Part shown: piece by piece, positions 1 to 64,000 of the stretch
How the letters are laid out: every line of letters starts with the position of its first letter
Position numbering within the stretch: the stretch's first letter is position 1
Notes under the pieces: model-generated
Databases searched by the model: none
Told to the model about the DNA's origin: nothing
Seen by the model: only the letters and a program-made list of their open reading frames with translations
Made by a program: the position numbers and the translations under genes
From: a virus
Direction: 5' to 3' (one strand)
Virus record (IMG/VR): IMGVR_UViG_3300029049_000006
Length of the DNA: 64,000 bases

Positions 1-1
1 G

Positions 2-181
2 TACGGCACCAGCCCTATGTTTACCATGCCCGTGTCCTCCGTGGATTCCGGGCGCAGCAATGATAACTACGGAAATTGGAACAATCCGTTTGTGTACCTC
101 GTCTGGATGTGGGCGTTCTCCATGTTCGGCGGCAATGGCCTGTGGGGCAACAGGAACGGAGTGGGAACCGTAGAAACCTAA
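2..181 (+). CDS. hypothetical protein, 5'-truncated at window edge
   Basis: Frame open from window start to TAA at 179-181; Gly/Trp/Asn-rich C-terminus; no recognisable family. Confidence 0.3.
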   Translation, partial: YGTSPMFTMPVSSVDSGRSNDNYGNWNNPFVYLVWMWAFSMFGGNGLWGNRNGVGTVET

Positions 182-265
182 GCGATTACCGCGTCTCAGG
201 TCGATGACATCAGGGCGCAGGTAGCCGCTATCCGTCAAGGGATTGAATGCGGCGACGCAAACATC

Positions 266-919
266 ATGCGGGCCGTTGACCAGCTCGCCGATACCGCACG
301 CGCCAACCAGATTAAAATTGACGGGGGCTTCACTGCCGTCAACCAAAACCTGTGTTCCGGCTTCGGCTCCGTCAACTCCAACATCTGCGACGCTAAGACG
401 GCTGTTCTTGGCGCCCTTTGCAACATCGAGCACAACCTCGCCATGCAGGGCTGCCAGTTCGCCAACCAAATGCAGCAGTGCTGCTGCGAACTCAAGACCG
501 CTATCGGCGATGTCGAATGCAGCATAGAAAAAGGCCTCCTGAATCAGACGATTCAGCTCAACCAGGGGCTGTGCGGCGTCAACCAGAACATTCAGCAGAC
601 TGGCACGCAAATTGCCAATGGCATTTCCAACCTCGGATTTACCATTCAGCAGCAGTTCTGCAACACGAACAGTCTGATTGAAGCGAACACGAGAGCCGTG
701 CAGGCGGAAGGCGCCATGACCCGTCAGCTGCTGGTTGACCAGGTGAAGGATGCCGAAATCTCCCGGCTTCGCGGCATCGTCGCAGAAAACAGCCAGCAAA
801 GGCAGACTACGGAACTGTTTGCCGCCCAGCAGGCCCAGACGGCTACTCTGCTGCCCCTGTTGCAGCAGATTATCAACAACACGACGAAGAACAACAGCTC
901 TGCTACGGCAACTGCCTAA
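266..919 (+). CDS. hypothetical Asn/Gln/Cys-rich repeat protein
   Basis: 217-aa ORF with reiterated NQ-x-I/C motifs and many Cys; upstream of head module. Confidence 0.4.
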   Translation: MRAVDQLADTARANQIKIDGGFTAVNQNLCSGFGSVNSNICDAKTAVLGALCNIEHNLAMQGCQFANQMQQCCCELKTAIGDVECSIEKGLLNQTIQLNQGLCGVNQNIQQTGTQIANGISNLGFTIQQQFCNTNSLIEANTRAVQAEGAMTRQLLVDQVKDAEISRLRGIVAENSQQRQTTELFAAQQAQTATLLPLLQQIINNTTKNNSSATATA

Positions 920-1020
920 TCGTCAATTCAGGCTTCCCGCCTTTTACCGGGCGGGGGCCTTTTTGAATCCTGGGGCGTTACCGCCCCTAAACATCAAGCC
1001 AGAAAGGAGAATTGACGACA

Positions 1021-1662
1021 ATGTTCGGAAATATGATGCCCGGAATGCCGGGCGCAAATCCCGCCGCAGGAGGTATGGGAATGCCTCCCATGTTTCCAGG
1101 CATGCCGGGCATGGGTTCCGCCATGCCTACTCAGGCGGAGGTGCAGGCTCAAATTGAGCGGCATATCCAAGAAACGATGGTCCGAATGCTCGAAGAACCG
1201 ACTCCGGAAGTGGAAACCGCCATACTAAAGGCGTGCAAGAAACTTCTCCGCAAGCACGGCTTCCTGGAATCGGACGCGATACGCAGCAAGCACCACCGCG
1301 AGGAGGCAGATAAGGAGGAACACGCCCATGACCCGTTTTCTGCGGACAACGAAGAGGCGGAAGACGAACACCGCTGCCATGCCTGGGATAAAAACCCTAT
1401 GGGGCGGCTGTTTCTGCTCGTCGATGAACTACAGGAGCTGGCCTACAAGGGCCACGGTCCGCAAGTCATCGAAAAGCGCTTCCGGGAAGCATGCTCGGAC
1501 GACGTGTGCGACGAAGAACTTAAAGTGATGGGCCGTCTGGTCATGGCTGACGGGTTCAGAAAGCACGCATCGGCGCTCGGAATGACCAAGGAAGCCTTCA
1601 AAAAGCATCTTGCGTCCATTGCCGACAAAATCAAACGCGAAAGCATGGACGACGAAGACTGA
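1021..1662 (+). CDS. hypothetical protein (Met/Pro/Gly-rich N-terminus, acidic C-terminus)
   Basis: ATG 1021 preceded by AGGAGA at 1005-1010; ORF-track start 1012 is TTG. Confidence 0.45.
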   Translation: MFGNMMPGMPGANPAAGGMGMPPMFPGMPGMGSAMPTQAEVQAQIERHIQETMVRMLEEPTPEVETAILKACKKLLRKHGFLESDAIRSKHHREEADKEEHAHDPFSADNEEAEDEHRCHAWDKNPMGRLFLLVDELQELAYKGHGPQVIEKRFREACSDDVCDEELKVMGRLVMADGFRKHASALGMTKEAFKKHLASIADKIKRESMDDED

Positions 1663-1766
1663 CGGCTTTTTATATTGGTTATTGCGAGGTTGCGGGCTTG
1701 ATTGGCTGGATGCCGTCAGGCCCGCAATTTTATTGACTTGACCCCGCGTTGTGCTATCCCGAAACC

Positions 1767-2210
1767 ATGTCTGTTACTACTATTTGCAGTACGACGGCAG
1801 CCGCCGTAATTGGCGCTCTGGCCATTTCATCCTGTTCCCAGGTGTGGGATGTGACAGCCCAGCGGCAGGCGAAAGAAGCCGTCATTTCCATTACCGTGTC
1901 GTCCAGGGTGCGGAATGACCCGAATCCCCCGCAGCGGGAAGTTGCGTACAAGACCGTGGCGGCGGTGTTGAGTGAATGCATTGATTCCGGGAACACCGAT
2001 TCCGCTACACTGAAATCCGGCATTTACTCCGCTCTGGATAAGGTGTTTTCCGCTAAACTGGCCGATAAAATCACCGGGGAAATCATGGACATGATTATCG
2101 ACCTGGCGGGTTCCGCCAAGGACCCGGACAAGCTGCTTGCTGCAGAAAAGCTGGTGCTGGACAGCATCAAAGCCGGGCTTGACATGTCGGAAACGGTCGT
2201 AGTACGGTAA
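1767..2210 (+). CDS. putative lipoprotein
   Basis: In-frame ATG 1767 gives MSVTTICSTTAAAVIGALAISSC, a signal peptide with lipobox-like LAISSC. Confidence 0.4.
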   Translation: MSVTTICSTTAAAVIGALAISSCSQVWDVTAQRQAKEAVISITVSSRVRNDPNPPQREVAYKTVAAVLSECIDSGNTDSATLKSGIYSALDKVFSAKLADKITGEIMDMIIDLAGSAKDPDKLLAAEKLVLDSIKAGLDMSETVVVR

Positions 2211-2269
2211 GGGCCGTCCTGACAGACGCACAGGATAAAGCCCAGTTGAAATCATGAGAGAGATGGCAG

Positions 2270-2316
2270 CCTGTCGGGGGAGTGGCGTGTAAAATCCCCT
2301 GACAGGTTGCTTTTTT
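2270..2316 (+). terminator. intrinsic terminator
   Basis: 12-bp stem CCTGTCGGGGGA/TCCCCTGACAGG (one G-U), 13-nt loop, followed by TTGCTTTTTTCTTG. Confidence 0.6.
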
Positions 2317-2355
2317 CTTGTTGACCTTCATATCCCTGCCTCGCAATATTCCGGT

Positions 2356-3171
2356 ATGCCGTTTGTTCGTGTTGTGAAAAAAGTTCCTGCCCGCCTGGCG
2401 CCCATAGTAAAAAAAACGGTTGACCCGCTAACCGGAAAAGTCGTCTTCTGGAAAACCCCGGAAGGCAAAACGTTGGCGGGAAAAGTAGCCTCGGTTCACG
2501 GCGGCACGGCTTCGGTGCAACTGGCCGCCCCCTGCGGGAAAAAAGAGCTTATGCTCTCGGATGCTACCGTCACCCTTCCTGCGGACCTTCTGGGAACGGT
2601 TGACCTTCCCGTGCATTCCGGGATTGCCAAGGCATGGGAGCAGTCATCGTTTTTCAAAAAGGTCATCGCCATCACGGAAAAGGACGAGGGCATGGAACGG
2701 GTTAAAGACTACCTTAACGTCACCATTGAAGGCTACGGCTCCACGTTTGAAAACTTTACCAAAGCCGACCGCGCCGGGGATAAGATTCTTCCTTCCGCGT
2801 TTGATGAGACGCTGGACGATTTCAGGCGCAATCCGGTGATGCTCCGGGACCACTGGATGGACACCGACCACACGATAGGCAAGTGGACCTCTGTGGAGAC
2901 GGACGCCAAGGGCCTTCGCATGGTAGGACAGCTTTCCAACGCTGACGACGTGCGGGATGTCCGGTTTAAGATTGCCGAGGGCATTTTGACTACCCTGTCC
3001 ATTGGCGGCCTCTTTCTTTATCAGGACGACAGCTCCACCATCGAAAAGATTTACCTGTATGAAACGTCCGTGGTTGTCGTGCCGTGCAATCCGGACGCGA
3101 CCTTTGCCGTGCGCTCGCTGGACATTGACACAGTTACCAAGGCATTTGATTTCAGGAGATTTTTTTCATAA
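2356..3171 (+). CDS. prohead maturation protease, HK97 family (Peptidase S78/U35-like)
   Basis: Motif IEGYGSTFENFTKADRAGDKILPSAFDETL matches the GYAS.F...D..GD.I..GAF signature of HK97 prohead proteases; sits just upstream of the capsid gene. Confidence 0.7.
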   Translation: MPFVRVVKKVPARLAPIVKKTVDPLTGKVVFWKTPEGKTLAGKVASVHGGTASVQLAAPCGKKELMLSDATVTLPADLLGTVDLPVHSGIAKAWEQSSFFKKVIAITEKDEGMERVKDYLNVTIEGYGSTFENFTKADRAGDKILPSAFDETLDDFRRNPVMLRDHWMDTDHTIGKWTSVETDAKGLRMVGQLSNADDVRDVRFKIAEGILTTLSIGGLFLYQDDSSTIEKIYLYETSVVVVPCNPDATFAVRSLDIDTVTKAFDFRRFFS

Positions 3172-3389
3172 TCAGCTTTCTTGCTCCGGATTGTCAGCCG
3201 GAATGTGAGGATAAACAAGGGAAACGCAAGGGACCGGAACGCCGGGAGGCGCCCCGCAATCCTTTGAGCATTTTCCGCTTCGTACATAGGAATATTGACG
3301 GGATGTACCCGCTTCCTGCTCCGCTCTGCCGGTCCGGGAGGCGGGTTTTCCTTTACTGGGATTGCCCGCGCCGATACTATGGCGGGGCA

Positions 3390-3839
3390 ATGATTGATAG
3401 AACTCAGACCAGAAAAGACCCGCAGGCATTCATACGTGCCATTGATTCCATGCATGATGCCCTGGAAACCGCCACCAGAAGTTTGCGCCGTGGGGCGCAG
3501 GTGTTCCGGTTTTCCGACTCCAAGGGGAACTACCCCCGCATTGATGACCTTTCCGCCACCGAACGGTTGGAGTTCCAGAAGAAACTTGCTGCCGTGTCGG
3601 ATGCCTTGCAGGATTTATACGCCTTTTTCGGATTTCCGGAAGACGTGCCCCCGGTGAAAACCGTCCTGCACCATATTCTGGATAGCACGCCGGATGCTGT
3701 TGCCGTCCCAAAAGTAATGGAGCCTGCACCCTGCGCCAAACCGCCAACGCAGATGCAGAAATCATGCCCGCTGGCAATCGCTACGCAGGCCGAACAGGAC
3801 AAACAGCGCATGGAAATTATCAAAGTAGAGGTGGACTAA
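3390..3839 (+). CDS. hypothetical protein (position suggests scaffold/head accessory)
   Basis: First in-frame ATG of the 3264..3839 frame; between protease and capsid genes. Confidence 0.35.
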   Translation: MIDRTQTRKDPQAFIRAIDSMHDALETATRSLRRGAQVFRFSDSKGNYPRIDDLSATERLEFQKKLAAVSDALQDLYAFFGFPEDVPPVKTVLHHILDSTPDAVAVPKVMEPAPCAKPPTQMQKSCPLAIATQAEQDKQRMEIIKVEVD

Positions 3840-3840
3840 A

Positions 3841-3861
3841 AATTTGCAATGATTGCAAATT
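3841..3861. promoter_or_regulatory. 21-bp palindrome copy (AATTTGCAAT-G-ATTGCAAATT)
   Basis: Perfect inverted repeat directly after stop codon 3837-3839, upstream of capsid gene. Confidence 0.8.
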
Positions 3862-4015
3862 TTATTGACGCCCTACTGCCCCTTTGTTAGTCAAACGTTA
3901 AGCACATGCGTATTTTTTACATGCAGCGCGTCCAGAAATCCGCGAAAGTACGGCGGCTGTCTGTGAGGAATGATTGCAGCATTTTCGCTTAACAGTCTAA
4001 CCGCTACAAAAAACA

Positions 4016-5674
4016 ATGTTGACCGAAGAACAGAAAAAGCGCCTTGCCGCTCTCCATATTAAGGATGCCGCAGCCCTCACCGAACAGGAACAGAAGGAAC
4101 TTGCCGCACTGACCACTATGGCCGAAGTGGACGGGTTATCTATTGACGACGCCTTTATGGCACAGTATGGCCCGACCGAAGACCGACCCCTGACCGGCGA
4201 CGAGCTGAAAAAGCACATTTCCGACGCCGTAACCGAGGGCCTGAAACACTACTCCGGGAATATGGACGTGTCCAAGCTGGCCGAGGAAATCACGAAAAGC
4301 CTGAACATTCCGGACACCGGGAAGGGGATTGCCCCCGAAGACCTGAAATCCGCGGTGGCTTCCGCCCTCAGCGCAGAAGCTATCATTGAGAGCCTGCAAA
4401 GCAAGCTGCCCACCGTACCGGGCGAGGACCAAATCAAGAAACTAGTGGAAGAAGTTGTGAACGCTAACCTGCGCAACCAGTCCAAGAACTTTTACCCCGT
4501 TGACGAAGACATCAACGTGCCGCTTTCCGGCCACAAGGGCAACCTGTCCGTGGCGGAATACCAGCTCCTGAACATCTGCAAGATGACCGGCAAGGTTATC
4601 GACGCGAAAAACGTCCCCACGGACATCAATGACGGCATCCCCGAATCCGTCCGGAAGTCCGCCGAACAGGCCGGGGCCAAGTTCGTTCAGTCGCTGAGGA
4701 TGGGCCGGAAGGATGTGTTCACCACCGGCGACGGGCACATCTTCCCGTCTGACCTGTCCAGCACTCTGCTTTACAGGCTGTATCTTGAGTCCCAGTTGGC
4801 CGCCGCGCTGATTTCCCAGGAAATCCCGATGCCGACCGACCCGTACACGCTGCCTATTGCCACCACCCGCATTAAGTACCGCAAAGGTTCCGAAGCCCCG
4901 GCTACTACGACTGCGGATAAAATCGGCCTGTCCGACGTTACGCTGAAAACGGCGAAACTTATCGGCATTACCGATTTCTCCTATGAAGCGGCCGAAGATT
5001 CCATCATTCCGGTGCTTCCCATGCTCATGGACGACCTGGCCAAAGGTGCGGTGGAATCCCTGGAAAACGCCATCATCAATGGCGACACGGCGTCAACCCA
5101 CCAGGACAAGGACATCACGGCAGCCGACGATGCCGCCAAGCTGTTTGACGGACTCCGCAAGTTCGCTCTGGCGCAGGCTTCCTGCAAGGTTGACATGGCA
5201 ACCGGCGGCATCTCCGCCGCGTCCATCCTCAAAATGAAAGCCTCTATGGGCAAATACGGCCTGCGCCCCTCCGACCTGCTTCTGGTCGTGTCCGCCTCCG
5301 GCTACAACACCATGCTTGGGCTGGATGAAACGCTGACCGTGGACAAGGCGGGGCCTGGGGTCGCAAGAATCCTTACCGGCGTTGTGCCGTCCATCTATAA
5401 CATCCCGATTATCGTGTCGGAAGCCATCAAGGCCACCAACACTTCCGGCGTTGTGGATGCCACGGACACCAACAACATCAAGGATTCCCTGCTTCTGCTC
5501 TACAAGCCGTCGCTGATTCTCGGCTCTCGACGGGGCTTCACCGTGGAATCCGAAGTGGACAAGAAGCGCCAGGTCAACAGCCTGATTGCTTCCTTCCGCA
5601 GGGACTTCAAACTTAAGGAGCCGCTTTCCAGTGCGCCTACGGTCATTCTCGGCTACGGTGCGCCTATCCTGTAA
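4016..5674 (+). CDS. major capsid protein (HK97-fold type) with N-terminal coiled-coil delta-like domain
   Basis: 552 aa; follows prohead protease; N-terminal ~120 aa EQKK/EL-rich coiled coil like HK97 gp5 delta domain; followed by strong terminator. Confidence 0.6.
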   Translation: MLTEEQKKRLAALHIKDAAALTEQEQKELAALTTMAEVDGLSIDDAFMAQYGPTEDRPLTGDELKKHISDAVTEGLKHYSGNMDVSKLAEEITKSLNIPDTGKGIAPEDLKSAVASALSAEAIIESLQSKLPTVPGEDQIKKLVEEVVNANLRNQSKNFYPVDEDINVPLSGHKGNLSVAEYQLLNICKMTGKVIDAKNVPTDINDGIPESVRKSAEQAGAKFVQSLRMGRKDVFTTGDGHIFPSDLSSTLLYRLYLESQLAAALISQEIPMPTDPYTLPIATTRIKYRKGSEAPATTTADKIGLSDVTLKTAKLIGITDFSYEAAEDSIIPVLPMLMDDLAKGAVESLENAIINGDTASTHQDKDITAADDAAKLFDGLRKFALAQASCKVDMATGGISAASILKMKASMGKYGLRPSDLLLVVSASGYNTMLGLDETLTVDKAGPGVARILTGVVPSIYNIPIIVSEAIKATNTSGVVDATDTNNIKDSLLLLYKPSLILGSRRGFTVESEVDKKRQVNSLIASFRRDFKLKEPLSSAPTVILGYGAPIL

Positions 5675-5714
5675 ATCTGTGTGACCCCATAGATTACTTG
5701 TAATTTGTATTTTA

Positions 5715-5758
5715 GCCGGGAGGCATACATTGTATGCTTTCCGGCTTTTTCTTTGATT
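5715..5758 (+). terminator. intrinsic terminator after capsid gene
   Basis: Hairpin CCGGgagGCATAC-att-GTATGCtttCCGG then CTTTTTCTTTGATTTT. Confidence 0.55.
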
Positions 5759-5785
5759 TTCAATTTTTTCCATCTCACCCACCGC

Positions 5786-6121
5786 ATGAATTCACAGCAA
5801 ATCAAGTTTTGGGCGCAACAGCACCCGGCGCTGGTCTGCGCCAATTTCATTGCCGACGCTTACGGCCTCGGCGCGGAAGAACTCAACCTGCTGACGGAAA
5901 AGCTTGACCGGAAAAGCCAGCTCGGAAAGCCGAAAAAAGTGCTAATCCGGACGTTGCAGCTTTTGAAATACCCGTCAATGGACGTAGCCCAGGCTTTTGA
6001 CACCACGCCTAAGTACATCACTTTGATATGGGGCAAGGTGCGGAAAGACCCGGAACTGGAACTGGTGGCGAACCGCATTTACCAGAAAACGATGCAAACG
6101 ATTAACCGTGTGAAACCGTAA
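5786..6121 (+). CDS. hypothetical protein
   Basis: ATG 5786 in frame of ORF 5705..6121; protein-like composition. Confidence 0.4.
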   Translation: MNSQQIKFWAQQHPALVCANFIADAYGLGAEELNLLTEKLDRKSQLGKPKKVLIRTLQLLKYPSMDVAQAFDTTPKYITLIWGKVRKDPELELVANRIYQKTMQTINRVKP

Positions 6122-6176
6122 TTGCCGGAAAAAGGTTTATCTTGTATTTTGGCTATTTTTTTTTACCGTTGCAGTC

Positions 6177-6752
6177 ATGAGAAATGCTACCTACTTAGGC
6201 CCCACAAAAAATATCGGCCGGTTTGGAATCTTACGAAAAAAGGATGTCGTATCTTTATACGAGTACGAAATCGAATCCATTGCCGGAACTAAGATTTTCC
6301 AGGTATCTGAATTGAGTTTTGGCGATTCCGTTCCTGAAAACGTCCAGCCGCTGGGAACCCCCGCTTACGACCTCCGCACCGTCCCCTGGAACCACCCCCA
6401 TTTGTTTAAGTGGCTGAAACGCCGTGGACACCAGACGTTGAAAAACATTGCCTGCGCCATAGAAAGCCTGGGCATCCAGTTGACTTTGGACAGCCGGAAA
6501 TCGGCCCTGTCCATAGCTGATGCTGTTTATGCGGCTGCCAAATATTTCAACTGGACGGCATTGACTGTTTCCGCCGTGAAAAGCCTGCCGTCCACCGTGG
6601 ACCGGACAACGCCTGAAATCCCGCAAACGGTCGAACCGGAAACAGAACCGGAACTGGAAGTGCAAGAAGAAGATGAAGAAAGCGGCGAAGCGGAAAAATC
6701 CTCCGCAATGTTCGGAGGGCAGGACGCGCAAACAAGACACAGAAGCCGGTGA
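6177..6752 (+). CDS. hypothetical protein with acidic C-terminus
   Basis: 191-aa ORF; EPETEPELEVQEEDEESGE tail. Confidence 0.4.
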   Translation: MRNATYLGPTKNIGRFGILRKKDVVSLYEYEIESIAGTKIFQVSELSFGDSVPENVQPLGTPAYDLRTVPWNHPHLFKWLKRRGHQTLKNIACAIESLGIQLTLDSRKSALSIADAVYAAAKYFNWTALTVSAVKSLPSTVDRTTPEIPQTVEPETEPELEVQEEDEESGEAEKSSAMFGGQDAQTRHRSR

Positions 6753-6756
6753 AGCA

Positions 6757-6948
6757 ATGACAGGAAATACCCATGATTTGAATGTCGCCAGTTTCCGCAG
6801 GCTTGCTTTGGACAGCGGCCATTCCGGTTCGGCTCTGGATACGATGGTAAAATCTTACGCCGCCGCGTCGTCTTCCGCCAAGCGCTGCATGGTGCAGGCG
6901 CTGATTCGTATCCGCTCGCAGAAAAACAAGGCCCCGCAAACCAAATAA
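6757..6948 (+). CDS. hypothetical small protein
   Basis: In-frame ATG 6757 of ORF 6673..6948. Confidence 0.3.
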   Translation: MTGNTHDLNVASFRRLALDSGHSGSALDTMVKSYAAASSSAKRCMVQALIRIRSQKNKAPQTK

Positions 6949-6960
6949 TCTGTTTCAGTC

Positions 6961-7542
6961 ATGGTTACTCCATTGCCTTATTGCACGCTCAGCGAAGTGC
7001 AGGCGGAAATTCGCAACTACGATGCCAACATCAACGATAAGTTGATTTCAGCCATTGAGCGGGCTACGGCATACATCGACGAGTACTGCCGGAAAACCTA
7101 TCAGCCTGTTGACCGGGTGTCGGTCCCTTTCCGCGTGCCGTCCCCCTGCGTTGCCGGAAAATCCATATTGCTTCCGTTTCCGGTCCGGGAACTGCTGAGC
7201 ATTGAGGACGGAGACCAGCACGGAGAAGCCCTCACCCCGCAAACGGTCGAATGGTACTCCGGTTCCACCCGCATTATCGCCCCAAGAAACCTTGTCAACC
7301 CGGTCAACATTTATGGCACGTTCGGCGGGGAATCCTCCAACAACGCGCAGGAACCTCCCTTGGATTTGCCCGCTGGAATACGGCGTGCCGCCGTGTTGAT
7401 TGCCGCCGCCTTTTCCGGGGAGTACAATCGCGAGCGCATTGACATCAATGGTGAGCGGCAAAACGTCCTCGAAACCTGGATTCCTAAAGAGGCCAAGGAG
7501 CTTCTGAATCGTTACGCCAGGACCCCCGCATCATATATTTGA
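6961..7542 (+). CDS. head-tail connector / adaptor (gp6-like)
   Basis: N-terminus LSEVQAEIRNYDANINDKLISAIERATAYIDEYCRKTY resembles the conserved gp6-like head-tail connector signature. Confidence 0.5.
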   Translation: MVTPLPYCTLSEVQAEIRNYDANINDKLISAIERATAYIDEYCRKTYQPVDRVSVPFRVPSPCVAGKSILLPFPVRELLSIEDGDQHGEALTPQTVEWYSGSTRIIAPRNLVNPVNIYGTFGGESSNNAQEPPLDLPAGIRRAAVLIAAAFSGEYNRERIDINGERQNVLETWIPKEAKELLNRYARTPASYI

Positions 7543-8174
7543 CGTTCATGGGCTGGATGCGCTGTAGATATGCTTCGGGCAATTTCAGCCGGGCGCTTTC
7601 CCGCATGGAAAAAGCCCTGTCGCCCCAGCGGCTGGACAAGGAGGTTGCCAAAAAGTGCGCGGATATTGTCAAGGCAAGGCTGGTGCGTCGCACCCCGAAA
7701 CGCTGGACGGGCCAGCTTCGCCGCAACTGGCGCACGGTGCAGTGGTCCACCGGAATATGGGTGGTGGAAAACCCGTCCCCGGTCATGTCGTATCTGGAAC
7801 ATGGCACCAGGCCGCATGGCGCTCGCGGATTCCGGCACACCAGCACCGGGAAGCGCGTCAGAAAAAAATTGTTCATCCCTCTGAATCGTCAAACCGCTAT
7901 GGCCTATTCAGCCCAGGGCGGCACGTTGGAATCAAAGCGCGAACTGTTCCGGAACGGTCGGTTTATCACGACAACCAGAAGAAACCGCCGGGGAATCAGA
8001 CAACAGCGCACCACGCAAAAGAAACTCATATACGGAAAAGATTATATACTGGCAAAACGAGTGAAAGGCATCCGGGCAAAGCATATTGTGGAAGGCATGC
8101 GGCCATTTGCCCGGAAGCTTCTCCGGATTGAAATGCGCCGGTATCTCCGGAAGGCGATTTTGGGCCGCATGTAA
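7539..8174 (+). CDS. HK97 gp10-family head-tail joining protein
   Basis: RRTPKRWTGQLRRNW matches tP.dTG.LR.S signature of HK97 gp10 family; ATGA overlap with upstream gene. Confidence 0.5.
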   Translation: MTFMGWMRCRYASGNFSRALSRMEKALSPQRLDKEVAKKCADIVKARLVRRTPKRWTGQLRRNWRTVQWSTGIWVVENPSPVMSYLEHGTRPHGARGFRHTSTGKRVRKKLFIPLNRQTAMAYSAQGGTLESKRELFRNGRFITTTRRNRRGIRQQRTTQKKLIYGKDYILAKRVKGIRAKHIVEGMRPFARKLLRIEMRRYLRKAILGRM

Positions 8175-8225
8175 ACCCGTCTTTTTTTTGTTTTGCCACG
8201 AACCGTTGCAGGCTATTTTAACCTT

Positions 8226-8825
8226 ATGAGCACTCAACCCATTGATACGTCAAAACTGCCTATGGCCCTGGCGCCGCTTTATGTTTTGCTGAACCGTCTG
8301 ACCGGGCACACAGATAAAGGGCGCATGCTTTACGGCCTGCGCCTGGAACTCTTCCCGGCAATGGCCAGGGTGCAAGGAAGAAAAGATTACCCGGTGCTTC
8401 GGATGCTGGTTCCAGCCCTTGGTTGCAGGCCCTCCGACGCGGGTTCCGGGTACCGGGCGGCAAAAAACCGGAACACGGAAGAATCTTCCTGCCTTACCCC
8501 GATGGACAGCCTGCTCACTGTGACATTTCAGTTGGAGACCTCCGCTGAGTCCGGCTGGTTCGGCCCGGAAGTCCCCAGGGGCCGCGACCGTTGCGCGCTG
8601 GGGCATCTTGACTGGCAATGCCTGATTATGGACGCAATGGAGACGGACTGGACCCGTGGAGACAATTTCATCGACATGCGTCTTTGCAAAACATTGCAAT
8701 CACCGTTTTCCATTGAGCTGACCGACGACCCAAGCCCCAACGAATCCAGTATTGCGTCATTGATTGTCGTCAACATGTCCCAGTCGTTCCTTCCGCGCGG
8801 TTCCCGGTATAGTACGCTTGTATAG
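8226..8825 (+). CDS. hypothetical tail-module protein
   Basis: ATG 8226 in frame of ORF 8193..8825; position between neck and tail tube genes. Confidence 0.35.
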   Translation: MSTQPIDTSKLPMALAPLYVLLNRLTGHTDKGRMLYGLRLELFPAMARVQGRKDYPVLRMLVPALGCRPSDAGSGYRAAKNRNTEESSCLTPMDSLLTVTFQLETSAESGWFGPEVPRGRDRCALGHLDWQCLIMDAMETDWTRGDNFIDMRLCKTLQSPFSIELTDDPSPNESSIASLIVVNMSQSFLPRGSRYSTLV

Positions 8826-8900
8826 CTTTATTTTTATTGACCCGCTATACAGCACCTAGCAAACTCTCACACAAACGGAGGAACCTTTTTTCACATTGCT

Positions 8901-9272
8901 ATGGCCGAAAGCAAATACAAACAATTTGGAGACGAGCTTACTTGGGGCGTACCCAAAGACGAAATGAGCTTGGTAACGCAGACTGTTACGTTTACGCAAA
9001 AATCCGACAAAAAGGAAGTGCGGGACCATGAAGGGGAAATCCGCACTGTCACTTATTACAACCAATCCGCGGATGTCACCATCGAAGGCTATGGCGACGC
9101 TTCCGCAAGCGTTGCTACCCGCATGACGATGCAAAACACGTTCCAGTCCGCCATGTCCGGGGCCTTGCTTATTGACCAGTGCCAGGTGTCCCTGTCAAAT
9201 GAGGACCACATCAAGTCATCCATCACGGCAGTGCTCTATCCGAACATTGCCGCATCGGGTTCAGAACCGTAA
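8901..9272 (+). CDS. putative major tail (tube) protein
   Basis: 123 aa; GGAGGA upstream; position ahead of chaperone-like ORFs and tape measure. Confidence 0.35.
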   Translation: MAESKYKQFGDELTWGVPKDEMSLVTQTVTFTQKSDKKEVRDHEGEIRTVTYYNQSADVTIEGYGDASASVATRMTMQNTFQSAMSGALLIDQCQVSLSNEDHIKSSITAVLYPNIAASGSEP

Positions 9273-9340
9273 GCGAATTTTCACGCTTTGAAAATTGACG
9301 CGCCCTTGCTGTTTTTTTACAGTAAGGGCGCATTGCCGTT

Positions 9341-9847
9341 ATGACCGATACCCCGAACTCGTCCCCTCCCGCCGCGTTTGCTTTTGAGCAGGCGCAATTA
9401 GATGCCATGCGCCTTAATGGCCAGCACTTCGTCTATACGAAAGACACGGAAATCGCCGCCATGCTCGCTATATGCGGATATCGGCTGAAAAGCCCGAAAA
9501 ACGATTATGTCATGGAGACCAAGGCGGGTAAAAAAGTGTATGCCTGGACATTTTATGATGACGTTATCGACATCAATCTTCCCCCCCCGTATAAAACGGC
9601 GTCGCTGAAAGCCGTTATGCAGCTTATTGCCAAGCACGGGGAATCGGGGTTTGCTTCCGAATTTCCCGACTGCATGCTTTCCCCGCTGCTCCTGCTGCGG
9701 ACCACCCGGAACAAGTTCCAGCAAAAGCTTGATGCCTGCGACCATACTTATGTTGTCTTCCTTGCCGGGGCTACGGACAGATACTGCTACCCCAAAAATT
9801 CCCCCAGGGCAAAGCTCTTCCGGGAAAAAGGCATCCCGCAATTATAA
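9341..9847 (+). CDS. hypothetical protein (possible tail assembly chaperone)
   Basis: Position upstream of tape measure gene. Confidence 0.3.
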   Translation: MTDTPNSSPPAAFAFEQAQLDAMRLNGQHFVYTKDTEIAAMLAICGYRLKSPKNDYVMETKAGKKVYAWTFYDDVIDINLPPPYKTASLKAVMQLIAKHGESGFASEFPDCMLSPLLLLRTTRNKFQQKLDACDHTYVVFLAGATDRYCYPKNSPRAKLFREKGIPQL

Positions 9848-9864
9848 CTTTGATTCTTCCCGCG

Positions 9865-9884
9865 AATTTGCAATCATTGCAAAT
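9865..9884. promoter_or_regulatory. 21-bp palindrome copy
   Basis: AATTTGCAATCATTGCAAAT between 9341..9847 and 9910..10485. Confidence 0.8.
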
Positions 9885-9909
9885 CGTCCATCCAACCGCA
9901 CAATCTACT

Positions 9910-10485
9910 ATGGCCGCACAATCATCATCTGATATTGCTTCACTTGCCGCGCAGCTGGCGGCAGCCCCGCTTCCGGGAGACGGAGGAAAAGCCTCCGCCA
10001 TTTCCGAACCTTCCCGCATGCTTCCGCAGGAAAAATATGACCATGACCTGTCGGAATTGTTTCTCACGGAGGGCACGACGGATATCGCCGGATATAAAGT
10101 CGCTTCTCCTACCCTGGCTTCATTTATGCTGCTGGAATTGCTCGGAAACAGTTTCGTCATGGTTGAAAATCTTGGCCAGATTCCGGCAAACCTGTTCACG
10201 TTTACTACCGTTCAGGCATTGGCCGTCCTGCGTTTCAAGGACACCTACAAACTGGTGAAAATGATTGCCGAAGACCGGGACGCTTTTGACCGTCTGGTGC
10301 TGCGCATGGCCGAAGAGCTTCCGGCATCAACCCCCGTACTGGACATAGCCGTTGCTATCGTTGAATTGATGAACAACGGAAAACGGTCGAGCGCCAAGGA
10401 ATCCCCCAACCCGAAAAAGCGTCAGGCCCCGGCAAAAGGAAAAAAAGCGTCAAGCCGCCGTGGTGGTTCATCACAGCCAGCATAG
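9910..10485 (+). CDS. hypothetical protein (possible tail assembly chaperone; basic C-terminus)
   Basis: ATG 9910; C-terminal KKRQAPAKGKKASSRRGG. Confidence 0.3.
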   Translation: MAAQSSSDIASLAAQLAAAPLPGDGGKASAISEPSRMLPQEKYDHDLSELFLTEGTTDIAGYKVASPTLASFMLLELLGNSFVMVENLGQIPANLFTFTTVQALAVLRFKDTYKLVKMIAEDRDAFDRLVLRMAEELPASTPVLDIAVAIVELMNNGKRSSAKESPNPKKRQAPAKGKKASSRRGGSSQPA

Positions 10486-10678
10486 CGGCGAAACAGAGCG
10501 GAACAACGTTCCACTATTGCCTTTACCGGATGCCCGCTATGGAGGCGTTTGCCCATGAGCATGTATGGATGCTGATGCAGGGCATTGAGTGCTATCTTCC
10601 ATTTTACGAGTCTTCATAAATCCATACACACACATTCTGGGTTGATTTACATCAACCCTTTTTTATTCTTTACCGTAT

Positions 10679-13600
10679 ATGGCCCAGGCGAATCAACAGG
10701 CGGAGCGTATTATTTTTGACGCGGAAATTTCTTCCGCGCAGTCAAACCTGGCAAAACTGCGCACGGAATTGAATCTGATAGTGGCGGCGGCGGCAAAGAC
10801 CAATGCCGCCCTTTCACGGATTAACCTGTCTGGGATGTTTGGCGGGGCCGGGGCGTCAGGAAAAGGGCTTTCCGGGATGGCGGGCGGCGTAAACGCGTCA
10901 AAGACACTTGCCGCAGCGCAGAATGCCGCCACTATGTCAACAAACAGACTGACCACGGCTATGCGGGCCGGGGTAGGCACGGCGGGAGCCTACAGCAGAG
11001 CATTGGCCGGGGCCGCCGCATCAGCCGGGCTATTATCCGGAAGCCGTATCGGCCAGACAATCAATACGGCGAGAGCACCCATGCGCGGGGCCAAAGCGGA
11101 ATCTGACGGGCTGCGTTCCAGCTTTTCCGGCGTAGGGCTTGCGGCTACAGGGGCCGCCGTGGCGGTGCTGGGCTTTGCCACCAAGCTCACGGGCATCATC
11201 CGGGAATCTTCGGAAGCCGCATCCAACATGCAGCAGCTGAATACTGTTTTTGGCGTATTGCTGCAAAGTCAGTCCAAAGGCTCTGCACTTCTTGAAGAGG
11301 TCACGCAGTTTGCCGCCGCCACGCCTATGAAGGTTCCGGAATTGGCCAATGCTACGCGGGTTTTGCTGGCCTACGGCGAAAGCTCCACAACCGTCATGAG
11401 CACTCTCCGGAGGCTGGGCGATATTGCGGCCGGCACAGGACAGCGCATTGATGAAATCGCCACCCTTATCGGTAAGGCGCGGCAGGCTGGCCGCCTGTAC
11501 GGGGACGACCTGAACCGCCTGAATGACCGCGGCATTCCTCTTACTGCTACATTGGCGAAGAATTTCGGCATCACCACCATGGAAGTCCGAAAGCTGGTAG
11601 AGCAGGGGCGGGTAGGGTTTTCCGCGCTGGAAGACGCTATCAACGAAGTAACCAACGAGGGCGGCCTTTTTTACGGCATGCTGGAAAAGCAGTCCAAAAA
11701 CTATGGCGGCGTGATGTCCACGTTGGAAGATAATATTACTCTGGCGAAAAAAGCATTTGGCGCACCTATCAACAACGCCCTGACGCCCATTCTGCAGGAT
11801 GCCATTGAAATGCTCAAGGAAATGAAACCCCAGTTCACCGAGCTGGGTGAGGCAATGGCCCCGGTAGTCGCCAGTCTGGTCACGGCGTTCAAAGACCTTG
11901 TCGTCTGGATTGGCGAAAATGGAAAGCAGGTTTTAAACCTTGTGCAAACCTACGGCCCCCTTGTGGCTAAGGCTTTGGCATTGGCGGCGGCAGTCAAAGC
12001 CGCCCAAATGGTGTTTGGCGCTCTTGGCGCCATTGTCCGGGGGATTACTGGAACCATAGGCGGGTTTACATCAATAATCACCACAGCCGCTTCGGCAGTG
12101 ATAAACCTGGGTTCCACCCTTGACCGCCTTGCGGTCAAATATGCGACTGCCGGGGCGGCGGCCAGTGCCGCAGGGGCACAGATAGCCGCCTCTTCCGCAA
12201 TGATGGGGGCTGCTTCCGCCGGGGCTGCTACCGCAGGCGCTGGCAGAGCTGCCGGGGCCGGAATTGCCGGGGCGGCTGCGGGGGGGGCCGCTGCATCAGC
12301 CGCAGGGGCGGCGATACGCGGTCTTTCCACCGGCTCAAAAGTGTGGTCAGTGGTAAAGGGTGTGGGAGGCAAGCTGGGGGGAATACTCGGCACTCTTACC
12401 GCGCTGGATATTTTGGGCAAGGTCAGCACAGGCCTGTTTTCCGGCGACGCTTCTCTGTCTTGGGGGGCCAAGCTTAATTATGGGATAGCCGGCGTTCTTG
12501 GCCTGGCAAGCTTCATCCCTAAAATCGGATGGATTACCGGCCCCCTGGGCGAGTGGTTTGCGTCAATGGGCAACGACATCAAGGAGGCGGACACGGCGAA
12601 ATACATGCAGGGCCAGTATTCACAGGCGCTTAAATCCGCACCCGGCAAAGGCCTTAAAAACGTTTACCGGAAACAGCTGCTCAATTTGTTTCAGTCGGAA
12701 GAATCCGGGACGCGGGGCGACCGAACGGTTTCCTCCGTGCAGGAAGAATTGCGGCAGGAAATCTCAAGGCAGACTGCGATACTTGATAAACAACTCCGCG
12801 ATAACACGGCTATTTCTGACGGGCAAAAAGCTTTGCTCAAGCGCCGCCTTGAATACCTTCGCAGCATTGACGATGCCACCATATCCCGGTGGACGGAGCA
12901 GTTGCTTGACGAGACGAAAAACGCAGCCGGACGGGCCAAGTATGATGCGGTCATTGCCGCCGAACAGGAAGCCGCCAGACGGGCGAATGAGGAACGGAGA
13001 GCCGCCGAACGTTATGGTCAGGTCAAGGACAACCGCGTTAAATTACAGGAAGCGGAAATCAGGTACGCGTCCGGAATAGACCAGCAGATGTTCTGGTGGC
13101 GCAGGCGGCGGACGGCATTGCAGGAAGCGCAGCCTGACGTTCAAGCGCTGCTGACCGGCCCGGACACCGGAGCCTACATGACGGAAAAGCTTGGAGCCGA
13201 TTTCCGCATCCGGGGGACCGAAGACATTAAAAAAGTGCTGGACGCGGCAGGGGAATCCGAAGACACGGTAATTTTTGCCAGCGAAAATGTGCTGAACCTC
13301 CAAAAAGCCTACGAGAAAATTCTCGACTACGAAAAGGAAGAGAAAAAACTCCGGGATTCCAAGCAGGAATATGACAAACAGGAGGAAGCGCGGACGCGGA
13401 GCCTCAACGTGCTTAAACAGAAACTCTATCTTGACCAGGCTTACGCCGCAGGGCTTATCAACGCGGAACAGCGGACGCAATACGAAGACCAGCTCAAGGC
13501 TATTGATGCGGCAAAATCTTTTATGGATGCCGGCATGGACCGGGAGGAAGCCATGCAGATGGGCGTGGCTTCGGTGGAAGCCGAACGGAAGGCGGCGGGA

Positions 13601-13867
13601 CAGGCCGCCATTGACAACGCGGCGGAAACCTATAAATCCGCCGCTACGGGAACCCTTGCACGGCAGGGCTGGGTGGATGTTATTTCCCTGGGCTGGCGCA
13701 AGGATTCCGCCGGGGCGTATCTGGACCCGAACCGTTATGACGAACAGACCACCGGCCCCTATCAGAACGAGGACACGGATTTGTTGAAAAAAATCAACGA
13801 TACACTGGAAGCCATTCAGGCGAATACCAACCCCGACCTGAAAAAGTCCTCGGTTGTGTGGGGATAA
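10679..13867 (+). CDS. tail tape measure protein
   Basis: 1062 aa; Ala/Gly-rich hydrophobic repeats; conserved TMP domain (GDIAAGTGQRIDEIATLIGKARQAGRLYGDDLNRLNDRGIPLTATLAKNFGITTMEVRKLVEQGRVGFSALEDAINEV...GGLFYGMLEKQSKNYGGVMSTLEDN); coiled-coil C-half. Confidence 0.85.
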   Translation: MAQANQQAERIIFDAEISSAQSNLAKLRTELNLIVAAAAKTNAALSRINLSGMFGGAGASGKGLSGMAGGVNASKTLAAAQNAATMSTNRLTTAMRAGVGTAGAYSRALAGAAASAGLLSGSRIGQTINTARAPMRGAKAESDGLRSSFSGVGLAATGAAVAVLGFATKLTGIIRESSEAASNMQQLNTVFGVLLQSQSKGSALLEEVTQFAAATPMKVPELANATRVLLAYGESSTTVMSTLRRLGDIAAGTGQRIDEIATLIGKARQAGRLYGDDLNRLNDRGIPLTATLAKNFGITTMEVRKLVEQGRVGFSALEDAINEVTNEGGLFYGMLEKQSKNYGGVMSTLEDNITLAKKAFGAPINNALTPILQDAIEMLKEMKPQFTELGEAMAPVVASLVTAFKDLVVWIGENGKQVLNLVQTYGPLVAKALALAAAVKAAQMVFGALGAIVRGITGTIGGFTSIITTAASAVINLGSTLDRLAVKYATAGAAASAAGAQIAASSAMMGAASAGAATAGAGRAAGAGIAGAAAGGAAASAAGAAIRGLSTGSKVWSVVKGVGGKLGGILGTLTALDILGKVSTGLFSGDASLSWGAKLNYGIAGVLGLASFIPKIGWITGPLGEWFASMGNDIKEADTAKYMQGQYSQALKSAPGKGLKNVYRKQLLNLFQSEESGTRGDRTVSSVQEELRQEISRQTAILDKQLRDNTAISDGQKALLKRRLEYLRSIDDATISRWTEQLLDETKNAAGRAKYDAVIAAEQEAARRANEERRAAERYGQVKDNRVKLQEAEIRYASGIDQQMFWWRRRRTALQEAQPDVQALLTGPDTGAYMTEKLGADFRIRGTEDIKKVLDAAGESEDTVIFASENVLNLQKAYEKILDYEKEEKKLRDSKQEYDKQEEARTRSLNVLKQKLYLDQAYAAGLINAEQRTQYEDQLKAIDAAKSFMDAGMDREEAMQMGVASVEAERKAAGQAAIDNAAETYKSAATGTLARQGWVDVISLGWRKDSAGAYLDPNRYDEQTTGPYQNEDTDLLKKINDTLEAIQANTNPDLKKSSVVWG

Positions 13868-13879
13868 TGTGATATTAGA

Positions 13880-13899
13880 AATTTGCAATCATTGCAAAT
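13880..13899. promoter_or_regulatory. 21-bp palindrome copy
   Basis: Immediately after TMP stop codon. Confidence 0.8.
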
Positions 13900-13907
13900 C
13901 AGGAATT

Positions 13908-14708
13908 ATGGCTATTTCACACAACGGACCACGGGAACCCATTGAACAGCCCGGAACGATGACCGTCGAACGAGTGTCGGAAGACGGCGTGGTCCGGTTT
14001 GAAAAATCAGCAACCAGAGTGTTTGAGGTCCCGAAAGATATGGCGGCGGCCTTCATGCTGACCCCCCCGGCAACCCCCATGCCGGGAACGATCTTTTTGG
14101 AGTCAAGGTGTGAGGAAGAAAATGCGGAGTGGTCCAAGGTGACATTCACCTACGGCGAAGACCCGGACGATTCATCCGGAAGCGGCGGGGACGATTCCGT
14201 GCGCCGAACGGTCAACGTCACTACCTCCCTGGTGGATATCCCTATCCAATGTTCGCCAAAGTACATTGACATGTCCGGTGATTCCCCGAAATCGAAAATT
14301 CCTGATGACGATTTAAAGCTTCTGGCCTATGCCATGTCCGGGCAGTTCAAAGACCCCCGGAACAACACCTATATTAAGGACAGCCTTACTTCGGACATGG
14401 CCCGCGAGATTTTCGACTACCTGACGCTCGGAATCACGCACTTTGCCTATCCGCAGACCGTGATACGCATTTCTTATCCAAAGTCCAAAGTAGGTTCCGG
14501 CCAGCAATTCGGCGTTCCCACCAAAACGCCCGGAAAAAAGGGAGATGCCATTCCGGTAAAACTCCCGGAAGACAGCAAAATTGATTTCACATTGATTTCC
14601 CGGTCTATCAACTACGACGGGAAATACCACACGACAGACGAAGAATACCAGTCATCGTCCCCGCTGGGCTGGATAAATGACCGGAAGTTCTGGGGGGAAG
14701 GGGAATAA
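13908..14708 (+). CDS. putative distal tail protein
   Basis: ATG 13908 right after palindrome; position after TMP. Confidence 0.3.
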   Translation: MAISHNGPREPIEQPGTMTVERVSEDGVVRFEKSATRVFEVPKDMAAAFMLTPPATPMPGTIFLESRCEEENAEWSKVTFTYGEDPDDSSGSGGDDSVRRTVNVTTSLVDIPIQCSPKYIDMSGDSPKSKIPDDDLKLLAYAMSGQFKDPRNNTYIKDSLTSDMAREIFDYLTLGITHFAYPQTVIRISYPKSKVGSGQQFGVPTKTPGKKGDAIPVKLPEDSKIDFTLISRSINYDGKYHTTDEEYQSSSPLGWINDRKFWGEGE

Positions 14709-14722
14709 ACCTGTAAAATATT

Positions 14723-17206
14723 ATGGCATTACGGCGAGTACAAAGAGGGGAACCCTTACGTATTGGACAGATTAACCAGTACGCCGAACTTCTCGGGCAG
14801 ATGGCCGGAGGCGGAAAGCTCTTCCGGGCCAACAGGACCGGCTACCAGATGGACCGGGACCTGAACCCCCTGTTCCCATTTGAGCTGATGGCCCTGGATG
14901 CCCAGTCAAGCACCGGGGAAGCTACAAAAGGCGTGCCGCTGGCGAAATCCAAGGATTTAATCGCGTTTCTCCACCCCGGTTCCGTCACGTTTATCGGACT
15001 GGACGGCGCGGCCTCGCAGGTGTTCCCGGTTATCAAAGACCCGAAATACGCCCCTACGGATTCCCCCGGCGGAGGAAACGAAGATGGAGCCGCCGTCAAT
15101 ACCTGGCCCCGCCCCGGTATTCAAATTGAGCTTGATACGGTATATGGCATCCACCTGTTCGCCAAATTAGAGCGGGTGACGATGCAGATAGGCCGTGACC
15201 GGATAATTCAGGTGTCGGTCAAGAAATGGTGTCGTGACCGCACCCCATTCATCGGCACGGAGGACGAAATGGACAGCTCCGCTTCGGATGATGAAGACAT
15301 TATCCGGACGTTCATTCCATTGTTCCGGCCCATTGAAGACAGCGCAATCGAAGGAAACGTTTATGTGGAAAACCTGCATGAAAGCGATTTGATTCTTCCG
15401 GACATTCCGCTTGAGGGCGGATCGTCGTCTTCCTCGGCATCCTCTTCATCCAGCAGCTCCAGTAGTTCGAGCGGCGGGGTATCGTTCAGCAGTTCAAGCA
15501 GCTCATCATCAAAATCAGAGGGTTCGGAATCCGCATCTTTTTCCTCGTCTTCGTCGTCAGTAGGACCCTACATTGACCCTACACTGATTTCCGTGCCGGC
15601 GCGGGAACCCAATTCGGAATTCGGCGGCATCTACCGCACTCTGAAAGGCTTTAATTTCCCGCCCAGCGACGACAAGCCGGGCATGGCCTACATTATCATT
15701 TTCAGCCCTGTCGAATCTTGCGACTGGGTAAACTTTTCCACAGCCGGATTGGTGGAAACCAAAACGGACAAGCAATGGGAAGGCTACGTCGCCATTGACG
15801 ACAACGGGAATTGGGATTGCAATGTCATCATTGACGAATTCACCGACCCGGAACATACCGGCGTCCACCGCTACAAAGATTTCAAAGTTGGCTACCGGGC
15901 TAAAAAGCAGAACATAGCCGTCGATATTCTCATTGTTGACCAGGCGCCCCCGGAAGTGTCCTCTTCCTCGTCTTCGTCGTCTGTGAGTTCATCTTCGGAA
16001 GAAAAGTATTATTTCCGGTTTGTCCCTAATAAAATTACGGTGGACAGCCAATTTCAGAAAGTACAGGGCTATATCCGCACCGACTCCCCCTACGGGTGGA
16101 AAATCCCAGAGGACTTTCCGGCGCAGTTCCCTTCCGGGAAATGGGTATCTATTTCCCCGCTGACCGGGAAAGACCACGATAATTTTGAGGTTACGTTCCA
16201 GAAAAACGAGGAAGGGACCACCCGCGATAATCTGGTAACAGGGTACGCATTGACCTCGCGCGGCACATTGATGCTGGAAGCAACCGACACCCTGAATGTC
16301 ACCCAGACCCCGGAAGCCTCTTTATCCAGCAGTTCAAGCAGTTCGAGCAGTTCCTCTTCATCTTCATCATCTTCATCATCTTCCTCTTCCTCTTCCGGCT
16401 CGTCAAGTTCGTCCCAGGCGGACTGGTTTGAAGTGTTCCCTACTTCTATGGCCTTTGGCGCGGACGGCAAGCCAAAAGATTCTAACAAGGTAAGGCTTCG
16501 CGGAACGGTCGGATGGCAGGCTGATACGCAAAAAGACTGGTGTTCCATGTCCCCGTCATCCGGCTCAGCGCCAGGGGATGCAGGGACAGAAGCCGTGATA
16601 ACCTGCCAACCGAACAAGGAGGTCAACGGAAGAAGCACACTGGTTGAAATTAGCGTCACCCTGAATGGGTCGCCGCAATATTACTACGTCAATGTCATCC
16701 AGGAAGGCAATCCTCCTGTTCCTTCGTCGGAAAGCGAATCTTCCTCATCCTCGGAAGCCTCTTCGGGAGCCAGTTCGGCTTCATCAAGCAAAACCGCCAT
16801 TTTGCCGGTGCGCGGAAAGTTCCTCGGAATGATGTGCATGGAATCCCCGGAAACCTGGTTTGTCGACTTCGCCACCATTCACCTTCCGCTTGGGCTGATG
16901 CTGGTTGACCAGACGTTCATTGATGTTACCGAGCCGGGTTCCATAGCGGTTGTGTCCGCCATAGATGACCGGGGCCGCCCCGCAAGAGCATGGCTGCGGC
17001 TGGAAGGCAGGGAAAAGAAATATCTGACCTTGTATGCCCGTCCGCAGGGGTTGGGCCGGATATTCAGGCCGGACCGCATTACCGTCCAACTGATAGGGAG
17101 ACGCCTCGGACACCGGAGCAGGTTCCCGGAATTTTCAGAAGCGCAGTTCCGGGCGAACGAAGCGTTCTATGCCCAGGCGCACAGGGAGGAACCCCCGGAA
17201 GAGTAA
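14723..17206 (+). CDS. tail fiber / tail tip protein with poly-Ser linkers
   Basis: 827 aa; three long Ser tracts (nt ~15421-15565, 16315-16415, 16735-16800) separating globular domains; position after TMP/Dit. Confidence 0.5.
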   Translation: MALRRVQRGEPLRIGQINQYAELLGQMAGGGKLFRANRTGYQMDRDLNPLFPFELMALDAQSSTGEATKGVPLAKSKDLIAFLHPGSVTFIGLDGAASQVFPVIKDPKYAPTDSPGGGNEDGAAVNTWPRPGIQIELDTVYGIHLFAKLERVTMQIGRDRIIQVSVKKWCRDRTPFIGTEDEMDSSASDDEDIIRTFIPLFRPIEDSAIEGNVYVENLHESDLILPDIPLEGGSSSSSASSSSSSSSSSSGGVSFSSSSSSSSKSEGSESASFSSSSSSVGPYIDPTLISVPAREPNSEFGGIYRTLKGFNFPPSDDKPGMAYIIIFSPVESCDWVNFSTAGLVETKTDKQWEGYVAIDDNGNWDCNVIIDEFTDPEHTGVHRYKDFKVGYRAKKQNIAVDILIVDQAPPEVSSSSSSSSVSSSSEEKYYFRFVPNKITVDSQFQKVQGYIRTDSPYGWKIPEDFPAQFPSGKWVSISPLTGKDHDNFEVTFQKNEEGTTRDNLVTGYALTSRGTLMLEATDTLNVTQTPEASLSSSSSSSSSSSSSSSSSSSSSSSSGSSSSSQADWFEVFPTSMAFGADGKPKDSNKVRLRGTVGWQADTQKDWCSMSPSSGSAPGDAGTEAVITCQPNKEVNGRSTLVEISVTLNGSPQYYYVNVIQEGNPPVPSSESESSSSSEASSGASSASSSKTAILPVRGKFLGMMCMESPETWFVDFATIHLPLGLMLVDQTFIDVTEPGSIAVVSAIDDRGRPARAWLRLEGREKKYLTLYARPQGLGRIFRPDRITVQLIGRRLGHRSRFPEFSEAQFRANEAFYAQAHREEPPEE

Positions 17207-17234
17207 CCTTCCCTGCCTTCCGGGGGCCTCCGGC

Positions 17235-17603
17235 CTATGCCCATATAACATTCCCCAGCCGGGAAATATCCACCGCCTTTTTCCCGGCGCGCACAGCCGC
17301 CCTCAGTTCCCCGTAGTTTCTGCGGATTTCATGCGTTACCGGGTAATCCCGGAACACGTTGATATAATTCAGCCACCGTTCCTTTTGCGTGTACACCGCC
17401 GAATCTTTTATTATGTAGATTGTTGCGCTTTCGTCAATTTTCCTGTCCGGGATGCACGTGCAGCAATACCACTGATACCACTCATGGATGAGGTACACCG
17501 TATTAAAGCCGCGCAGGGTCATGACAGCCGTATCGGCGATATATTTGGGGGCCAGATTAAAAAGCTGCTCTTTGGTCAGTTCAATTTTCTTTGGTGCTTT
17601 CAT
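17235..17603 (-). CDS. hypothetical protein (only minus-strand gene; moron-like)
   Basis: 122-aa protein-like ORF; reverse-complement upstream carries TCTTGCAATT ... TATGATAA promoter copy and shares palindrome 17675-17695; + strand frames here look non-coding. Confidence 0.5.
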   Translation of the reverse strand: MKAPKKIELTKEQLFNLAPKYIADTAVMTLRGFNTVYLIHEWYQWYCCTCIPDRKIDESATIYIIKDSAVYTQKERWLNYINVFRDYPVTHEIRRNYGELRAAVRAGKKAVDISRLGNVIWA

Positions 17604-17674
17604 TGTATCTTGATGCCCTTATCATAGCTATCTTTTTAAAAATTGCAAGAGAAAAATACACATTCCACGAGAAA

Positions 17675-17695
17675 AATTTGCAATCATTGCAAATT
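17675..17695. promoter_or_regulatory. 21-bp palindrome copy between divergent genes
   Basis: AATTTGCAATCATTGCAAATT. Confidence 0.8.
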
Positions 17696-17746
17696 TCAGA
17701 AATCAATGTTGCCCATGAAAATTCAGGCGGCTATAGTGTCAAAGAC

Positions 17747-18799
17747 ATGATAACCTTAAACCATCTCGGAATATCCCACGCGGTCATCATTGCCCTGCCG
17801 GAACGTGCCGAACATGTTTCCCGGCTGAAAAACTCCATGATTGACGGAGGCATCGACCCGGAAAGCGGCGTTACCATACTCCCTGCCTGGAACGGTCGTG
17901 AGCTGCACCCCCCGAAAAGCTGGAAGGGGACCCGTGGCGCATGGGGCTGCGTACAGTCCCACATCCGGGCCTTGCGGCTCGCAGTCAAAAACAATTGGGA
18001 ATCAGTGCTCATTTTGGAGGACGACGCCATATTTTGCCGCAATGCCGCCGTCAGACTGCAAACGTTGTTTGCCGCTCTGCCGAAAGACTGGCGGTTGCTC
18101 TACCTCGGAGGCCACCACCAAAACTGGCCGAAAGAAGTCCACGCGGATTACATTTTGGCTTCCGGCATGACGGCCACCCACGCCTACATCGTCAAACGGG
18201 AATCCGTGCCCTGGCTTATCAAGCACATCGCCTATTATCCCGACTACGAACAACAGCAATGGGGCGTTGACCAGCAAATCCGGAACGCCGTCTATCGGGG
18301 CGACATCCTCCAATACGCCCCGCGCTGGAATATTGTAGGGCAACAGCGTCAGGAGTACAGCACCATTGCCCATTCCAGAGCCGGAAACCGGGAACGCTGG
18401 TGGGAGCATTCGCAAAACGACCAGTTCCGCCTGCTTCCGCTCGTACTTCTCCAAGAGCCGTTAACCGTGGAAGACGTTGACGGGCTTGAGGAACTGGTGG
18501 ACATCGCCCCGGAAAAAAGCGTTGAATCCCTTCTGGAAAAAACGGAAGACATGGCCGGCGCCATCATTGAAGCACTTTCCTACAGCGCACGGGGAGCGTT
18601 CAGCCACCGGCGCGTTCCCGCCCTGTATTACAGCGACCGGAAAGCTGCGGACAGATGCGCCCGCCTGTGGTCTGCGGAATGCCTGTTTGCCGAAGCCGGT
18701 GATTCCGACCAAACCAGGGAACTTCTCGTTACCGCCCTGCGCCGCGTTGTCGATTATGCGGAAAACCCGGATATGAACCCGGACATGGGCGAAAACTAA
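17747..18799 (+). CDS. glycosyltransferase family 25 (Lic2A/LgtB-like) with ~130-aa C-terminal extension
   Basis: HAVIIALPERAEHVSRL N-terminus; KGTRGAWGCVQSHIRALRLAV and LILEDDAIF match GT25 GEiGC.lSH / lEDD signatures. Confidence 0.7.
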   Translation: MITLNHLGISHAVIIALPERAEHVSRLKNSMIDGGIDPESGVTILPAWNGRELHPPKSWKGTRGAWGCVQSHIRALRLAVKNNWESVLILEDDAIFCRNAAVRLQTLFAALPKDWRLLYLGGHHQNWPKEVHADYILASGMTATHAYIVKRESVPWLIKHIAYYPDYEQQQWGVDQQIRNAVYRGDILQYAPRWNIVGQQRQEYSTIAHSRAGNRERWWEHSQNDQFRLLPLVLLQEPLTVEDVDGLEELVDIAPEKSVESLLEKTEDMAGAIIEALSYSARGAFSHRRVPALYYSDRKAADRCARLWSAECLFAEAGDSDQTRELLVTALRRVVDYAENPDMNPDMGEN

Positions 18800-18821
18800 T
18801 TCTTTTTCCACGCACATTACT

Positions 18822-19862
18822 ATGGATTATTTATTTCCGCATTATTTTGACCGTATTGTCGTCATCAATCTCGCCAAAAACCCCGAACGGTTCACCCGCA
18901 TTGCCGACGAGCTGAAACATAAGTGCCTGGCCGGGCCGGATGATATTGTCAGGCATGAAGCCGTGCATGGGGATTCCATGCCGCACCCGGCATGGTACAG
19001 GGCCGGAAACGGAGCATGGGGGTGCTTGTCCAGCCACATTGAGGCGCTGGAAGATGCCTGGAACACCGGAAGCGAACATACTCTGATTATTGAGGATGAC
19101 ACCGTATTCGCCGACGACCTTTTGACACGGTTCCCGGAAATCATGAAAGAAGTTCCGAAGGAATACGGGCAGTTGTATCTTGGAGGCCAGCACCAACAGG
19201 CCCCGGAAGCCCTGTCTGACACGTTGTGGCGCGGCACGTCCATCAACCGGACGCACTGCTACGCCGTCACCCGGAAATTCATTCCGGAAATCCTCGCCCA
19301 TATCATGGACTGGGACACCCACATCAAGGCTGCGGGAAACCCGCTCCATATCGACCACACGCTGGAAATCGGACACCAGCGCCGGTACTGGCCCGTGTTC
19401 TGCCCCCGGTTCTGGTTCGCGGGACAGGGAGAAAACCAGTCCGACATCAACGGCAGGCCGCAGCGGGAAATGTGGTGGGAATACTCCGTGAAACAACAGC
19501 ACCTGGAACTTCCCCTGCTTGTGCTACGGACCGTTGACACGCCAAAACATATTAAAGGCCTTGTGTTTGCCGGTTGGCCGACAGATTTAGACGCCCGTGG
19601 CGTGAATAAAAAGATTGAGGATGCCAAAAAAGACAAGGCCACTCTGCTTCGGGAAATAAGCTGGCTGGCTTACGTGGGATTCCAGCACCACAGCCTTCCG
19701 GCGGTGTATCTTCCGGAGCCGGAACCTATCAGCGAGCTGCAACGCCTGTGGTCCGGGGAAGTCGTTGACACAGCCCGCATGGATGACGCGGACATTCACC
19801 GGATGCACCGCATTCTGGAATTCGCCAGCAACCCGGAGATGCTAAAGTATAGGTTCCGATAG
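18822..19862 (+). CDS. glycosyltransferase family 25, paralog 2
   Basis: RIVVINLAKNPERF, GNGAWGCLSSHIEALEDAW, LIIEDDTVF; paralogous to 17747..18799. Confidence 0.7.
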   Translation: MDYLFPHYFDRIVVINLAKNPERFTRIADELKHKCLAGPDDIVRHEAVHGDSMPHPAWYRAGNGAWGCLSSHIEALEDAWNTGSEHTLIIEDDTVFADDLLTRFPEIMKEVPKEYGQLYLGGQHQQAPEALSDTLWRGTSINRTHCYAVTRKFIPEILAHIMDWDTHIKAAGNPLHIDHTLEIGHQRRYWPVFCPRFWFAGQGENQSDINGRPQREMWWEYSVKQQHLELPLLVLRTVDTPKHIKGLVFAGWPTDLDARGVNKKIEDAKKDKATLLREISWLAYVGFQHHSLPAVYLPEPEPISELQRLWSGEVVDTARMDDADIHRMHRILEFASNPEMLKYRFR

Positions 19863-19890
19863 GTTGACGGCTTTTCCGGGCGCAAGTATC

Positions 19891-20508
19891 ATGACAGGCA
19901 TGAAACGGTTACGTTTGATGCCTGTCTTTTTTGTGATTGCCGGGTGCGCCCAGCAAAACCCGCAGCCGTCCATTACTACGCCCGTACCGGAGCCGGTTGT
20001 GGAAAAAACAGTCGTCCGGCCTGTAGCGTCGTCAACAGTCGAATGCGCGGCCACCGTCCAGGAAGCGGCTAACGCCGTGCAGAATAGTATTACGGCTATT
20101 GTCTCCACTCTGCAACAGGCGGAGGCCGCCACGCAGGAACCGCAAACCCCCGGATGGGCTGACATGTTGTCCGAGCTGGCAAAGCAGGCCGGAAACGCGG
20201 ACAAGCAGACCGCCGTACTGATAGACCGTTCCGACCGCCTGACCAAACAGGTGACCACTTTATCCAGAACGTGCGAACAACTGGCGGAAGAACGGGACGC
20301 GGCAATCAAAACCGCGCAGGAATCCAGAGACGCGGCCTCAGCAATCAAGGCGGAAGCCGCAGAGGTAAAAGCTGATGCACAGGCCCGCCTGTCCTCCATG
20401 TCGGACGAGCGTTCCTGGTGGCGGAAATGCGCCCTTTATACCTGGGCGGGCATTGCGGTTTTTTGTCTGGCGTGGCTCGGAATCCGGCTGGCAAGGGCCG
20501 TCAGGTAG
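19891..20508 (+). CDS. u-spanin-like protein (lipoprotein signal plus C-terminal TMD)
   Basis: MTGMKRLRLMPVFFVIAGCAQQ (lipobox VIAGC), coiled-coil middle, C-terminal TM WWRKCALYTWAGIAVFCLAWLGIRL; lies upstream of holin/endolysin. Confidence 0.4.
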   Translation: MTGMKRLRLMPVFFVIAGCAQQNPQPSITTPVPEPVVEKTVVRPVASSTVECAATVQEAANAVQNSITAIVSTLQQAEAATQEPQTPGWADMLSELAKQAGNADKQTAVLIDRSDRLTKQVTTLSRTCEQLAEERDAAIKTAQESRDAASAIKAEAAEVKADAQARLSSMSDERSWWRKCALYTWAGIAVFCLAWLGIRLARAVR

Positions 20509-20523
20509 CGGAAAAATATTCCC

Positions 20524-20542
20524 AATTTGCAATCATTGCAAA
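20524..20542. promoter_or_regulatory. 21-bp palindrome copy
   Basis: AATTTGCAATCATTGCAAA after spanin-like stop. Confidence 0.75.
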
Positions 20543-20569
20543 CCGGAAAAACCGGTAGTTCAAGGCCGT

Positions 20570-21060
20570 AATTTTACGGTCTTTTTTATTTGTCAATATT
20601 GTTTTTTACGTTTTTATAACTTATTGAGTACCATTTGGTTGCAAATAGTATGCACCAAGAAATTTCTAGTTTAGTTATTTGTCATTGAGTATTAGATACT
20701 TACAAATAATTTGCACTTTTATAAGTTCAGGGCATTTGCAGGCGTTTGAGTATCAATAAGTTATAAATGCACTAAATCCAGAAAAATGCGCTGAATCCGC
20801 AATGGGTGCAAATATAACCAGCTGATTATCATATCATTGTGCATAACTTGCACTTGCGCGGAAGTGCATTTATTTTACAAACTACTGAAAATGAACAGGT
20901 TATAAAGACAACCAGAAGGAAAAAACGTCAATTTTTGTTTTTATAAGTCATTGAACTATATGAAATTATAAAAAATTTGCACTTTGGGAGTGCATTAATA
21001 TATATATATATATAATGTTCGTTCCTCACATTAATATATATATACATTCTCCGTCCTTAC
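20570..21060. other. AT-rich non-coding region with TTGCAC/GTGCAA-type repeats and (TA)n tracts (candidate origin or late regulatory region)
   Basis: ~500 bp far below local GC; no ORF; repeated TTTGCAC/GTGCAT/TTATAAGT motifs; (TA)8 at ~20999-21014 and (TA)5 at ~21040-21049 flanking GTTCGTTCCTCAC. Confidence 0.5.
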
Positions 21061-21136
21061 CCTAAAGGGTAAGTACGGGGCCTGGGCTGTTTCGCCCAGG
21101 CACTCTGGGACAGGATTGGAAGAGTAGCCCAGAGTG
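21056..21136 (+). ncRNA. three consecutive perfect GC-rich hairpins (structured RNA/DNA element)
   Basis: CTTACCC-taaa-GGGTAAG (21056-21073); GCCTGGGC-tgtttc-GCCCAGGC (21080-21101); CACTCTGGG-19 nt-CCCAGAGTG (21101-21136). Confidence 0.35.
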
Positions 21137-21184
21137 TGAAATTTCCACTACTGTTCCGGCCAGTTTCATGTTACGGTTCCGGGG

Positions 21185-21535
21185 ATGAAAAACCTTCCGC
21201 AAATCGTCAAAGACAGTTGGCGCGATATTATCGCTTTTTTGCTCATCGGCATTTTCCTCTCCATCGGCGTGGAATACCTGATTCGCCTCTCAGTCATCAT
21301 GGACGTTACCGGGGCGGCTTCCTTCATTGCCTTGCTGCAGGGCTTCACCAAGTTCGCGGGAGCCAACCTCTGCGCATGGCTGCTGGGAGCCAATGTGGCC
21401 TTCCCGTACATTTCCCGTTGGGCCAGATTCGACTTCAATGCGACCTGGCGCACGATGGAGGGGTTCCGGAAAGCCCAATGCTTCCTCGCGGTTGCCATCG
21501 GGGAATTGCTCATGGCCGCCATCTGCTTTGCCTGA
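21185..21535 (+). CDS. putative holin
   Basis: 116 aa, 3-4 predicted TM segments; ends 9 nt before endolysin start. Confidence 0.45.
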   Translation: MKNLPQIVKDSWRDIIAFLLIGIFLSIGVEYLIRLSVIMDVTGAASFIALLQGFTKFAGANLCAWLLGANVAFPYISRWARFDFNATWRTMEGFRKAQCFLAVAIGELLMAAICFA

Positions 21536-21543
21536 TACGCCCC

Positions 21544-22236
21544 ATGAACGGTCGGAGTTTAATCGGTTTGGCCCTTGCGGCCCTGTCCGCGTTTTTCGCC
21601 TGCGGGGATATGCCGGCTTCCGGTCTGGTCCTAAGTGACCGGGCCGTAGATATGATTATCCGGTACGAGACCGGAGGGAAGGCGTACTACGTGAAAAAGC
21701 TCGTGCGGCCCACATGGCCCGGAGGGGACAGCGGGGTAACAATCGGCATCGGCTACGACCTGGGCTACTATTCGGCGGCGCAGATTCGTTCCGACTGGGC
21801 ATCGCTTCCGGAAAAAGACCTCCGGTTGCTTTGCACCGTGGCCGGGTTGAAGCGTCAGACGGCCCGCGCATCTGTGAGCCGGGTGCGGTCTGTCACCGTT
21901 CCGTGGGAGCTGGCGTTGGACGTGTACCGGAAAAAGACGATTCCCGCCTATGCGTACACGGCTAAAACCGCGTTTCAGGGGCTGGCCTTAACTCATCCCC
22001 ATGTGCAGGGTGCTATGGTGTCTTTGGTGTATAACCGGGGTGCTTCCATGTCGGGGGCCAGCCGGAAGGAGATGCGGGACTGCCGGGATGACATCAAGTC
22101 CGGGCAGGTGCGGCGGGTTCCTGCCCATATCCGGAGCATGAAACGGCTGTGGATTGGGAAGGGCCTGAACGGGCTGTTAATCCGCCGGGAAGAGGAAGCC
22201 TGCCTGGTTGAACTGGGGCTGAAAGAAAAAAATTGA
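21544..22236 (+). CDS. endolysin, GH24 (T4-lysozyme-like) with N-terminal signal peptide
   Basis: MNGRSLIGLALAALSAFFACG signal; IIRYETGGKAYYVKKL...GVTIGIGYDLG matches GH24 lysozyme catalytic region. Confidence 0.75.
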   Translation: MNGRSLIGLALAALSAFFACGDMPASGLVLSDRAVDMIIRYETGGKAYYVKKLVRPTWPGGDSGVTIGIGYDLGYYSAAQIRSDWASLPEKDLRLLCTVAGLKRQTARASVSRVRSVTVPWELALDVYRKKTIPAYAYTAKTAFQGLALTHPHVQGAMVSLVYNRGASMSGASRKEMRDCRDDIKSGQVRRVPAHIRSMKRLWIGKGLNGLLIRREEEACLVELGLKEKN

Positions 22237-22243
22237 TAAAATG

Positions 22244-22280
22244 TCTTGCAATTTTTTTGTGTTGTGGGTATAGTTTTCTC
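22244..22280 (+). promoter_or_regulatory. putative promoter (TCTTGCAATT ... TATAGTTT)
   Basis: -33-like TTG 22246-22248, -7-like TATAGTTT 22271-22278 just upstream of ATG 22281. Confidence 0.35.
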
Positions 22281-22490
22281 ATGCCTTACGATAAACATAC
22301 GTTAGAACTTACTCTGGAAGAGCTTACGACGTTTGCCTCGAAGAATCCGAACTCTGATGCCGGATTCGTTGAAGCGTTGAATGTGGTTCGTGATTTTCAG
22401 CGTCAGGGAAAACCTGTGGTTATTCTCTGGCCCAGCCGAAAACCGGTAGAGGTCCATGAGAGGGTCGAAAGGCGCCAAGAAGCGGAATAA
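22281..22490 (+). CDS. hypothetical small protein
   Basis: ATG 22281 in frame of ORF 22233..22490. Confidence 0.4.
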   Translation: MPYDKHTLELTLEELTTFASKNPNSDAGFVEALNVVRDFQRQGKPVVILWPSRKPVEVHERVERRQEAE

Positions 22491-22495
22491 TCGAA

Positions 22496-22516
22496 AATTT
22501 GCAATCATTGCAAATT
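22496..22516. promoter_or_regulatory. 21-bp palindrome copy
   Basis: AATTTGCAATCATTGCAAATT. Confidence 0.8.
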
Positions 22517-22548
22517 TTCATAATCCATAGCTATCGAGGGATAACATC

Positions 22549-25047
22549 ATGACATCACAAGAAAAATACATTCAAAAATTGGACGACATGTTCGCCAGCG
22601 CGGTGAGTGTCGTATTTACGCCAAGCCGTGAACCGCGCAGAACTGTAGAGGCTGTCAAGGCAATGGGGGCGCGGGACAATGTGCCGGTGTTCGTCTGGAA
22701 CGATGTGTACGGCTGGAAAGTCTTTACCGGACAGGACCGCACCGTAGGAGTCCCGGTTGACGCGGATTCCCCGGTAGGCAATTTTTATCAGGCGTTGCGC
22801 CGCATCCTGGGATTTAAAATCGGGGAAAACACCAGTAACGCGTCTTCCCGATTTGATTATGAAAAAGGCGCGGCGTATATCGTCATGGAGGGCACTAGCC
22901 CGCATCTTGGTTTGCTTCCAATGACGACAACTCTTCTCAAGGATTACGCCTATTCCTTCCCGGAAACGCTCATGAGCCTTGTGTTGATTACGTCGGAATC
23001 CTACACCATTCCGGAAGAGCTGGCCCACGACATTCTGGTTGTGGATTTTGACCTGCCGACAAAAACCGACTTGCGCCATGCATGGGAAAGCACCGTAGCT
23101 AATCAGTATGAGTCCAAGAACCTTCCGATTCCCGAAACCTATATTCCGGGGGACAGTGTGGATGCGCTTGTCAACGCGGCATCCGGCATGACGATTCTGG
23201 AAGCGGAAACTGCGTATTCAAGGGCTTTCACCCTTAATGACCGCCTGTTCCCGGATATTCCCGTTGAGAACCTTCTCGCGCAGGTACACCGCTCAAAGGA
23301 AGACATTGTGAAAAAGTCGCAGACGCTGGAAATGGTTAACCCCATTCCGGTTGATTCCATTGGCGGCCTGGAATTGCTGAAAGACTGGTTTATCACGCGG
23401 TCGGTATGTTTCAGCGAAGAGGCCCGCAAGGCGAAAGTTGATGCGCCTAAAGGCGTAGCCCTTATCGGGCCGCCTGGATGTATTGCCGCGCATACTGTCC
23501 TGCGTTACCGCCGTGGGAAGCGCAACAGCTCCCGTCAGATTACTGCGGAACGCCTGTATGCGAGATTCAACGGCCTTGAGGCGAATCCGGCGTGGTCATG
23601 GGACAATCAGCAGACTTACCTGCATTCTTACGACGTGAATACGGGCCGTGTCATGTACAACCGGGTTGAGGCCGTTACCGACGCCGGAGAAAAAGAATGT
23701 CTCCGCATCACGCTGTCCGACGGCTCAAGCTTTACTGCGTCCAGGAAGCACCCTGTATTGACCCCGGAAGGGTTTAAGCCGTTGCAGGAGATAGCCGCCG
23801 GTGATACGGTCCTGTCAAAAACAGATTTGCGTCCACGCAGGGCAGGCAAAAAAGCGGAGCGTCCGGAGCGGAAAACGGTCGAAGGCCTGAAATACTACTC
23901 TTCCGGGTGGAGGCACGCCGCCAACGGATGCGAGTACCGCAGGCAGCACCGCTCCCGGCTGGTCGTCGAGGCGTCGATGAACCGTCTGGACTACGATGAA
24001 TTCGTGCGTCGCCTTAAAACGGACCCGTCGGCATTGTGCCTTAAAGTGCTTGGACGTGAATACGACGTGCACCACATTGACGGGAATCCCATGAATGACC
24101 GCCTGGATAATCTACTGGTCATCCACAGAGCTGACCACAAAACTTTACACCACCATTCAGGTCAGGATAAATTCAACATCCAGTTCACAAAATCATTGCA
24201 GGTTGTCGCTGTCGAGGACGCCGGGGTTCAGCATTGCTTTGACATCCAAATGGCCCAGCCGTTCGACAATTTTTGCGTCGAATCCGGGCTCATTGTGCAT
24301 AATACGGGTAAGTCGGTATGCTCCAAGGCGGTGGCATCCATTCTCAATCTTCCCCTCGTGCGGGTGGATTTGGGGCGGCTGTTCGGGTCTCTCGTCGGCC
24401 AGACGGAAGCCCGTACCCGCACCATGTTGAAGGAATTGGAAGCTATGGCCCCCTGCATTGTCTGGGTGGATGAAGTTGACAAGGCGGGCCTGTCTTCCGG
24501 GGCTAATGGAGATTCCGGCGTATCTTCCCGCCTGCTGGGTTCTCTGCTGACCCACATGTCGGAAAACGAGTCCGGTTTGTTCTGGATTTTCACCGCCAAC
24601 CGGACGGAAAACCTTCCGTCGGAATTCTTGCGGAAGGGGCGGCTGGATGAAGTCTTTTCCGTCCTGCCTCCGACTTGGGCTGAACGCCGCCAGATTTTCG
24701 ATATCCACTTGAGCAAGCGCGGAATCAATATTGATGATATTGTTGACTTTGACCAGGTGCTGACGGAAAGCCGGGGATTCGTGTCTGCGGAAATTGAAGC
24801 CGCGTGCAAGGAAGCGAAAGTGCTTTCTTTTTATCGGAACGTTCCGGTTACGAGCAGCCTTTTGCGGTCCACCCTTAAAGGCATCATTCCAATTTCGGAA
24901 GCGTACAAAGACCAGTTTGACGCTATGACCGAGTGGGCGCAGAATAACGCGAGGCCGTCTTCCGAGCAAGAGGTTGACGTTGATGCTTCCAGCCCGCTTC
25001 CGTCCAGCATTCCGGAATCGTTGCGTGCCCGCCGCCGCAGGCATTGA
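22549..25047 (+). CDS. AAA+ ATPase interrupted by an intein (557-aa host protein plus 275-aa intein)
   Basis: Walker A split GVALIGPPG|C...HN|TGKS; downstream Walker B IVWVDEVDKA and AAA+ sensor region; N-terminal ~300 aa of unknown function. Confidence 0.7.
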   Translation: MTSQEKYIQKLDDMFASAVSVVFTPSREPRRTVEAVKAMGARDNVPVFVWNDVYGWKVFTGQDRTVGVPVDADSPVGNFYQALRRILGFKIGENTSNASSRFDYEKGAAYIVMEGTSPHLGLLPMTTTLLKDYAYSFPETLMSLVLITSESYTIPEELAHDILVVDFDLPTKTDLRHAWESTVANQYESKNLPIPETYIPGDSVDALVNAASGMTILEAETAYSRAFTLNDRLFPDIPVENLLAQVHRSKEDIVKKSQTLEMVNPIPVDSIGGLELLKDWFITRSVCFSEEARKAKVDAPKGVALIGPPGCIAAHTVLRYRRGKRNSSRQITAERLYARFNGLEANPAWSWDNQQTYLHSYDVNTGRVMYNRVEAVTDAGEKECLRITLSDGSSFTASRKHPVLTPEGFKPLQEIAAGDTVLSKTDLRPRRAGKKAERPERKTVEGLKYYSSGWRHAANGCEYRRQHRSRLVVEASMNRLDYDEFVRRLKTDPSALCLKVLGREYDVHHIDGNPMNDRLDNLLVIHRADHKTLHHHSGQDKFNIQFTKSLQVVAVEDAGVQHCFDIQMAQPFDNFCVESGLIVHNTGKSVCSKAVASILNLPLVRVDLGRLFGSLVGQTEARTRTMLKELEAMAPCIVWVDEVDKAGLSSGANGDSGVSSRLLGSLLTHMSENESGLFWIFTANRTENLPSEFLRKGRLDEVFSVLPPTWAERRQIFDIHLSKRGINIDDIVDFDQVLTESRGFVSAEIEAACKEAKVLSFYRNVPVTSSLLRSTLKGIIPISEAYKDQFDAMTEWAQNNARPSSEQEVDVDASSPLPSSIPESLRARRRRH
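23479..24303 (+). mobile_element. intein with HNH homing-endonuclease domain inserted in the P-loop
   Basis: Starts Cys (TGT 23479), ends ...GLIVHN (AAT 24301-24303) followed by Thr+1; block B TASRKHPVLT; block F/G HCFDIQMAQPFDNFCVESGLIVHN; HNH motif EYDVHHIDGNPMNDRLDNLLVIHRADHKTLHHH; excision restores GPPGTGKS. Confidence 0.7.
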
Positions 25048-25087
25048 TTAGCGTGGTGATTTTTTATCCTGCATTTTTTCAATATTT

Positions 25088-25125
25088 GTCTTGCAATTCT
25101 TAAATTAAAAGGGTATATTACTGAC
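25088..25125 (+). promoter_or_regulatory. putative promoter (GTCTTGCAATT ... TATATTAC) abutting ATG
   Basis: TTG 25091-25093, 20-nt spacer, TATATTAC 25114-25121, ATG 25126: would give a near-leaderless mRNA. Confidence 0.3.
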
Positions 25126-25767
25126 ATGAGCAATGATTTAAGCACTCTTGATACCGTCACCGGGGAAATGCAGACGCTGGTGAATGGGTATGTTAAAGTG
25201 ATTTTATTCAAGGTTCAGCTTCCGGGGCCGGGAACGCTGTACAAGGAAGATGGCATTTTCCGCAACAACGTTCCGGGCGTAAATCGTATCGGGTTCCCTG
25301 GGTCTATCGCCTCCCTGCAAAATGGGAGGCCGGAAGTGTGCGGAACGGTTTTTTCCGGGAAGTACAGCCTGACCCCAGGTTCTTTCCTTAAAATTTTTGT
25401 CAAGGCGCATCGGCGCAGGTCATTCCCGGAATCGGCCAGCCTGTTCATCAGGATGCGCCCTTCGGCCGCCTTGCGGCGCATTACCGTTTCCTGCCCGGAA
25501 GACCCTAAAGCCACCATTTCCGAGTTCAGCATTACCGGACGCTTCGACCTGGTAAAACCCATTGAGGCCATTGCCGCCGGGTGTAGAATCCCTGAGCAGT
25601 TCAAGCTTGGGTACGCTCCCACAGTGGTAAACCGTTTGATGCGGTTTAGCGTTCTGTCTCCGGAAACAGCCACCCGGACCGTAGTCCGCACGGCTTCCGG
25701 GGAGGAAAAAGAAGTCATTGTCGCCAAGAGGCGGCGGCGTTTGGGCGGGGTACGTTCCCACTCCTGA
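25126..25767 (+). CDS. hypothetical protein
   Basis: 213-aa ORF. Confidence 0.4.
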   Translation: MSNDLSTLDTVTGEMQTLVNGYVKVILFKVQLPGPGTLYKEDGIFRNNVPGVNRIGFPGSIASLQNGRPEVCGTVFSGKYSLTPGSFLKIFVKAHRRRSFPESASLFIRMRPSAALRRITVSCPEDPKATISEFSITGRFDLVKPIEAIAAGCRIPEQFKLGYAPTVVNRLMRFSVLSPETATRTVVRTASGEEKEVIVAKRRRRLGGVRSHS

Positions 25768-25801
25768 AAAATCTCTCATTATTAACAATAAAAAATAAAC
25801 C

Positions 25802-26287
25802 ATGAGCCATACAACTAAAGTCAAATCCGTAGTCATCCGGGATGTCCGGGCTATCCGTGCCGCTGTGCAGGAACTCCAACGCGCGGGGCGAAAAATCGTC
25901 TTGAAGGAAAATGCTGTTCCCCGCATGTATTACAAAGACCAGTTCCAGAACAGCACCAAGCGTCAGACGGCGGAATACGTCATTGAGTGCCAGGGGATGT
26001 CCAACATTACCGGAAAACCGTGTGATGTGGGCCTTGTCAAGCAGGATGATGGAACGTTTGTGCCGTATCTTGATACGTGGGGAAACTACGTCAAAGAGCA
26101 TTGCGGAAACCCGAAACTTACTGCCAAAGATGGCCTTACGGAGTCGGATATTGCCATTGCGGCTTTCTCCCAGGCGTATTCCAAGCACGCGGCCATTTTC
26201 GCGGCAACTGACCAGGGCTACACCGTGCAGGACTGCTACCTTGATTCCGCGGGCAATGTGCAGTTGACCGTAGCCACCGGATTCTAA
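25802..26287 (+). CDS. hypothetical protein
   Basis: 161-aa ORF, A-rich leader AAAAAATAAACC ATG. Confidence 0.4.
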   Translation: MSHTTKVKSVVIRDVRAIRAAVQELQRAGRKIVLKENAVPRMYYKDQFQNSTKRQTAEYVIECQGMSNITGKPCDVGLVKQDDGTFVPYLDTWGNYVKEHCGNPKLTAKDGLTESDIAIAAFSQAYSKHAAIFAATDQGYTVQDCYLDSAGNVQLTVATGF

Positions 26288-26293
26288 GCCTGA

Positions 26294-26312
26294 AATTTGC
26301 AACGATTACAAA
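26294..26312. promoter_or_regulatory. degenerate palindrome copy (AATTTGCAACGATTACAAA)
   Basis: 3 mismatches to consensus. Confidence 0.4.
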
Positions 26313-26322
26313 AATCAACAAC

Positions 26323-26526
26323 ATGGAAACAATTCACATTACGATTGACCCGGCAGGCCGCCCGACTCTGAAAGGGGAAGGATTCACCGGCACAAAATGC
26401 AACGACCGCATGAAAGCTATCGAGGATAAGCTTGGAGCCGGAAAAGGAGCCACGCGGACTGACCACCAGGAAATGTACGCGCCGGAAGACACGACCAGCA
26501 CGGAGCAGCCCATTCATATGTGGTAA
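26323..26526 (+). CDS. hypothetical small protein
   Basis: 67-aa ORF. Confidence 0.35.
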   Translation: METIHITIDPAGRPTLKGEGFTGTKCNDRMKAIEDKLGAGKGATRTDHQEMYAPEDTTSTEQPIHMW

Positions 26527-26549
26527 AAAATCAGCCCCCCCTTATTATC

Positions 26550-26870
26550 ATGAGCCAGCAAATCACTATCTATCCGGACGGCGGTATGGAATCGCTCAGG
26601 GTATCTTCCGGAAACGGGCTTGACCTGCGGATGTTCGGAACCGTGGAAGCCCGGCGTGTATCTGACATTGTTTTTGACGATGCGGCGCAGAAGTGGAAAA
26701 TTGACATACTTGGGCAAGGTCTATTGACCCTTTCCGAGTGGGCCAACGTGGCGAAGAAGCCTTTACCCTGCTTTGCACGTCTGGCGGCGGACGGCGTGAT
26801 TTTACTGGCGGAATATGAACAGGCGGTTGATGTCGAAGTGCAGTACTTTAACGCCCGGAGAGTCAAATGA
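26550..26870 (+). CDS. hypothetical protein
   Basis: ATG 26550 in frame of ORF 26520..26870. Confidence 0.35.
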   Translation: MSQQITIYPDGGMESLRVSSGNGLDLRMFGTVEARRVSDIVFDDAAQKWKIDILGQGLLTLSEWANVAKKPLPCFARLAADGVILLAEYEQAVDVEVQYFNARRVK

Positions 26871-26954
26871 CCGAAAAAATCCCCCTGCCAGCAATAATCG
26901 CCGGCAGGGGGACTGCAAGTTACTCTGAAAACACTATATCGTGCGCCGTGAATT

Positions 26955-27863
26955 GTGCCAAAATCTCATGTACAGTCAAGCGAAAATCAGGATTTTCACA
27001 AAATCTGGTGCTGGTTGTACCGAACGGTCCGCCCCGCAGTGGAAGCCGAATCCGCCACATTGTTTCCCGTGCTGGAATTCGTGTTCGACCGGACGCTAGC
27101 CTGCGGAAAAACCTGGGAAGTCATCAGGCTTTTTCAGTTTTCGGAAAATCTGACGTTGCACCGGAACACCATTTCCCGGAATATCAAGCGGCTGGTTGCG
27201 CTGGGGATTATCCTTACACGGAACCCGAAACATGGCCGGGCAATATACGCTATCAATTTAAACTGGACTGACACCGATATGATGAAAACTCCGAAGCGGG
27301 GCCGGACGGAAGCCCCTGTCATCCCTCTTTCCGAGATAGGCCGCATGGCGGCGGAAAAAGCGGCGGAAGCCAAAAAGAAAAAGCAACGCAAACTGTCGTT
27401 TGACGCGGTTTCCAGCCTGTGGGCTTCCACTGTCGTGGACCTGCTGGGAAGGGAGGCGTTTATTGCACCGACGAAAACAAACTACATGGCGCTGTTTTCT
27501 TACGCCAAACGGTTTACCTCCGAGGGTAAAACCTTCTCCGATTTTAAGGATTTTTTAACTTGGGCGATTGGGCGCTGGCAACTTATCATGCGAGATACTT
27601 TCCGCTGGACAAAAAACACCGCTCCGAAAGTGCCGTCCATTGGCTGGCTGGTAAAATTTTCCGCTCAATTCGAGGAAGCCTATCTGCTTTACCTCAATCC
27701 GGTCGCAGGAAAAAACCTTTCCGGCAATCCAGCCGTCAAACCGAAGAGCGCCCGACCCCGAACGGTCGAACCGAAAATGTCAAAACCTAAACCCCAGCCC
27801 CCGAAGCTTTTGAGGCCGTCAGGCGGTGGCGCTGGAATCGAAGAGCTTCCTGAATGGCGATAA
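26955..27863 (+). CDS. putative replication initiator / winged-helix DNA-binding protein
   Basis: LTLHRNTISRNIKRLVALGIILTRNPKHGRAIYAINL HTH-like; basic KK-rich linker; start uncertain (GTG 26955). Confidence 0.35.
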   Translation: MPKSHVQSSENQDFHKIWCWLYRTVRPAVEAESATLFPVLEFVFDRTLACGKTWEVIRLFQFSENLTLHRNTISRNIKRLVALGIILTRNPKHGRAIYAINLNWTDTDMMKTPKRGRTEAPVIPLSEIGRMAAEKAAEAKKKKQRKLSFDAVSSLWASTVVDLLGREAFIAPTKTNYMALFSYAKRFTSEGKTFSDFKDFLTWAIGRWQLIMRDTFRWTKNTAPKVPSIGWLVKFSAQFEEAYLLYLNPVAGKNLSGNPAVKPKSARPRTVEPKMSKPKPQPPKLLRPSGGGAGIEELPEWR

Positions 27864-27905
27864 CCGTAACCCTAACCCTTTATCTCTCTTTTACTTTTTT
27901 CCGAC

Positions 27906-28469
27906 ATGAACAATGCGATTTCCTGTGATGAAGTGGCTGCCGCGTTGCAGCGCAATGGCATTCCGAGAATGTTCACCCGCCCCGGATATTCCGGGCTTTC
28001 CGACATTAAAGGCCGGCAGGCCGTTAATACGCGGATGCTGTTGGTTGACCGGGTGGCGGATTGTTCCCCCGCCGCCCCGCTGGTGCTGGAATTGTCCGGG
28101 GACGGAAAAACGTCAATAGAGGTGTTTTACGGGGCAATCCGGGTGTTGGTCCTCCGATATAGGTTTTCGGTATTGGTGACTAACCTGGCAGATCTGTTGC
28201 CCCGGATTGATTCCTGTTTCGATTTTTTGAAGAATACCCAGCACCATGTGCTTGCTCTGTCCTCAATGGTGGAGGATGACCGGACGGCGGGCTACCTTTC
28301 CCAGCAGGAGCTGTACCGGTGTGAGCGTTTTGTTCAGGAGTGGCTAATGGCCGGAAAGCATCTTGTTTTTACCGGGGCAAGGCCGCTGAAAGATTCGGAG
28401 ATGTTCAGCCGGGGCTTTATCAATTTTTTGACCAGCCAGGATAATTACATTTTTGTTCCGGAGGATTGA
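27906..28469 (+). CDS. hypothetical protein (possible helicase loader; degenerate P-loop LSGDGKTS)
   Basis: Between initiator-like and DnaB genes. Confidence 0.3.
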   Translation: MNNAISCDEVAAALQRNGIPRMFTRPGYSGLSDIKGRQAVNTRMLLVDRVADCSPAAPLVLELSGDGKTSIEVFYGAIRVLVLRYRFSVLVTNLADLLPRIDSCFDFLKNTQHHVLALSSMVEDDRTAGYLSQQELYRCERFVQEWLMAGKHLVFTGARPLKDSEMFSRGFINFLTSQDNYIFVPED

Positions 28470-28472
28470 CGT

Positions 28473-29744
28473 ATGGCCGTAGGCATTGATTTTTTGCGTG
28501 CTGTTTGCGCCGAACAGAACGTGTCCCTGCTCCACCAGGTGGATGCTACCTACTTTCTTGATGACGAGCGCCCTTTTTATCAGTTTGTCCGCAACCACTA
28601 CGACAACTACCACTCATTGCCGGATGCAAGGGCGCAGGCCATAGGGAGGTTTACCTTTAACACGCCGTTGGTTAATAATGGGCAATACTGGTTTGCCACC
28701 CTCGTCAACCGGACGAGGTACAACGCTGTGCGGCGGTATTACTCTCAATTTCAGACGGCGATAAAGACTTACGATTGGGAGCAGCTTTTAGGCATCACTT
28801 CGGCCATACAATCGTCGGTGATGGCCGTCGGAGCAAGTCAGGGATATACCAACATGCATCAGCAGGCCCAGGCGGTGTGGGAGGATTACCAGATTGCCAG
28901 ACGGTCGTCCGACATGCGGGGAATACCTACCCCGTGGGCAACGCTGAACCAGGCAACCGGAGGCTGGGCAGGCGGCGATTTGGTGGTAATTGCCGGAAGG
29001 CCCGGTATGGGTAAATCCTGGTCGCTTCTCAAGTGCATGGAGGCGGCTTTCACCGCCGGGAAAAAATGCGGGTTTGTTTCAATGGAAATGTCTCCGATTC
29101 AAATTGCCCGCCGCTGGATAGGTCTTCGCGCCGGCATCAACCCTAATTTGATTCGGCAGGGGACCATGACTACATACTCCGAGCGCAGAATGCGGGATTT
29201 AATCGCCCGGATGGCGGATGAAGAAGCCCTTCATATCCTGTCCGGGGACATGTCAAAAACAACCGATAAAGTTGTGGGGATGATAGACCAGCTTCACCCG
29301 GACATCATGTTTGTTGATGCGGTGTACTTGCTTTCCCCTTCCGGAATGCGGCTTGGGTATGTAAAAAGGTGGGAGGCATTGACGGAAGTTATCCGGGAAT
29401 TGAAACAGTGCGCTATTAAAAACGGGATTCCGATTGTGATTACCGTCCAGCTCAACCGCAACGTGAAAACAAACTCACGCCGGGAACTGGATTCCGGGGA
29501 TATTTCCGGCTCTGATTCTATCCCTCAAGATGCGTCCATTTTGCTTGGCCAACGACATGGGCCGGGGCCTTTCGGCTACCGCTACCGCTACTATGACTTT
29601 ATGAAAAACCGTGACGGTGAAACCCCTGATTTTATGACGAATTTTGTTTTCGACCCGCCTAATTTTGACGAGGTTCCCATACCGGATGATGACGCTTCCG
29701 GGGAACCGGTAGAACCTGATGCTTCCACCGGATATACTTATTGA
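28473..29744 (+). CDS. dnaB: replicative DNA helicase, DnaB family
   Basis: VIAGRPGMGKSW Walker A, VSMEMS, IPIVITVQLNRNV (QLNR) motifs. Confidence 0.8.
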   Translation: MAVGIDFLRAVCAEQNVSLLHQVDATYFLDDERPFYQFVRNHYDNYHSLPDARAQAIGRFTFNTPLVNNGQYWFATLVNRTRYNAVRRYYSQFQTAIKTYDWEQLLGITSAIQSSVMAVGASQGYTNMHQQAQAVWEDYQIARRSSDMRGIPTPWATLNQATGGWAGGDLVVIAGRPGMGKSWSLLKCMEAAFTAGKKCGFVSMEMSPIQIARRWIGLRAGINPNLIRQGTMTTYSERRMRDLIARMADEEALHILSGDMSKTTDKVVGMIDQLHPDIMFVDAVYLLSPSGMRLGYVKRWEALTEVIRELKQCAIKNGIPIVITVQLNRNVKTNSRRELDSGDISGSDSIPQDASILLGQRHGPGPFGYRYRYYDFMKNRDGETPDFMTNFVFDPPNFDEVPIPDDDASGEPVEPDASTGYTY

Positions 29745-32601
29745 TTTTAACCCTCCATTTTACGTTCCCGCGATGAAAAAAACCAATACCGCTAATTTAA
29801 ACCTGCTGCTTCAAAATGACCGCAAAACGGTCAAGCCTCCAATTCTGGTGGTGTGCGAGCCTCCCGGAGAGCAGACTTTTTCGCAGGGTGGCGTCATGTC
29901 CCAATTTCACTTGAGCCGGTTTAACCGGATGTGCAATAATTGCGGCATTCCGCTTTCCATGCTGGAATTCATCACCCCATGCCCCCCAGTTCCGGAAGCC
30001 ATTACCAAGCGGGAAAAAAAGGTGCTTGAATATTTGAGTCAGTACCGGAACGAATTCATCACGGCTTTAAACCGGCTGCTTCCCGGAAAGCGTCTTGTGG
30101 TGTTTTTGGGCAAAAATGCGTTGAGGCAGTTCGCCGGGAAAAACGTTTCAATTAAGGAACTGCGCGGCTCGTTTGAGCGCATCGACCCTAAGCTGATGGC
30201 CGTTCCGGCATCCCTGCGTACCATAGCTATTTACGGCCCCGGACATTTCACCCGGTCACCGGAGGTGCTTCCGGTAGTGGAGGCGGATATGCGGCAGATT
30301 GGCAATCTCATCAAAAACAACTGGGATTATTCATGCTTCCGCTCGTCTATTGAGAGCGGGGAGTACACCTGGTGCCGGGATTTATCGCCCCTGCTGGAAA
30401 ACCCTCCGAAGTTTATCGGGCTTGACACGGAAACGCGGGGCCTGGATTACGCTATGGGGCGCAAAGCCATTTTGACCGTGCAGATAACAATTAAGGATGG
30501 AAAAAGCCTTGTCATTCCATTGGACCCGGATTTTTACAATGACCGGGCGTTGCGCGATGAAACGGTCGATTACGGGGAGGATTTAACCGCTGATGAGGTG
30601 TCCGGAATTATTGAACAACTGAAACAGCTACTATCTAATTCGAGCATCAAGGTTTTCGGACACAATCTCAAGTTCGACTTGCACCACCTGAAAAACTACG
30701 GGATAGAGGTCGCAAACTGGTTCGCAGATACAATGCAACTTTCTTACGTTGTCGATGACAACATGCAAGAGCGAAACCTTGATGAATGCACCCGCCGCTG
30801 GGTTAAGCCGATGGCCGGATATGCTGACGAGTTTAACAAAAAGGTGGATAAAAGCCACATGGAGACCGTGCATCACCGGGAGTTTCTGCGTTACGCTGGC
30901 GGCGATACTGATGCCGTATTCCGGCTTTACCGGGAGCTGGTCATCTTGGCGAAGCAGGACCGGAGGAACTGGAATTGTTTTTTGCGGGTGCAAATGCCCG
31001 CCTTGCGGGCGTTTTTGAAGATGGAGCACGTCGGTATGAATGTGGACCAGCAATCCCTGCGGTCTCTGGGTGATGAGCTGGACGTGATGGACGCTGAATT
31101 GGAGCAGGAGCTTTCCGAAACGGTCAAGCGCGACATACCGGAGGCGGTGAAAGAATTGTTCGCGGAGGGAAAGCCGCTTGACTTTAACTCGTCCAAGTGT
31201 GTATCGCACTTGCTGTTCAGCCGCTCCGGGTATGGCCTCGTCCCAAAAGTGTTTACTCAGGGCAGTACCAAAGATGCGCCGGTTCCGTCCGTGTCCATAA
31301 AAACGCATCTTCCTTTCTTTTCCGACTCCTGTCCGTTCGTGGCCCGCTATATTGAGTACAAGCAGCTTCAAATGCTTCGGAACACTTACGTCGGTAAACC
31401 GCGCCAGAGCAAAGAAACGCCTATCCTCCGTCTGAAAAATGGAAACTATCCTGCGGTGTACAAAAAAGCCCTTGAAGAGATGGACGCTCAAATCATGGCT
31501 AAAGTCCCCGCATTTACCCGGATAAGGGACACAGGCGGGGAATGCCCTCCGAACGGTCGAACCGTACTGGCCCAGGCAACAATACCCAAAGGCGTTGTGA
31601 CGCTATACCGGGGCGGGCAGGCCACAATCACCACCGAGCAGCCCCCGTCCGGATTCTGGCAAAACATCTGCGCTGACGGGTCAATCCACGCCACCTTCCG
31701 GCTGGACAAGACCGTCACCGGACGCTCGTCCTGCCAAAATCCGAATTTGCAGAACATTCCCAAGCGGGGCCGGTTGGCGAAAATGTTCCGCCGGGTATTC
31801 ACCGCCAGGCCGGGGAAAGTCATCATCGAATGCGACCTTTCCCAGGCTGAGCTGCGTATCGCGGCCTGGATGGCCAATGAGCGGCATATGATTGAGCTTT
31901 ATCGGAATGGCGTGGACATTCACGCGGCTACAGCCGCCAAGGCGGCACAAATGACGTTGGAGCAGTTTCAGGCCCTTCCGCATGACCAGTACAAAAAACT
32001 CCGGCAAAACGGGAAGCCCGTCAATTTTGGATTTTTGTACGGGATGGGTTGGGACAAATTCATGCGGTTCGCCCGAACGGATTACGGCGTGACGTTCACG
32101 CCGGAAGAGGCGCAGAATATGCGGAAACACTTTTTTGAGGCGTACCCGGCGTTGCAGGTGTGGCATAAAAACATGCGGGCATTCGTCCGCAAACATGGGT
32201 ATGTGCGTGCCCTCCACGGAAGCTTGCGGCGTCTTCCGGGGATTTACTCAACCGATGAGGCGGTCGTCGCTGAATGTGAGCGGCAGGCCATTAACTCCCC
32301 GGTTCAAAAATTCGCGTCGGACATAGGGCTGATGGCCTTAGCTGAATTTTCCAAGCACGATACCCCGGATTATTACGGGATTTCTTTTATTCACGACGCA
32401 AACTACATTGAGGTCAACGCCGAGGCGGCGTATGAGGTCACTGGGTGGTTGAAGTGGCAAATGCAAAATATTCCGTTTTATGACTGGTTTGGCTTGGAAC
32501 CTCCGCTTCCTATTATCGCCGATGCCGCAGTCGGTCCAAGTTTAGACAAGACGGAAGAGCAGGAAAATCAGGAAGTTATTGTGCCGCCGTGGGCAAAATA
32601 G
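29719..32601 (+). CDS. DNA polymerase I (family A) with 3'-5' exonuclease and N-terminal UDG-like region
   Basis: GLDTETRGLD exo I; motif A CDLSQAELRIAAW; motif B KLRQNGKPVNFGFLYG; HDANY motif C-like; alternative start ATG 29773. Confidence 0.85.
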   Translation: MLPPDILIDFNPPFYVPAMKKTNTANLNLLLQNDRKTVKPPILVVCEPPGEQTFSQGGVMSQFHLSRFNRMCNNCGIPLSMLEFITPCPPVPEAITKREKKVLEYLSQYRNEFITALNRLLPGKRLVVFLGKNALRQFAGKNVSIKELRGSFERIDPKLMAVPASLRTIAIYGPGHFTRSPEVLPVVEADMRQIGNLIKNNWDYSCFRSSIESGEYTWCRDLSPLLENPPKFIGLDTETRGLDYAMGRKAILTVQITIKDGKSLVIPLDPDFYNDRALRDETVDYGEDLTADEVSGIIEQLKQLLSNSSIKVFGHNLKFDLHHLKNYGIEVANWFADTMQLSYVVDDNMQERNLDECTRRWVKPMAGYADEFNKKVDKSHMETVHHREFLRYAGGDTDAVFRLYRELVILAKQDRRNWNCFLRVQMPALRAFLKMEHVGMNVDQQSLRSLGDELDVMDAELEQELSETVKRDIPEAVKELFAEGKPLDFNSSKCVSHLLFSRSGYGLVPKVFTQGSTKDAPVPSVSIKTHLPFFSDSCPFVARYIEYKQLQMLRNTYVGKPRQSKETPILRLKNGNYPAVYKKALEEMDAQIMAKVPAFTRIRDTGGECPPNGRTVLAQATIPKGVVTLYRGGQATITTEQPPSGFWQNICADGSIHATFRLDKTVTGRSSCQNPNLQNIPKRGRLAKMFRRVFTARPGKVIIECDLSQAELRIAAWMANERHMIELYRNGVDIHAATAAKAAQMTLEQFQALPHDQYKKLRQNGKPVNFGFLYGMGWDKFMRFARTDYGVTFTPEEAQNMRKHFFEAYPALQVWHKNMRAFVRKHGYVRALHGSLRRLPGIYSTDEAVVAECERQAINSPVQKFASDIGLMALAEFSKHDTPDYYGISFIHDANYIEVNAEAAYEVTGWLKWQMQNIPFYDWFGLEPPLPIIADAAVGPSLDKTEEQENQEVIVPPWAK

Positions 32602-32620
32602 CTGGTATTCTCTTCCTGCG

Positions 32621-32744
32621 AATTTGCAATGATTGCAAATTTTTTTCGTGAATTGAATACTTTTATCTTGCAATTTTCATTTTTTAGTGTTATAACAAAC
32701 CCATCAAAGGGCGAAAGCCCTGAATCAATAAAAACATCACCAAT
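32621..32744 (+). promoter_or_regulatory. palindrome plus promoter plus structured-leader cassette (variant)
   Basis: Palindrome 32621-32642; TCTTGCAATT ... TATAAC; leader hairpin GGGC-GAAA-GCCC (32709-32720); A-rich; ATG 32745. Confidence 0.6.
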
Positions 32745-34013
32745 ATGAGCAAGACCGAAATTGATATTACCAAGCCGCTTAATCTGGCTGACCGCCAAGA
32801 ACTCCGTTTTACCGGATACGCCACGCAGAACAATGACCCGAAGCTGTCTCCGGGAGATGTCATCTATTTTCTGAAACAGGCGCGGGACGATAAAAACATC
32901 CCTGTTTATGACGTTGCCACTACCAAAAAGGGCAAGGTAGCCGTGGAAAGTCTTTACGCTGACGAATTTGAAGTTGTGGATGCGGATTCCACGCCGGAAG
33001 CCGCCCCGGTTGCGGCCCCTGCCAAAAAGAAAAAGACGGAATTCAAGAAGGTGGAGGAACCCGGCGAAGAGCAGCCCGCCCCCAAGGCTAAGAAGGCCAA
33101 AGCCGTCAAAGCGGAAGCCGCCCCTGCTAAGAAGACCAAGAAGGAAAAAGTGAAGGCCGAAGCCCCCGTGGAAGTGCAGGAGCCGCAGGAAGTCCAGGAA
33201 CCTGCAGCTGAGGCTGAATCCGTTCCCGCCGTCCAGCCCGAAGCCGTCAAGGAAGTTGAAGACATCAAGCCCGCCTCCACTCCGGAATTGGGAATGGATG
33301 CCGTAACCCTTAACTTGATTCAGGAACACGGCGGGAATGCCTGTGCCGCCGCCCTTGCCATTGCCAAGGATTCTGAGGCTAAGCGATTCCTTCTTGGCGG
33401 CGTGCTGCTGTACATCCAAAAAACGAAAGTTTACGAGGAAGAAAAGGATTCTGCCGGAGTTCCCCGCTTCACCGGGCAAAAGGGCTTTGCCATGTTCTGC
33501 GAGCAGTATATCGGGCTTTCCTATTCTTCCGCAAAATTGTACCAGCGCATCTACGCTAATTTCACCAGCATGGGCCTCGGTGTTGAGGATTTTCGGAGAG
33601 TGGGCACGGCTAAGGCCCGTGAAATTGTGCAAATGATTGAGCTGGACTTTTCCAAGGCCGACGTTGAGGAGGCTATCCATATCGGCGAGACGAAAACGCA
33701 CGAAGAACTGCACTCCCACGTAAGTTCAAAAATGCAGGATGCCGAAATTGAGGGGCATGGATTACGCGATAAGGTTAAATGCACGCTCTACAAATTTGAG
33801 GTGTTTGCTGACCAGGAAGACATCATCAACGCCGCCATCCGGCTGGCAATGGACAATGGAGACATTAAGGACACCGACCAGAACGCCCTTGGGCGCGCGT
33901 TTGTTTCCATCTGTTCCGACTATTTGCAGGCGTACAGCAAAGTGGCGCAGCCGGTGGTAGATGAAACCGAAGAATTTCAGGAATCTGTAGCCCAGGAATC
34001 CGTCAATGCTTGA
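32745..34013 (+). CDS. Lys/Ala-rich (histone H1-like) DNA-binding protein
   Basis: AAPVAAPAKKKK...PKAKKAKAVKAEAAPAKKTKKEKVKAEAP low-complexity basic region flanked by globular domains. Confidence 0.5.
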   Translation: MSKTEIDITKPLNLADRQELRFTGYATQNNDPKLSPGDVIYFLKQARDDKNIPVYDVATTKKGKVAVESLYADEFEVVDADSTPEAAPVAAPAKKKKTEFKKVEEPGEEQPAPKAKKAKAVKAEAAPAKKTKKEKVKAEAPVEVQEPQEVQEPAAEAESVPAVQPEAVKEVEDIKPASTPELGMDAVTLNLIQEHGGNACAAALAIAKDSEAKRFLLGGVLLYIQKTKVYEEEKDSAGVPRFTGQKGFAMFCEQYIGLSYSSAKLYQRIYANFTSMGLGVEDFRRVGTAKAREIVQMIELDFSKADVEEAIHIGETKTHEELHSHVSSKMQDAEIEGHGLRDKVKCTLYKFEVFADQEDIINAAIRLAMDNGDIKDTDQNALGRAFVSICSDYLQAYSKVAQPVVDETEEFQESVAQESVNA

Positions 34014-34722
34014 TATTTCCAAATTTCGGTCTGAACTGGCCCGTTTCTTTTCGGAGGACGGGCCAGGCTCCCAGCCTACCTTCCCTGATGCCTGCGAGGG
34101 CGACTTGTGCCTATGGACGGACGGGTCAGCTCTTGGAGACGCAAGGCAACTGGGAACTGGCGGAGGTTCCGCTTTTGCAGTGACAATAGTAGCTGGAGGT
34201 GAGGAGCATTATGTAGCCTCCTATGCGGAGCGCTTGGAGCCGCAATCGGAATCCGACTGCGGGGTGACGGTAAACTACGCGGAAATTAAGGCTATCCACA
34301 ACGGGCTTTCCTACCTCCAAAAATTGGACGGGGCCGAGGACAAGACCATCCATGTGTTTTCCGATTCCGCTTACGCCGTTTCCGTCCTGTCTAAATGGGT
34401 TCATCGCTGGGAACGGTCGGAGCGTACTTTGGAATCTGTGGCAAAATCCGGCTGGTTGTGCGCTGATGGGTGGCCCGTGGCTAATGCCCGCCTGATAAAA
34501 GATACGCACCGGCTGAGAGTGGAATTTTTCCGGGTTGTGTATCATAAGATCGCCGGGCATTCCGGGTATTTTTTCAACGAGCATGCCGACTGTTTGGCAT
34601 CCATCGCCAGAAACGGTCAGCTTTCTGATGCGCTGGTTGCGGATTATAATTGGCGGGGCCAGCGGATAAAATCGGTGCGCTTCGATTACACAGCTGGAAA
34701 AGTGGTGCTGGAAGAGTATTAG
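34006..34722 (+). CDS. rnhA: ribonuclease HI
   Basis: LWTDGS, NYAEIKAI, VFSDSAY, HKIAGHSGYFFNEHADCLAS match RNase H catalytic DEDD and GH.G..NE.AD.LA. Confidence 0.75.
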   Translation: MLDISKFRSELARFFSEDGPGSQPTFPDACEGDLCLWTDGSALGDARQLGTGGGSAFAVTIVAGGEEHYVASYAERLEPQSESDCGVTVNYAEIKAIHNGLSYLQKLDGAEDKTIHVFSDSAYAVSVLSKWVHRWERSERTLESVAKSGWLCADGWPVANARLIKDTHRLRVEFFRVVYHKIAGHSGYFFNEHADCLASIARNGQLSDALVADYNWRGQRIKSVRFDYTAGKVVLEEY

Positions 34723-34729
34723 CGTTTTC

Positions 34730-34868
34730 AATTTGCAATCATTGCAAATTTTTTTCTCAAAAAAGATTCTTTTTCTCTTGCAATTCATCAAAAATAATGC
34801 TAAATTGTGTTCATCAAAGGGAGGAAAGCTCCTAAGAATAAAAAACCTAAATTAGAAAGACCAAAACA
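34730..34868 (+). promoter_or_regulatory. palindrome plus promoter plus structured-leader cassette
   Basis: Palindrome 34730-34750; TTTTTCTCTTGCAATT; TAATGCTAAATT; hairpin GGAG-gaaag-CTCC 34820-34832; AGAATAAAAAACCTAAA; ATG 34869. Confidence 0.65.
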
Positions 34869-35198
34869 ATGATTATCTCCATGAACCCTTACGATAACTG
34901 GAAAATTGAAGTTAGCGAATTTTCCCATCTCAATCTGGGCATCGAAGGTGATTCCACAACGCTTGAAGATGAATCCGATGTTGCCTGGCTTCAAAATAAA
35001 ATAGAAGCCCGTCTGAATGTGCTGTGGGACCAGATTGACGCGAACCCCGGAGATAAAACTCTGGAAGGCGACATGGAAGAGTTGGAAGAAGCGCTGGAAG
35101 ACCTTGCTGCCGCCCGCGAAGAGCAGGAAGCCTACGAAATTAGGGAAGCCGAAGAATTTTTCCAGGAACAGTGCATGGAACGCTGCTACGCTTATTGA
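34869..35198 (+). CDS. hypothetical highly acidic protein
   Basis: 109 aa, ~30% Asp/Glu. Confidence 0.45.
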   Translation: MIISMNPYDNWKIEVSEFSHLNLGIEGDSTTLEDESDVAWLQNKIEARLNVLWDQIDANPGDKTLEGDMEELEEALEDLAAAREEQEAYEIREAEEFFQEQCMERCYAY

Positions 35199-35238
35199 TT
35201 AAATCTTATTTAACCCATTAAAAAACCTACTAAAAAAA

Positions 35239-35688
35239 ATGAAAAAGAACACATACGTAAGAACACGCCGTCAGGAGCCGCTGAATTCCGAAGTGAAGCA
35301 GCCGACCCCCAAAGAATTGGAAGACATCGCTACGCTGGCCCGCCAGTTTTATCAGCAGAACAAGATTAAAAATGCTGCTTCGACCAAGGAGCGTTCCATA
35401 CGGTCCCGGCTTCTCTCCTTGTGCGTGGAAGCCGGGGTGAAGTCCCAGGAAGTGGACTGCATTACCGAAGATGGAACCAAGCTCGTGCTGTCTGTCACCG
35501 TGGCCCCAGGACAGAAAAGCGTTATTGACCTGGACACGCTGAAACGGCTCATTCCCGCAGAACTGTACGAAAAATGCCTGTCCGCCACCCAGTCGAAAGT
35601 GGAGGAAGTGGCCGGAAAGAGCATTGCACTGGCCGCGAGGCGCGTAGTGTCCACGGAAATGAACGTGTCCGTGTCCACGAAAAAGTAA
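35239..35688 (+). CDS. hypothetical protein
   Basis: 149-aa ORF with AAAAAAA ATG leader. Confidence 0.4.
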   Translation: MKKNTYVRTRRQEPLNSEVKQPTPKELEDIATLARQFYQQNKIKNAASTKERSIRSRLLSLCVEAGVKSQEVDCITEDGTKLVLSVTVAPGQKSVIDLDTLKRLIPAELYEKCLSATQSKVEEVAGKSIALAARRVVSTEMNVSVSTKK

Positions 35689-35708
35689 CTTTGGTTGGGC
35701 GAAAGGGC

Positions 35709-36728
35709 ATGAAAGAATCAAGCATTCGGGAAATCCTGGCCGAACTGGGCATAGATGCGGCCCATCTGTCTCCCACCGGCTGGCTAATCTGTTCATGCCC
35801 TTTTGCCCAGGCCACGCATCAATACGGGACTGACCGCAGGCCGTCTTTCGGCGTCAAGGTGGATTTGGAATCCCCCTCAGCGTATAAATGTTTCACATGC
35901 CACGAGCACGGACTGTTCACCGGGCTTCCCATCCGGCTGGGCACGCTGCTGGGCGACCCCGGCATGTATAAGCAGGTCCGCAATCGGGCCGTGTTTCTGG
36001 AATCCGCCACCCTCCCTGACTTTGATGAGGGAGTGGCCGCCCAAACGGTCGAATCTTTGAGGGTACTTGACGTGGCAATGCTTGACATTTACCCGTCGCC
36101 AATGGATTCGGAGGCTCCACGGAAATACCTGCTTGAGCGCGGCGTTTCAGAGCACGCCGCCCTCGTCATGGATTTACGGTTTGACCCAAAAGAAAACCGA
36201 ATTCTTTTCCCGCTGTTTTCCAGAGACCGGGAACTGCTTGGATTTTCAGGCCGGTCTATCCTGTCCCCGCTTCCGGACGATACGCCAAAGATAAAGACCT
36301 ACGCCGGAGTGAAAACCGACCGCTGCCTGCTGGGCATTCATCTGATTCCGCATCAGCCGGACGGCAAACCCATATTTGTGGTTGAGGGCTTGTTTGCGTA
36401 CGCACATTTAATCTCCATTGGCGCCCGCAGATTCTGCCACCCGGTGGCCACCCTCGGATGCCACCTTTCATTTCCGCAGCGGGATATGCTGGCAATGCTG
36501 GGGCGGCCTGTGTTTCTTTGCTACGACGGTGACGTTGCGGGCACAATAGGATTGTTCGGAAAATGGAACCGGCAGGCTAAAAAGTTTATGGGTGACGGGG
36601 CGGTGGACAGATTGAAAGACCATGTGCCCACGTTTGTCTGCAAGTACCCGGTGGGGCGTTCCGACCCTGATGATTTGAGGTTGTCGGACGTAACGCAGAT
36701 GCTCGACAAGTGGAACACGGGCTATTGA
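35709..36728 (+). CDS. DNA primase (DnaG-like: CHC2 zinc finger plus TOPRIM)
   Basis: CPFAQATHQYGTDRRPSFGV...CFTCHEHG zinc-binding; IFVVEGLFAYAHL...CYDGDVAG TOPRIM. Confidence 0.7.
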   Translation: MKESSIREILAELGIDAAHLSPTGWLICSCPFAQATHQYGTDRRPSFGVKVDLESPSAYKCFTCHEHGLFTGLPIRLGTLLGDPGMYKQVRNRAVFLESATLPDFDEGVAAQTVESLRVLDVAMLDIYPSPMDSEAPRKYLLERGVSEHAALVMDLRFDPKENRILFPLFSRDRELLGFSGRSILSPLPDDTPKIKTYAGVKTDRCLLGIHLIPHQPDGKPIFVVEGLFAYAHLISIGARRFCHPVATLGCHLSFPQRDMLAMLGRPVFLCYDGDVAGTIGLFGKWNRQAKKFMGDGAVDRLKDHVPTFVCKYPVGRSDPDDLRLSDVTQMLDKWNTGY

Positions 36729-36789
36729 TAGCCACTTCTAGCCTTTTTCTTTTATAGGACGTTATAACTTTTAATTTTTTTACTCTTTT

Positions 36790-36835
36790 TTCTTGCAATA
36801 AAAAAATATCATGCTTAATATTTCATTGTTCCCAT
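36790..36835 (+). promoter_or_regulatory. putative promoter (TCTTGCAATA ... TAATATTT)
   Basis: TTG 36793-36795, 20-nt spacer, TAATATTT 36824-36831. Confidence 0.4.
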
Positions 36836-36889
36836 CATGGAACATCAGTAAAAAAACAATACTCCCATTGGAGACATTAAAAAAATAAT

Positions 36890-37915
36890 ATGAATACAAA
36901 CCAACCATCACAGAGCGCAAGGCGCGGTAAATCCGCATTGGAGCAGGCCGCAAAAAGTCAGCAGCAGCAATTCAGCCGGCAGCGCATGCCGTTCAGGTTT
37001 TTCCTCCCCAAAGGCGGCGAGGCTAAAATCGTCATTCTTGATTATGCTTTTGCCACCGACGACGGAACCGGAAACGGGCTTGTCATCAAGGAGCATAATT
37101 TGAAAAAGCCTGACGGGACGTTCGGGGATTTTCAGCCCTGCACTTCGGAGCGCGGGCATTGTGATATTTGCGAAACCTATAAGAAAGAATTCGCCCCGTA
37201 TTACGCCGTAGTCATGTCCATTATTGACTGGCGGCCGTACACCAACAAAAACGGGGAGACCGTCCAAGGCTCCAAAAAGTTGCTGGTCATTAAAATGTGG
37301 CAGCGCGACAAGTGGTACGAGCTTCAAGAAGTCGCGTTCGCGCAGAACGGCAAGCGCGGCATGCGGGGCATGACCCTCCGGATGAAACGGAGTATGGACG
37401 CGAAGAGCAGCAGCATTGGCGAGCCTGTGGCGTTTACTTCCCCCGCATCAATGGCCGGGCGCATGTGCGGATTCATGTCGGAGGAAGCTATGTTGATACG
37501 ATTTGGCGGGCAGGATATTGTTGGACGCGACGGCAAGGTCTATCAGAAGGCCGGAGACGGCATCAAGCCGTTCAACTACGACGAGCTTTTCCCGGAACCG
37601 GAACCCATCAATGAATTTTCCAACTCCAATTCCCGGTCTTCCGGTGATGCGGATTTTGGTGACGATGAAGACTTCGGTCAGGATTTGCAGGACGGTAACA
37701 GCGCGTCCGGAGATTTCGACCCGGAAGATTTCCGCCCCTCGGCAGACCAGGACGGCGGGGAAGATTACCTTAACGCCGACGCGGATTTTGCCGGTGATGA
37801 AGATTTTGAGCAGGAGCCTCCCGCCCGCACCAGAGGACGTCGCGTGCCTGACCCGGAAGAACCGGGGCAGCCGGGCCAAAGCCAGGATGATTTCGATGAC
37901 GACATCCCCATGTAG
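36890..37915 (+). CDS. single-stranded DNA-binding protein (gp32-like Zn region; acidic tail ending DDDIPM)
   Basis: C-terminal ...SQDDFDDDIPM mirrors bacterial SSB tip DDDIPF; CTSERGHCDIC putative Zn site; long acidic C-terminal domain. Confidence 0.55.
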   Translation: MNTNQPSQSARRGKSALEQAAKSQQQQFSRQRMPFRFFLPKGGEAKIVILDYAFATDDGTGNGLVIKEHNLKKPDGTFGDFQPCTSERGHCDICETYKKEFAPYYAVVMSIIDWRPYTNKNGETVQGSKKLLVIKMWQRDKWYELQEVAFAQNGKRGMRGMTLRMKRSMDAKSSSIGEPVAFTSPASMAGRMCGFMSEEAMLIRFGGQDIVGRDGKVYQKAGDGIKPFNYDELFPEPEPINEFSNSNSRSSGDADFGDDEDFGQDLQDGNSASGDFDPEDFRPSADQDGGEDYLNADADFAGDEDFEQEPPARTRGRRVPDPEEPGQPGQSQDDFDDDIPM

Positions 37916-37943
37916 TCGCAACCATTAACCTTACCTGCCGGAA

Positions 37944-39368
37944 ATGGACGCTATTTTATCTCAACTTTGCTGGATTCCAAAAATGCGGTTAACGCCGACA
38001 CAGGAAGCGGAATTGATTTCCGACCTGACTATTTACCCACGGCTTTCCGGGTTTTCGGATGATGCAGCTCTGAAAAAGATTCAAACGTTCATTTCCGGCA
38101 AAACTTATATCGGCGTGCCGTGCTTTTACGGGCGGCAGTGGTGCGAGAAGCACCGCATTGCCATTAAGGATGACACGTCTTCCGGGTTTAACATTTCCCG
38201 GTACATCCGCAGGTTGCCCGACCCGCATCATCCGTCCGCTTCCCAGGGGCAGGAAGAATTCTTTTCTTCCCTTCTGGAAACGGTTAAATCCAACAATACC
38301 GTTTTGGCGGAAGCCCCCACCGGAAGCGGAAAAACCGTGACGGCGTTGAATGCCATTGGTCGCCTGGGGCGTTCCGCGCTGATAGTCGTCCCGAACGGTC
38401 CGCTGATGGAACAATGGAAAAAAGAGGCTATCCGGCATCTTGGACTGACCGAGGATGAAGTCGGCGTAATTGGCGGGGGCAAATCCGTTTGGAAGGACAA
38501 GCCGGTGGTGGTGGCTATCATCCACAATATCTGCATGGCCTCCATGCCGGATGCGTTTTACCGGGCGTTCGGAATTACGGTATGGGATGAAGCCCACGTT
38601 GTGGGTGCGGAATGGTTTAGCCTGTCCACGCAGCACCTGCGTTCAAAATACCGGATTGCCATTACCGCCACCCCAAACCGTTCTGATGGGTGCATGCGAA
38701 TTGTTACGGACGCATTCGGCCCCGTTGCCGTAAGGCATAGTGGGAACGCGGTTCCGCTGATTTACGCCCCGTTGAGTTACAATCTCCCGGCTAAACTGCG
38801 GGCCTGGGCTGACCGTGCCCAGGGTAAAGAGCTGTCCAGGGTGCTAAAGGCGTTGACCGCTGACCTGCCGCGTAATATTAAAATCGGGAGGCTGGCGCTT
38901 GCCGGATATAAAAAAAACCGTAATATACTGCTGATTTCCGACCGCATTTCCCATTTGGAGGCCATGCAGGGCATTTTAGTTCATCTCGGCATTCCGTCCG
39001 AACACATAGGCATGTTTTCCGGGGCGGTAAAGGGCGACAAGGACGTATCCGGGAAAAAAAAGTTGACCAAAAAACAAAAACTGGATGATGTGGTCAAAAA
39101 TCCTAAATACCGGGTGATTCTGGCGACTTATGCAATGATGAAACTCGGCATTGATATTCCCCGGCTTGACATGGGAATCGACATCAGCCCGAAGAGTGAG
39201 GCCGTGCAGACTGTGGGGCGTATCAGAAGGCCGTTCCCGAATAAGCCGACTCCGGTCTGGTTTACGGTTGTCGATTCCAGCCGGAAATTCCAGGCCCTGT
39301 ACCGCAGCCGGGAACGGGAACTGCTGTCGAAGGGCAGCGTAGAAATAAGACCGATTAAAACTTTATGA
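37944..39368 (+). CDS. SF2 DNA helicase (DEAH-type)
   Basis: LAEAPTGSGKT Walker A, VWDEAH, ITATP, QTVGRIRR motif VI. Confidence 0.75.
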   Translation: MDAILSQLCWIPKMRLTPTQEAELISDLTIYPRLSGFSDDAALKKIQTFISGKTYIGVPCFYGRQWCEKHRIAIKDDTSSGFNISRYIRRLPDPHHPSASQGQEEFFSSLLETVKSNNTVLAEAPTGSGKTVTALNAIGRLGRSALIVVPNGPLMEQWKKEAIRHLGLTEDEVGVIGGGKSVWKDKPVVVAIIHNICMASMPDAFYRAFGITVWDEAHVVGAEWFSLSTQHLRSKYRIAITATPNRSDGCMRIVTDAFGPVAVRHSGNAVPLIYAPLSYNLPAKLRAWADRAQGKELSRVLKALTADLPRNIKIGRLALAGYKKNRNILLISDRISHLEAMQGILVHLGIPSEHIGMFSGAVKGDKDVSGKKKLTKKQKLDDVVKNPKYRVILATYAMMKLGIDIPRLDMGIDISPKSEAVQTVGRIRRPFPNKPTPVWFTVVDSSRKFQALYRSRERELLSKGSVEIRPIKTL

Positions 39369-39910
39369 CATTAAGTGACACTAACAAAACTGCTGTTGAG
39401 GCCGGAGCCGGGAATGATTCTGCCCGGATTCCTGGCCGCAAAAAAAAATACGAGACAAAGCGTGAAATGCAGATAGCGAAAAACCGCTACCACAAAACGC
39501 TGACCTACAAAGTCAAAAACCGGGCGCGGTATCATGTGGATTCCGACTACCGGGAATCGGTACGATTGCAAAACCGGAAAGCAAATGAGCGGAAGAAACG
39601 CATCATGCTGGCGCAGGCAGTCGTCCGGGGAGGGAAGTACCTGCGTGCGGTGATGAATGAACCGCCCATTGTCGTTGCCGGAGAAGAGCTGATAACAAGA
39701 AAAAGATTTTTGGAGTTAATCAGCCGGTCATATCCAACCCTGGTACGGTGGAGGGCACACAGAAAATTTACCGTGGAGGAAGTGCATATTTCCGTGGTCC
39801 GGAACGGTCGAGTTGTCCCCCGTCTGGAACAGATAGCCTACCGGAAAAAAGATTTAATCCAATTCATCGATGCCAACCGTGAATATGTCGGACTGACGAA
39901 AACGAGCTAA
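39365..39910 (+). CDS. hypothetical basic protein
   Basis: 181 aa, Lys/Arg-rich; ATGA overlap with helicase stop. Confidence 0.4.
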   Translation: MTLSDTNKTAVEAGAGNDSARIPGRKKKYETKREMQIAKNRYHKTLTYKVKNRARYHVDSDYRESVRLQNRKANERKKRIMLAQAVVRGGKYLRAVMNEPPIVVAGEELITRKRFLELISRSYPTLVRWRAHRKFTVEEVHISVVRNGRVVPRLEQIAYRKKDLIQFIDANREYVGLTKTS

Positions 39911-39920
39911 CTCTTTTCCT

Positions 39921-39939
39921 ATTTGCAATGATTGCAAAT
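39921..39939. promoter_or_regulatory. 21-bp palindrome copy
   Basis: ATTTGCAATGATTGCAAAT followed by T7. Confidence 0.8.
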
Positions 39940-39972
39940 TTTTTTCGCAAAAACCAGAAACAGAAATAAACC

Positions 39973-40350
39973 ATGAGTCAAGAAACATCCAATCGTTCCA
40001 GAGCGTTGCCCCCGCAGGGAGGTTCCGCTATCGTAGAAACCGCCGTCACGCAGAACCGCGTTCCGGTAACGGGCGGCGCGCATTCCATGCCGCTGAATCC
40101 GTTGTACAATGATAACCGCCCGTCAAATAACCCGGCGTATGTGGCCGTCGGCGCGTCCTTGACGCTTCCGGGGCGGCAAATGTATTCATCCGTGAAAATT
40201 ATGGCCACAGTCACCCTTCCGGCTTTTCCGGACGATGAATCCATTCAGGCTGCGGCGCAGGCCGCCGGAAATATGGCGGAAACGTTTTTATACGAAGAAG
40301 CCGACCGTTTTAAAGACTTTCTTCCGGAAGAAGGGAGGGGGCGTTGCTGA
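39973..40350 (+). CDS. hypothetical protein
   Basis: 125-aa ORF. Confidence 0.4.
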   Translation: MSQETSNRSRALPPQGGSAIVETAVTQNRVPVTGGAHSMPLNPLYNDNRPSNNPAYVAVGASLTLPGRQMYSSVKIMATVTLPAFPDDESIQAAAQAAGNMAETFLYEEADRFKDFLPEEGRGRC

Positions 40351-41576
40351 TGGCCGGGGAATCGCCAAAACGGTCGAGGTCGCAAAAAGCATCCGCCCCG
40401 GCGGGGCTGGCCGAACTGCGTGCCGACCTCGTGAAAGGCGGGCGTGGGCGGGCTATGGACGGCAGCCGCATCGGCGTAGATGACTGGATGATTCCCACGG
40501 GAATCTTCCACTTGGATTACGCTTTTTTGGGCGGCATCCAGGAAGGCCAGGTGACGATGTTCCTGGGGCTTCCGTCCGCGCATAAAACGACTATCGCCCT
40601 GAAAACCATTGCCGGGCTGCACCGGAAATACCCGGATAAATGGGCGGTGCTTGTGGATGCGGAAGACAACTACGACCAGAAATATTCACAGGATTTGGGC
40701 ATTGATACCGACCGCCTGGAAGTCATCAAACCCTTTGACGGGCCTACCGCCGTTGATGCGCTGGAAGCCGCATTGCGCGTCCCGGAAGTAGGGCTTGTCG
40801 TGCTGGATTCCATCCCTGCCTGTTCCGGGATGCAGGTGCTTACCAAATCGGCGGAAGATGCGAGCGTGTCGGAATTGGCGACAATCATGAGCCGGATGGC
40901 AAGTAAAATCACCTCGACGCTGGTGACGGAAAAAGAAAAAGGGCATCTGGTGTCCGTTATTCTTTTAAATCAGTTCCGTTCTAAAATCGGCGTCATGTTC
41001 GGGAATCCGCTGACCAGCCCCGGAGGTTATTTTATCAACCACCTGGCGACGAGAAAAATCGTGTTCCGGTCAAAGTCCATTCTTCAAAGCACCAGCCTGG
41101 ATGAAAAAGCGGAAGGAGTGGCCCAGATTTCTTTCACGGTGGAAAAATCAAAGTTCGGCGGTCCTGTCCGGGCTGGGGAATTTTTCATGTCGCATCTTCC
41201 GCAGGGCTACCCGGTGATGAACCCGTCGGCAACCAAGGAAAGCACCCGCATCTGCGTCAACCGCCCCTATTTACAGGGGGAGGTGATTGAAGAGCCGCAG
41301 GTAGTCCAGCTGGCCGTGAAATACGGGCTGCTTTCCGGCGCGGGGGCCAACATGTCCTGTCCGCTTGTCTCCCAGGAAAAGATGTCCAAGACGCAATGGA
41401 TGCTGTGGCTTAGGGACCACCCGGAAGAATCGGCTGTGCTCAAGGCAAACCTTGTCGCTCTGTACCGGGCGTACTCCAACCGCCAAACGGTTCCGGTTGA
41501 CGGGTATCTGCTCGGAGTCGGAAAAGATAGGATTCTGCCGGAGGAAAGCCTCCGGAAGATTATCGCCAACATGTGA
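40344..41576 (+). CDS. RecA/UvsX-like recombinase
   Basis: FLGLPSAHKTTIALKTIAG Walker A; VLVDAEDNYDQKYSQDLGIDTDRLEV...GLVVLDSIPAC matches RecA core. Confidence 0.75.
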   Translation: MLMAGESPKRSRSQKASAPAGLAELRADLVKGGRGRAMDGSRIGVDDWMIPTGIFHLDYAFLGGIQEGQVTMFLGLPSAHKTTIALKTIAGLHRKYPDKWAVLVDAEDNYDQKYSQDLGIDTDRLEVIKPFDGPTAVDALEAALRVPEVGLVVLDSIPACSGMQVLTKSAEDASVSELATIMSRMASKITSTLVTEKEKGHLVSVILLNQFRSKIGVMFGNPLTSPGGYFINHLATRKIVFRSKSILQSTSLDEKAEGVAQISFTVEKSKFGGPVRAGEFFMSHLPQGYPVMNPSATKESTRICVNRPYLQGEVIEEPQVVQLAVKYGLLSGAGANMSCPLVSQEKMSKTQWMLWLRDHPEESAVLKANLVALYRAYSNRQTVPVDGYLLGVGKDRILPEESLRKIIANM

Positions 41577-41588
41577 GGTGGGGGGGGT

Positions 41589-41948
41589 ATGAAACAACCA
41601 AAACGTTTAGGGGTTTTGACGCAGAGCCGGGCCTATAACCACGCCCCGGTACAGGAGCGGGAAGCCGCGAAAAGGCTTGGCGGGCGTACCACTCCGGCAT
41701 CCGGCTCCCTCCGGGAAAAAGGTGATGTGCGTGTTTCCGGCATTCTTCGTTTGGAGTGTAAGGCGACTTCAAAAAAATCGTTTTCCGTCACCAGGGACAT
41801 GGTGCGGAAAATCACGGAAGCCGGAGAACTTTCCGGGGAGCTGCCCGCCATTGAAATTGAGTTTCTTCCCTTGGCCGGGCAATTTCACGGGAGGGTTGCC
41901 GTTGTTCCGGCATACGTTCTGAATCAACTTGTTACCGGGGAAAAATAG
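41589..41948 (+). CDS. hypothetical protein (possible PD-(D/E)xK-type nuclease)
   Basis: GDVRVSGILRLECK D...E.K-like pattern; weak. Confidence 0.3.
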   Translation: MKQPKRLGVLTQSRAYNHAPVQEREAAKRLGGRTTPASGSLREKGDVRVSGILRLECKATSKKSFSVTRDMVRKITEAGELSGELPAIEIEFLPLAGQFHGRVAVVPAYVLNQLVTGEK

Positions 41949-41949
41949 C

Positions 41950-42906
41950 ATGGATAAGCAACAATTACTTCGCCGCCTTGGCTGGGAGCGTTCCCAGCCT
42001 CGGATAACCGTATCGGAAGCGGCGCATCCGACACAGGGGCCGTCGTCATCATTGGGGAGGGTTGACCTCCCCTCGGCGATTTCCGGAACGGTCGAACTTG
42101 AATCGCTGTCCGATATTTTGAACCGGGCCAGCAGGCAGCTTCACGAGTCTGAAAGGGTGCATGCGGATTGCCTGCACGTATCAAGTCTGATAGGCGATTA
42201 TTTATGCCCCCGCCGGATTTGGCTTGCGAGGCATCACCACCTCACGGCTGTCAGCCGGGTCAGCCCCGCAATGAAAATTGTGTGGGACATGGGCCGGGCA
42301 TGCGAAAAAACTGTCCGCGATTTGCTGATTGCCGGAATGGGCCGGTCAAGAGTTCTTGGAAAGTGGTCATGTGCGTGCGGAAAAACGTCGCACGTCGGAC
42401 AGGGTCAGGAAATTCATTGCAGTATCTGCGATACCGACTGCGCTATTTATGGCGAAGCTGACCTGTACTATTCGCCGCTAAAGATTTTCGGGCATTCCGA
42501 TTTTATTTATCTGGACGAAAACCGGAACGTCAATGTCGTGGAGATTAAATCCATCAATAAATCCGACTGGCTTGCATTATCGGAGCCGAAGCGTGACCAC
42601 GTTGCCCAGGTCTCCATGTATTACTTTATGCTGCGGGAGTCGATGGGGCAGGAGCGCATGTATCCGGGTGCGCAGATTATTTATGTGTGCAAGGATTACA
42701 TTACGCGGCAAATGCCGTGGAAGTGCTACACCGTCCCGCAGGGAACCTGTGAAGCCGTATCCGAAGAGGTTTTACGCACGGCAACCGCAGTCCAGAGCGG
42801 ATACGCTCCCGCCTGCCCGCCCCGGCTGATGTGCTGCACGTCGCCGGATTGCCTCACGTCCCGAAATTGTATTGCATGCGCCGTTTGTTTTATGCACAAT
42901 GATTAA
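41950..42906 (+). CDS. PD-(D/E)xK nuclease, Cas4/RecB-like with Cys cluster
   Basis: IYLDENRNVNVVEIKS (D...EiK); N-terminal Cys plus C-terminal CPPRLMCCTSPDCLTSRNCIACAVC cluster suggestive of Fe-S. Confidence 0.5.
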   Translation: MDKQQLLRRLGWERSQPRITVSEAAHPTQGPSSSLGRVDLPSAISGTVELESLSDILNRASRQLHESERVHADCLHVSSLIGDYLCPRRIWLARHHHLTAVSRVSPAMKIVWDMGRACEKTVRDLLIAGMGRSRVLGKWSCACGKTSHVGQGQEIHCSICDTDCAIYGEADLYYSPLKIFGHSDFIYLDENRNVNVVEIKSINKSDWLALSEPKRDHVAQVSMYYFMLRESMGQERMYPGAQIIYVCKDYITRQMPWKCYTVPQGTCEAVSEEVLRTATAVQSGYAPACPPRLMCCTSPDCLTSRNCIACAVCFMHND

Positions 42907-42930
42907 ACATTAAAGATAGATAGACGATTT

Positions 42931-43158
42931 ATGTTTTCACAGCCAGTATCCCCCGCCGTAGTCCGTACTTGCCGGATGTACGGAGTTCCTGAGGCCCTTG
43001 CCCCGATATGCCGGAATTTGACGAAGACGGGAATCAAAAAATTAGGAAGAGCGTATAAGGATTATACCGTCAAATGCGGAGCTGACCTGACCTGCGCTGA
43101 TGCCAGCAACTGGGGCGGAACCGTCATGCGAATCTTACGTGATTACCGGAAAAAATGA
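42931..43158 (+). CDS. hypothetical small protein
   Basis: 75-aa ORF; ATGA overlap with ruvC start. Confidence 0.3.
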   Translation: MFSQPVSPAVVRTCRMYGVPEALAPICRNLTKTGIKKLGRAYKDYTVKCGADLTCADASNWGGTVMRILRDYRKK

Positions 43159-43724
43159 ACATCCTCGGCATTGACCCGTCCCTGACTGCTACCGGGCTTT
43201 ATTTGCGGGAAACCGGGCTTATGGCCGCCCCGGAATCCACGCTGATTGCCCCAAAAAATTTGAGGGACATGGAGCGGCTGTGTTTTATCCGCGACTTCCT
43301 TCTCGGATTCATCAACAGAGACCGGGCGTTTTCTCCTGAATTGGCAGTCATTGAAGGGTATGCAATGGGAGCGAAAACCCATACACATGACCTCGGCGAA
43401 GCCGGGGCTATGCTGAAAACTGCGGTTTACGAGGCGGGAATTGACCTGCTGATAGTCCCGCCCGCCACGCTGAAAAAGTTCATCACGGGAAGCGGGAACA
43501 GCAAAAAACAGGTGATGATGGTGGAAGCGCTTTCCCGGTATCATGTCAAAATTACCGATGATAATATTTGTGATGCGTTCTGCCTGACACATTTTGGGGA
43601 AGCCTGGTACGCGGCTAATGCTTTTGGCCGTACAGCGGGAAAAATCGGCATCACAAAAAGCCAGTATGCCTGCCTGTCCGCCGCCCGGCTGGTTCCTGGC
43701 CGCAAACGGTCGTCTCGGAGATAA
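43155..43724 (+). CDS. ruvC: RuvC-like Holliday junction resolvase
   Basis: MNILGIDPSLTATG; AVIEGYAMG; FITGSGNSKKQVMMVEAL; DDNICDAFCLTHFG. Confidence 0.75.
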   Translation: MNILGIDPSLTATGLYLRETGLMAAPESTLIAPKNLRDMERLCFIRDFLLGFINRDRAFSPELAVIEGYAMGAKTHTHDLGEAGAMLKTAVYEAGIDLLIVPPATLKKFITGSGNSKKQVMMVEALSRYHVKITDDNICDAFCLTHFGEAWYAANAFGRTAGKIGITKSQYACLSAARLVPGRKRSSRR

Positions 43725-43749
43725 CCGGCTGCCGGTTTTTCCTTTTTCC

Positions 43750-43893
43750 AATTTGCAATCATTGCAAATTTTTTTCGCTGATTGTGTAATTTTATCTTGC
43801 AATTTCTAAAAAATAATGCTAAATTACATTCATCAAAGGGAGGGAATCCCTGAGAGAAAAAACCTAAAAACCTAAAAAACCTGTTAGACTAAA
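43750..43893 (+). promoter_or_regulatory. palindrome plus promoter plus structured-leader cassette
   Basis: Palindrome 43750-43770; TCTTGCAATTTCTAAAAAATAATGCTAAATTAC; hairpin AGGGA-gggaa-TCCCT 43837-43851; A-rich; ATG 43894. Confidence 0.65.
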
Positions 43894-44481
43894 ATGAATG
43901 CGATTGAAACCATGAGCCAGAAAGAGCTGAAAGAATATTACGCCGCTCTCACTTGCGGGGAAGGAACCAAGGCGGCTAAATGGACTATATCCGGTGCTTT
44001 TGAGATTGTAAAATTGTCTGACGGAAAACTTTATAAAATAGAAAAGCACCAGCTGGAAACTTCCTTCTGCTTTGGCTACGACGTAACGGAAGAATCGGAA
44101 CGCCGCGCGGATTCCCTGGCAGCGGACGCTAAAACTTATGAGGCGTTTTTGGCCGCCAATCTGGAAACCATAGCGCGGGACATTAACCGGCTGGAAAAGG
44201 CTATCGCCAATGGCAATACACCGCAGTTCGACGGCACGAAAGCCTTCTACTCCTGCAACGCTTATGTCAACGGACCAGATACGGCGGTATGCGTATTTTT
44301 CATGAACTGGATGAACGATTTCCGGGGTATGGAAAACACACACCTTACTTCCGTGTCCGACCTTGAGCTGATTATTGCCGCCTTGAAGCGCAAGGCGGAA
44401 AACGTCCGGAAGCGTTGCCTTTCCTACTGGAAAAAATACGGGGCCAGCAAGCTTAATGTCTGGACGTATTACCGTGATTGA
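43894..44481 (+). CDS. hypothetical protein
   Basis: 195-aa ORF directly after cassette. Confidence 0.45.
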   Translation: MNAIETMSQKELKEYYAALTCGEGTKAAKWTISGAFEIVKLSDGKLYKIEKHQLETSFCFGYDVTEESERRADSLAADAKTYEAFLAANLETIARDINRLEKAIANGNTPQFDGTKAFYSCNAYVNGPDTAVCVFFMNWMNDFRGMENTHLTSVSDLELIIAALKRKAENVRKRCLSYWKKYGASKLNVWTYYRD

Positions 44482-44484
44482 ACA

Positions 44485-44623
44485 TTTGCAACGATTGCAA
44501 ATTTTTTTCTCAAAAAGATTCTTTTTTCTCTTGCAATTTCTAAAAAAGAATGATAAATTGAGTTCATCAAAGGGAGGGAAACCTCCCAAGAATAAAAAAC
44601 CTAAAAACCTGAAAGACAAGATT
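44485..44623 (+). promoter_or_regulatory. palindrome (1 mismatch) plus promoter plus structured-leader cassette
   Basis: ATTTGCAACGATTGCAAAT; TCTTGCAATTTCTAAAAAAGAATGATAAATTGAG; hairpin GGGAGG-GAAA-CCTCCC 44572-44587; ATG 44624. Confidence 0.65.
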
Positions 44624-44836
44624 ATGAACAACAAAGAAACATTCTATCTGGTTGAAGTTTACCACCTCGGAACTGCTGTTGGCAGCCTTATTTCCCTTGA
44701 CCATGTGCACCGTTGCAAGTCCCTGGAATCTGCGAAAGACTTTGGTTCCATCATGAAAGAAAAAAATGGGTGGTTTGAAGTAACGGAAATTACTTCCAAA
44801 GGCCGTTCCATTGTGTTTGACTCCCGCAACAACTAA
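44624..44836 (+). CDS. hypothetical small protein
   Basis: 70 aa. Confidence 0.4.
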   Translation: MNNKETFYLVEVYHLGTAVGSLISLDHVHRCKSLESAKDFGSIMKEKNGWFEVTEITSKGRSIVFDSRNN

Positions 44837-44848
44837 CCCGTCAGGACG

Positions 44849-45037
44849 ATGAAAGTACAGGCTAAAGTTATTACCGAACAGGAGTGCAAATGGCACGGGG
44901 TTGCCCTTCAAGATATGGAAGTGGCGGAAATCCGGGTTGCTGCCTGGTTCCTTACTGAAAAGTCTTGTGGAATAAAAAACCGTCAATATGATTTTGAAGG
45001 GGTCAAGGCTAAAAAAAAGCGGCATCCTCGGAAGTAA
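44849..45037 (+). CDS. hypothetical small protein
   Basis: 62 aa. Confidence 0.3.
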   Translation: MKVQAKVITEQECKWHGVALQDMEVAEIRVAAWFLTEKSCGIKNRQYDFEGVKAKKKRHPRK

Positions 45038-45276
45038 CGCAAATGCTGGTTCTGGGAGTCGTTTTTTCATGAAATCAAAAGCACAAGCCGCCATTGATAT
45101 CCTTCTCAAAATGCGGAACACGGAATGGGAAAATCGGTATAAAGAAAACGGCATTAAGTTTGAAACCTGCGTGAATATCTAAAATCCTCAAGCCCCTCTT
45201 TGGAGGGGCAAGACCCCTCCACCGCAACCAGAAAAACTTTTCAGCAGTAAAAATTTTCGGTGGTACTAATTAGGTT

Positions 45277-45324
45277 CTGCCCCCTTTTCCGGCATTCCGT
45301 TGCTGGGAAGGGGGCAGTTTTTTT
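45277..45324 (+). terminator. intrinsic terminator
   Basis: 10-bp stem CTGCCCCCTT/AAGGGGGCAG, ~21-nt loop, T7. Confidence 0.55.
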
Positions 45325-45488
45325 GCGTCAATTTGTAGTGGTATTTTTAATTTTAGCGCACAAATAACTATATATTGCGGCTATTTTCGTAAACGGTTGA
45401 CTTTGAGAAAAATAAACTCTTGAACCGGTTTGGCGGCAAGTTAAGATGCCGGAGGTTAAACACTAGTTTGGCTGTCTTCTATCTTTTC

Positions 45489-45532
45489 GGCCCCTAATTC
45501 GGAGTGATGCCCGGATTAGGGGCCTTTTTTTT
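45489..45532 (+). terminator. strong intrinsic terminator
   Basis: 10-bp perfect stem GGCCCCTAAT/ATTAGGGGCC, 16-nt loop, T8. Confidence 0.7.
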
Positions 45533-45536
45533 CTTC

Positions 45537-45681
45537 AATTTGCAACCATTGCAAATTTTTTTCTCAAAAAGATTCTTTTTTCTCTTGCAATTCAGAAAAA
45601 ATAATGCTAAATTACATTCATCAAAGGGAGGGAATCCCTAAGAGAAAAAACTTAAAAACCTAAAAAACCTGTTAGACTAAA
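45537..45681 (+). promoter_or_regulatory. palindrome (1 mismatch) plus promoter plus structured-leader cassette
   Basis: AATTTGCAACCATTGCAAATT; same cassette as 43750; ATG 45682. Confidence 0.65.
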
Positions 45682-45951
45682 ATGAATACCGTAACCGAAA
45701 CTGAAATCAAGTTAGGCTCCAAAATTAAACCGACTTGGAAGCTTTCCAGGGTGCGTGCGATTGTCGGAAAGGAAACCGAAAAGGCAATCCGTATTGACCT
45801 CGATTATAGCAGCAGGTCTGAATATCATTGGCTTCCAAAAAGCCTTATTGCAGCTATCGAAGAAAAAGAGGACGGAACATGGGCCGGGGATTCTTACATT
45901 ACTCTTCCCACCTGGTTTTGCATCGAAAATGGCTTTGTGACCGAACAATAA
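45682..45951 (+). CDS. hypothetical protein
   Basis: 89 aa. Confidence 0.45.
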   Translation: MNTVTETEIKLGSKIKPTWKLSRVRAIVGKETEKAIRIDLDYSSRSEYHWLPKSLIAAIEEKEDGTWAGDSYITLPTWFCIENGFVTEQ

Positions 45952-45958
45952 AACGCGT

Positions 45959-46153
45959 ATGAAATTCTTTCTGTCTTTCGTTTCCGAAGCAATGGGCGTT
46001 GCCGTGATTGGGTATATGGCCGTATGTGCTTACTGGCTTCTATTTTGCTATCTGGCAACCGACCAGGAGTTTAATTCAACCCTTTATCCTCCCCCGGCAT
46101 ATGTCCAGGCCGCTTTTAACGCGGCGGATTCCCTTTACCACCTGATATTTTAA
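45959..46153 (+). CDS. hypothetical small membrane protein
   Basis: 64 aa, two hydrophobic helices. Confidence 0.35.
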   Translation: MKFFLSFVSEAMGVAVIGYMAVCAYWLLFCYLATDQEFNSTLYPPPAYVQAAFNAADSLYHLIF

Positions 46154-46155
46154 TT

Positions 46156-46758
46156 ATGAAACCCGCTATGCAATCTCAAATGACTGATTTACTGCACGAC
46201 GCTGACCGCCTTTCAGAAGAGGCATATCGTTCCCGGCTGCGCTATCTGGGCAGGCTGGTTGATTCGCCCCAGAATGCCCCCATAGTGCGGAAAGTGCGGA
46301 ATATGGGCGCCAAACGCTGGAACAGCCTGATTCAGCTCGTGCATAACGTGTGCATTGCTTCCGACGAGCCTCTGGGGCTTCATGACCGGAACTGGCTGGA
46401 ATCGGCATTAGGCTACACAGCGTTGCATGTGTTTATTTCCGCCGGAAACCGAAGGCTGATGTTTATCCAGATTATGCTGGACGAGCTGTTTTCCGGGCGG
46501 GAATTCGCGGGCTTTGACCGCATCATCGCCCTTGTGGCCAAAGAGGCCCCCATTGTATATAATGGTTCCGGGCTTTATTACCATATCCCCCCGGTAATCC
46601 GTCAGGAGCTGGAATTAAACGCGGGAAGGGGAAGCGGCGCCAGCGTCCGGAAAAATCTGGAAGACAGCATCCGGCATTTGGACGGCATCAGCCGGAAATG
46701 CACGGGTGTTCCCGTCATCACCCATATGCTTTACTATGGCCTCCGTTTGTTCTCCTGA
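46156..46758 (+). CDS. hypothetical protein
   Basis: 200 aa. Confidence 0.4.
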   Translation: MKPAMQSQMTDLLHDADRLSEEAYRSRLRYLGRLVDSPQNAPIVRKVRNMGAKRWNSLIQLVHNVCIASDEPLGLHDRNWLESALGYTALHVFISAGNRRLMFIQIMLDELFSGREFAGFDRIIALVAKEAPIVYNGSGLYYHIPPVIRQELELNAGRGSGASVRKNLEDSIRHLDGISRKCTGVPVITHMLYYGLRLFS

Positions 46759-47509
46759 TTCCCGGCCCGTTGAGGGCAGTCTGGTAAAACCGGGCTTTTA
46801 CTCTGTGCTGGAAAAATTGCCGCTGGAATACATAGGCCCCTCCGAACGGTTTTTCCTGTGGTTGGAATTTGCTTTTTCCGTCATGTCCGGAACGCCCCTG
46901 AATTCTTCCGTTACCGAAAAAATGAGCGCGGGAAGGGAAGGTTATGAGGCTATCCAGCGCGGGTTTCTGGACTGCATCAGGCTTCTTGGGGACGACATGG
47001 AGCGGAAGCCCTATGAAGACCTGCTGGGAGGTTACCATGAAATGTTGAACAGTCAGATGACCCGGACGGCAAACGGTCAATTTTATACCCCGATGCATGT
47101 CTGCCGTCTTATGGCTAAAATCACCGTATCGGAACAGCTCGTGGAAAAACTGAAACTTGGGGAAGTGATAAAAATGAACGAGCCCGCCTGCGGCTCCGGG
47201 CGCACTATGCTTGCCGTAGCGGAAATACTTTCCGAACACCGCTCCAAGATGCGTGTGATTTGCACCGACATCGACATCCGGGCCTGCTGGATGTGTTTCA
47301 TCAACTTGACTATGTGGGGCATCCCGGCAACGGTCATCCACGGGGATACGCTGTCTGGGAAAGAGTGGGGGCGCTGGGTCAATATGTTTTGGTTGATTGG
47401 AGAGGCGGAAAGAAAACGCCAGCTCAAGGTCAAAAAAATTATAGACGCAGTGCAGAAGCTTTGCCCTGATGAACAAAATATTCCGGCATTTCCCCGGTGC
47501 AGAGACTAA
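46706..47509 (+). CDS. HsdM/N6-adenine-methyltransferase-like protein lacking catalytic motif IV
   Basis: GQFYTPMHVCRLMAKI (TP motif), NEPACGSGRTML (motif I), ICTDIDIRACWMCFINLTMWGI; no NPPF/DPPY downstream before stop; start may be ATG 46883. Confidence 0.45.
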   Translation: MFPSSPICFTMASVCSPDSRPVEGSLVKPGFYSVLEKLPLEYIGPSERFFLWLEFAFSVMSGTPLNSSVTEKMSAGREGYEAIQRGFLDCIRLLGDDMERKPYEDLLGGYHEMLNSQMTRTANGQFYTPMHVCRLMAKITVSEQLVEKLKLGEVIKMNEPACGSGRTMLAVAEILSEHRSKMRVICTDIDIRACWMCFINLTMWGIPATVIHGDTLSGKEWGRWVNMFWLIGEAERKRQLKVKKIIDAVQKLCPDEQNIPAFPRCRD

Positions 47510-48095
47510 CAAAAAAATGAAAGCTAAGAAAAGAGTATTTAACCCGGAAATGCGGGAAGAAATCCGCACGTTTATTACCGACATGATTAGCCGGGGGGCG
47601 GCCTATAATTCCATTGATTTTATCCTGGATTCCCTGGCCGACGATATTAAATCCCTCCGGGAATCCCCAGACTTGTCGCGGAAAGCGGAAACGGAAACCG
47701 CCATTGCCTGGTGTGAGGAACTTTGCAAGCATATTGCGCGTTTGCGCGGAAAATATAACTCCGTAAAAAATCCGTATGACGAAGGTCTGGCGGCCTGCAA
47801 CGTATTGGCTCAAATCAGGATAGACTTGTTGGAACGGTCCACCTCGAAAGAATTTCACCGTAATAACAGCCCGGACGGGAAGACACCGCGGTCAAGCCCT
47901 AATATCAATTATGAGCTTTGCATCGCCATCACGTCCGCTGCGATAAATAATCTGTACCGTCAGATTGATGCGGCGGTGAATTTGCATAACATGAATATCC
48001 TCCTGGGCTTTTACGACGACATCCAGAATGACCGAATCACGCCCCATCTTACCGGATGGGGAGGAAGCCCCGCCGGGGAACCTGAAACCCGTTAA
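47469..48095 (+). CDS. hypothetical protein
   Basis: Alternative start 47517. Confidence 0.4.
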   Translation: MNKIFRHFPGAETNKKMKAKKRVFNPEMREEIRTFITDMISRGAAYNSIDFILDSLADDIKSLRESPDLSRKAETETAIAWCEELCKHIARLRGKYNSVKNPYDEGLAACNVLAQIRIDLLERSTSKEFHRNNSPDGKTPRSSPNINYELCIAITSAAINNLYRQIDAAVNLHNMNILLGFYDDIQNDRITPHLTGWGGSPAGEPETR

Positions 48096-48123
48096 GTTTA
48101 CTTAAACGTCAAAAAAGAAAAAG

Positions 48124-48756
48124 ATGAATACAGCACCAAAAAAACATTCCTGGGTAAGCTGGTTTTACCCGTTTCCCGCCCATTGCGTTATTCTAAACCG
48201 GCTATTCTGCCGGCTTGCAATAGCGAGTCTGGCGCTTCTGGTCGTCCTGCCTCTTTACTGGTTTTTCTTCCCGGACTTGTGGGAGGGCTGGGTGACGGAA
48301 GGGCAGACCATATATTGGATGCTGATTGCCGTTATTTCTGCGGTGGAATGTTCCGACGTTTGGATTTCCCGGTTGAAAATATCCTTGTTCCGGAGGCATT
48401 GCTCCAAGAAAAAAATGCACGATTTATACTTCCGGCAGCAGGTACGGCAGCTTATTATCCAGGAGCGGGGCGTAGTTTACTTTTCCGACTATTTAATTGA
48501 CGGAGAATTTACGCGGAAGCATTTTTTATTTTTATACTGGGAATTTAAATGGGGCCGCTTTCTGACTTTCCGGGAACCCTGGAAAGTGTATGTCGTGATG
48601 CACGAGGATAAGGATTGTGCGTCTATTTTTTCCCGCGATACCTCTTCGGATTTTCATTTGGAGCTTGCTAGACATTTGCCGAGCATTAAAATGGCCGACG
48701 CACACGTTTGTGGCCGCGCCATTTCTATCGACTATGACCATCCCGCTGTTCCGTAA
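48124..48756 (+). CDS. hypothetical membrane protein
   Basis: N-terminal hydrophobic helices. Confidence 0.4.
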   Translation: MNTAPKKHSWVSWFYPFPAHCVILNRLFCRLAIASLALLVVLPLYWFFFPDLWEGWVTEGQTIYWMLIAVISAVECSDVWISRLKISLFRRHCSKKKMHDLYFRQQVRQLIIQERGVVYFSDYLIDGEFTRKHFLFLYWEFKWGRFLTFREPWKVYVVMHEDKDCASIFSRDTSSDFHLELARHLPSIKMADAHVCGRAISIDYDHPAVP

Positions 48757-49201
48757 AAAAAAATATGTGCCGAATCCTGATTTAATTTTTCCCGATACGC
48801 AGGATGAATATCTGTTCAGATTCCGGGAAGCCTCAATGGCTCACAAGGCTATCCATTTTGAGATAACCGGATATCCGGGGGATTCAAGGGCATTTTTGTA
48901 CAAAGTCCACCACCTCGACGGTACTTGCATGGAGCACCGCTGCCCCAACAGGCGGGCAGTTAGCCGCCTGTCCGCTTATGACGATTTGTTCTCAATATAC
49001 TGCAACCGGAAATTTTGGTTGTACGTCAAAGACTACGTTGACCCCAAGTGGTTCCGCTCCATGAGCACGATTTTATTTCTGGCCGCAAAAAAAGGGCATC
49101 GGATGCGCCGGGAAGATTTGATTCATAAAGTGTTTTTGGAGGGCTACTGCTACGACCCGGATGTCGATTACGACGGGTTGACGGTGGCTTTATTTTCCTG
49201 A
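48734..49201 (+). CDS. hypothetical protein
   Basis: ATG 48734 in frame of ORF 48617..49201. Confidence 0.35.
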   Translation: MTIPLFRKKKYVPNPDLIFPDTQDEYLFRFREASMAHKAIHFEITGYPGDSRAFLYKVHHLDGTCMEHRCPNRRAVSRLSAYDDLFSIYCNRKFWLYVKDYVDPKWFRSMSTILFLAAKKGHRMRREDLIHKVFLEGYCYDPDVDYDGLTVALFS

Positions 49202-49216
49202 TAGACTTCCCGGCAT

Positions 49217-50071
49217 ATGGCAACTGATAATGATGACGAGTTTTCCGGTTTTTTCGGGGACGATTCCGGCGGATTTTTCGATGAACCCCAGGAACCTTCC
49301 AGCGCCCCAGATACCCCGGAATCACAGGAGGAAGCCCCGCCGGAGGAACCTGACGAAGACGAGGATGACGGGGAACTTAATGAGCTTGCCGGGACTGGCG
49401 CCGGAACGGTCGCACGCCTGAACCCGGAGATTCGACATCAGATTATGGCCCAGGCCAATTCCCGCGCCTGGACGCGCCATGAACGCCATGTTGTCATGCG
49501 CCGGGCCATGTCGGCGGGAAAGCTGGAAGAGATTATTGACTGGTACCCGCGTTCCGGACAGAGCATCCACATTTTATCTTGTGGGGAGGTAGATTTGTTT
49601 TCCTACTTGCATTTCATGCTCCGTCAACGCCCCTATGCCTACATTTTGCTTTCGACATTCAGCCTCGGCTACATGGAAATTCGCAACCTGCACGAGTATC
49701 TGGAAAAAGGAGTGATTGGCCGCCTGGATGTGTATGCCGGAAGCATTTTCCGCAACCGGACTATCCGGACGCGGGAATATGATGCGCTGGTTGCCCTGCA
49801 CCAGAGATTTCCGCATTGTTTTTGCGGTCTGGCAAATGTCCACGCGAAAGTCATTGCCGGGATTGACCGGGACAATGGGGAAGGCGACTTTGTTGTAGAG
49901 GCCAGTGCTAATGCCAACCTGAATTTCCGCGTTGAGCAGGCTTGTCTGACGATGGACACCGATTTGGCGCTTTTTTACAAGGAGGCGTTTGACGGCGTGG
50001 ATTGCCCGCAGGATGCCCAGTATTTTAAGGATGTGAGGCGGACTCCGTGGGTGGTTGACCGGAAAAGCTGA
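49217..50071 (+). CDS. hypothetical protein with acidic N-terminus
   Basis: 284 aa. Confidence 0.4.
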   Translation: MATDNDDEFSGFFGDDSGGFFDEPQEPSSAPDTPESQEEAPPEEPDEDEDDGELNELAGTGAGTVARLNPEIRHQIMAQANSRAWTRHERHVVMRRAMSAGKLEEIIDWYPRSGQSIHILSCGEVDLFSYLHFMLRQRPYAYILLSTFSLGYMEIRNLHEYLEKGVIGRLDVYAGSIFRNRTIRTREYDALVALHQRFPHCFCGLANVHAKVIAGIDRDNGEGDFVVEASANANLNFRVEQACLTMDTDLALFYKEAFDGVDCPQDAQYFKDVRRTPWVVDRKS

Positions 50072-50206
50072 TTTGCAATCATTGCAAATTTTTCCCGGCA
50101 ATCCTGATTTTTTCTCTTGCAATTTGTCAAAAAGAATGCTAACTTATATTCATCAAAGGGAGATAAAACCTTAAAAATAAAAAACCTAAAAACCTGTTAG
50201 AATAAG
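50071..50206 (+). promoter_or_regulatory. palindrome plus promoter plus leader cassette
   Basis: ATTTGCAATCATTGCAAATT abutting stop 50069-50071; TCTTGCAATTTGTCAAAAAGAATGCTAACTTATATTC; degenerate hairpin; ATG 50207. Confidence 0.6.
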
Positions 50207-50479
50207 ATGACCGGAATTACACTGCAAGACGGAGTTTCAGAAATCAATAAGTATTTTCAGAAGTATTGCCGCCCCAGTAAGGTGCGTAACGCTTCTCTTA
50301 TTTCTCAGCATTCCGTAATGATAAAGGCAGACCCCAGTGACATCAAAGACGATTCCAGCTGTGATAAGGCCCTCCGCCATTTGAAGCAGCTCGTGCAGGA
50401 CATGACCTGCATGGAGGTGGAATCCGTGGATATTGACCGCTATTCCAGCGGGTACGAGTTCACTTTTACCTTGCGTTGA
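50207..50479 (+). CDS. hypothetical protein
   Basis: 90 aa. Confidence 0.4.
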   Translation: MTGITLQDGVSEINKYFQKYCRPSKVRNASLISQHSVMIKADPSDIKDDSSCDKALRHLKQLVQDMTCMEVESVDIDRYSSGYEFTFTLR

Positions 50480-50538
50480 TTTTTGCATTGCGGAGGGGGG
50501 AACAATCCCCCTCCGAGAATAAAAATCTGACAGCAACT

Positions 50539-50760
50539 ATGGAGCCGCAGCGGGACAGGGACGGGTACTGGCGCAGTTTATCGGAATCTATCAATAAAAT
50601 TGCGGAAGACTACCGGCTATCCAGTGCCGAGCTTGCACAGAGCGCGATTGCTTTTCACCGCGCCGCGCAGCAGCTGCTGGAACTGCGGAAAAAGTCAAGC
50701 AATCCTCCCAAGTCTCCGGAAGTAATAGTACGCCGGGTTCCGCGTAAATTCCGCGGCTAA
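50539..50760 (+). CDS. hypothetical small protein
   Basis: ATG 50539 in frame of ORF 50476..50760. Confidence 0.3.
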   Translation: MEPQRDRDGYWRSLSESINKIAEDYRLSSAELAQSAIAFHRAAQQLLELRKKSSNPPKSPEVIVRRVPRKFRG

Positions 50761-50791
50761 ATGACAATTTTTTTTTAACAAAAATATACAT

Positions 50792-51124
50792 ATGGAAGAC
50801 GAGCCGAAAATTGCATCACCAAGAAAAATTAAACCGGTGTTCCGGAAATGGGGATTTGACTACCGCCTAATCCGAAGGCAGGGGAATGTGGTCTTGTACG
50901 AGCAGAAATCCAAATACGGGAATATCATATCGTATGAGGTCATGCGCGTCCAAACGGTCAAGTCCCCCACGGAGTTTCATCAGGTCGGCGACGAGTACCT
51001 TCCCGGAACCAACTCCTGGGGAACTCTGGGCTGGACACTCGGCACGCTGAAAGATGCTGAAAAGCGTTTTGCCGAAATAGTGTACCGGTATGAGCCTTCC
51101 GAGGTAAAAATCTCAAGACGCTAG
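50792..51124 (+). CDS. hypothetical protein
   Basis: 110 aa. Confidence 0.4.
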   Translation: MEDEPKIASPRKIKPVFRKWGFDYRLIRRQGNVVLYEQKSKYGNIISYEVMRVQTVKSPTEFHQVGDEYLPGTNSWGTLGWTLGTLKDAEKRFAEIVYRYEPSEVKISRR

Positions 51125-51144
51125 CGCGGGCTGGCTACCGACTG

Positions 51145-51318
51145 ATGTTTCTGCAGTTTTTAGCTTCCGGGGCCGTGACAGTTCTAGGCGCTCAAATGTT
51201 GCTTTGCACCTTTTCCTGCATCAGACACCGGATGCTGGTTGGAGCAATCCTTAACTGGCTGGCGGGCATTGCGCTGATTAAATGCGGGTATTATTTATTA
51301 CTGGATATTTTCATGTAG
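51145..51318 (+). CDS. hypothetical 57-aa membrane peptide
   Basis: MFLQFLASGAVTVLGAQMLLCTFSCIRHRMLVGAILNWLAGIALIKCGYYLLLDIFM; below ORF-track cutoff. Confidence 0.25.
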   Translation: MFLQFLASGAVTVLGAQMLLCTFSCIRHRMLVGAILNWLAGIALIKCGYYLLLDIFM

Positions 51319-51319
51319 T

Positions 51320-51437
51320 TAAAAAATTATTTTTTGTGTTTTTTATCTTGCAATTTCTGAAAAATAATACTAAAGTACATTCATCGGGGGGGAGAGAAAA
51401 ACCCTGAGAATAAAAACCTGAAATATAATAAAACACG
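51320..51437 (+). promoter_or_regulatory. promoter plus leader cassette without palindrome
   Basis: TCTTGCAATTTCTGAAAAATAATACTAAAGTACATTCATCGGGGGGGAGAGAAAAACCCTGAGAATAAAAACC; ATG 51438. Confidence 0.55.
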
Positions 51438-51821
51438 ATGAGCAACAATTATTGTTTAAAAGCTTCCGGCAAGCAGATTGTCGAACTCGCGCGGTTAATG
51501 GATGTGCATTCCAGACGCACCGGATTTGATGAGCCGATATTGTACCTGGGAGATGCCTGCCGCCTGGAACCCATTCCCTACTCCAAAGTGTATGCGACTT
51601 GCGACACGCCCCGGATATTTTCCGCATGTCTGGTGGATGAATCCAGCTCCCATGACCTGATGGAGCTGACTGACCTGTTTGGTGTGGTAGGCTTGTTCCC
51701 TCATCACCCCCGGCTGCTTCCGTCTTATTTCAGCACGCAAAAATTAAAGTTCTGCGGGGAATATGTCTCCGTATATTGCGCGTATATTTACGTTCCTGAA
51801 CATCCTGATTTTTTGCAATGA
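51438..51821 (+). CDS. hypothetical protein
   Basis: 127 aa; stop codon lies inside palindrome. Confidence 0.4.
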   Translation: MSNNYCLKASGKQIVELARLMDVHSRRTGFDEPILYLGDACRLEPIPYSKVYATCDTPRIFSACLVDESSSHDLMELTDLFGVVGLFPHHPRLLPSYFSTQKLKFCGEYVSVYCAYIYVPEHPDFLQ

Positions 51822-51831
51822 TTGCAAATTC
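51811..51831. promoter_or_regulatory. 21-bp palindrome copy
   Basis: TTTTGCAATGATTGCAAATTC. Confidence 0.75.
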
Positions 51832-51866
51832 AAAAACTTTTTTATCAATTACAATAATTTAATTTT

Positions 51867-52934
51867 ATGAAGTTCTACACGAAAATCCCTAAGAATCCTT
51901 CCAACGTTTCCCACACCTCTTCCCTTACAGGCGAATATCAGGAATATCTTAAACACGGGTTTATTTACGATAAACTTCCAGCTTACAAACCAAAGCGAAA
52001 AACGATGTTCCAGGCGCTTTCTTCCATAGCAGGGCTGAAAGCTACCCGGAATCCGGGCTACTTTTCTCCGGTAGTGCATAACAATATCGCTTACGCTACA
52101 AACGGTTGTATTCTGGTCTGGATAGACTTGTCCCTGGTGGACGAGGCGGAAAGAATGGATGAAGGCATTCATTTTAATTCGACATTGTGGACAGGAGACC
52201 TGGACAAAACGGAAATGGTGGAAGCTTCCATTCGCCGGCTGGCGGAATCCAGCTGGGGCGAGTTTAAACAGCTGCTGGAAAAATCCGGGGAAGCCGATTA
52301 CGTCACACGGCAATTCCGCATTGAGCATATGCCGGTGCTGAAAAAAGCCGGGCAAAGTTTTTATTGTCTGGATGCGGGTACACAGGCAGTTTGGGCCGCA
52401 GTCAATATTCCGGTGTGCCCGATTGTCCACGTATCAAGTGCGTCCCTATACACGTGGATGGATGCCGTTTATTCCCTGATGCCGGAAAAACAGTTTCCCG
52501 CCATTACCGCGCACCTGTCCGTTCCGAAGGAATCCGGGCGGAAAAATAGCATCTATCTATCTGTGGAAGGGTTTGAATACAACCGGCTTGGCGCCTTCGT
52601 TTATGGTACTGACCATTTTCCGGAAAGGCTGACCTACCTATGGACTGACCCGGATGCGGACCCCAAAGCCGGAGGGCTGACTTTGCCGATACAAAAAGAC
52701 CCGGAGAACGATGGCCCAAGATGGAGTGAAGCGCGTCTTGTCCCTGTACATGACCCGACGGACCGTTCCATGATTATTTCCGTGCCGGGAAGAGTAAGTG
52801 ATTGCGTCCAGGTAAAAGGAAACAATGGAGGCCCGGAACTGCATTTTTACTGTGATGAGCGTTCTATGCGCCGGTTTTATCAGTCTTTAGGGGAATACTT
52901 TAGCCGACGGGACGCGGGAAAAAGTGAATCATAA
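51867..52934 (+). CDS. hypothetical protein
   Basis: 355 aa. Confidence 0.45.
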   Translation: MKFYTKIPKNPSNVSHTSSLTGEYQEYLKHGFIYDKLPAYKPKRKTMFQALSSIAGLKATRNPGYFSPVVHNNIAYATNGCILVWIDLSLVDEAERMDEGIHFNSTLWTGDLDKTEMVEASIRRLAESSWGEFKQLLEKSGEADYVTRQFRIEHMPVLKKAGQSFYCLDAGTQAVWAAVNIPVCPIVHVSSASLYTWMDAVYSLMPEKQFPAITAHLSVPKESGRKNSIYLSVEGFEYNRLGAFVYGTDHFPERLTYLWTDPDADPKAGGLTLPIQKDPENDGPRWSEARLVPVHDPTDRSMIISVPGRVSDCVQVKGNNGGPELHFYCDERSMRRFYQSLGEYFSRRDAGKSES

Positions 52935-53006
52935 ATAGCCGCAAGGGAACTCCGGGGAAATAATCTTCCCCGGAGCTTTTTTATTCCTCCCCCGATTTCC
53001 TTTTCC

Positions 53007-53144
53007 AATTTGCAACGATTGCAAATTTTTTTCTCAAAAAAGATTTTTTTCTCTTGCAATTTCTAAAAAAGAATGATAAATTACATTCATCAAAGGGAGG
53101 GAATCCCTGAGAGAAAAAAACAAAAAACCTAAATTACTGATACC
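53007..53144 (+). promoter_or_regulatory. palindrome (1 mismatch) plus promoter plus structured-leader cassette
   Basis: AATTTGCAACGATTGCAAATT; cassette as 44485; hairpin AGGGA-gggaa-TCCCT; ATG 53145. Confidence 0.65.
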
Positions 53145-53405
53145 ATGAATGCTAAAACCAAAACCAAAACGACAATGTACAAATGGACTGCTTGCAACCC
53201 TTACAGCTACCTCAATGGAGTTGTAGAAGCCCGCACTTTGCTTGGAGCTGTCCGGGCGGGGCGTAAGTATGTGGAAGATGAACTTGGCGGCGAGGGAGAA
53301 ATCCGCATCTGGGAAAGCATTGACGGAGGCCGCACATGGAAGCTGGTGAGGACGGATGAGAAAGGCATCTTTTCCATGACTGGATGGGCAGTTCGGCACG
53401 AGTAA
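53145..53405 (+). CDS. hypothetical protein
   Basis: 86 aa. Confidence 0.4.
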   Translation: MNAKTKTKTTMYKWTACNPYSYLNGVVEARTLLGAVRAGRKYVEDELGGEGEIRIWESIDGGRTWKLVRTDEKGIFSMTGWAVRHE

Positions 53406-53484
53406 TCGTGCCTTTCCCCCCCCCTATTTTTAATTAACCAAGCAAAAAGATATACCAAACAAAAAAAACGAAAGGAACTGAAAC

Positions 53485-53634
53485 ATGTATAAAATGTGCC
53501 GTGATTGCAGTTGGAGAGACCAGGAAGACGGCTGTTGCTGGAATTCGCGAAGCTTTCGATACCTTACCGAAGTGGACGAAGATGAGGAAATCTGCGGAGA
53601 ATACGAACCGGATGAAGAAACCCAGGACGCGTAA
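53485..53634 (+). CDS. hypothetical 49-aa CxxC peptide
   Basis: MYKMCRDCSW...; TAATG overlap with next gene. Confidence 0.3.
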   Translation: MYKMCRDCSWRDQEDGCCWNSRSFRYLTEVDEDEEICGEYEPDEETQDA

Positions 53635-54014
53635 TGGTAATGAAAACTCCTAAATGCTGGATGTGCGGACAAAAGCTGACCACAAACTGGGTACCTTCTG
53701 TGGTGGATTATCACACCGGATGCTACCGCGTTGGATGCCGTCATTGCGGCTGGGCAACTTATCTTACAAGTGCAACGGAGGAACAGGCGATAGATTCCGC
53801 GAAAGAATTCATGGCGAAAATTCCTCCCACCATGCGGGTGCGGGAAGGGGACACCGTCCTCATGCGGTTCGGGGAAGAGGCCAAAAGCGTAAAAATACGA
53901 GCCGTAACTAATACGACCTTATTTGAAACCGATGAAGGAATCGTATCCCCGGACAGCATCGAAAAATGGCCCTGGGAACTTGAAGAAGAGGAAGGGGGAG
54001 AATGGGAAGAATAA
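53634..54014 (+). CDS. zinc-ribbon protein
   Basis: CWMCG ... CRHCGW CxxC pairs; TAATG overlap with next. Confidence 0.4.
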   Translation: MVMKTPKCWMCGQKLTTNWVPSVVDYHTGCYRVGCRHCGWATYLTSATEEQAIDSAKEFMAKIPPTMRVREGDTVLMRFGEEAKSVKIRAVTNTTLFETDEGIVSPDSIEKWPWELEEEEGGEWEE

Positions 54015-54268
54015 TGAAACGGAACCCTCACATCATCGTCCAGCAGGTTTGCCCCATGAAAAAAATTGACAATGGGAAATACGAAGTGCAGGCCGCGATT
54101 GTGCACCACAAAGGGATTATCGCCCGATTTCGCATGGAGTACCCCACGAAACGGCATGCCCGGTGGGCGCAGCACCTTATTTGCACGACAAGGAATCATA
54201 CCCGCAGGCGAGCATTTGGTGAATTAAAGGCTATCATTGACGGGAAGGTGGCACATAGTGCTGTTTGA
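54014..54268 (+). CDS. hypothetical protein
   Basis: ATG 54014 in frame of ORF 54002..54268. Confidence 0.3.
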   Translation: MKRNPHIIVQQVCPMKKIDNGKYEVQAAIVHHKGIIARFRMEYPTKRHARWAQHLICTTRNHTRRRAFGELKAIIDGKVAHSAV

Positions 54269-54309
54269 CCTTGCACAGCTTATAATTTTAAAACAGAGAA
54301 AAGAAGAAA

Positions 54310-54630
54310 ATGAAACTGACGCCTGAACAGAAAGTATTTATCGAATACGGAAAAGCAAAGAAAGCTCTTGAGATAGCTAAAAAGCAATTAGCGAAAGAAA
54401 TGCGCCGGTATTTATCCCGGCATCAGGCGCGGGATTATAATAATATTGATATTTTAATCCGGGATGTCTGGCGGAAGCGTGCCGCGTGCAGGGACTGGGT
54501 GGCAGTCCCTCTGGCGAATCGTAATTGTGAGAATTGCGCTAATAGCGTAGTTAATCCGATTCCGGAAGTTTGCAAGATTTGCATGATGACTAACTTTTCC
54601 GGCTGGGAACCTATAAAATGGAATAAATAA
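54310..54630 (+). CDS. zinc-ribbon protein, tandem paralog 1
   Basis: N-terminal TPEQ..F.EYGKA; C..W...P...R.C..C-x11-C..C; ends WEP. Confidence 0.5.
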   Translation: MKLTPEQKVFIEYGKAKKALEIAKKQLAKEMRRYLSRHQARDYNNIDILIRDVWRKRAACRDWVAVPLANRNCENCANSVVNPIPEVCKICMMTNFSGWEPIKWNK

Positions 54631-54631
54631 A

Positions 54632-54982
54632 ATGACACCTGAGCAAGAAACATATAAAGAATATGGAAGGGCGCAAGAAGCCCTTCATCAGACAATCAAG
54701 GAGATAAAAAAAGAATCCTTTTTTACTTTTGGGAAGCCATATTGCAAGCTTACGAAGTTGGAAAGGGAGAGTATATCCCATGCTTTGGGTTTATGCGATA
54801 AAGTCCGCTATGTCCGCAAAATGCGTACCGCATGCCGGACATGGGCATTCACGCCCATGAACAAACGCTATTGTGATGACTGTCGATATTACTGCACATC
54901 CGTCTCGGATGGCCCCTGCAGAGAATGTTGCCGGCGGCTGGAACCTGTAAATTGGGAACCTAGAAAGGAGAACAAAAACTAA
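54632..54982 (+). CDS. zinc-ribbon protein, tandem paralog 2
   Basis: Same architecture; starts 2 nt after paralog 1 stop. Confidence 0.5.
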   Translation: MTPEQETYKEYGRAQEALHQTIKEIKKESFFTFGKPYCKLTKLERESISHALGLCDKVRYVRKMRTACRTWAFTPMNKRYCDDCRYYCTSVSDGPCRECCRRLEPVNWEPRKENKN

Positions 54983-55353
54983 TGAAAATGACACCTGAAC
55001 AAAGAGCCTTTTTTGAGTATGGGAAAGTACAAGGAGTTGTCGAAGATACGGAAATCGAGATTAACCTTGCCTCCCCTAAAGGGGGTATGCCGCCTATAAC
55101 GTTTAATAAGGAGTTTTCTTTAAAAGAGGGCAAAAAACTAGCCGAGAAAAAACAGGAGATATGTCTGGGCTGGGCAATTCCATACCGCAAAAGGCGGTGC
55201 GTAAACTGCCTGCACCGGAAAACGCGTTCATGTGACCCTCCATGTGATTTGTGCTTCCGTAATGTTAAAGGCGGCTTATTCGACTGTTCGGACAGGGAGG
55301 GTAAAGAAGAATATGGGGATTTCTGGGAGCCGGAAACCGGGAAGGAAGAATAA
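54982..55353 (+). CDS. zinc-ribbon protein, tandem paralog 3
   Basis: Same architecture; TAATGA junction. Confidence 0.5.
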   Translation: MKMTPEQRAFFEYGKVQGVVEDTEIEINLASPKGGMPPITFNKEFSLKEGKKLAEKKQEICLGWAIPYRKRRCVNCLHRKTRSCDPPCDLCFRNVKGGLFDCSDREGKEEYGDFWEPETGKEE

Positions 55354-55354
55354 A

Positions 55355-55468
55355 ATGATTGATGCAATCTCCAATATGCTGGGCATGGCTCTCATATTTA
55401 CCATAGCGTACTTGTCTTATTTAATCGGCAGGCAGGACGCTGGCAAAAATGAAAAAAGAAAGAAATGA
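55355..55468 (+). CDS. hypothetical 37-aa membrane peptide
   Basis: MIDAISNMLGMALIFTIAYLSYLIGRQDAGKNEKRKK. Confidence 0.25.
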   Translation: MIDAISNMLGMALIFTIAYLSYLIGRQDAGKNEKRKK

Positions 55469-55842
55469 AAAAGACTACTGAACAAACAGCCTTTTATTGG
55501 TACGGATTTTATAAAGCCTGCCTGAAATTAAAAATTAAAGAGGCCCGCAATTATGCTGAGTGTGAATACGGGAGGCAATACGGTGAGCTGGCATCAGCGG
55601 GGCGAGAAGAGTGCCTGGTATATGCCGGGGTCAGGTCTTACATTATTCTGACCCGAAGAGCACGCCGCTCATGCCGGTTATTTGGCATACCCAGCGCTGA
55701 ACGGTCATGTGTTAATTGTGCGTATGTCGATTTATTGCATTACCAGCCGCCATGTAATAATTGCCTTCGTTCCCCGTATGCCGTGCATGGAGAAACAACC
55801 GACGATGCCTGGAAGCCGACTGGAAAATGGCAAATTCCATAA
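55465..55842 (+). CDS. zinc-ribbon protein, tandem paralog 4
   Basis: Same architecture; ATGA overlap. Confidence 0.5.
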   Translation: MKKTTEQTAFYWYGFYKACLKLKIKEARNYAECEYGRQYGELASAGREECLVYAGVRSYIILTRRARRSCRLFGIPSAERSCVNCAYVDLLHYQPPCNNCLRSPYAVHGETTDDAWKPTGKWQIP

Positions 55843-55946
55843 CAAGCGGGCTTGATTTTTCAGCCTGTAAACTATAAGCTGGGGCCGTTTCCCCCGGCAG
55901 AAAAAGGGAAAGGGGAACAGGCGTTCTCTCTTTCCTTTTTTCAGGC

Positions 55947-56702
55947 TTGGAATCTGCGTTGGTATTGCCGCAAGCCGCAAGGGGGGATGGAAAGACAGAT
56001 ACCCCCGCCATGCAGGAAGAAAAGCCCAATACACCCGCCAGACCCGCCCCGCACCGAGCCAGGAAAAGACACAGGCCCATTCCCGTGCCGGGTGATTTGC
56101 CGGCCCCTCCGTCCAACAGGATTATCGGCCGTATTGTTTCTGACGACAGCGTCCGGCAAAAAGCCCTGGAAGTTCAGCGGGCGGCACAGGCGCAGAAAAA
56201 GAAGGAAGAACAGGAAGCTTTTTTAACTGCTTACAGGGATTCGTTCGCCCTGCCGCACATTGCCGCGAAAAAATGCCGGATTTCCGTTACCAAGCATAAC
56301 CAGTGGTTCAGCACGGATATGGACTACCGCCGCCGGGCGGAGGAAATCAAGGAATTCTGCGCTGAGCATTTGCAGGCGAAAATGTATAAGAGCGCCCTTG
56401 CCGGTGACGGCCAGATGCTCCGGTATCTGGACCAGCGCCGGATTGCCGCTGAGCAGAGCGCGGCATTGAAGATTGCCGTCGAACACTCCGGAACGGTCGG
56501 ATGTTCATTCACGTCGGAAGAAGACATGAAGGAAAAGACCGGGTTCACTGTGCGTCGCATGGAACATACCCTGAAAATGCTTGCCGACTACGCCCCGGAA
56601 GCGCTGCGGCAGATTCTTGTCGCCCCGAACGAAATACCGGACAAGGCCCCGGACCTCAGAAAAATGGGGAGGAAGCCTTCGGAGAGGCGTAAATCCCTGT
56701 AA
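55947..56702 (+). CDS. putative terminase small subunit
   Basis: HTH-like FLTAYRDSFALPHIAAKKCRISVTKHNQWF immediately upstream of TerL; start uncertain (ATG ~56010 possible). Confidence 0.45.
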   Translation: MESALVLPQAARGDGKTDTPAMQEEKPNTPARPAPHRARKRHRPIPVPGDLPAPPSNRIIGRIVSDDSVRQKALEVQRAAQAQKKKEEQEAFLTAYRDSFALPHIAAKKCRISVTKHNQWFSTDMDYRRRAEEIKEFCAEHLQAKMYKSALAGDGQMLRYLDQRRIAAEQSAALKIAVEHSGTVGCSFTSEEDMKEKTGFTVRRMEHTLKMLADYAPEALRQILVAPNEIPDKAPDLRKMGRKPSERRKSL

Positions 56703-56765
56703 TGGCAGGGCGGGCGTAAGAGCCTCTTTTTTCCTGTTTTCCGTTTTTCATTTTTTCCTTTTTCC

Positions 56766-58256
56766 ATGCACCAGGACACCGACGCAGAAAATGCCGCCAG
56801 TCAGAGCCGGTTGAACGAAACCGCCATGCTGATTCCCCGGCTGCTGTTAAAAGCCCGTACTGATTTTATTGCATTTTTGCTTGCCATTTCCGACGACGAA
56901 TCCGGCTACATCCTGTCCCGAATGCACCTGTTTATTGCGGGCAAGCTCAATGATACCGTCACCCGGAAGGACGTGCCGAGGAATTACACTATTTCCGTAC
57001 CACCCCAGCACGGGAAGTCCTCCCTGATTGTGCGGTATGTCGCGTGGCTGGTTGGGTCTTATCCCAGATTGTGCGTTGCCCTGACCGGCTTCTCCGCTGA
57101 ATTGATGGGTCAGATGCTCCGGCAGGTCACATCCATTATGGATTTGCCCGTGTACCAGGTAATTTTTCCCGGAGTGAAAGTGAAGCCGAAGGATGACCGC
57201 TGGGACTATAAACGGTTCACCAATGACGCTATTATTTATGCTAAGCCGGCAGGCTCCAAGCTGACCGGGAGGCGGGTGGACATCCTCATTATTGACGACC
57301 CCCATGCCGGACGTGCCGAAGCCGAATCCCCCACTATCCGCAACCGCGTTGTGCAGTGGGCAGTTGCAGACTGCTTTTCCCGCCTTTCGCCTCATTGGCG
57401 GGTGTTTGTCATTGGAACCCGGTGGCATCCGGAAGACCTCATTGGACATCTCACCGGGCGGGAATACAATAAACGGCTTGAAATGCTTGGCAATACCGCC
57501 ATGAAATTTGAAGTCATCAAGATTCCCGCTATCTGCGAAGACCCGGCTACCGACCCCCTGGGGCGGAAGGCTGGGGAAGTAGCATTCCCGGAAGAGCGTG
57601 ACTTGGAGTTTTTAACATCCATCCGTGGGGCCATGACTACGACAGAATGGAAATCCCAGTATCAGCAGGAGCCGGTCACGTCCAAGGGCGGGCAGGTCAA
57701 CGCGGACGATTTTAACCTCATTTCCCCGGAGGAAGTGCCGTGGAGCGAGCTGACGGCCATAGGCTCCGGCTGGGACTTGGCCGCAACCGACAAAACGGCA
57801 TCCGACTGGACCGTGGGCGCATGCGGGGCGCGGACAAAGGATGGCCGCCTGTATATTTTCGACCAGTTCCGCAGGCAAATGCAGATTCCAAAACTGCTTC
57901 CGGCCATTGAAGCCCGCGCCCTGGCGTGGAAAGATATGTACGGGGCCAATCAGCTGGGCGTGGAAGGCGTGGGGGGCATGGTGGGGTATTATCAGCAGCT
58001 CCGGCAAATGCTCCTGGGAAAAATCAGCGTGCGGCTCAAAAATCCCCCGGTCAAAGGAGGGGGAAAACTGGTGCGGGCGCAAAACTGGCTGGCTCTGGTG
58101 GAGGCAAAAAAAGTGTATCTGGTACAGGCTCCCTGGGTGCGGTCGTTTCTGGAAGAGGTGGAAGTATTCCCGGACGGGGACCACGATGACCAGGTGGACA
58201 GCGTATCCATTCTTTACGAGCTTCTGTTTCTCTCCGCCCGCATTCTGGTCGGATAG
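56766..58256 (+). CDS. terminase large subunit
   Basis: PQHGKSS P-loop, VDILIIDDPH Walker B, VIGTRWH, C-terminal RNase-H-like nuclease with DLAATDK and DHDDQVDS. Confidence 0.8.
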   Translation: MHQDTDAENAASQSRLNETAMLIPRLLLKARTDFIAFLLAISDDESGYILSRMHLFIAGKLNDTVTRKDVPRNYTISVPPQHGKSSLIVRYVAWLVGSYPRLCVALTGFSAELMGQMLRQVTSIMDLPVYQVIFPGVKVKPKDDRWDYKRFTNDAIIYAKPAGSKLTGRRVDILIIDDPHAGRAEAESPTIRNRVVQWAVADCFSRLSPHWRVFVIGTRWHPEDLIGHLTGREYNKRLEMLGNTAMKFEVIKIPAICEDPATDPLGRKAGEVAFPEERDLEFLTSIRGAMTTTEWKSQYQQEPVTSKGGQVNADDFNLISPEEVPWSELTAIGSGWDLAATDKTASDWTVGACGARTKDGRLYIFDQFRRQMQIPKLLPAIEARALAWKDMYGANQLGVEGVGGMVGYYQQLRQMLLGKISVRLKNPPVKGGGKLVRAQNWLALVEAKKVYLVQAPWVRSFLEEVEVFPDGDHDDQVDSVSILYELLFLSARILVG

Positions 58257-58266
58257 GCCGTCAATA

Positions 58267-58289
58267 AAATTTGCAATGATTGCAAATTT
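58267..58289. promoter_or_regulatory. 21-bp palindrome copy
   Basis: AAATTTGCAATGATTGCAAATTT. Confidence 0.8.
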
Positions 58290-58608
58290 CAGAGACCGCG
58301 CCCAAAAGCTTTTTTCCTTTACTTTTCACTTTTCCGGCACAAACAATACCAGCCCATGAAGTTCCACAGCCTTTCCATGCTTTTTACGCTCCGTGGCCCT
58401 CCCCGCCCTGTTTTTCAGCTTGTCCCCCAGGCAATCCGCGAACGGTCGGATGCGCGAGGACGGGAACGCATCATTTCCCGCGTCTGAAATAAATGGCTTT
58501 CACCATCAGGCGCAATCTCCGCATTTCCTTTTTCTGTTGCCTTCGCCGGATTGCCCCCCCTCGTCAGGAAGGGAACGGCAAACCGTAACCATAAACAAAA
58601 AGATAGAA

Positions 58609-59484
58609 ATGACAGTTCAAACCTTACCGGCAACCGTGCCGGACAGCGTTTCTGCGACCTTGCGCGTCGTCATGAAGCCCGTGGAATCAATTCACCCCTA
58701 CGAAAATAACCCCCGCTACAACGACAGCGCGGTTCCCTACGTCAAAAACTCAATTCAGGAGTTCGGCTTCAAGGTTCCGATTATCGTCGATGAAGCCGGA
58801 AGCATTGTCTGCGGTCACACGAGGTACAAGGTGGCCCTGGAATTGGGCATGAGCCATGTGCCTTGCATTGTCGCTTCGGATTTGACCCCAAAGCAGATTC
58901 AGGCGTTCCGCCTTGTTGATAACAAGGTGTCGGAGTTTTCAAGCTGGGATTTTTCCAAACTTGAAATTGAGATAGGGGAGCTGGATGCCGAATTTAATCT
59001 TGATGACTTCGGTTTTTTCTCCGATTCAGAGCGGGCGGGAAGCTCGCCGGCGGATGTGGGCAGTGCCGCAGAAATGCAGGATGATACTGCGAGGGATGAC
59101 CGGAATATCTATACAGGACGCATCATTACTCCGGTTTATGAAATTACCGGGGATTGTCCAAAAACCGAAGAGCTGGTTGACCGCACCAGAGCGGAATCCC
59201 TGCTGGAAGAGATTGACCGGACCCCAGGGCTTCCGGATGCCGTGCGTGACTTTTTGCGTATTGCCGCCATGCGGCACTATGTCCTGCATTTCGACAGGAT
59301 AGCCGAGTTTTACGCCCATGCGGTCCCTCCTGTGCAGCGGCTCATGGAAAACTCCTGTCTGGTCATTATTGATTATGACCGCGCCATTGAACTTGGATAT
59401 GTGCAAATGGCACGTGCCCTGGCCGATGAATATGACCGAGAATACCCGGAAGGGGAAGAACAGGAAGGAGGCAGCGAATCATGA
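58609..59484 (+). CDS. ParB-like nuclease-domain protein with conserved C-terminal domain (paralog A)
   Basis: IHPYENNPRYNDSAVPYVKNSIQEFGFKVPIIVDEAGSIVCGHTRYKVALELG matches ParB/Srx N-terminal domain (NPR...SI...G...P..V....G..R..A); C-terminal domain shared with 62638..63480. Confidence 0.6.
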   Translation: MTVQTLPATVPDSVSATLRVVMKPVESIHPYENNPRYNDSAVPYVKNSIQEFGFKVPIIVDEAGSIVCGHTRYKVALELGMSHVPCIVASDLTPKQIQAFRLVDNKVSEFSSWDFSKLEIEIGELDAEFNLDDFGFFSDSERAGSSPADVGSAAEMQDDTARDDRNIYTGRIITPVYEITGDCPKTEELVDRTRAESLLEEIDRTPGLPDAVRDFLRIAAMRHYVLHFDRIAEFYAHAVPPVQRLMENSCLVIIDYDRAIELGYVQMARALADEYDREYPEGEEQEGGSES

Positions 59485-60416
59485 TGCGGCACTCTGATTT
59501 CTGCGTCCTGATTATTTCCCATGGACGGGCCGGGAGGGTGAAAACCCTGAACGCGCTTGAGCGTTTTGGCTATAGCGGCCCCTGGTACATTATTATCGAC
59601 AATGAGGATTCACAGGCCGGGGACTACCTTAATTGCTATGGGAGTGACCACGTTGTTGTTTTTGATAAACCCCTTGAGGCATCCAGGCTGGACATAGCGG
59701 ATAATTTTACAGGCCGTCTTGGGCGCAAAAGTACCGTGTACGTACGCAATGCGAGCTTTGACATTGCCCGCCGCCTGGGATTCCGGTATTTCATGGTGCT
59801 GGACGACGATTACGACTATTTCCGTTTCGTATTGGACAGCAACCGCCGCTATACTTGCCGGCGCTGTACCTGTCTGGACACAATCCTTGACATCTGCCTC
59901 GATTACTTCACCCGTACACCGGCCCTTGCCACCATAGCGTGGCTTCAAGGCGGCGACCTGCTGGGAGGGGCCAACTCCAACAGCCTTTTCAGCCTCCGGC
60001 GAAAAGCCATGAACAGTTTTATCTGTGACACGGAACGCCCCTTTTCCTTCATGGGCCGGTTTAATGAAGACGTGAACACCTACATCACTCACGGAAACCG
60101 GGGAGTGATCATGTTCTCAATTACGGAATTGGCGCTTAACCAGGCCAGCACCCAGCAGACGACGGGAGGGATGACGGAAGCCTACCAGGAAAACGGAACC
60201 TACGTGAAATCGTTTTACAGTGTCATGCATATGCCGTCTGCGGTGAAAATCCGGACAATGGGCGAACATTACCGAAGAATCCACCATGCTATTACATGGA
60301 ATAATTGTGTGCCGAAAATCATCCGTCCGGAGTACCAGAAACCGGATATTGTGCGGGGTGACAGAAGAAAACGCGGCAGGAGCCGAAAAAAACTGCTTGC
60401 AATTCCGGCCCCTTAA
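59481..60416 (+). CDS. hypothetical protein with DxD-like LDDDY motif (possible GT-A-fold nucleotide-sugar transferase), paralog A
   Basis: FCVLIISHGRAGRV...WYIIIDNEDS...FMVLDDDYDYF pattern resembles GT-A strand-loop-DxD layout; ATGA overlap with ParB-like gene. Confidence 0.4.
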   Translation: MMRHSDFCVLIISHGRAGRVKTLNALERFGYSGPWYIIIDNEDSQAGDYLNCYGSDHVVVFDKPLEASRLDIADNFTGRLGRKSTVYVRNASFDIARRLGFRYFMVLDDDYDYFRFVLDSNRRYTCRRCTCLDTILDICLDYFTRTPALATIAWLQGGDLLGGANSNSLFSLRRKAMNSFICDTERPFSFMGRFNEDVNTYITHGNRGVIMFSITELALNQASTQQTTGGMTEAYQENGTYVKSFYSVMHMPSAVKIRTMGEHYRRIHHAITWNNCVPKIIRPEYQKPDIVRGDRRKRGRSRKKLLAIPAP

Positions 60417-60538
60417 TAGGATATTGCGATTGTTACCCGCCCAACGGGAACCCGACAACAACCAATAATAGCTGCTATCCAGAAAAGACAAGCCCCCGGC
60501 CCCTTCCTGCATCCCACCCGCGTATCGGATTGCCTGTC

Positions 60539-60928
60539 ATGTGTACTGCAGGAAACCGGGGGCTTGTTTTCTTTCCCCCCTCAGGGTATAACGGCGGCGT
60601 TATGATTGCCTTGAATACTCCTATTGCCACCATACCGGGGCGCCGGTACTGCATCACCACAGTATCTTCCGTCCAGGTGATTGCCGTCATTGACGACGAA
60701 GAGTTTGATTTGCTGGGGGGCCTTCCCATTACTGGCCAGGCGCAATTTGTCGCCCCCACGGACCACATTGAGGTGCGTGACGCGTCAGCCCCGGAAGAAG
60801 GGGCGGCGGCCAGCGCATCGGAATCATCCCCAGAAACGTCAAGCGTCATGTTTGACGGCTCTGCAACGCCCCTTGCCGGAGACGCGGCTTCCGTGTCCGG
60901 GAGCATCGTCGAAATTGTACGCAGTTGA
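60539..60928 (+). CDS. hypothetical protein
   Basis: In-frame ATG of ORF 60530..60928; opposite-strand ORF looks like an antisense artifact. Confidence 0.3.
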   Translation: MCTAGNRGLVFFPPSGYNGGVMIALNTPIATIPGRRYCITTVSSVQVIAVIDDEEFDLLGGLPITGQAQFVAPTDHIEVRDASAPEEGAAASASESSPETSSVMFDGSATPLAGDAASVSGSIVEIVRS

Positions 60929-61220
60929 CAAGCTATCCCGGATTTGGCAGGATGCTCCCTGCATGCGCGACGCGCTTCAAAGGCGTGGATTGAGGCGATA
61001 AGGGCATGCTTTCGCAGGGTGTATGTGTGGGAGACGTAATGAGCTCTCCCCTTCCCCTGCGGCAAACGGGAACAACAAAAAAGGGGATGCCCTTCCTTTT
61101 TTCCAGGATGGCCGCAGTTTTCCGCTGTGGGGAAAGAAGGAAGGGTATTTTTCCGCCTCCAATTTTTCTTTTTATTCTTTGTGCCTGATGCAGATTCCTC
61201 CCCCCCCTGATAAATTCCGA

Positions 61221-61979
61221 ATGCACTGTATCATTCCCCTGAAAGCACGCTCTATGCGTTGCCCAGGAAAAAATTTCAGAACCTGCAACCCGTATCTTTC
61301 CGGGGGCCTGATTCCGCTGTGGGAAGTGTCGGCCAGGTACGTCAGGGGCGAGGGATGGGAACCAGTTATTTCCTGTGACAGTCCGGAATTGTTGCATGAT
61401 ATTTCCCGGCGCGGATATGAACGCACTGTTTTATGGCATCCTGACCCGGAATCCCCATATATGCAGGGCCACATCAGTCAGGTTGCCGCGCAGATTAACG
61501 CCGGGGATTCCGACCTGCTTTGCGTAGTCCAGGCAACTTCCCCGGTAAGACGGCCCGGACTGCTTCGGGACATGCACACCTTGATGTCATCCGATACCAA
61601 TATTCAGGTGGCTTTTACAGGGGAACGCCTGAAAATTTGCGGCATCCTGAATGGCTCTCTTTTTGGGCAGGATGAAAGCCAGTCCGCCCGGCACTGGTAC
61701 GACCACTATGACGGGGCGCTTTTACTACTGCGCTATGATACTCTGAAACGCTGCCCCCCCCGAACAGTCGTGCATCCAGGGCTGCTGTCCGGCCCCAGTG
61801 ATAAAGTGGCCGTGTTTTACCAGACCCTGCCTTGGTCATTCCAAATCGACACGGAAGACGATTATTCCTTTTATCTGCAACTGCGGCGGCCTGATGCGGA
61901 AAAACAGTCAGCCTTCCGCAAACGGTCGAACCCGTACCGGGTATATACAAAAAGCGCAGCCCCTGATGAATTGGCATGA
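61221..61979 (+). CDS. CMP-sugar synthetase (acylneuraminate/KDO cytidylyltransferase family, CTP_transf_3-like)
   Basis: HCIIPLKARSMRCPGKNFRTCNPYLSGGLIPLWEV (ilAR.nSKglP.KNl...G.pLi); VISCDSPEL; LLCVVQATSPVRRPGLLRD (QPTSPLR). Confidence 0.65.
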   Translation: MHCIIPLKARSMRCPGKNFRTCNPYLSGGLIPLWEVSARYVRGEGWEPVISCDSPELLHDISRRGYERTVLWHPDPESPYMQGHISQVAAQINAGDSDLLCVVQATSPVRRPGLLRDMHTLMSSDTNIQVAFTGERLKICGILNGSLFGQDESQSARHWYDHYDGALLLLRYDTLKRCPPRTVVHPGLLSGPSDKVAVFYQTLPWSFQIDTEDDYSFYLQLRRPDAEKQSAFRKRSNPYRVYTKSAAPDELA

Positions 61980-62575
61980 TTGTATTGGTAGGAAATGCCC
62001 AGGAATCCGAACACCGGCTTAAAGACTGCTCCGCTTTTATTGATTCCGGCAAGCCCCGGCTGGTGGTGAGGGTGTCGAAAATGTGCAACTATGATTCCGG
62101 AAAAACCGGAACGCGCTGTGACTGGGTGTTCCTCAACCCTAATCCCATGTACTGGACCTTTCCGCCAGAGCGCCGCCATTGGAATGTGCTTGCCGGGGCC
62201 AGTAAAATCATCATCACCTATCCCCCTCCCGGAAGCCTGAAAGAAGGGCCTTGCATTCCTCCGTACTGGCAAAAGGAAGAATACCGGTTTCTGCACCAGC
62301 ACCCTTTTCTGGAATATTTGCCGGAGGCGGTGTTCCGGGAAGGGATGGACCGGCGGCTGACGACGTTCGGATTTGCCCTGTGGGTGCTTTCGCGGCGTTT
62401 CCCGCATGAGCAGATAGCCCTGCATGGGTGCATTACCTCGCAGAATGCGTGGCGCCGTGTCCGCTGGTGCCCCTGGCACAATGGCGTTGGCGAGTTTGCC
62501 CTGTATGCCAATCTGTCCCGGAACGGTCGGATTTTCAGGCTGGACGGCGGCGAATTATGCTTTAATGAGGATTGA
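61976..62575 (+). CDS. hypothetical protein, CstII/GT42 sialyltransferase-like (tentative)
   Basis: MIVLVGNAQES ~ CstII KKVIIAGNGPS; GTRCDWVFLNPNPMYW ~ GKKCKAVFYNPSLF; ATGA overlap with cytidylyltransferase. Confidence 0.35.
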   Translation: MIVLVGNAQESEHRLKDCSAFIDSGKPRLVVRVSKMCNYDSGKTGTRCDWVFLNPNPMYWTFPPERRHWNVLAGASKIIITYPPPGSLKEGPCIPPYWQKEEYRFLHQHPFLEYLPEAVFREGMDRRLTTFGFALWVLSRRFPHEQIALHGCITSQNAWRRVRWCPWHNGVGEFALYANLSRNGRIFRLDGGELCFNED

Positions 62576-62597
62576 AACCATGCTAAGAATCCATGAG

Positions 62598-62619
62598 AAT
62601 TTGCAATCATTGCAAATTT
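62598..62619. promoter_or_regulatory. 21-bp palindrome copy
   Basis: AATTTGCAATCATTGCAAATTT. Confidence 0.8.
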
Positions 62620-62637
62620 CAAAAATCATTTTTACAC

Positions 62638-63480
62638 ATGGAAATTGTAGATATTGCCGTAAAAGACCTGGTTCCTTACGATAAAAATCCGCGCCGTAAT
62701 GATGAAGCGGCCGTCAAGGTGGCGGAATCCATTAAACAGTTCGGCTTTAAGATTCCTCTTGTGGTTGACCGCAATAATGTTGTTGTCTGCGGACACACCC
62801 GTTTAAAGGCCGCAAAAAAGTTAAAGCTTAAAACTGTTCCTTGCATCCGGGCTGACGATTTGTCGGAAGACCAAATCAAGGCGTTCCGTCTGGTGGACAA
62901 TCGGACGGCGGAAATCGCCGAATGGGATTTTGCCCTTTTAGAAGAGGAACTGGCGGACGTGCAGCTTGACATGACCGCCTTTGACTTCGGTGGGCTTTTG
63001 CCGGAAGAAGAGGGTGGGGGCGAAAACGGTCAGACCTCGGCGGGGGCCGGAAATGGAAGGGAGGAAGAAAGTGCATTACCGGATTCGCAAACTGCGGAAA
63101 ATATGTACACGCAGCGCATCGTCACTCCGGTTTATGAAGTTACCGGGGATTGCCCGGAAGTGTCTTCTCTGGTGGACAAGGGCAAAGCGGAAGCGCTGCT
63201 GGAATCCATTGACCAAGCCCAGGAACTCCCGGATGATGTGCGGGAGTTTTTACGCATCGCCGCTGCCAGGCATTATGTTTTGCATTTTGACCGCATTGCC
63301 GAATACTACGCCCATGCCCCGGCCCATATTCAGCGGCTCATGGAAGATTCCTGTCTGGTCATCATTGATTTTAATAAAGCCATTGAGCAGGGATATATCC
63401 GCATGTCCGAACGGTTGGCCGCGCTGGCCAGCATAGACGAACAGGGCGCAACGGAAGAAGAAGACGAAGCGGGCGAATAA
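62638..63480 (+). CDS. ParB-like nuclease-domain protein (paralog B)
   Basis: LVPYDKNPRRNDEAAVKVAESIKQFGFKIPLVVDRNNVVVCGHTRLKAAKKL; C-terminal domain nearly colinear with paralog A. Confidence 0.6.
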   Translation: MEIVDIAVKDLVPYDKNPRRNDEAAVKVAESIKQFGFKIPLVVDRNNVVVCGHTRLKAAKKLKLKTVPCIRADDLSEDQIKAFRLVDNRTAEIAEWDFALLEEELADVQLDMTAFDFGGLLPEEEGGGENGQTSAGAGNGREEESALPDSQTAENMYTQRIVTPVYEVTGDCPEVSSLVDKGKAEALLESIDQAQELPDDVREFLRIAAARHYVLHFDRIAEYYAHAPAHIQRLMEDSCLVIIDFNKAIEQGYIRMSERLAALASIDEQGATEEEDEAGE

Positions 63481-63525
63481 CACAGGCCGCTTTGATTTTT
63501 TTACCGCAATAACTTTTCTTTTTTT

Positions 63526-64000
63526 ATGCTGACGCATTCCGATTTTTGTACGTTTATTTTGTCTCATGGGCGGCCAAATAACATCAGAACTCTGCACCCA
63601 TTGTTAAACACCGGAAACTACAGCGGCCCCTGGTACATCGTCATCGACAATGAGGACCCCACGGCGGAAACCTATTATCAGCTTTACGGCTCCAACCGGG
63701 TAATCATGTTTGACAAGGAGGCCGAAGCCCGCCGTCTGGATATTGCAGATAATTTCATCCACATGAGCCGCAAGACTATTACCTATGCTCGTAATGCCTG
63801 TTATGACATTGCCAGAAACTTAGGCTACACGTATTTTTGGCAACTGGATGACGATTATTGCCGGTTCCGGTACGTAACCGACCAGGCCGGAAAATACGTG
63901 TACCACAGCATCCGCCACATGGACGAGGCGTTGAACGCGACGCTTGATTATTATAAAAGCGTTCCTTCCCTGACCCTGCTGTCCTGGATGCAGGGCGGGG
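63526..64000 (+). CDS. DxD-motif protein paralog B, 3'-truncated at window edge
   Basis: MLTHSDFCTFILSHGRPNN...WYIVIDNEDP...FWQLDDDYCRF colinear with 59481..60416. Confidence 0.45.
   Translation, partial: MLTHSDFCTFILSHGRPNNIRTLHPLLNTGNYSGPWYIVIDNEDPTAETYYQLYGSNRVIMFDKEAEARRLDIADNFIHMSRKTITYARNACYDIARNLGYTYFWQLDDDYCRFRYVTDQAGKYVYHSIRHMDEALNATLDYYKSVPSLTLLSWMQGG

Follow-up and report, generated by a model that had tools for sequence, protein, structure and literature searches.

A 21-bp palindrome repeated at gene junctions of an uncultured gut phage is a candidate recognition site for a phage-encoded regulator

The DNA analysed here belongs to an uncultured tailed phage of the human gut with a genome of approximately 83 kb, of which a stretch of 64,000 nt (the window) was examined. 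The genes are all encoded on one strand, save for a lone minus-strand gene (17603->17235), and the window contains 18 copies of the palindrome AATTTGCAAT(C/G)ATTGCAAATT, every one of them located between ORFs or overlapping a stop codon (Table 1). An earlier, sequence-only reading had described eighteen copies dispersed through intergenic DNA, and this count was confirmed, with no palindrome match appearing in 100 dinucleotide-preserving shuffles. Its figure of fourteen exact copies is correct for the 15/17-bp core (T)TTGCAAT[C/G]ATTGCAA(A), which is perfect in 14 of the 18 copies, but not for the full 21 bp, since a pattern search of the window with AATTTGCAATSATTGCAAATT returned 8 exact matches (3841, 17675, 22496, 32621, 34730, 43750, 58268 and 62598) and 17 matches when up to two mismatches were allowed. 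Five of its coordinates were wrong by 1–2 nt, the true starts being 39920, 44483, 50070, 51810 and 58268. The one-mismatch variants at 44483, 45537 and 53007, all of which share a T>C change at position 10, and the degenerate copy at 26294, AATTTGCAACGATTACAAAAA, were seen as described. Seven further copies were found in the rest of the genome, for which the near-identical IMG/VR contig 3300014804_000005 (83.6 kb) was used, bringing the genome-wide number to approximately 25. The centre base of the window copies is C in 10 and G in 8; thus, the palindrome has no orientation bias.

Table 1. Coordinates of the palindrome copies and of the predicted promoters associated with them in the window
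Feature	Position	Strand	Remarks
palindrome	3841-3861		perfect 21-mer, centre G; 1 nt past stop, 154 nt before major capsid gene
palindrome	9865-9885		position 21 T>C, centre C; alone in tight junction, next ATG 24 nt on
palindrome	13880-13900		position 21 T>C, centre C; junction of tape-measure and next tail gene, ATG 7 nt on
palindrome	17675-17695		perfect, centre C; divergent promoters, -35 box at 37 bp (minus) and 24 bp (plus)
palindrome	20524-20544		AAACC end, centre C
palindrome	22496-22516		perfect, centre C; AAA-ATPase gene 32 nt downstream
palindrome	26294-26314		degenerate; no hairpin, -0.7 kcal/mol
palindrome	32621-32641		perfect, centre G; PolA stop 19 nt upstream; T-run and promoter after
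palindrome	34730-34750		perfect, centre C; T-run, then early promoter 38 bp from centre
palindrome	39920-39940		position 1 T, centre G; T-run, without promoter, ATG 32 nt on
palindrome	43750-43770		perfect, centre C; terminator 43723-43737 before, early promoter 37 bp from centre
palindrome	44483-44503		position 1 C and position 10 C, centre G; early promoter 38 bp from centre
palindrome	45537-45557		position 10 C, centre C; early promoter 38 bp from centre
palindrome	50070-50090		position 1 G, centre C; overlaps upstream TGA; early promoter 37 bp from centre
palindrome	51810-51830		TT at positions 1-2, centre G; element centre is the upstream gene's TGA stop
palindrome	53007-53027		position 10 C, centre G; early promoter 37 bp from centre
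palindrome	58268-58288		perfect, centre G; TerL stop 11 nt upstream
palindrome	62598-62618		perfect, centre C; second ParB_N-like gene 20 nt downstream
promoter TTGCAA-17-TATAAC	32668-32696	+	with copy 32621; -35 box 37 bp from centre, counted from sequence
early promoter TTGCAA-17-TAAATT, conserved leader	34778-34806	+	
early promoter TTGCAA-17-TAAATT, conserved leader	43797-43825	+	
early promoter TTGCAA-17-TAAATT, conserved leader	44531-44559	+	
early promoter TTGCAA-17-TAAATT, conserved leader	45585-45613	+	
early promoter TTGCAA-17-TAACTT, conserved leader	50117-50145	+	
early promoter TTGCAA-17-TAAATT, conserved leader	53054-53082	+	
promoter TTGCAA-16-TATGAT	17621-17648	-	drives lone minus-strand gene; 37-bp spacing to palindrome
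promoter-like site TTGCCC-17-TATAGT	17709-17737	+	24 bp from centre of copy 17675

The copies follow stop codons closely, as had been proposed: in 15 of the 18, the start is no more than 25 nt from the upstream stop, at distances ranging from -12 nt (51810 and 50070) to +25 nt, and certain copies lie 7–8 nt upstream of an ATG within tail or replication operons. The T-run that was said to follow them often is present in 7 of 18 (at least five T directly after copies 32621, 34730, 39920, 43750, 44483, 45537 and 53007), where it forms a U7–8 tract together with the palindrome's own TT, and is missing from 10; copy 50070 has three extra T. The hairpin formed by the palindrome is weak, with a predicted stability of -6 kcal/mol and its AU-rich base adjoining the T-run, compared with -9 to -28 kcal/mol for the GC-rich terminators of the genome. 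In three cases (43750, 45537 and 53007) a canonical terminator stands directly upstream of the copy, which lies between it and the next promoter; the terminator before copy 45537 (45489–45524, -28 kcal/mol) ends 13 nt upstream, and that before copy 53007 (52950–52975, -19.6 kcal/mol) is located 31 nt upstream. Copy 20524 is followed by a canonical terminator (20562–20583) and an 830-bp AT-rich gap. Isolated TTTGCA half-sites are concentrated in the AT-rich gap at 20.6–21.0 kb.

The repeated early promoters conform to TCTTGCAATT-N15-TAAATT, and their -35/-33 box includes TTGCAAT, identical to the palindrome arm, in agreement with the likeness reported by the sequence-only reading; its further suggestion of a sigma/anti-sigma site retains this shared heptamer and nothing beyond it. 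In all nine early-promoter modules, among them the inverted module on the minus strand and one that lies beyond the window, 37–38 bp separate the element centre from the -35 box, and the spacing is fixed although the spacer sequences differ between modules. The composite module, consisting of palindrome, T-run, early promoter and conserved leader, is repeated at least 8 times ahead of small early genes. Copy 17675 is flanked by a minus-strand promoter and a plus-strand promoter-like site, as previously noted, and a TTGACG box begins 14 bp from the centre of copy 3841. Across lineages, the distances from the centre to a -35-like box fall into classes of 14–18, 24–27, 37–38 and 46 bp, approximately one helical turn apart, as expected for a factor having to face the polymerase; this phasing argument is post hoc, comes from four or five independent lineages and uses promoters that are predicted, not mapped.

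The arms are constrained among strains that are 93–99% identical. Arm positions 2–9 and 13–18 showed 0/630 differences, compared with 108/3609 (3%) in the 40-nt flanks, a rate at which approximately 19 arm differences would be expected (binomial P ~5e-9). The centre flips between C and G from strain to strain, copy 58268 having C in the relatives L413-415 (95% TerL identity), and these flips, together with the transfer of a CGA/TCG variant, indicate that palindrome copies exchange sequence; gene conversion could thus be a partial cause of the identity among copies. The ends of strain indels and replacements do not fall at the copies. Among the approximately 25 genome copies there is no compensatory arm pair, a pattern of preserved sequence rather than preserved pairing, and the mismatches of imperfect copies are C.A or A.C, not G.U wobble.

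The proposed comparison with related phages revealed that the element is retained at orthologous junctions in distant relatives. Phages with TerL identity of 42–43%, PolA identity of 40% and genomes of 45–64% GC carry TGCAAC-W-GTTGCA elements after PolA and after TerL, copy 32621 corresponding in position to L237:5414 and copy 58268 to L121:11574. Arm and promoter box vary together, being TTGCAAT/TTGCAAT here and TTGCAAC/TTGACAAC in the relatives. A frequent intergenic form in L121 and L237, TTGAAAC-T-GTTGCAA (5 of 15 listed copies), has an uncompensated A.G mismatch in the middle of the stem and a predicted folding energy of 0 kcal/mol, and the arm change supplies the TGA stop of the upstream gene inside the element. 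Other TerL relatives possess multi-copy palindromes with arms peculiar to each lineage in a common TTG-N8-10-CAA frame (TTGCACA-S-TGTGCAA, TTGACCA-T-TGGTCAA, TTGTAAA-AC-TTTACAA and TTGAAA-N4-TTTCAA), the half-sites TTG...CAA being spaced by 8, 9 or 10 bp depending on the lineage. The T-run is not conserved among lineages; A-runs or nothing follow the element in relatives.

A search for the binding protein with Pfam and PHROGs among approximately 95 ORFs returned no HTH, sigma, anti-sigma, repressor or integrase protein; the product of 39365–39910, HTH-like by eye, is an ORFan without a family match. Two ParB_N-domain paralogues are encoded, one immediately after copy 58268 and the other immediately after copy 62598, but these proteins match the N-terminal ParB/Srx domain alone, have GHTR where ParB has the motif GERRxRA, and yielded no HTH match. 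The stretches sampled from the element-bearing relatives L121, L123 and L232 yielded no ParB-like ORF. Nothing links the zinc-ribbon paralogues, formerly suggested as candidate binders, to the motif, and three of the four are absent from some strains in which the palindromes are retained. The protein itself was not found, but the earlier argument for sequence-specific recognition, as opposed to a mere weak AU-rich terminator, is strengthened by the invariant arms beside drifting flanks, the strong terminators adjoining several copies, the copy in non-transcribed DNA between divergent promoters, the fixed promoter spacing, and the retention of elements, a non-folding variant included, at orthologous junctions of distant relatives.

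We propose, with a probability of approximately 0.45, that a phage-encoded, probably dimeric regulator recognises the element, as a dyad-symmetric site in duplex DNA, at promoters and at junctions between genes. The pattern accords far better with docking of a sequence-specific protein than with plain transcription termination. Protein binding, the reading of duplex DNA rather than of an RNA hairpin, and the direction of the regulatory effect are what we infer from the patterns described above.

The palindrome might instead operate as RNA, namely as a fixed-sequence hairpin in polycistronic transcripts that is read by a sequence-specific RNA-binding protein or endoribonuclease, whose action would be to separate cistrons by cleavage, to stabilise 3' ends or to adjust translation of the downstream gene (by Cas6-like, RegB-like or coat-protein-like logic, for example). 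Such a protein would account for the fixed sequence within one genome. Copies are placed precisely where one gene stops and the next starts, some of them running into the stop codon or abutting the ATG, and both arms change together between lineages while the loop length varies. A varying centre length is indeed easier for a hairpin loop than for the fixed geometry of a dimer, and symmetric changes in the two arms are equally expected for a hairpin. We nonetheless regard this explanation as doubtful: four copies, past strong terminators (43750, 45537 and 53007) or between divergent promoters (17675), lie in DNA expected to be little transcribed; the commonest intergenic variant in L121 would not fold; the imperfect copies lack wobble pairs; the element has no Rfam match and no linked RNA-binding or nuclease candidate; and no RNA rationale exists for the constant distance to the -35 box, inverted copy 17675 included. 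Weak intrinsic, possibly bidirectional terminators or attenuators, whose sequence identity would be a by-product of duplication and gene conversion, appear improbable, even though genes encoded on one strand need transcription-unit boundaries, the copies follow stop codons with a U-tract in 7 of 18, and gene conversion between copies is evident. Intrinsic terminators normally owe efficient release to a G+C-rich stem base beside the U-tract, and here a stem of merely -6 kcal/mol places A-U pairs at that position. Moreover, the ordinary terminators directly upstream of three copies render those copies redundant as terminators, other copies lack the T-run or closely precede an ATG inside operons, and the relatives keep the core over a wide range of GC content, with A-runs or nothing behind it and with one variant that does not fold.

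A DNA site unrelated to transcription, such as a centromere or condensation site for the ParB_N-like proteins, a site of priming or replication initiation, or a cruciform target of RuvC/Holliday-junction resolvases, is also unlikely, although less so than a terminator. The adjacent ParB_N-domain genes, the RecA/UvsX, RuvC, resolvase and Cas4-like exonuclease encoded by the phage, and the binding of a palindrome with a central S by KorB, a ParB-family protein (PMC11790492), would be consistent with it; the centre flips suggest hairpin formation by the palindrome during replication, and the AT-rich gap with its half-sites could be an origin. Against it stand the partial ParB match, the lack of a ParB-like ORF in the stretches sampled from relatives and the strain indels that do not end at copies, and it leaves the strict junction placement and the promoter phasing unexplained. 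The least probable explanation, to which we give very little credence, is a selfish or neutrally homogenised short repeat without function for the phage, surviving where it breaks no gene. In a compact genome an exact 21-bp repeat can sit only between genes, and copies do exchange sequence, but retention at orthologous junctions at approximately 40% protein identity, unchanged arms beside flanks that vary, the conserved promoter spacing, and copies squeezed into junctions without spare room, even providing the stop codon, argue otherwise.

In the regulator-site model that we favour, a protein that probably co-evolves with the element would recognise the conserved core TGCAAY-N-RTTGCA, part of the longer AATTTGCAAT-S-ATTGCAAATT in this phage. 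At approximately half of the copies, which appear helically phased upstream of promoters with the centre at about -72 from the predicted start site, it would influence RNA polymerase, the most plausible effect being to turn strong early promoters on or off as the infection programme proceeds. The other half are without a recognisable promoter nearby, which obliges the model to include a second mode of action; at these lone copies at cistron or module junctions, the bound protein might act as a roadblock or insulator for elongating polymerase, or mark module borders.

Dyads upstream of the -35 box at distances differing by whole helical turns, as seen here, are known from CRP class I and phi29 p4 sites, activator or repressor sites that have to face RNA polymerase and that have no sequence relation to the phage element. 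In RK2, OB sites occur throughout the plasmid, some close to promoters and others remote from them, and a ParB-family global regulator binds them. This KorB operator, with the core TTTAGCGGCTAAA in the OB oligonucleotide, resembles the phage element as a short palindrome with a central S base pair (PMC11790492), but in the phage proteins the match is confined to the N-terminal ParB domain, without a detected HTH or a link to the motif. The PeSL cassettes of T4-like phages share the repeated association of a stem-loop with an early promoter, and gene shuffling at their borders is proposed there (PMC4122927); in the phage analysed here, the borders of strain differences fall elsewhere than at the elements, promoterless copies make up half of the total and the stem-loop is invariant in sequence. 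Cluster A mycobacteriophages possess more than 20 stoperators, genome-wide sites for a repressor (L5 gp71) located in promoters and short intergenic spaces, which act on both initiation and elongation and whose consensus differs by lineage (PMC9283540). Those sites, however, are 13-bp, asymmetric and monomer-bound, with one working orientation relative to transcription, in contrast to the palindrome without orientation bias described here, and they belong to temperate phages with an identified repressor (PMC9283540), whereas neither repressor nor integrase was found by Pfam and PHROGs among the approximately 95 ORFs.

The closest published analogue is the 17-bp dyad repeat 5'-TGTTCGGNNNCCGAACA of the Cluster O mycobacteriophages, Corndog and its relatives (PMC4351075). 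Like this phage, they are siphoviruses of approximately 70–85 kb, apparently not temperate, that carry ParB-like domain proteins; in both, a short inverted repeat, invariant apart from a free centre and without orientation bias, is present in 25–34 copies that are mostly intergenic and mostly not tied to promoters, and the ends of strain indels do not coincide with the repeats (PMC4351075). The authors of that study likewise predicted a dimeric DNA-binding protein, leaving the function unknown (PMC4351075). The repeat sequences and the host phyla are unrelated, and about one third of the Corndog copies lie inside genes (PMC4351075), compared with all 18 at junctions here. Furthermore, unlike in Cluster O, half of the copies in this phage are phased with promoters, and the element family, with arms specific to each lineage, can be traced through distant relatives.

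A 21-bp palindrome with a central C or G, described in the sequence-only reading as dispersed between genes, is present in the window as described, apart from small corrections to the numbers of exact copies: there are eight perfect 21-mers, 14 perfect 17-bp cores, three copies with a T>C change at position 10 and one degenerate copy. The proposed comparison of the genomic count with a shuffled expectation gave 0 copies in 100 shuffles. All 18 copies in the window lie between ORFs, 15 of them starting no more than 25 nt from the upstream stop codon and two containing it, and some are located 7-8 nt from the next ATG within the tail or replication operons. Seven further copies were found in the remaining 19 kb of the genome, supplied by the near-identical IMG/VR contig 3300014804_000005. 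The centre is C in 10 and G in 8 of the window copies (13 and 11, respectively, for 24 copies from the window and the rest of the genome). The element is a short inverted repeat with a variable centre, present in many invariant copies genome-wide and without orientation bias. Outside elements and promoters, TTGCAA shows mild avoidance (13 observed vs ~31 expected). When the 17-bp core was compared with 185,579 bacterial and archaeal genomes, the matches listed included only scattered single matches in unrelated phyla; thus, it does not represent a host motif, and no prophage is evident.

The genes of the window, nearly all on the plus strand, are those of a tailed phage and are collected in the table below. 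Megablast of 12 kb against cultured phages returned zero matches and the best tblastn match of TerL had 33% identity, with cultured phages not close, so no annotated relative can serve as a guide. Human-gut metagenomes and IMG/VR supplied near-identical contigs with lengths of 82-92 kb; in human-gut metagenomes the phage is common enough for repeated assembly. The host probably belongs to the Bacteroidota, on the basis of the BACON domain, the gut source and promoters fitting TTG-N20-TAnnTT. Assignment to 'Flandersviridae', a contractile-tailed family, was rejected, there being no sheath match and a siphovirus-like head-to-tail order (protease, capsid, adaptor, neck, tape measure). Neither an integrase nor a repressor gave any family match across the window and the remaining 19 kb (loci L050/L073), although ORFans remain, and no tRNAs were found.

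Coordinates of genes and other features in the window
Feature	Coordinates	Group or remark
Head protease	2356-3171	structural
HK97-type capsid protein	4016-5674	structural
Adaptor and neck proteins		structural
Tape measure	10679-13867	structural
BACON-domain protein	14723-17206	structural
Sole convincing minus-strand gene (122 aa)	17235-17603	minus strand, 17603->17235
AT-rich non-coding gap	20545-21375	830 bp, 40% GC
AAA-ATPase gene	22549-25047	intein with HNH endonuclease, insert 23479-24303
DnaB	28473	replication/recombination
PolA	29719-32601	replication/recombination
RNase H, primase, helicase, RecA/UvsX, RuvC, resolvase, Cas4-like exonuclease		replication/recombination
HTH-looking protein	39365-39910	
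Non-coding stretch	45155-45536	strong terminators 45281-45314 and 45489-45524 (-28 kcal/mol)
Early promoters	32668, 34778, 43797, 44531, 45585, 50117, 51348, 53054	
Small genes without assigned role	~12-kb block preceding TerL	
Zinc-ribbon paralogues	54310-55842	four in tandem, ~110 aa each
TerL	56766-58256	
N6 DNA methyltransferase domain; TAGT/ParB_N-like cluster	58450-60416, 62638-63480, 46736-47509	domain encoded away from the cluster

Several features of the genome deserve mention in their own right. The minus-strand gene, surrounded by tail and glycosyltransferase genes, has its own early-type promoter, and its product gave no family match. The 825-bp intein segment of the AAA-ATPase gene is cleanly missing in three related strains (L019, L045, L056). 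A TET-associated glycosyltransferase (TAGT) is flanked by two ParB_N-like paralogues that are mutually 51% identical; taken together with the N6 methyltransferase, they hint at DNA hypermodification. Outside the window, 3300014804_000005 encodes a PAPS-reductase/CysD-like protein, an EF-Tu-type (CysN-like) GTPase and an APS kinase, which look like a sulfate-activation set and adjoin glycosyltransferases, a low-molecular-weight phosphatase and the portal gene. The AT-rich gap interrupts a genome that is compact elsewhere. Its sequence includes direct repeats of 45 nt, inverted repeats and (TA)n runs, together with six isolated motifs resembling TTGCA/TGCAA half-sites (TTTGCA three times, TGCAAA twice); the gap may be a replication origin or regulatory hub.

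The constraint on the element was assessed among strains 93-99% identical to the window. Arm positions 2-9 and 13-18 showed 0 differences in 630 comparisons, against 108 in 3609 for the 40-nt flanks, and all 18 sites are filled in every strain covering them. The most variable position is the centre (4/45), which changes only between C and G (orthologous sites 3841, 39920, 45537 and the post-TerL site in the 95% TerL group). Moreover, an asymmetric centre CGA, also seen inverted as TCG, can replace TCA in one step. Copies therefore swap sequence with one another or become inverted, a behaviour that fits a palindrome folding now and then while the DNA is replicated. This concerns the mode of mutation of the copies and not their role.

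Relatives with TerL 42-43% and PolA 40% identical to those of the window, sampled as loci L121/L190/L237 (57% GC), L123 (64%) and L232 (45%), carry TGCAAC-W-GTTGCA elements at about 10 per 21 kb. Placement in related genomes, proposed as a check on a regulatory role, agreed with that in the window: the elements include ones at the same junctions, directly after PolA (corresponding to copy 32621) and after TerL (copy 58268). The core TGCAAY-N-RTTGCA is invariant over these 45-64% GC relatives, and over the stretches sampled the only proteins shared with the window are TerL, PolA, DnaB, a protease and two small ORFs. A frequent intergenic form in L121/L237, TTGAAAC-T-GTTGCAA, contains an uncompensated C>A change that creates the TGA stop of the upstream gene, often with the next ATG immediately following, and has a predicted folding energy of 0 kcal/mol. 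Its retention indicates that the element is kept even where spare room and a hairpin are lacking. More distant TerL relatives each have their own multi-copy palindrome in one common frame, TTG-N8-10-CAA: TTGCACA-S-TGTGCAA (found five times within 7 kb, with G or C at the centre), TTTTGACCA-T-TGGTCAAAA, TTTGTAAA-AC-TTTACAAA, TTTGCAA-TT-TTGCAAA and TTGAAA-N4-TTTCAA; a following T-run is not common to them. IMG/VR pattern scans with TTGCAACWGTTGCAA and TTTGAAACTGTTGCAA for the rest of relative 3300042560_001229 gave chance matches among the matches listed. Separately, within 4 kb of a phage contig called unrelated (3300046539_000052, locus L238), AGTTGCAAC-N-GTTGCAACT occurs at least seven times, and every copy precedes a small minus-strand gene by ~18 nt; their core is that of the relatives of this phage, with 0 proteins shared over the stretch compared.

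The repeated early promoter has the form TCTTGCAATT-N15-TAAATT followed by a conserved leader, and its -35/-33 box and each palindrome arm have the heptamer TTGCAAT in common. In the early modules, which pair a palindrome copy with such a promoter, the distance from the element centre to the start of the box is 37-38 bp in nine of nine cases, including the inverted module at 17675 and one outside the window, while the spacer sequence varies from module to module. Given this fixed spacing, the T-run behind these copies could with equal likelihood be part of the promoter-upstream DNA or the tail of a terminator. Across lineages, distances from the element centre to the next TTGAC/TTGCA box, for promoters predicted rather than mapped, fall into four classes about one helical turn apart: 14-18 bp (L121, L237, L123 and window copy 3841), 24-27 bp (L232, the plus side of window copy 17675, and L121:6150, a copy inside an ORF at 27 bp), 37-38 bp (window early modules) and 46 bp (L420). 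We give this phasing moderate weight, since it is a post hoc observation on predicted promoters. The leader itself (CATCAAAGGGAGGGAATCCCTGAGAGAAAAAACCTAAAAACC, ~45 nt, ahead of small genes) combines a short GGG/CCC hairpin with an A-rich tract; RNAalifold gave no covariation support for the hairpin.

Three promoter-type identities were rejected for the palindrome. It is not itself a promoter, since a -10/-7 element at constant spacing is lacking and an ATG follows some copies after only 7-8 nt. For an N4-type hairpin promoter, no gene for a virion RNA polymerase turned up, and the central position flips and shows no base preference; for a sigma-54 site, the TTGCA boxes are 9 bp apart instead of 11-12 bp and the GG box is absent.

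Profile searches of ~95 concatenated ORFs against Pfam and PHROGs yielded no HTH, sigma, repressor or integrase match, and a relaxed Pfam search of ten small proteins found no HTH, sigma factor or repressor. Homologues of the HTH-looking protein are near-identical ones only. The zinc-ribbon paralogues (C-terminal CxxC...CxxC), encoded just upstream of the terminase genes, had been suggested as a co-conserved binder; three of the four are absent from strains that keep all palindromes. In L115/L119, window positions 53756-55464 are replaced by 82 nt, and three paralogues are gone.

A plain terminator is very improbable. The RNA hairpin of the element has a predicted energy of -6 kcal/mol, with a 9-bp stem, two G-C pairs and A-U at its base, compared with -9 to -28 kcal/mol for canonical terminators of the same genome, and thus lacks the stable G+C-rich stem of an intrinsic terminator. 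Such terminators occur 12-31 nt upstream of copies 43750, 45537 and 53007, in the order stop, terminator, palindrome, T-rich stretch and promoter, and just downstream of copy 20524. A U-tract directly 3' of the stem is present in 7-8 of the 18 copies, absent from 10, and not kept across related lineages. Nor is structure kept with sequence free to vary, as the 0/630 arm changes and the non-folding L121 variant attest; compensatory base pairs number 0 among ~25 copies. Copy 17675 lies between the promoter of the minus-strand gene and a plus-strand promoter-like site. Rfam gave no match over the whole window at the gathering threshold. Independently, the non-coding stretch with two strong terminators ~175 nt apart may encode a small RNA; Rfam at a relaxed threshold on 45150-45560 gave nothing credible.

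These results fit a site whose fixed sequence is recognized by a protein; for the promoter-linked copies, they fit recognition in duplex DNA from one set side of the helix with respect to RNA polymerase. The main rival, unlikely in our judgement, is an RNA hairpin recognized by a sequence-specific RNA-binding protein or nuclease; it would account for the junction placement, the symmetric arm changes and the variable loop length, but leaves unexplained the presence of copies in DNA expected to be little transcribed, the variant that does not fold and the promoter spacing. We consider a DNA role outside transcription, for example in ParB-like binding or recombination, decidedly unlikely. The ParB_N-like paralogues do adjoin copies 58268 and 62598; their ParB match is confined to the N-terminal domain (residues 4-97), with GHTR in place of the GERRxRA box, and no PDB sequence matches the C-terminal half. 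A canonical ParB/KorB-parS/OB system, with its HTH and CTP-binding GERRxRA box, was therefore rejected. That the repeat is functionless is the least credible reading, and a REP/RAYT or MITE-like mobile repeat was discarded, as profile searches of the ORFs gave no transposase (RAYT/TnpA) family match and presence does not vary between strains.

We favour, with a probability of about 0.45, a phage-encoded dimeric regulator as the candidate reader. This regulator could shut off or activate the early promoters. At stand-alone junction copies it might hinder the elongating polymerase or act as an insulator against it, which is where the model is weakest; the Cluster O study met the same difficulty with its 17-bp repeat (PMC4351075). 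A broader and more tentative proposal, which we hold doubtful, is that throughout an uncultured clade of gut and environmental tailed phages (TerL 35-44% identity) each lineage has a TTG-N8-10-CAA palindrome of its own, marking most borders between gene modules and also lying one to four helical turns ahead of promoters, and that a fast co-evolving regulator without detectable similarity to known DNA-binding families would read it, timing promoters and insulating units in a lytic phage. If found, the binding protein would reveal a family of regulators that present-day profile libraries miss and provide a handle on the expression programme of gut phages.

The element can be filed among the putative dispersed dyad-symmetric recognition sites of phage genomes. 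Partial likeness exists to the L5 stoperators and the KorB OB sites, which serve multi-operator regulators. However, the Cluster A stoperators are asymmetric and transcription-oriented, in temperate phages with a repressor and an integrase, whereas here the palindrome is perfect, its centre flips between strains, and neither gene was found by family match. The nearest likeness is to the dispersed dyad repeats of Cluster O mycobacteriophages. The function of such repeats in non-temperate phages becomes testable in the present case through the strict junction placement, the constant, helically phased distance to strong promoters, the built-in inverted control at 17675 and the natural arm variants in relatives. 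Its junction placement, promoter phasing and clade-wide lineage-specific arms make this element unusually informative.

Follow-up and report, generated by a model that had tools for sequence, protein, structure and literature searches.

Glycosyltransferase genes of an uncultured human-gut phage suggest separate modules for tail-protein and DNA glycosylation

Described systems and the sugar genes of this phage

Mimivirus fibrils are glycosylated, and virion glycosylation in mycobacteriophages was reportedly described by Freeman et al. in 2023 (cited in PMC10568470). Gram-positive serine-rich-repeat glycoproteins are O-glycosylated stepwise by GtfA/B and the accessory Gly/Nss enzymes. Phage DNA is glycosylated post-replicatively by the TAGT/GT-A enzymes of dedicated clusters (Burke 2021, PMC8256090; Pyle 2023, bioRxiv 10.1101/2023.12.21.572611), and the co-occurrence of such glycosyltransferases with ParB and terminase genes has been described too (Pyle 2023; O'Toole 2026, PMC13229309). 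All characterised members of the TAGT family act on DNA (PMC13216743; 10.1101/2023.12.21.572611), and solitary TAGTs of undefined function have been noted (PMC13216743). Work on the ParB-dependent thymine dioxygenases has shown experimentally that ParB activates a phage DNA-modifying enzyme (O'Toole 2026, PMC13229309).

How does the phage analysed here compare? It is an uncultured phage of ~88 kb found in hundreds of human-gut assemblies, probably a siphophage with a virulent lifestyle and a Gram-negative gut host; the window, the whole 64-kb stretch of DNA that was analysed, is part of its genome. The original prediction counted six sugar-handling genes in the window, and all six are present, each backed by Pfam, BLASTP, profile or fold results, with purifying selection on every one that could be measured (pN/pS against 12 strain variants). 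The unusually large complement is real and is larger still, as the same phage encodes, outside the window, a GT11, a Gly_transf_sug DXD glycosyltransferase, a sulfotransferase and, for PAPS synthesis, CysD-like and CysN-like genes and an APS kinase, which brings the whole genome to ten or more genes for sugars or sulfate. Do they form one elaborate system, as was predicted? The genes are all real, but they are better accounted for by two or more modules with separate mechanisms; we give about an even chance to two such glycosylation modules in one phage genome, accompanied by the wider sugar and sulfate complement. Gene identity, paralogy, selective constraint and conserved gene order are established here, whereas all acceptors and sugars are predictions. 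As to the system being apparently undescribed, the TAGT DNA glycosyltransferases and their ParB/terminase co-occurrence were already known, but three features had no match in the literature searched: a ParB–TAGT module that works with no source of 5-hydroxymethylpyrimidine, the duplication of this module around a synthetase/sialyltransferase pair, and the synteny between GT25 and poly-Ser genes.

A GT25 pair beside a poly-Ser tail protein

The predicted poly-Ser tail fibre is encoded on the plus strand (14723–17206) as an 827-aa tail-tip or fibre protein, which follows the tape measure and a 266-aa protein. It matches Pfam BACON (E 1.9e-8), carries several poly-Ser linkers, the longest of ~30 Ser, and has a conserved C-terminal domain (aa 690–824) that recurs beside GT25 homologs in three other loci (L095, L070 and L094; tblastn E 2e-11 to 9e-7). 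One strain variant is 974 aa long, with an additional poly-Ser/BACON repeat. A minus-strand gene (17235–17603) separates the tail gene from two plus-strand genes for family-25 glycosyltransferases, GT25a (17747–18799, its start corrected to 17747) and GT25b (18822–19862). Both exceed the 24-bit cut-off of Pfam PF01755 (Glyco_transf_25), GT25a with 35 bits (E 1.8e-8) and GT25b with 27.5 bits (E 3.3e-6), which bears out the two GT25 genes of the original prediction. They are paralogs over their full length (27% identity, E 5e-38) and have in common a C-terminal domain of ~130 aa; an EDD motif is shared by every member of the family alignment, GT25a included. GT25a matches PHROG 854/2835, annotated as glucosyltransferase, and has a pN/pS of 0.09, a value of low power that comes from 9 substitutions only. 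Foldseek places the AlphaFold model of GT25b (pLDDT 88) nearest to two GT25 enzymes with links to collagen glycosylation, the human collagen galactosyltransferase COLGALT1 (E 1e-11) and R655 of Mimivirus; bacterial beta-1,4-galactosyltransferases rank below them.

What would such a pair glycosylate? Among GT25 homologs at 30–44% identity, we counted same-strand poly-Ser ORFs directly upstream and, as a control, in a downstream window of equal size. In IMG/VR loci the upstream count was 27/65 against 0/63 downstream (Fisher p 5e-10), and in bacterial genomes 27/59 against 1/56 (Fisher p 7e-9). After clustering at 60% identity the asymmetry persists (14/49 upstream, 1/49 downstream; p 4e-4); the synteny holds in ~30% of sequence clusters and is not universal. 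Some homologs adjoin a collagen-repeat protein or close tail modules, and one relative lies two genes ahead of a weak integrase match. The nearest relatives are chromosomal genes of Verrucomicrobiota, none of which has a poly-Ser neighbour.

Because of this synteny a protein acceptor is predicted, and the 827-aa tail protein is the one that we propose. Most likely, judging from gene content and order, the soluble GT25a and GT25b (17.7–19.9 kb) would O-glycosylate its poly-Ser linkers, in the cytoplasm and before virion assembly, with one enzyme probably initiating the glycan and the other extending it. If so, the tail of the virion is glycosylated. This arrangement resembles that of the mycobacteriophages and Mimivirus in having viral soluble glycosyltransferases near structural genes and a predicted O-glycosylation of virion proteins, with Mimivirus R655 among the closest solved folds to GT25b. 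It differs from them in its glycosyltransferase family, GT25 with a novel C-terminal domain, in the long poly-Ser tail linkers as the proposed acceptor and in the Gram-negative gut host. As in the serine-rich-repeat systems, a protein with serine-rich tracts and dedicated cytoplasmic glycosyltransferases are neighbours in the genome; there, however, the enzymes are GT4, GT8 and GT2 and the acceptor is a SecA2/Y2-exported adhesin, whereas here it would be a phage tail protein.

Two ParB–TAGT pairs and the genes between them

The second group of genes begins directly 3' of the large terminase TerL (56766–58256; Pfam Terminase_6C, E 6e-12, and Terminase_6N; pN/pS 0.007), in agreement with the terminase proximity noted originally; this and all genes described below are on the plus strand. 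ParB1 (58609–59484; Pfam ParB_N E 3e-6, PHROG 620 E 2e-54, pN/pS 0.36) consists of an N-terminal NTP-binding domain, an acidic linker and a helical C-terminal domain in which, as in the rest of the protein, no HTH was detected. Its stop overlaps the start of TAGT1 (59481–60416), a GT-A fold TET-associated glycosyltransferase (PF20691 E 1e-27, PHROG 842 E 9e-63, pN/pS 0.07) in which R16, D108–D110 and D197 are invariant across the family alignment. The pair is duplicated: ParB2 (62638–63480; ParB_N E 4e-7, pN/pS 0.08) is 48% identical to ParB1, and TAGT2 (63526–64000, where the window end cuts the gene; PF20691 E 5e-22, pN/pS 0.10 for the part in the window) is 54% identical to TAGT1 and has a complete length of 287 aa in loci L001–L012. 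In the assembly collection, the exact sequence of ParB2 has entries in 287 blocks. A further family hit by the ParB N-domain is PHROG 498, whose annotation is DNA methyltransferase (E about 7.5e-37, the ParB1 value, to 1e-39). The two "DxD proteins" of the original prediction are thus TAGT family members, each with a ParB-like gene 5' of it.

The ParB–TAGT pair is an uncharacterised module of two genes that is widespread among viruses of bacteria and archaea. In 63 of 70 IMG/VR loci (90%) the TAGT homolog has a ParB homolog directly 5' of it; terminases and portal are the most common neighbours, no other enzyme recurs among the 70, and the adjacency suggests that the TAGTs may depend on ParB. 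The pair is also present, at 24–49% identity, in E. coli, Lactobacillus and Porphyromonas phages and in a haloarchaeal virus; over such a span of hosts, the common substrate cannot be a host-specific surface glycan. The context points to phage DNA as the predicted target. In this reading the two pairs (58.6–64.4 kb) would glycosylate DNA post-replication, around packaging; by analogy with the ParB-dependent thymine dioxygenases, the task of the ParB-like partner, which has NTP-binding and C-terminal domains but no HTH, would be to bring its cognate GT-A enzyme onto dsDNA or to activate it there. Which base would be the acceptor? A Pfam search of the whole reconstructed genome gave no gene of TET/JBP, thymidylate-synthase-like or C5-methyltransferase type, so the known acceptors 5hmC and 5hmU have no visible source, and none was found either in small phages with the pair such as Lactobacillus c5. 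A packaging-linked protein may be the acceptor instead.

The cluster shares with the described TAGT clusters and with the T2/T6 beta-glucosyl-HMC-alpha-glucosyltransferase the PF20691 domain and a conserved R...DDD...ED motif, and with the former also the two glycosyltransferases per cluster, the ParB-like and terminase neighbours and an accessory cytidylyltransferase, as in contig 53 of that work. Unlike in those clusters, no C5-methyltransferase, 5mYOX (TET/JBP) or thymidylate-synthase homolog is detectable genome-wide, every TAGT is translationally coupled to a ParB of its own in a duplicated module, and the fold of the accessory transferase is that of a sialyltransferase (GT42/GT29-like), which is not reported in those studies. 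With the thymine dioxygenase system (PMC13229309) it has in common an orphan ParB with an NTP-binding and a C-terminal domain and no DNA-binding HTH, encoded beside, and presumably specific for, a DNA-modifying enzyme, as well as the co-occurring terminase and glycosyltransferase genes; here, however, the ParB partner is a glycosyltransferase and no dioxygenase is present.

Between the two pairs lie three genes, and across the whole cluster (58.6–64 kb) pN/pS is 0.05–0.36 in the 12 strain variants. The first of the three encodes a conserved 108-aa protein (60602–60928) with no Pfam or PHROG match and a pN/pS of 0.05 in frame (72 synonymous versus 10 non-synonymous differences). The second is the predicted CMP-sugar synthetase, a NeuA/KdsB-type cytidylyltransferase-like protein of 252 aa (61221–61979; pN/pS 0.17). 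Its start had been placed at 61023 and is corrected to near 61221, as 60931–61220 is indel-rich and has no coding signal. The identity is borne out by BLASTP alignment to the CTP_transf_3 domain of the fusion protein P0061 (29% identity, E 5e-18) and by a sole PDB match, NeuA 9t4z, through the QATSP motif; this motif and IIPLKARSMRCPGKN are invariant among lineage variants, and QIDTEDDY is kept in the intact ones. The synthetase stop overlaps the start of the third gene (61976–62575; pN/pS 0.12), whose 199-aa product had been called GT42-like. This holds as well: 9 of 10 PDB matches of its family profile are sialyltransferases, including Cst-II and ST3Gal-I, as are the top 9 Foldseek matches of its AlphaFold model (pLDDT 85). 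Neither protein has a direct Pfam match, both being too divergent for the Pfam models. Remote homologs of the 199-aa protein are C-terminal domains fused to CTP_transf_3, one of which scores Glyco_transf_29, and the order of the fused domains, synthetase then sialyltransferase, is that of the two genes in the window. The synthetase would activate a CMP-linked sugar acid of nonulosonic type, and the sialyltransferase-fold enzyme would transfer it onto a pre-existing glycan, either DNA-borne or virion-borne. Fused homologs occur in bacterial glycan islands, one set with GT4, GT31, GT11, GT6 and GT10 and another context with GT4 and GT11, and these glycan-building partners (GT11, GT10, GT6 and GT4) count against a DNA-linked role of the pair. 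The gene order, a cytidylyltransferase with NeuA/KdsB motifs followed by a GT42/GT29-fold transferase, is that of the bacterial CMP-sialic acid synthetases and Cst-type sialyltransferases of LOS and capsule mimicry, and the islands with GT10, GT11 and GT6 in which the fused homologs lie are a further likeness. Unlike in those loci, the window proteins escape Pfam, no NeuB/NeuC sialic-acid synthase genes were seen in the phage and the pair lies between DNA-glycosyltransferase modules.

Weighing the possible targets

Could the enzymes all serve, during infection, to alter a glycoconjugate of the host surface (LPS/LOS core, capsule or host glycoprotein)? Acting in the cytoplasm on lipid-linked intermediates, they would bring about superinfection exclusion, prevent re-adsorption of progeny to debris or mimic host glycans. 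GT25, GT11, GT42-like and sulfotransferase families are classic builders of LOS and capsule epitopes, and the end of the tail module is a classic location for host-conversion genes too. The GT25 pair, beside the lysis genes, is in a typical accessory-gene position, its nearest relatives are the Verrucomicrobiota genes, the synthetase–sialyltransferase fusions sit in bacterial glycan islands, and the phage genome has, outside the window, a weak match to an LMW phosphotyrosine-phosphatase. We nevertheless hold this possible but unlikely. TAGT homologs at 40–49% identity, always with ParB and close to the terminase, occur in phages of Gram-negative, Gram-positive and archaeal hosts, for which a shared surface target is impossible; the strongly asymmetric GT25–poly-Ser synteny is not predicted by it; and a Pfam search of the reconstructed genome gave no integrase, Gtr-type membrane protein, flippase or polymerase. 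Of the three targets originally predicted, two have gained support, the tail fibre from that synteny and DNA from the ParB–TAGT pairs.

In another alternative, a single pathway would decorate the virion: all glycosyltransferases, TAGTs included, would equip structural proteins with one complex glycan, which might be mucin-like in its fucosylation, sialylation and sulfation, and the ParB-like proteins would be adaptors unrelated to DNA modification. The dispersal of glycosyltransferase genes in structural modules fits this, with GT11 following the portal and a MuF-like gene, a 338-aa GT-A-like gene 5' of the portal and the GT25 pair 3' of the tail protein; poly-Ser tracts would offer many acceptor sites, the galactosyl-type GT25, GT11, sialyltransferase fold and sulfotransferase with PAPS synthesis resemble mucin-type glycan synthesis, and synthetase–sialyltransferase homologs co-occur with GT11 in other genomes. 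It is made rather improbable by the DNA-acting nature of the characterised TAGTs, by the recurrence of the ParB–TAGT pair in 31–50-kb phages that have no other glycosyltransferase or poly-Ser protein, and by the DNA methyltransferase annotation of the PHROG family that the ParB N-domain matches. Very unlikely, in our view, is the converse, a single pathway of DNA hypermodification: once the TAGTs had attached a first sugar to the base, GT25a/b, GT11, the sialyltransferase-like enzyme and the sulfotransferase would lengthen it into a complex DNA-linked oligosaccharide that may carry sulfate. Reconstitution has yielded phage DNA glycans with as many as three sugars, Kdo and heptose among them, and secondary glycosyltransferases akin to LPS enzymes extend them (10.1101/2023.12.21.572611); here, the synthetase/sialyltransferase pair is indeed flanked by two ParB–TAGT pairs. 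Its homologs are, however, absent from 79 other ParB–TAGT loci, no 5hmC/5hmU source was found in the genome, and the GT25–poly-Ser synteny indicates a protein acceptor. DNA-modification pathways are usually clustered (10.1101/2023.12.21.572611), whereas the GT25, GT11 and sulfation genes of this phage lie 20–45 kb from the TAGT cluster.

A widespread gut phage rich in sugar genes

What kind of virus carries these genes? Exact-protein look-ups of ParB2, TAGT1 and GT25b each returned 146-287 blocks in the assembly collection, the longest contigs carrying them are 77-90 kb, and their sample names are typical for human-gut cohorts. The window is therefore ~64 kb of a widespread, uncultured gut phage of ~88 kb. 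When 27 kb of the window were compared by megablast with 50,697 phage records, no nucleotide match and no cultured relative emerged, and the best match of TerL among isolates has 33% identity. The missing ~25 kb were rebuilt from strain variants through blastn overlaps (L001 downstream, L017 as a bridge, L013 upstream); this remainder represents other strains, on a different contig from the window. Nearly all window genes are + strand. Structural genes for head and tail occupy 1-22 kb (tape measure at 10679-13867), with the lysis genes at ~19.9-22 kb; a replication module encoding an AAA ATPase with an intein, DnaB, PolA, RNase H, helicase, RecA and RuvC spans 22.5-45 kb, and an N6-methyltransferase (46706-47509) and TerL (56766-58256) lie beyond it. 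Instead of adjoining each other, TerL and the portal gene flank an accessory island of ~25 kb. It contains the ParB/TAGT cluster, numerous small genes, an LMW phosphatase-like gene (a weak match, outside the window), a sulfation cassette, a GroES (Cpn10) gene and a second large fibre-like protein of 801-902 aa with a faint BppL_N match. Promoter and terminator scans gave chance-level results. Within the AAA ATPase gene (22549-25047) there is an intein with an HNH endonuclease (weak Pfam matches to Intein_splicing and HNH_3); the product measures 832 aa or 557 aa among strains, suggesting that only some of them have the intein. A 284-aa protein (49217-50071) with an HKD-like 'HAKVIAG' motif was taken by eye for a PLD-family nuclease and was not counted, as Pfam gave no support.

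The original prediction read six sugar-handling genes as one elaborate glycosylation system of unusual size. All six identifications stand: the two GT25 and two TAGT genes by Pfam and PHROG, the synthetase-like gene by alignment to a CTP_transf_3 domain, and the sialyltransferase-fold gene by profile and Foldseek comparison. The large complement is real and even larger than proposed, with GT11, DXD glycosyltransferase, sulfotransferase and PAPS genes outside the window; the idea of a single system is only partly supported, and the genes probably form two modules. For all of these enzymes, the substrates discussed here are putative. The GT11-family (fucosyltransferase family) gene sits just upstream of window position 1, after the portal gene and a 746-aa head-module gene (L013 8805-9521). 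Some 14-18 kb beyond the end of the window (L017 4809-8694), the sulfation cassette codes for an APS kinase, a Sulfotransfer_2 protein, a Gly_transf_sug DXD glycosyltransferase that scores exactly at the Pfam cut-off, and a short GTPase of the EF-Tu type with a weak CysN match. It also includes a CysD-like protein, which matches PAPS_reduct at E 3e-29 and NCBIfam CysD at E 1e-48, the latter short of the curated cut-off. Such a PAPS pathway with its sulfotransferase resembles NodPQH and suggests sulfated glycans. To our knowledge, a sialyltransferase-fold enzyme, a CMP-sugar synthetase and a full sulfation pathway would together be an unusually large set of glycan enzymes for a phage to encode. 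Not counted here is a 338-aa protein encoded before the portal gene (L013 3369-4385), which has the GT-A-like motifs SSYKRP and KIDDDDIYF and a sub-threshold Galactosyl_T match (E 0.13).

Which bacterium does the phage infect? In bacterial genomes (loci L042-L121), relatives of the GT25 proteins come overwhelmingly from Verrucomicrobiota and Planctomycetota, including one of 40% identity in an Akkermansia MAG. Together with the phage G+C of ~53%, these relatives give a hint, short of evidence, of an Akkermansia host, in mild conflict with the BACON domain of the tail protein, since BACON is typical of Bacteroidota. A genome scan for the host with the CysD-like protein gave no match, and a literature search for a host identification found no such phage. 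By eye, the 205-aa product of 19891-20508 resembles a unimolecular spanin, with a lipoprotein signal (lipobox IAGC) and, at the C-terminus, a transmembrane helix; the host would therefore be Gram-negative. A weak phage-lysozyme match (21136-22236) comes after it.

GT25 paralogs near a poly-Ser tail protein

GT25a (17747-18799, with its start corrected) and GT25b (18822-19862) score 35 and 27.5 bits, both above the Pfam Glyco_transf_25 cut-off of 24, and both match PHROG 'glucosyltransferase' families. As paralogs they align over their full length (27% identity, E 5e-38). An invariant EDD motif, E91-D92-D93 in the family alignment A3, and a C-terminal domain of ~130 aa are common to them and 16 metagenomic homologs. 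The AlphaFold model of GT25b (pLDDT 88) is closest in Foldseek to the human collagen hydroxylysine galactosyltransferase COLGALT1 (E 1e-11) and to Mimivirus R655, with bacterial beta-1,4-galactosyltransferases ranking below these two. By HMM, DxD motif and a GT-A fold near solved GT25 structures, the two proteins belong to glycosyltransferase family 25. A third candidate, a 251-aa protein downstream of the ParB/TAGT cluster (L001 19764-20519) that looked GT25-like by eye, was rejected (hhalign E 0.24). Variants of GT25a hold 7 synonymous and 2 non-synonymous changes, a count of low power, and GT25b served as the look-up key for the variants and is thus uninformative for selection.

But what do these enzymes glycosylate? 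The nearest candidate is the 827-aa tail protein (14723-17206), encoded after the tape measure and a 266-aa protein. Beside the BACON domain it has several tracts of poly-Ser, up to ~30 residues long; one strain variant has 974 aa and one repeat more. Elsewhere, one GT25b homolog adjoins a collagen-repeat protein and a holin, another closes a tail module, and in three bacterial-genome loci the upstream protein combines a long poly-Ser tract with the C-terminal domain of the 827-aa protein. One of these three, L095, is prophage-like, with a tyrosine-recombinase-like ORF nearby. The linkage was put to a synteny test, which counted same-strand poly-Ser ORFs in the 3.5 kb before each GT25 homolog and compared them with an equal downstream window. 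They were present upstream in 27/59 loci from GTDB bacterial genomes versus 1/56 downstream (Fisher p 7e-9; one upstream on the opposite strand), and in 27/65 versus 0/63 loci from IMG/VR viral contigs (p 5e-10; none upstream on the opposite strand). With loci clustered at 60% identity, the counts become 7/25 versus 1/25 for GTDB (p 0.049), 7/24 versus 0/24 for IMG/VR (p 0.009) and 14/49 versus 1/49 for both (p 4e-4). The closest GT25 relatives, which are Verrucomicrobial and chromosomal, lack the poly-Ser synteny.

O-glycosylation of the tail protein is the likeliest role of the GT25 pair, and we rate it at slightly better than even. The position of the pair is also typical for accessory 'moron' genes. 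Between the tail gene and GT25a runs a conserved 122-aa gene on the minus strand (17235-17603), with a pN/pS of 0.19; the + strand ORF overlapping it (17169-17627) has a pN/pS of 1.05. With a minus-strand gene in between, the GT25 pair would therefore have its own transcription start. A literature search did not find the GT25–poly-Ser linkage described, and poly-Ser linkers in phage tail proteins are common in metagenomes. If tail glycosylation is correct, a dedicated GT25 subfamily would turn these linkers into platforms for glycans, and virion glycosylation would extend from mycobacteriophages to gut and environmental phages. For this abundant phage of the human gut, it would bear on adherence to mucus, recognition by the immune system and host range.

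Two ParB–TAGT pairs after TerL

TAGT1 (59481-60416) and TAGT2 (from 63526, extending beyond the window end, another correction of coordinates) score 97.9 bits (E 1e-27) and 79.2 bits (E 5e-22) against a PF20691 cut-off of 27.5, and the TAGT match to PHROG 842 has an E of 9e-63. The two are 54% identical. They keep the R...DDD...ED motif defined for TAGT (10.1101/2023.12.21.572611), with R16, D108-D110 and D197 invariant across 7 homologs including both copies. Before each TAGT lies a ParB_N protein, ParB1 (58609-59484) or ParB2 (62638-63480), 48% identical to each other, and the ParB stop overlaps or closely abuts the TAGT start. ParB_N is the sole Pfam domain of these proteins, which have no HTH; the sequence shows a GHTR motif like that of box II, and the N-domain also matches PHROG 498, annotated as DNA methyltransferase. 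Judged by sequence, the gene arrangement follows the layout of ParB-activated DNA-modifying-enzyme pairs, with an NTP-binding N-domain, a C-terminal domain and no HTH. Activation of this kind has been shown experimentally for a phage thymine dioxygenase, which a ParB-like protein activates on double-stranded DNA (PMC13229309). Against 12 strain variants, the pN/pS is 0.36 for ParB1, 0.07 for TAGT1, 0.05 for a 108-aa ORF behind it (60602-60928), 0.08 for ParB2 and 0.10 for the part of TAGT2 in the window; that of TerL is 0.007.

The family is spread widely. Among isolates, tblastn found TAGT homologs of 24-49% identity in phages of E. coli, Salmonella, Lactobacillus, Nocardia, Vibrio and Porphyromonas and in the Haloarcula virus HHTV-2. 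In the isolate loci inspected, an adjacent ParB is usual, and the terminase genes start right behind the pair or stand a few kb away; Vibrio phage pv27 has a TAGT homolog without ParB, between primase and helicase genes. A single pattern scan of IMG/VR gave at least 570 ParB–TAGT relatives. ParB is directly upstream on the same strand in 63 of the 70 IMG/VR TAGT loci with enough upstream sequence, and the other frequent neighbours are terminase subunits, portal and head proteins, with no recurrent enzyme among them. The orphan module stands almost always at the start of a packaging/late operon (loci L122-L201), and only one locus of this set has two copies, as the window phage does.

What is the substrate of these pairs? 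Characterised TAGT/GT-A relatives glycosylate DNA (glucosyl-5hmC in T2/T6, 5hmC in metavirome clusters), and trypanosome JGT is a structural homolog of these enzymes (PMC13216743; 10.1101/2023.12.21.572611). Host surface polysaccharide, modified for seroconversion or superinfection exclusion, had also been proposed as a target. Homologs occur in viruses of Gram-negative bacteria, Gram-positive bacteria and archaea alike, and a target shared by all of these is much more probably DNA, or the machinery of packaging, than a glycan on the host surface. Pfam searches of the window and the rebuilt remainder found no GtrA/GtrB/GtrC-type membrane proteins or integrase as in Gtr-type seroconversion. If DNA is the target, where does the acceptor base come from? 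Pfam was run on every ORF of at least ~80 aa in the window and the remainder, concatenated unannotated proteins included, and gave no match to TET/JBP (5mYOX), thymidylate synthase or C5-methyltransferase at E up to 0.01-0.1. Divergent dioxygenases can possibly be missed by Pfam (PMC13229309). Lactobacillus phage c5 (31.8 kb) likewise shows no TET/JBP, thymidylate-synthase-like or C5-methyltransferase gene. Such orphans are frequent: ~65% of these glycosyltransferase matches have no nearby 5mYOX or ThyS (10.1101/2023.12.21.572611), and another survey counted solitary TAGTs with undefined function in 288 of 753 phages (PMC13216743).

The claim that the system is undescribed thus holds in part. 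TAGT is a described enzyme family, but its duplicated, ParB-coupled arrangement without an acceptor-making enzyme is uncharacterised. In the literature searched, the GT25–poly-Ser linkage is undescribed, and the ParB–TAGT pair is not the subject of any study found. If DNA is indeed modified here, the orphan pair would be a two-gene DNA-modification system, the acceptor would be other than textbook 5hmC or 5hmU, and ParB-like activation of DNA-modifying enzymes would become general. Downstream of TAGT2, a 135-aa protein (L001 14650-15057) has a sub-threshold ASCH (PUA-like) match (E 0.09) and was not counted. Domains of the ASCH/PUA-like superfamily are often proposed as readers of modified nucleic acids.

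The synthetase- and sialyltransferase-like genes between the pairs

Two further genes lie between the ParB–TAGT pairs. The start of the synthetase-like gene (61221-61979) was moved to near 61221, because 60931-61220 is indel-rich and has no coding signal. Its 252-aa product has no Pfam or NCBIfam match even at E 10; its relatives in a word-indexed search are all at least 79% identical, and its one PDB match is NeuA, through the QATSP motif. It aligns to the CTP_transf_3 domain of a fusion protein, P0061 (BLASTP E 5e-18), and the motifs IIPLKARSMRCPGKN and QATSP are invariant in the family alignment A1, with QIDTEDDY in the window copy. We take the catalytic roles of these motifs to be those of NeuA structures. 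The protein is thus placed in the CTP_transf_3 group by homology to P0061 and by nucleotide-binding and metal motifs, rather than by a direct model match. The adjoining 199-aa protein (61976-62575) has no direct Pfam sialyltransferase match at E 10. An exhaustive HMMER search found its remote homologs to be stand-alone proteins of ~170 aa or C-terminal domains behind a Pfam CTP_transf_3 N-terminus, and one of them, P0058, matches Glyco_transf_29 over the homologous stretch (E 7e-5). Since the homologs of the 199-aa protein are fused to CTP_transf_3 and the 252-aa protein aligns there, the two genes correspond to a synthetase–transferase fusion that is split here, with the order of its parts kept. 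Is the second protein a sialyltransferase? A 16-sequence profile of its family against the PDB gave Cst-II (GT42) or ST3Gal-I (GT29) in 9 of 10 matches, at E of only 0.07-0.5. The AlphaFold model (pLDDT 85, pTM 0.86) has sialyltransferases as its top 9 Foldseek matches (probability 0.89-1.0, TM 0.45-0.56). A His ~40 residues past the TT motif, conserved in 13 of the 16 members, is a candidate for the catalytic histidine. Against the 12 strain variants, the pN/pS is 0.17 for the synthetase-like and 0.12 for the sialyltransferase-like gene. As some strains carry a frameshift near the synthetase C-terminus, part of the population may do without this gene.

The location of the two genes suggests that they extend a DNA-linked glycan. 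This role is disfavoured, because neither has a homolog in 79 other ParB–TAGT loci and fused homologs occur in glycan loci, one with GT4, GT31, GT11, GT6 and GT10 and another with GT4 and GT11. The contexts of the sialyltransferase-like homologs are mixed, comprising one short contig, one large phage, where a stand-alone homolog lies beside topoisomerase genes, and the two glycan loci. The window phage also carries GT11, one of the partners of the fused homologs elsewhere. A virion or host glycan is somewhat more likely as the target than a DNA glycan. From the fold families of both proteins we infer a nonulosonic acid as the probable donor; NeuB and NeuC are absent from the phage, and the free sugar acid would therefore come from the host or the gut environment.

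Can all of these genes be joined in one account? The tail would bear a mucin-like O-glycan on its poly-Ser linkers, built by the GT25 proteins, GT11, the sialyltransferase-like protein, the CMP-sugar synthetase, PAPS synthesis and the sulfotransferase; with galactose-type sugars, fucose, a sialic-acid-type sugar and sulfate, it would mimic host glycans on the virion. Independently, ParB-loaded TAGT would glycosylate DNA without a 5-hydroxymethylpyrimidine intermediate, a new DNA-glycosylation chemistry that would be common to hundreds of small phages with an orphan ParB–TAGT near the terminase. Both parts would be unprecedented, and we regard the combined account as improbable.

A last feature of this region is a tandem of four or five paralogous small Cys-rich proteins of 106-125 aa (54310-55842), all with CxxC motifs and a common N-terminal helix, 'M(K)(L)TPEQ..(F)EYG(K/R)A'; a further copy, fused to another domain, is found downstream of TAGT2 (L001 12630-13190).

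Follow-up and report, generated by a model that had tools for sequence, protein, structure and literature searches.

We conclude with high confidence that an insert in an open reading frame of the 64,000-nt stretch of viral DNA analyzed here (the window; IMG/VR record IMGVR_UViG_3300029049_000006) is a genuine class-1 intein carrying a probable HNH homing endonuclease. It lies at Gly310/Thr, within Walker A (GPPG|TGKS), and its host protein is an AAA+ ATPase of the classic clade from an uncultured human-gut phage of ~85-90 kb. The pattern of the insert is far beyond chance, as the spliced product is identical throughout to an intein-free protein, the gap in the DNA alignment is exact, and the matches in profile and fold searches are almost exclusively inteins. 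The insert is a real and fairly ordinary further example of a known element, and many near-identical phages are without it. The coordinates of all features are given in Table 1.

Table 1. Features of the intein-containing ATPase gene and its surroundings in the window.
Feature	Position	Strand	Remarks
Precursor gene, AAA+ ATPase split by intein	22549..25047	+	From the open reading frame list; 832 aa plus stop
N-extein, 310 aa, ends ...GVALIGPPG	22549..23478	+	GPPG (first half of Walker A) at 23467-23478; matches phrog_8638 in two stretches parted by the insert
Presumed homing site, halves CTTATCGGGCCGCCTGGA (left) / ACGGGTAAGTCGGTATGC (right)	23461..23478 / 24304-24321	.	Contiguous in intein-free alleles; putative recognition and cleavage
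Intein, class 1, nested HNH endonuclease, 275 aa	23479..24303	+	825 nt; precursor residues 311-585
Block A, CIAAHTVL	23479..23502	+	Cys1 first; kept in 115/115 full-length relatives
Block B core, S88-R-K-H91	23740..23751	+	From alignments; Ser replaces Thr of canonical T-x-x-H
Inserted domain, residues ~116-236, separating the HINT-fold halves (N and C)	23824..24186	+	Basic linker, conserved VEGLKYYSSGW / YRRQHRSRLVVEASMN region, HNH motif
HNH motif DVHHIDGNPMNDRLDNLLVIHRADHKTLH	24064..24150	+	H198, H199, D207, N211, H220, H224
Block F, CFDIQM	24235..24252	+	Invariant Asp255; alignment of relatives
Block G, GLIVHN	24286..24303	+	Penultimate His274, terminal Asn275; HN in 111/115 relatives
C-extein, 247 aa plus stop	24304..25047	+	Thr+1 codon ACG 24304-24306; TGKS 24304-24315 (ACG GGT AAG TCG)
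C-extein motifs	24457-24480; 24625-24651	+	Walker B IVWVDEVD; FLRKGRLDE arginine-finger region
Four genes downstream of the ATPase, conserved cassette	25126..26870	+	213 aa, 161 aa (weak DUF1257), 67 aa (DUF2997), 116 aa

The boundaries of the in-frame insert proposed in the earlier note were exact to the nucleotide, with the Cys1 codon TGT (23479-23481) immediately past ...GVALIGPPG and the codons CAT AAT for His-Asn (24298-24303) directly ahead of TGKS. When the insert was taken out in silico, a protein of 557 aa with the contiguous GPPGTGKS predicted there was obtained, and this protein was 100% identical to a 557-aa protein (P0001) found on 407 metagenome contigs. The best 120 matches listed for the spliced protein were all 557 aa long and contained GPPGTGK. 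The exact precursor protein, deposited as GenBank DAY52486.1 ('MAG TPA: Ycf46 [Caudoviricetes sp.]'), was found on 224 contigs. Nineteen intein-free alleles lacked exactly 825 nt, and in every one the gap in the DNA alignment coincided with 23479..24303. The exact precursor was listed in 341 index blocks and P0001 in 592; therefore, intein-plus and intein-minus alleles are both common, on syntenic contigs of 78-90 kb. Intein-free homologues with contiguous GPPGTGKS, on which the earlier reading depended, were thus abundant in the same phage species and were also present in cultured phages (Rhizobium phage L338C). Scanning IMG/VR with the extein gave only 4 loci, and a DNA-pattern scan of metagenomes gave only 3, all intein-free, both samples being too small for an allele-frequency estimate. 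A homologous-protein search with the intein alone returned only 4 matches, with the precursor absent among them. In a megablast search, none of 50,697 phage records matched the gene, which has no cultured relative at the DNA level among them; genome-contig scans with the intein or with the extein found no host or prophage.

The host protein was correctly described as a 557-aa AAA+ ATPase, with Walker A, Walker B and the arginine-finger region all located. The Pfam AAA profile (PF00004) scored 82.7 bits on the precursor, where the match starts past the insert and not before profile position 8, vs 99.1 bits over profile positions 2-127 on the spliced protein; the AAA_lid_3 match to the spliced protein was below the cut-off, and phrog_8638 matched the ATPase at E=4e-120. 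The earlier statement that the ATPase heads the replication module was loosely worded. The ATPase opens a conserved cassette of five genes (AAA, 213 aa, DUF1257-like, DUF2997, 116 aa), which is flanked by a lysozyme-like gene on one side and by the RepO/DnaB/PolA genes on the other. DUF2997 was recognized at 29.1 bits (cut-off 24.1) and DUF1257 at only 14.5 bits. The label 'Ycf46' on DAY52486.1 is a MAG annotation, for which these two neighbouring genes are the sole supporting hint. An orthologue of the ATPase, 557 aa long and 40% identical over 537 residues, occurs in Rhizobium phage vB_RleS_L338C (AHC30467.1), where the uninterrupted ALIGPPGTGKS is followed by four small genes in the same order and of the same sizes; unlike the present protein, it is without an intein.

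The motifs TASRKHPVLT, HCFDIQ and ESGLIVHN and the HNH motif named in the earlier note were all found in the insert, and the splicing residues C1, S88xxH91, D255, H274, N275 and T+1 were all present. The assignment of block B needed one correction, as its core reads S-x-x-H and not T-x-x-H as in relatives; Ser88 at position B:7 keeps the hydroxyl and His91 is in place, which represents a motif variant rather than a loss. Block A reads CIAAH, vs C-x-x-x-D-T in relatives. Profile searches likewise recognized an intein, with TIGR01445 (intein_Nterm) at 26.3 bits, above its cut-off of 24.5, and PF14890 (Intein_splicing) at E=1e-5, though its score of 25.8 was below the gathering score of 35.8. With the family profile against PDB sequences, inteins occupied 40 of the first 41 places, Pab PolC being first (5.6e-11) and Ssp DnaB (3.2e-9) being matched in both halves, and the best Foldseek match was the Ssp DnaB mini-intein (1.7e-7). 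The insert adopts the HINT fold. The HNH assignment agreed with matches to PHROG HNH endonuclease families (E=2.6e-7) and with the six HNH residues, unchanged in 12 relatives that are only 37-49% identical, while Pfam HNH_3 reached 24.4, marginally below its cut-off of 24.8. A structure model (pLDDT 65) placed a strand-strand-helix at residues 195-224, over the HNH motif, and the conserved region of the same inserted domain (VEGLKYYSSGW / YRRQHRSRLVVEASMN) may be the DNA-binding part.

Based on standard class-1 chemistry, from which we infer splicing activity, nuclease activity and target site, a plausible model can be proposed. The precursor would be translated with its P-loop broken, and the HINT domain would catalyze an N-S acyl shift at Cys1, after which the thioester would pass to the hydroxyl of Thr+1. 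Asn275 would then cyclize with the assistance of His274 and release the intein, and an O-N shift would leave a normal Gly-Thr peptide bond, so that the ATPase of 557 aa and the excised intein of 275 aa (~31 kDa) are obtained. A point against this model is that Thr+1 is generally held to be a weaker nucleophile than Cys. It is very improbable that the insert is instead a decayed, non-splicing intein that leaves the ATPase gene effectively inactivated in intein-plus phages. The off-consensus blocks A (CIAAH) and B (S-x-x-H), the PF14890 score below gathering and an ATPase that may be non-essential would be compatible with decay, but every nucleophile and assisting residue is intact, and near-complete phage contigs carrying the plus allele number in the hundreds. 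Purifying selection acts on the intein (dN/dS 0.05-0.10), and the exteins of two intein-plus alleles, that of the window (lineage A) and L022 (lineage B), differ with a dN/dS of 0.06-0.07. In addition, the spliced extein of a lineage-B intein-plus allele (P0133) showed 100% identity over 100% coverage with an intein-free protein (P0142), which also speaks against decay.

Relatives of the intein were numerous in metagenomes, where 118 representative clusters matched at E<=1e-30 and the clade had roughly 950 members at E<=1e-10. The insertion site was the Walker A position GxxG|[TSC]GK[STG] in 86 of 115 full-length relatives, whose +1 residue was Thr in 67, Cys in 27 and Ser in 21. Their hosts included AAA+ proteins, SF1 helicases, PIF1, DnaB, RecA and terminase, and PhoH hosts were found separately in IMG/VR contigs. 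At the DNA level, the related inteins in other ATPase genes sit at GGN CCN NNN GGN | ACN GGN AAR. Among 64 relatives from the clade, PF14890 was matched by 45 at E<=1e-5 (best 4.9e-21) and HNH_3 by 25 (best 4.6e-10). The nearest relative in a cultured phage, in the DnaE-like polymerase of Gordonia phage Wojtek, was only 24% identical. About three quarters of the relatives are located at GxxG|[TSC]GK[ST/G], in hosts from several ATPase superfamilies, which suggests that their ectopic spread is directed by the motif.

Two extein lineages, A and B, each hold intein-plus and intein-minus alleles. Between them, dS was 0.63-0.68 in the exteins and 0.126 in the intein, five times less, and the synonymous sites that differ numbered 22 of 189 in the intein vs 176 of 405 in the exteins (Fisher p=1.2e-15). 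The intein has therefore moved horizontally and precisely. B+ and B- exteins were near-identical up to the junction itself, and a single DNA haplotype of the intein, with 0-1 differences over its 825 nt, occurred in exteins differing at up to 37 sites, among seven intein-plus contigs that were fetched by exact protein identity and are thus biased towards one intein allele. The idea of a monomorphic intein and a very recent sweep, drawn from these seven contigs, was dropped, as allele L018, which was retrieved independently, carried 32 differences. Homing is the likely route of the horizontal movement. During co-infection, the HNH domain would cut or nick intein-free alleles at or near GGGCCGCCTGGA|ACGGGTAAGTCG, and repair off the intein-plus genome would copy the intein into the cut allele.

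Co-conversion tracts were sought as proof of homing, and none exceeded ~3-9 nt on either side, with lineage-B-specific synonymous variants remaining at -4/-10 and +6/+9 relative to the junction in B+ alleles; homing was neither proven nor excluded thereby. Within lineage A, one downstream haplotype was found in 6 of 7 plus and 3 of 8 minus alleles, a sample too small to be meaningful. The phage population is highly mosaic, as in an allele that joins an A-type N-extein and intein to a B-type distal C-extein (P0137), and in the absence of co-conversion tracts ordinary recombination could therefore have helped the spread. Taken further, splicing might be kept while the HNH nuclease is inactive, with ordinary homologous recombination of co-infecting phages accounting both for the presence/absence polymorphism and for the intein's passage from one lineage to the other. 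The short tracts, the polymorphisms shared by plus and minus alleles of this mosaic gene and the HNH_3 score marginally below the Pfam cut-off would fit such a process, which we nevertheless consider unlikely. With flanks that differ by 14%, recombination would need to be resolved only a few nucleotides away from each junction, and a break at the site fits better. The catalytic residues are invariant in the distant relatives, the HNH segment contained no nonsynonymous change against 3-4 synonymous changes among three alleles, and the clade's recurrence at this one Walker A position across unrelated ATPases needs site-specific activity.

With homing by an active nuclease as the favoured reading, a broader and tentative idea, for which we see some chance but which is probably not correct in full, is that the intein is one tip of a large HNH-intein clade, of which no description was found in the searchable literature. 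Its nuclease would read the near-universal Walker A coding sequence, allowing ectopic homing into the gene of any P-loop ATPase (AAA+, SF1/PIF1 helicase, PhoH, DnaB, RecA or terminase), and the intein would be an active invader held at intermediate frequency through transmission bias. If so, it would be a weapon between competing phage genomes during co-infection, in a prevalent gut phage.

A domesticated conditional switch, in which splicing and ATPase activity are gated by a cue such as redox state or temperature and the insert is kept for regulation and is not selfish, is the least probable of the readings considered and can hardly be credited. P-loop inteins are possibly retained for function (PMC4760082), conditional splicing is documented for the RadA P-loop intein (PMC4513877), and the splicing domain is under strong purifying selection. 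However, the presence and absence of the intein among otherwise near-identical phages indicates that it is dispensable, its conserved and retained HNH domain speaks for mobility, and no sensor was identified in the sequence, the sole and speculative candidate being Cys252 near block F.

None of these results changes the known workings of inteins. In deposits, the gene is labelled 'Ycf46' or 'Hint module' among MAG proteins, and gene callers and clustering split the 832-aa and 557-aa forms, though the mature ATPase would be the same for both. A natural system of homing dynamics is provided by the hundreds of human-gut phage genomes that are near-identical but either contain or lack the element, and that comprise two lineages of exteins and no fewer than three alleles of the intein; homing, co-conversion and loss could be measured there under natural conditions. 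Furthermore, the clade offers candidate compact HNH inteins with Thr, Ser or Cys at +1 for protein engineering.

The present intein can be compared with the known P-loop inteins (e.g. mycobacteriophage TerL1-a/b, DnaB-b, MCM-a, RFC-S-a and RadA; PMC5050341, PMC4760082), which are likewise in-frame HINT elements within Walker A, so that ATP binding needs splicing, and which likewise occur in phage and replication-associated proteins, spread horizontally and have intein-free alleles in near relatives. The earlier note had called P-loops classic intein homing sites; the P-loop insertion itself stands, but the 'classic' site is GK|T, between the invariant Lys and the next Thr/Ser (PMC5050341), and the present break at G|TGKS is three residues upstream. 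The idea that this is the site of the yeast VMA1 intein was considered and dropped, as it is probably wrong. With its break at GxxG|TGKS, the present intein has the Thr before Gly-Lys as its +1 nucleophile; it sits in a phage ATPase of the classic AAA+ clade (PF00004, 'Ycf46'-labelled) that is absent from the hosts of those surveys, and its endonuclease is HNH, whereas theirs are LAGLIDADG. The first report of in-frame HNH-endonuclease inteins is credited to Dalgaard et al. (1997) in PMC5050341 and bioRxiv 10.1101/2025.01.02.630785. In the 2025 survey of actinobacteriophages, LAGLIDADG endonucleases were found in 712 of 784 inteins and HNH inteins were rare, the non-canonical types being those of DNA polymerase, minor capsid, terminase and thymidylate synthase (bioRxiv 10.1101/2025.01.02.630785). 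The present intein resembles the in-frame HNH inteins in being phage-associated and in having its HNH domain inserted in frame so that it parts the N-terminal splicing half from the C-terminal one, but its clade is large in metagenomes and focused on Walker A. In contrast to phage HNH homing endonucleases of the I-TevIII-like and I-HmuI types, which are free-standing or intron-encoded, its nuclease resides in an intein, and protein splicing would set it free.

The phage AAA+ ATPase is interrupted by a genuine intein of class 1, within which an HNH endonuclease is nested. Codons read from the DNA bore out every detail that an earlier note had reported of the insert and its junctions, and the positions of the GPPG end and of the Cys, His-Asn and TGKS codons therefore delimit an insert of 825 nt, or 275 aa. 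Its deletion in silico left 557 aa with a contiguous GVALIGPPGTGKSVCSKA. In G+C content, the insert (55.0%) resembles the exteins (52.7% and 55.9%), and no second intein of the same family was found in the window, where it is single-copy.

Positions in the window of the precursor gene, the insert junctions and neighbouring genes
Feature	Position	Strand	Source
Precursor ORF, 832 aa	22549..25047	+	ORF list
GGG CCG CCT GGA (GPPG)	last nt 23478	+	DNA reading
Cys codon TGT	23479-23481	+	DNA reading
CAT AAT (His-Asn)	24298-24303	+	DNA reading
ACG GGT AAG TCG (TGKS)	24304-24315	+	DNA reading
Cassette with four small genes 3' of the ATPase: 213 aa; 161 aa, weak DUF1257; 67 aa, DUF2997 above cut-off; 116 aa	22549-26870
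827-aa ORF after the tape-measure gene	14723-17206
Two adjoining glycosyltransferase family 25 genes	17591-19862

The splicing residues C1, H91, D255, H274, N275 and Thr+1 (the first C-extein residue) were all found, with block B reading S88-R-K-H91 here and T-x-x-H in aligned relatives. The intein-model search proposed in the earlier note gave mixed results, yet all in the intein direction: TIGR01445 (intein N-terminal region) scored 26.3 against a cut-off of 24.5, whereas PF14890 (Intein_splicing; E=1e-5) remained under its gathering score. Against PDB sequences, phmmer matched only inteins, and with the 12-sequence family profile inteins took 40 of 41 first places, with Pab PolC at 5.6e-11 and Ssp DnaB at 3.2e-9, both halves matched. 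The HNH motif is supported by PHROG HNH endonuclease families (E=2.6e-7) and by H198, H199, D207, N211, H220 and H224, which are invariant across 12 relatives 36-49% identical to the intein; it is ~49% identical to that of I-TevIII-like endonucleases, and HNH_3 scored 24.4 (cut-off 24.8). The Pfam AAA match, 82.7 bits from profile position 8 with the insert, reached 99.1 bits over positions 2-127 without it. The intein is very probably splicing-competent.

Intein-minus relatives with a contiguous P-loop, sought at the suggestion of the same note, were found. The best 120 matches to the in-silico spliced protein are all 557 aa, 116 of them with VALIGPPGTGKSVCSK. One protein, P0001, which occurs on 407 contigs, matches the predicted splice product without a single difference. 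When intein-plus and intein-minus DNA was aligned, the gap was exactly 23479..24303 in every intein-free allele. The exact precursor is listed in 341 index blocks and P0001 in 592, and the contigs carrying them are syntenic, 72-90 kb long and from human-gut metagenomes. A copy of the exact precursor is deposited as DAY52486.1 ('MAG TPA: Ycf46 [Caudoviricetes sp.]'), and the 90% cluster of a sibling, UVX82810.1, labelled 'MAG: Hint module', has 242 members. Cultured-phage orthologues also lack the interruption, such as the AAA+ ATPase of Rhizobium phage L338C (557 aa, 40% identical, ALIGPPGTGKS).

The host protein is a classic-clade AAA+ protein with a strong PF00004 match; matches to CDC48, FtsH and PAN are confined to the AAA domain and lie far under the family cut-offs. 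It has an N-terminal region of ~300 aa and belongs to phrog_8638, a family with no known function. The ATPase and four-gene cassette recur with the same order and sizes in phage L338C (gp050-054; locus L029, 3947-7787). A lysozyme-like gene lies 5', and genes for a RepO-like protein, DnaB, PolA and RNase H lie 3'; this position makes the suggested role of the ATPase as head of the replication module plausible. The glycosyltransferase genes, whose Pfam matches come from the syntenic loci L001-L014, separate the tail genes from the lysis/ATPase region. The 827-aa ORF (~2180-4660 in L001-L014) has counterparts of 704, 798, 824-828 and 970 aa in otherwise syntenic contigs, and in L005 a shorter protein with a BACON domain takes its place. 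The ORF probably encodes a hypervariable tail fibre or receptor-binding protein. In one intein-plus contig (L003, 17226-20053), the family-A DNA polymerase, otherwise 942 aa, is in two ORFs of 553 and 373 aa, probably through a frameshift or assembly error and not another intein.

Three intein alleles were recovered: allele 1 in the window and L001-L006, allele 2 in L018 and allele 3 in L022/L023. From one allele to another, 23-33 of the 825 nt differ, with dN/dS of 0.05-0.10, and their HNH segments differ by 0 nonsynonymous versus 3-4 synonymous changes; therefore, the splicing and nuclease parts are both under purifying selection. The phage population contains two extein lineages, A (the window type, members <=2.3% apart) and B, whose DNA is 13.7-14.3% different, and each has intein-plus and intein-minus alleles (in B, L022/L023 and L024, respectively). 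The spliced B intein-plus protein matches the intein-free P0142 at 100% identity and 100% coverage. Between A and B, dS is 0.126 for the intein and 0.63-0.68 for the exteins (synonymous sites 22/189 and 176/405; Fisher p=1.2e-15), so the intein is much younger than the split of its host genes and has therefore moved horizontally. In lineage A, a single intein DNA haplotype (0-1 differences) occurs in exteins differing at up to 37 sites, among contigs picked by exact protein identity and thus biased towards one allele; the first impression of a monomorphic intein, drawn from that retrieval, was wrong.

The transfer between lineages was precise. B intein-plus alleles keep B-specific synonymous variants at -4/-10 and +6/+9 nt from the junctions, so that any co-conversion tract is at most ~3-9 nt. 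A tract this short is unusual for homing, and ordinary recombination is clearly frequent in this population: P0137 joins a lineage-A N-extein and intein allele 1 to a lineage-B distal C-extein (precursor residues 710-827), indicating recombination inside the ATPase gene. This leaves some room for spread partly by ordinary recombination, but with both ends within a few bases and flanks 14% divergent, a site-specific break fits better. We infer from these sequence patterns that the intein spread by homing, and it is probably still mobile. At window position 23475, 4 nt 5' of the intein, the third base of the GPPG Pro codon is polymorphic, with CCT in most lineage-A alleles and L023, CCA in L014, L018, L020 and L021, and CCC in L022 and L024; in L023, a B intein-plus allele, the A-like CCT may be left over from a co-conversion of 4-9 nt or may be coincidental.

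The intein belongs to a large clade whose members specialise in a single Walker A position in hosts from different ATPase superfamilies. Its closest relatives (36-49% identity) share that position (insertion point marked ^) in orthologous phage AAA+ ATPases (GPPG^TGKS; one ...HN^SGKS), PhoH proteins (GPAG or GPSG^TGKT; Pfam PhoH E<=2.1e-63) and one PIF1-like helicase (GAAG^TGKS), and the intein itself is about as similar to the PhoH copies (37-39% identity) as to inteins of distant AAA+ orthologues (38-44%). When 1.84 billion representatives were searched exhaustively with phmmer, there were 1805 matches at E<=1e-3, falling to 954 at E<=1e-10 and to 118 at E<=1e-30. Among the 115 full-length relatives in the best 150 matches, Cys1 is universal (115/115), 111 end in HN, and position +1 is occupied by T (67 relatives), C (27) or S (21); the insertion site is GxxG^[TSC]GK[STG] in 86, a variant P-loop in 14, G^CDN(R)(I/L)A in 9 and elsewhere in 6. 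The DNA target common to the clade is GGN CCN NNN GGN ^ ACN GGN AAR. Pfam analysis of 64 of the hosts found AAA in 34, SF1-helicase domains in ~15, PIF1 in 2, DnaB in 2, RecA in 1 and terminase in 1, with Intein_splicing matched in 45 and HNH_3 in 25 of the same 64. Cultured phages yielded a single full-length relative, an intein with 24% identity in the DnaE-like polymerase of Gordonia phage Wojtek, and a search of 185,579 species genomes gave no relative of intein or exteins.

The nine inteins at the non-P-loop G^CDN(R)(I/L)A site (P0241, P0261, P0265, P0267, P0276, P0280, P0284, P0288 and P0291) lie in host proteins of ~330-520 aa. Those of L030-L037 (IMG/VR; PhoH hosts and one AAA+ host) have T-x-x-D in block B instead of the usual T-x-x-H, which may alter splicing chemistry or kinetics. 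P0122 (388 aa, ENA) has a related intein in an AAA+-like host, with SFIVLDG as its end and CSGLCSD next, not IVHN^TGKS; either the C-terminal splice junction has decayed, or the short contig is truncated or frameshifted.

About 70% of inteins are held by ATP-binding proteins, and P-loop inteins are known in DnaB, MCM, RFC-S and phage TerL (PMC4760082, PMC5050341). The P-loop had been described beforehand as a classic intein site, which agrees with the textbook pattern, but the present intein lies three residues upstream of the 'classic' site, GK^T (PMC5050341). The first in-frame HNH inteins were reported in 1997, and a 2025 actinobacteriophage survey found HNH inteins rare and non-canonical, with LAGLIDADG in 712/784 inteins (bioRxiv 10.1101/2025.01.02.630785). 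In the limited literature collection searched, we found no published intein in this ATPase family and no published account of a Walker-A-focused HNH clade. The main interest lies at the population and clade level: a prevalent gut phage maintains alleles with and without the intein side by side, transfer between lineages was precise, and the Walker A clade is large; in kind, the intein is already known, and it is new as one more example.
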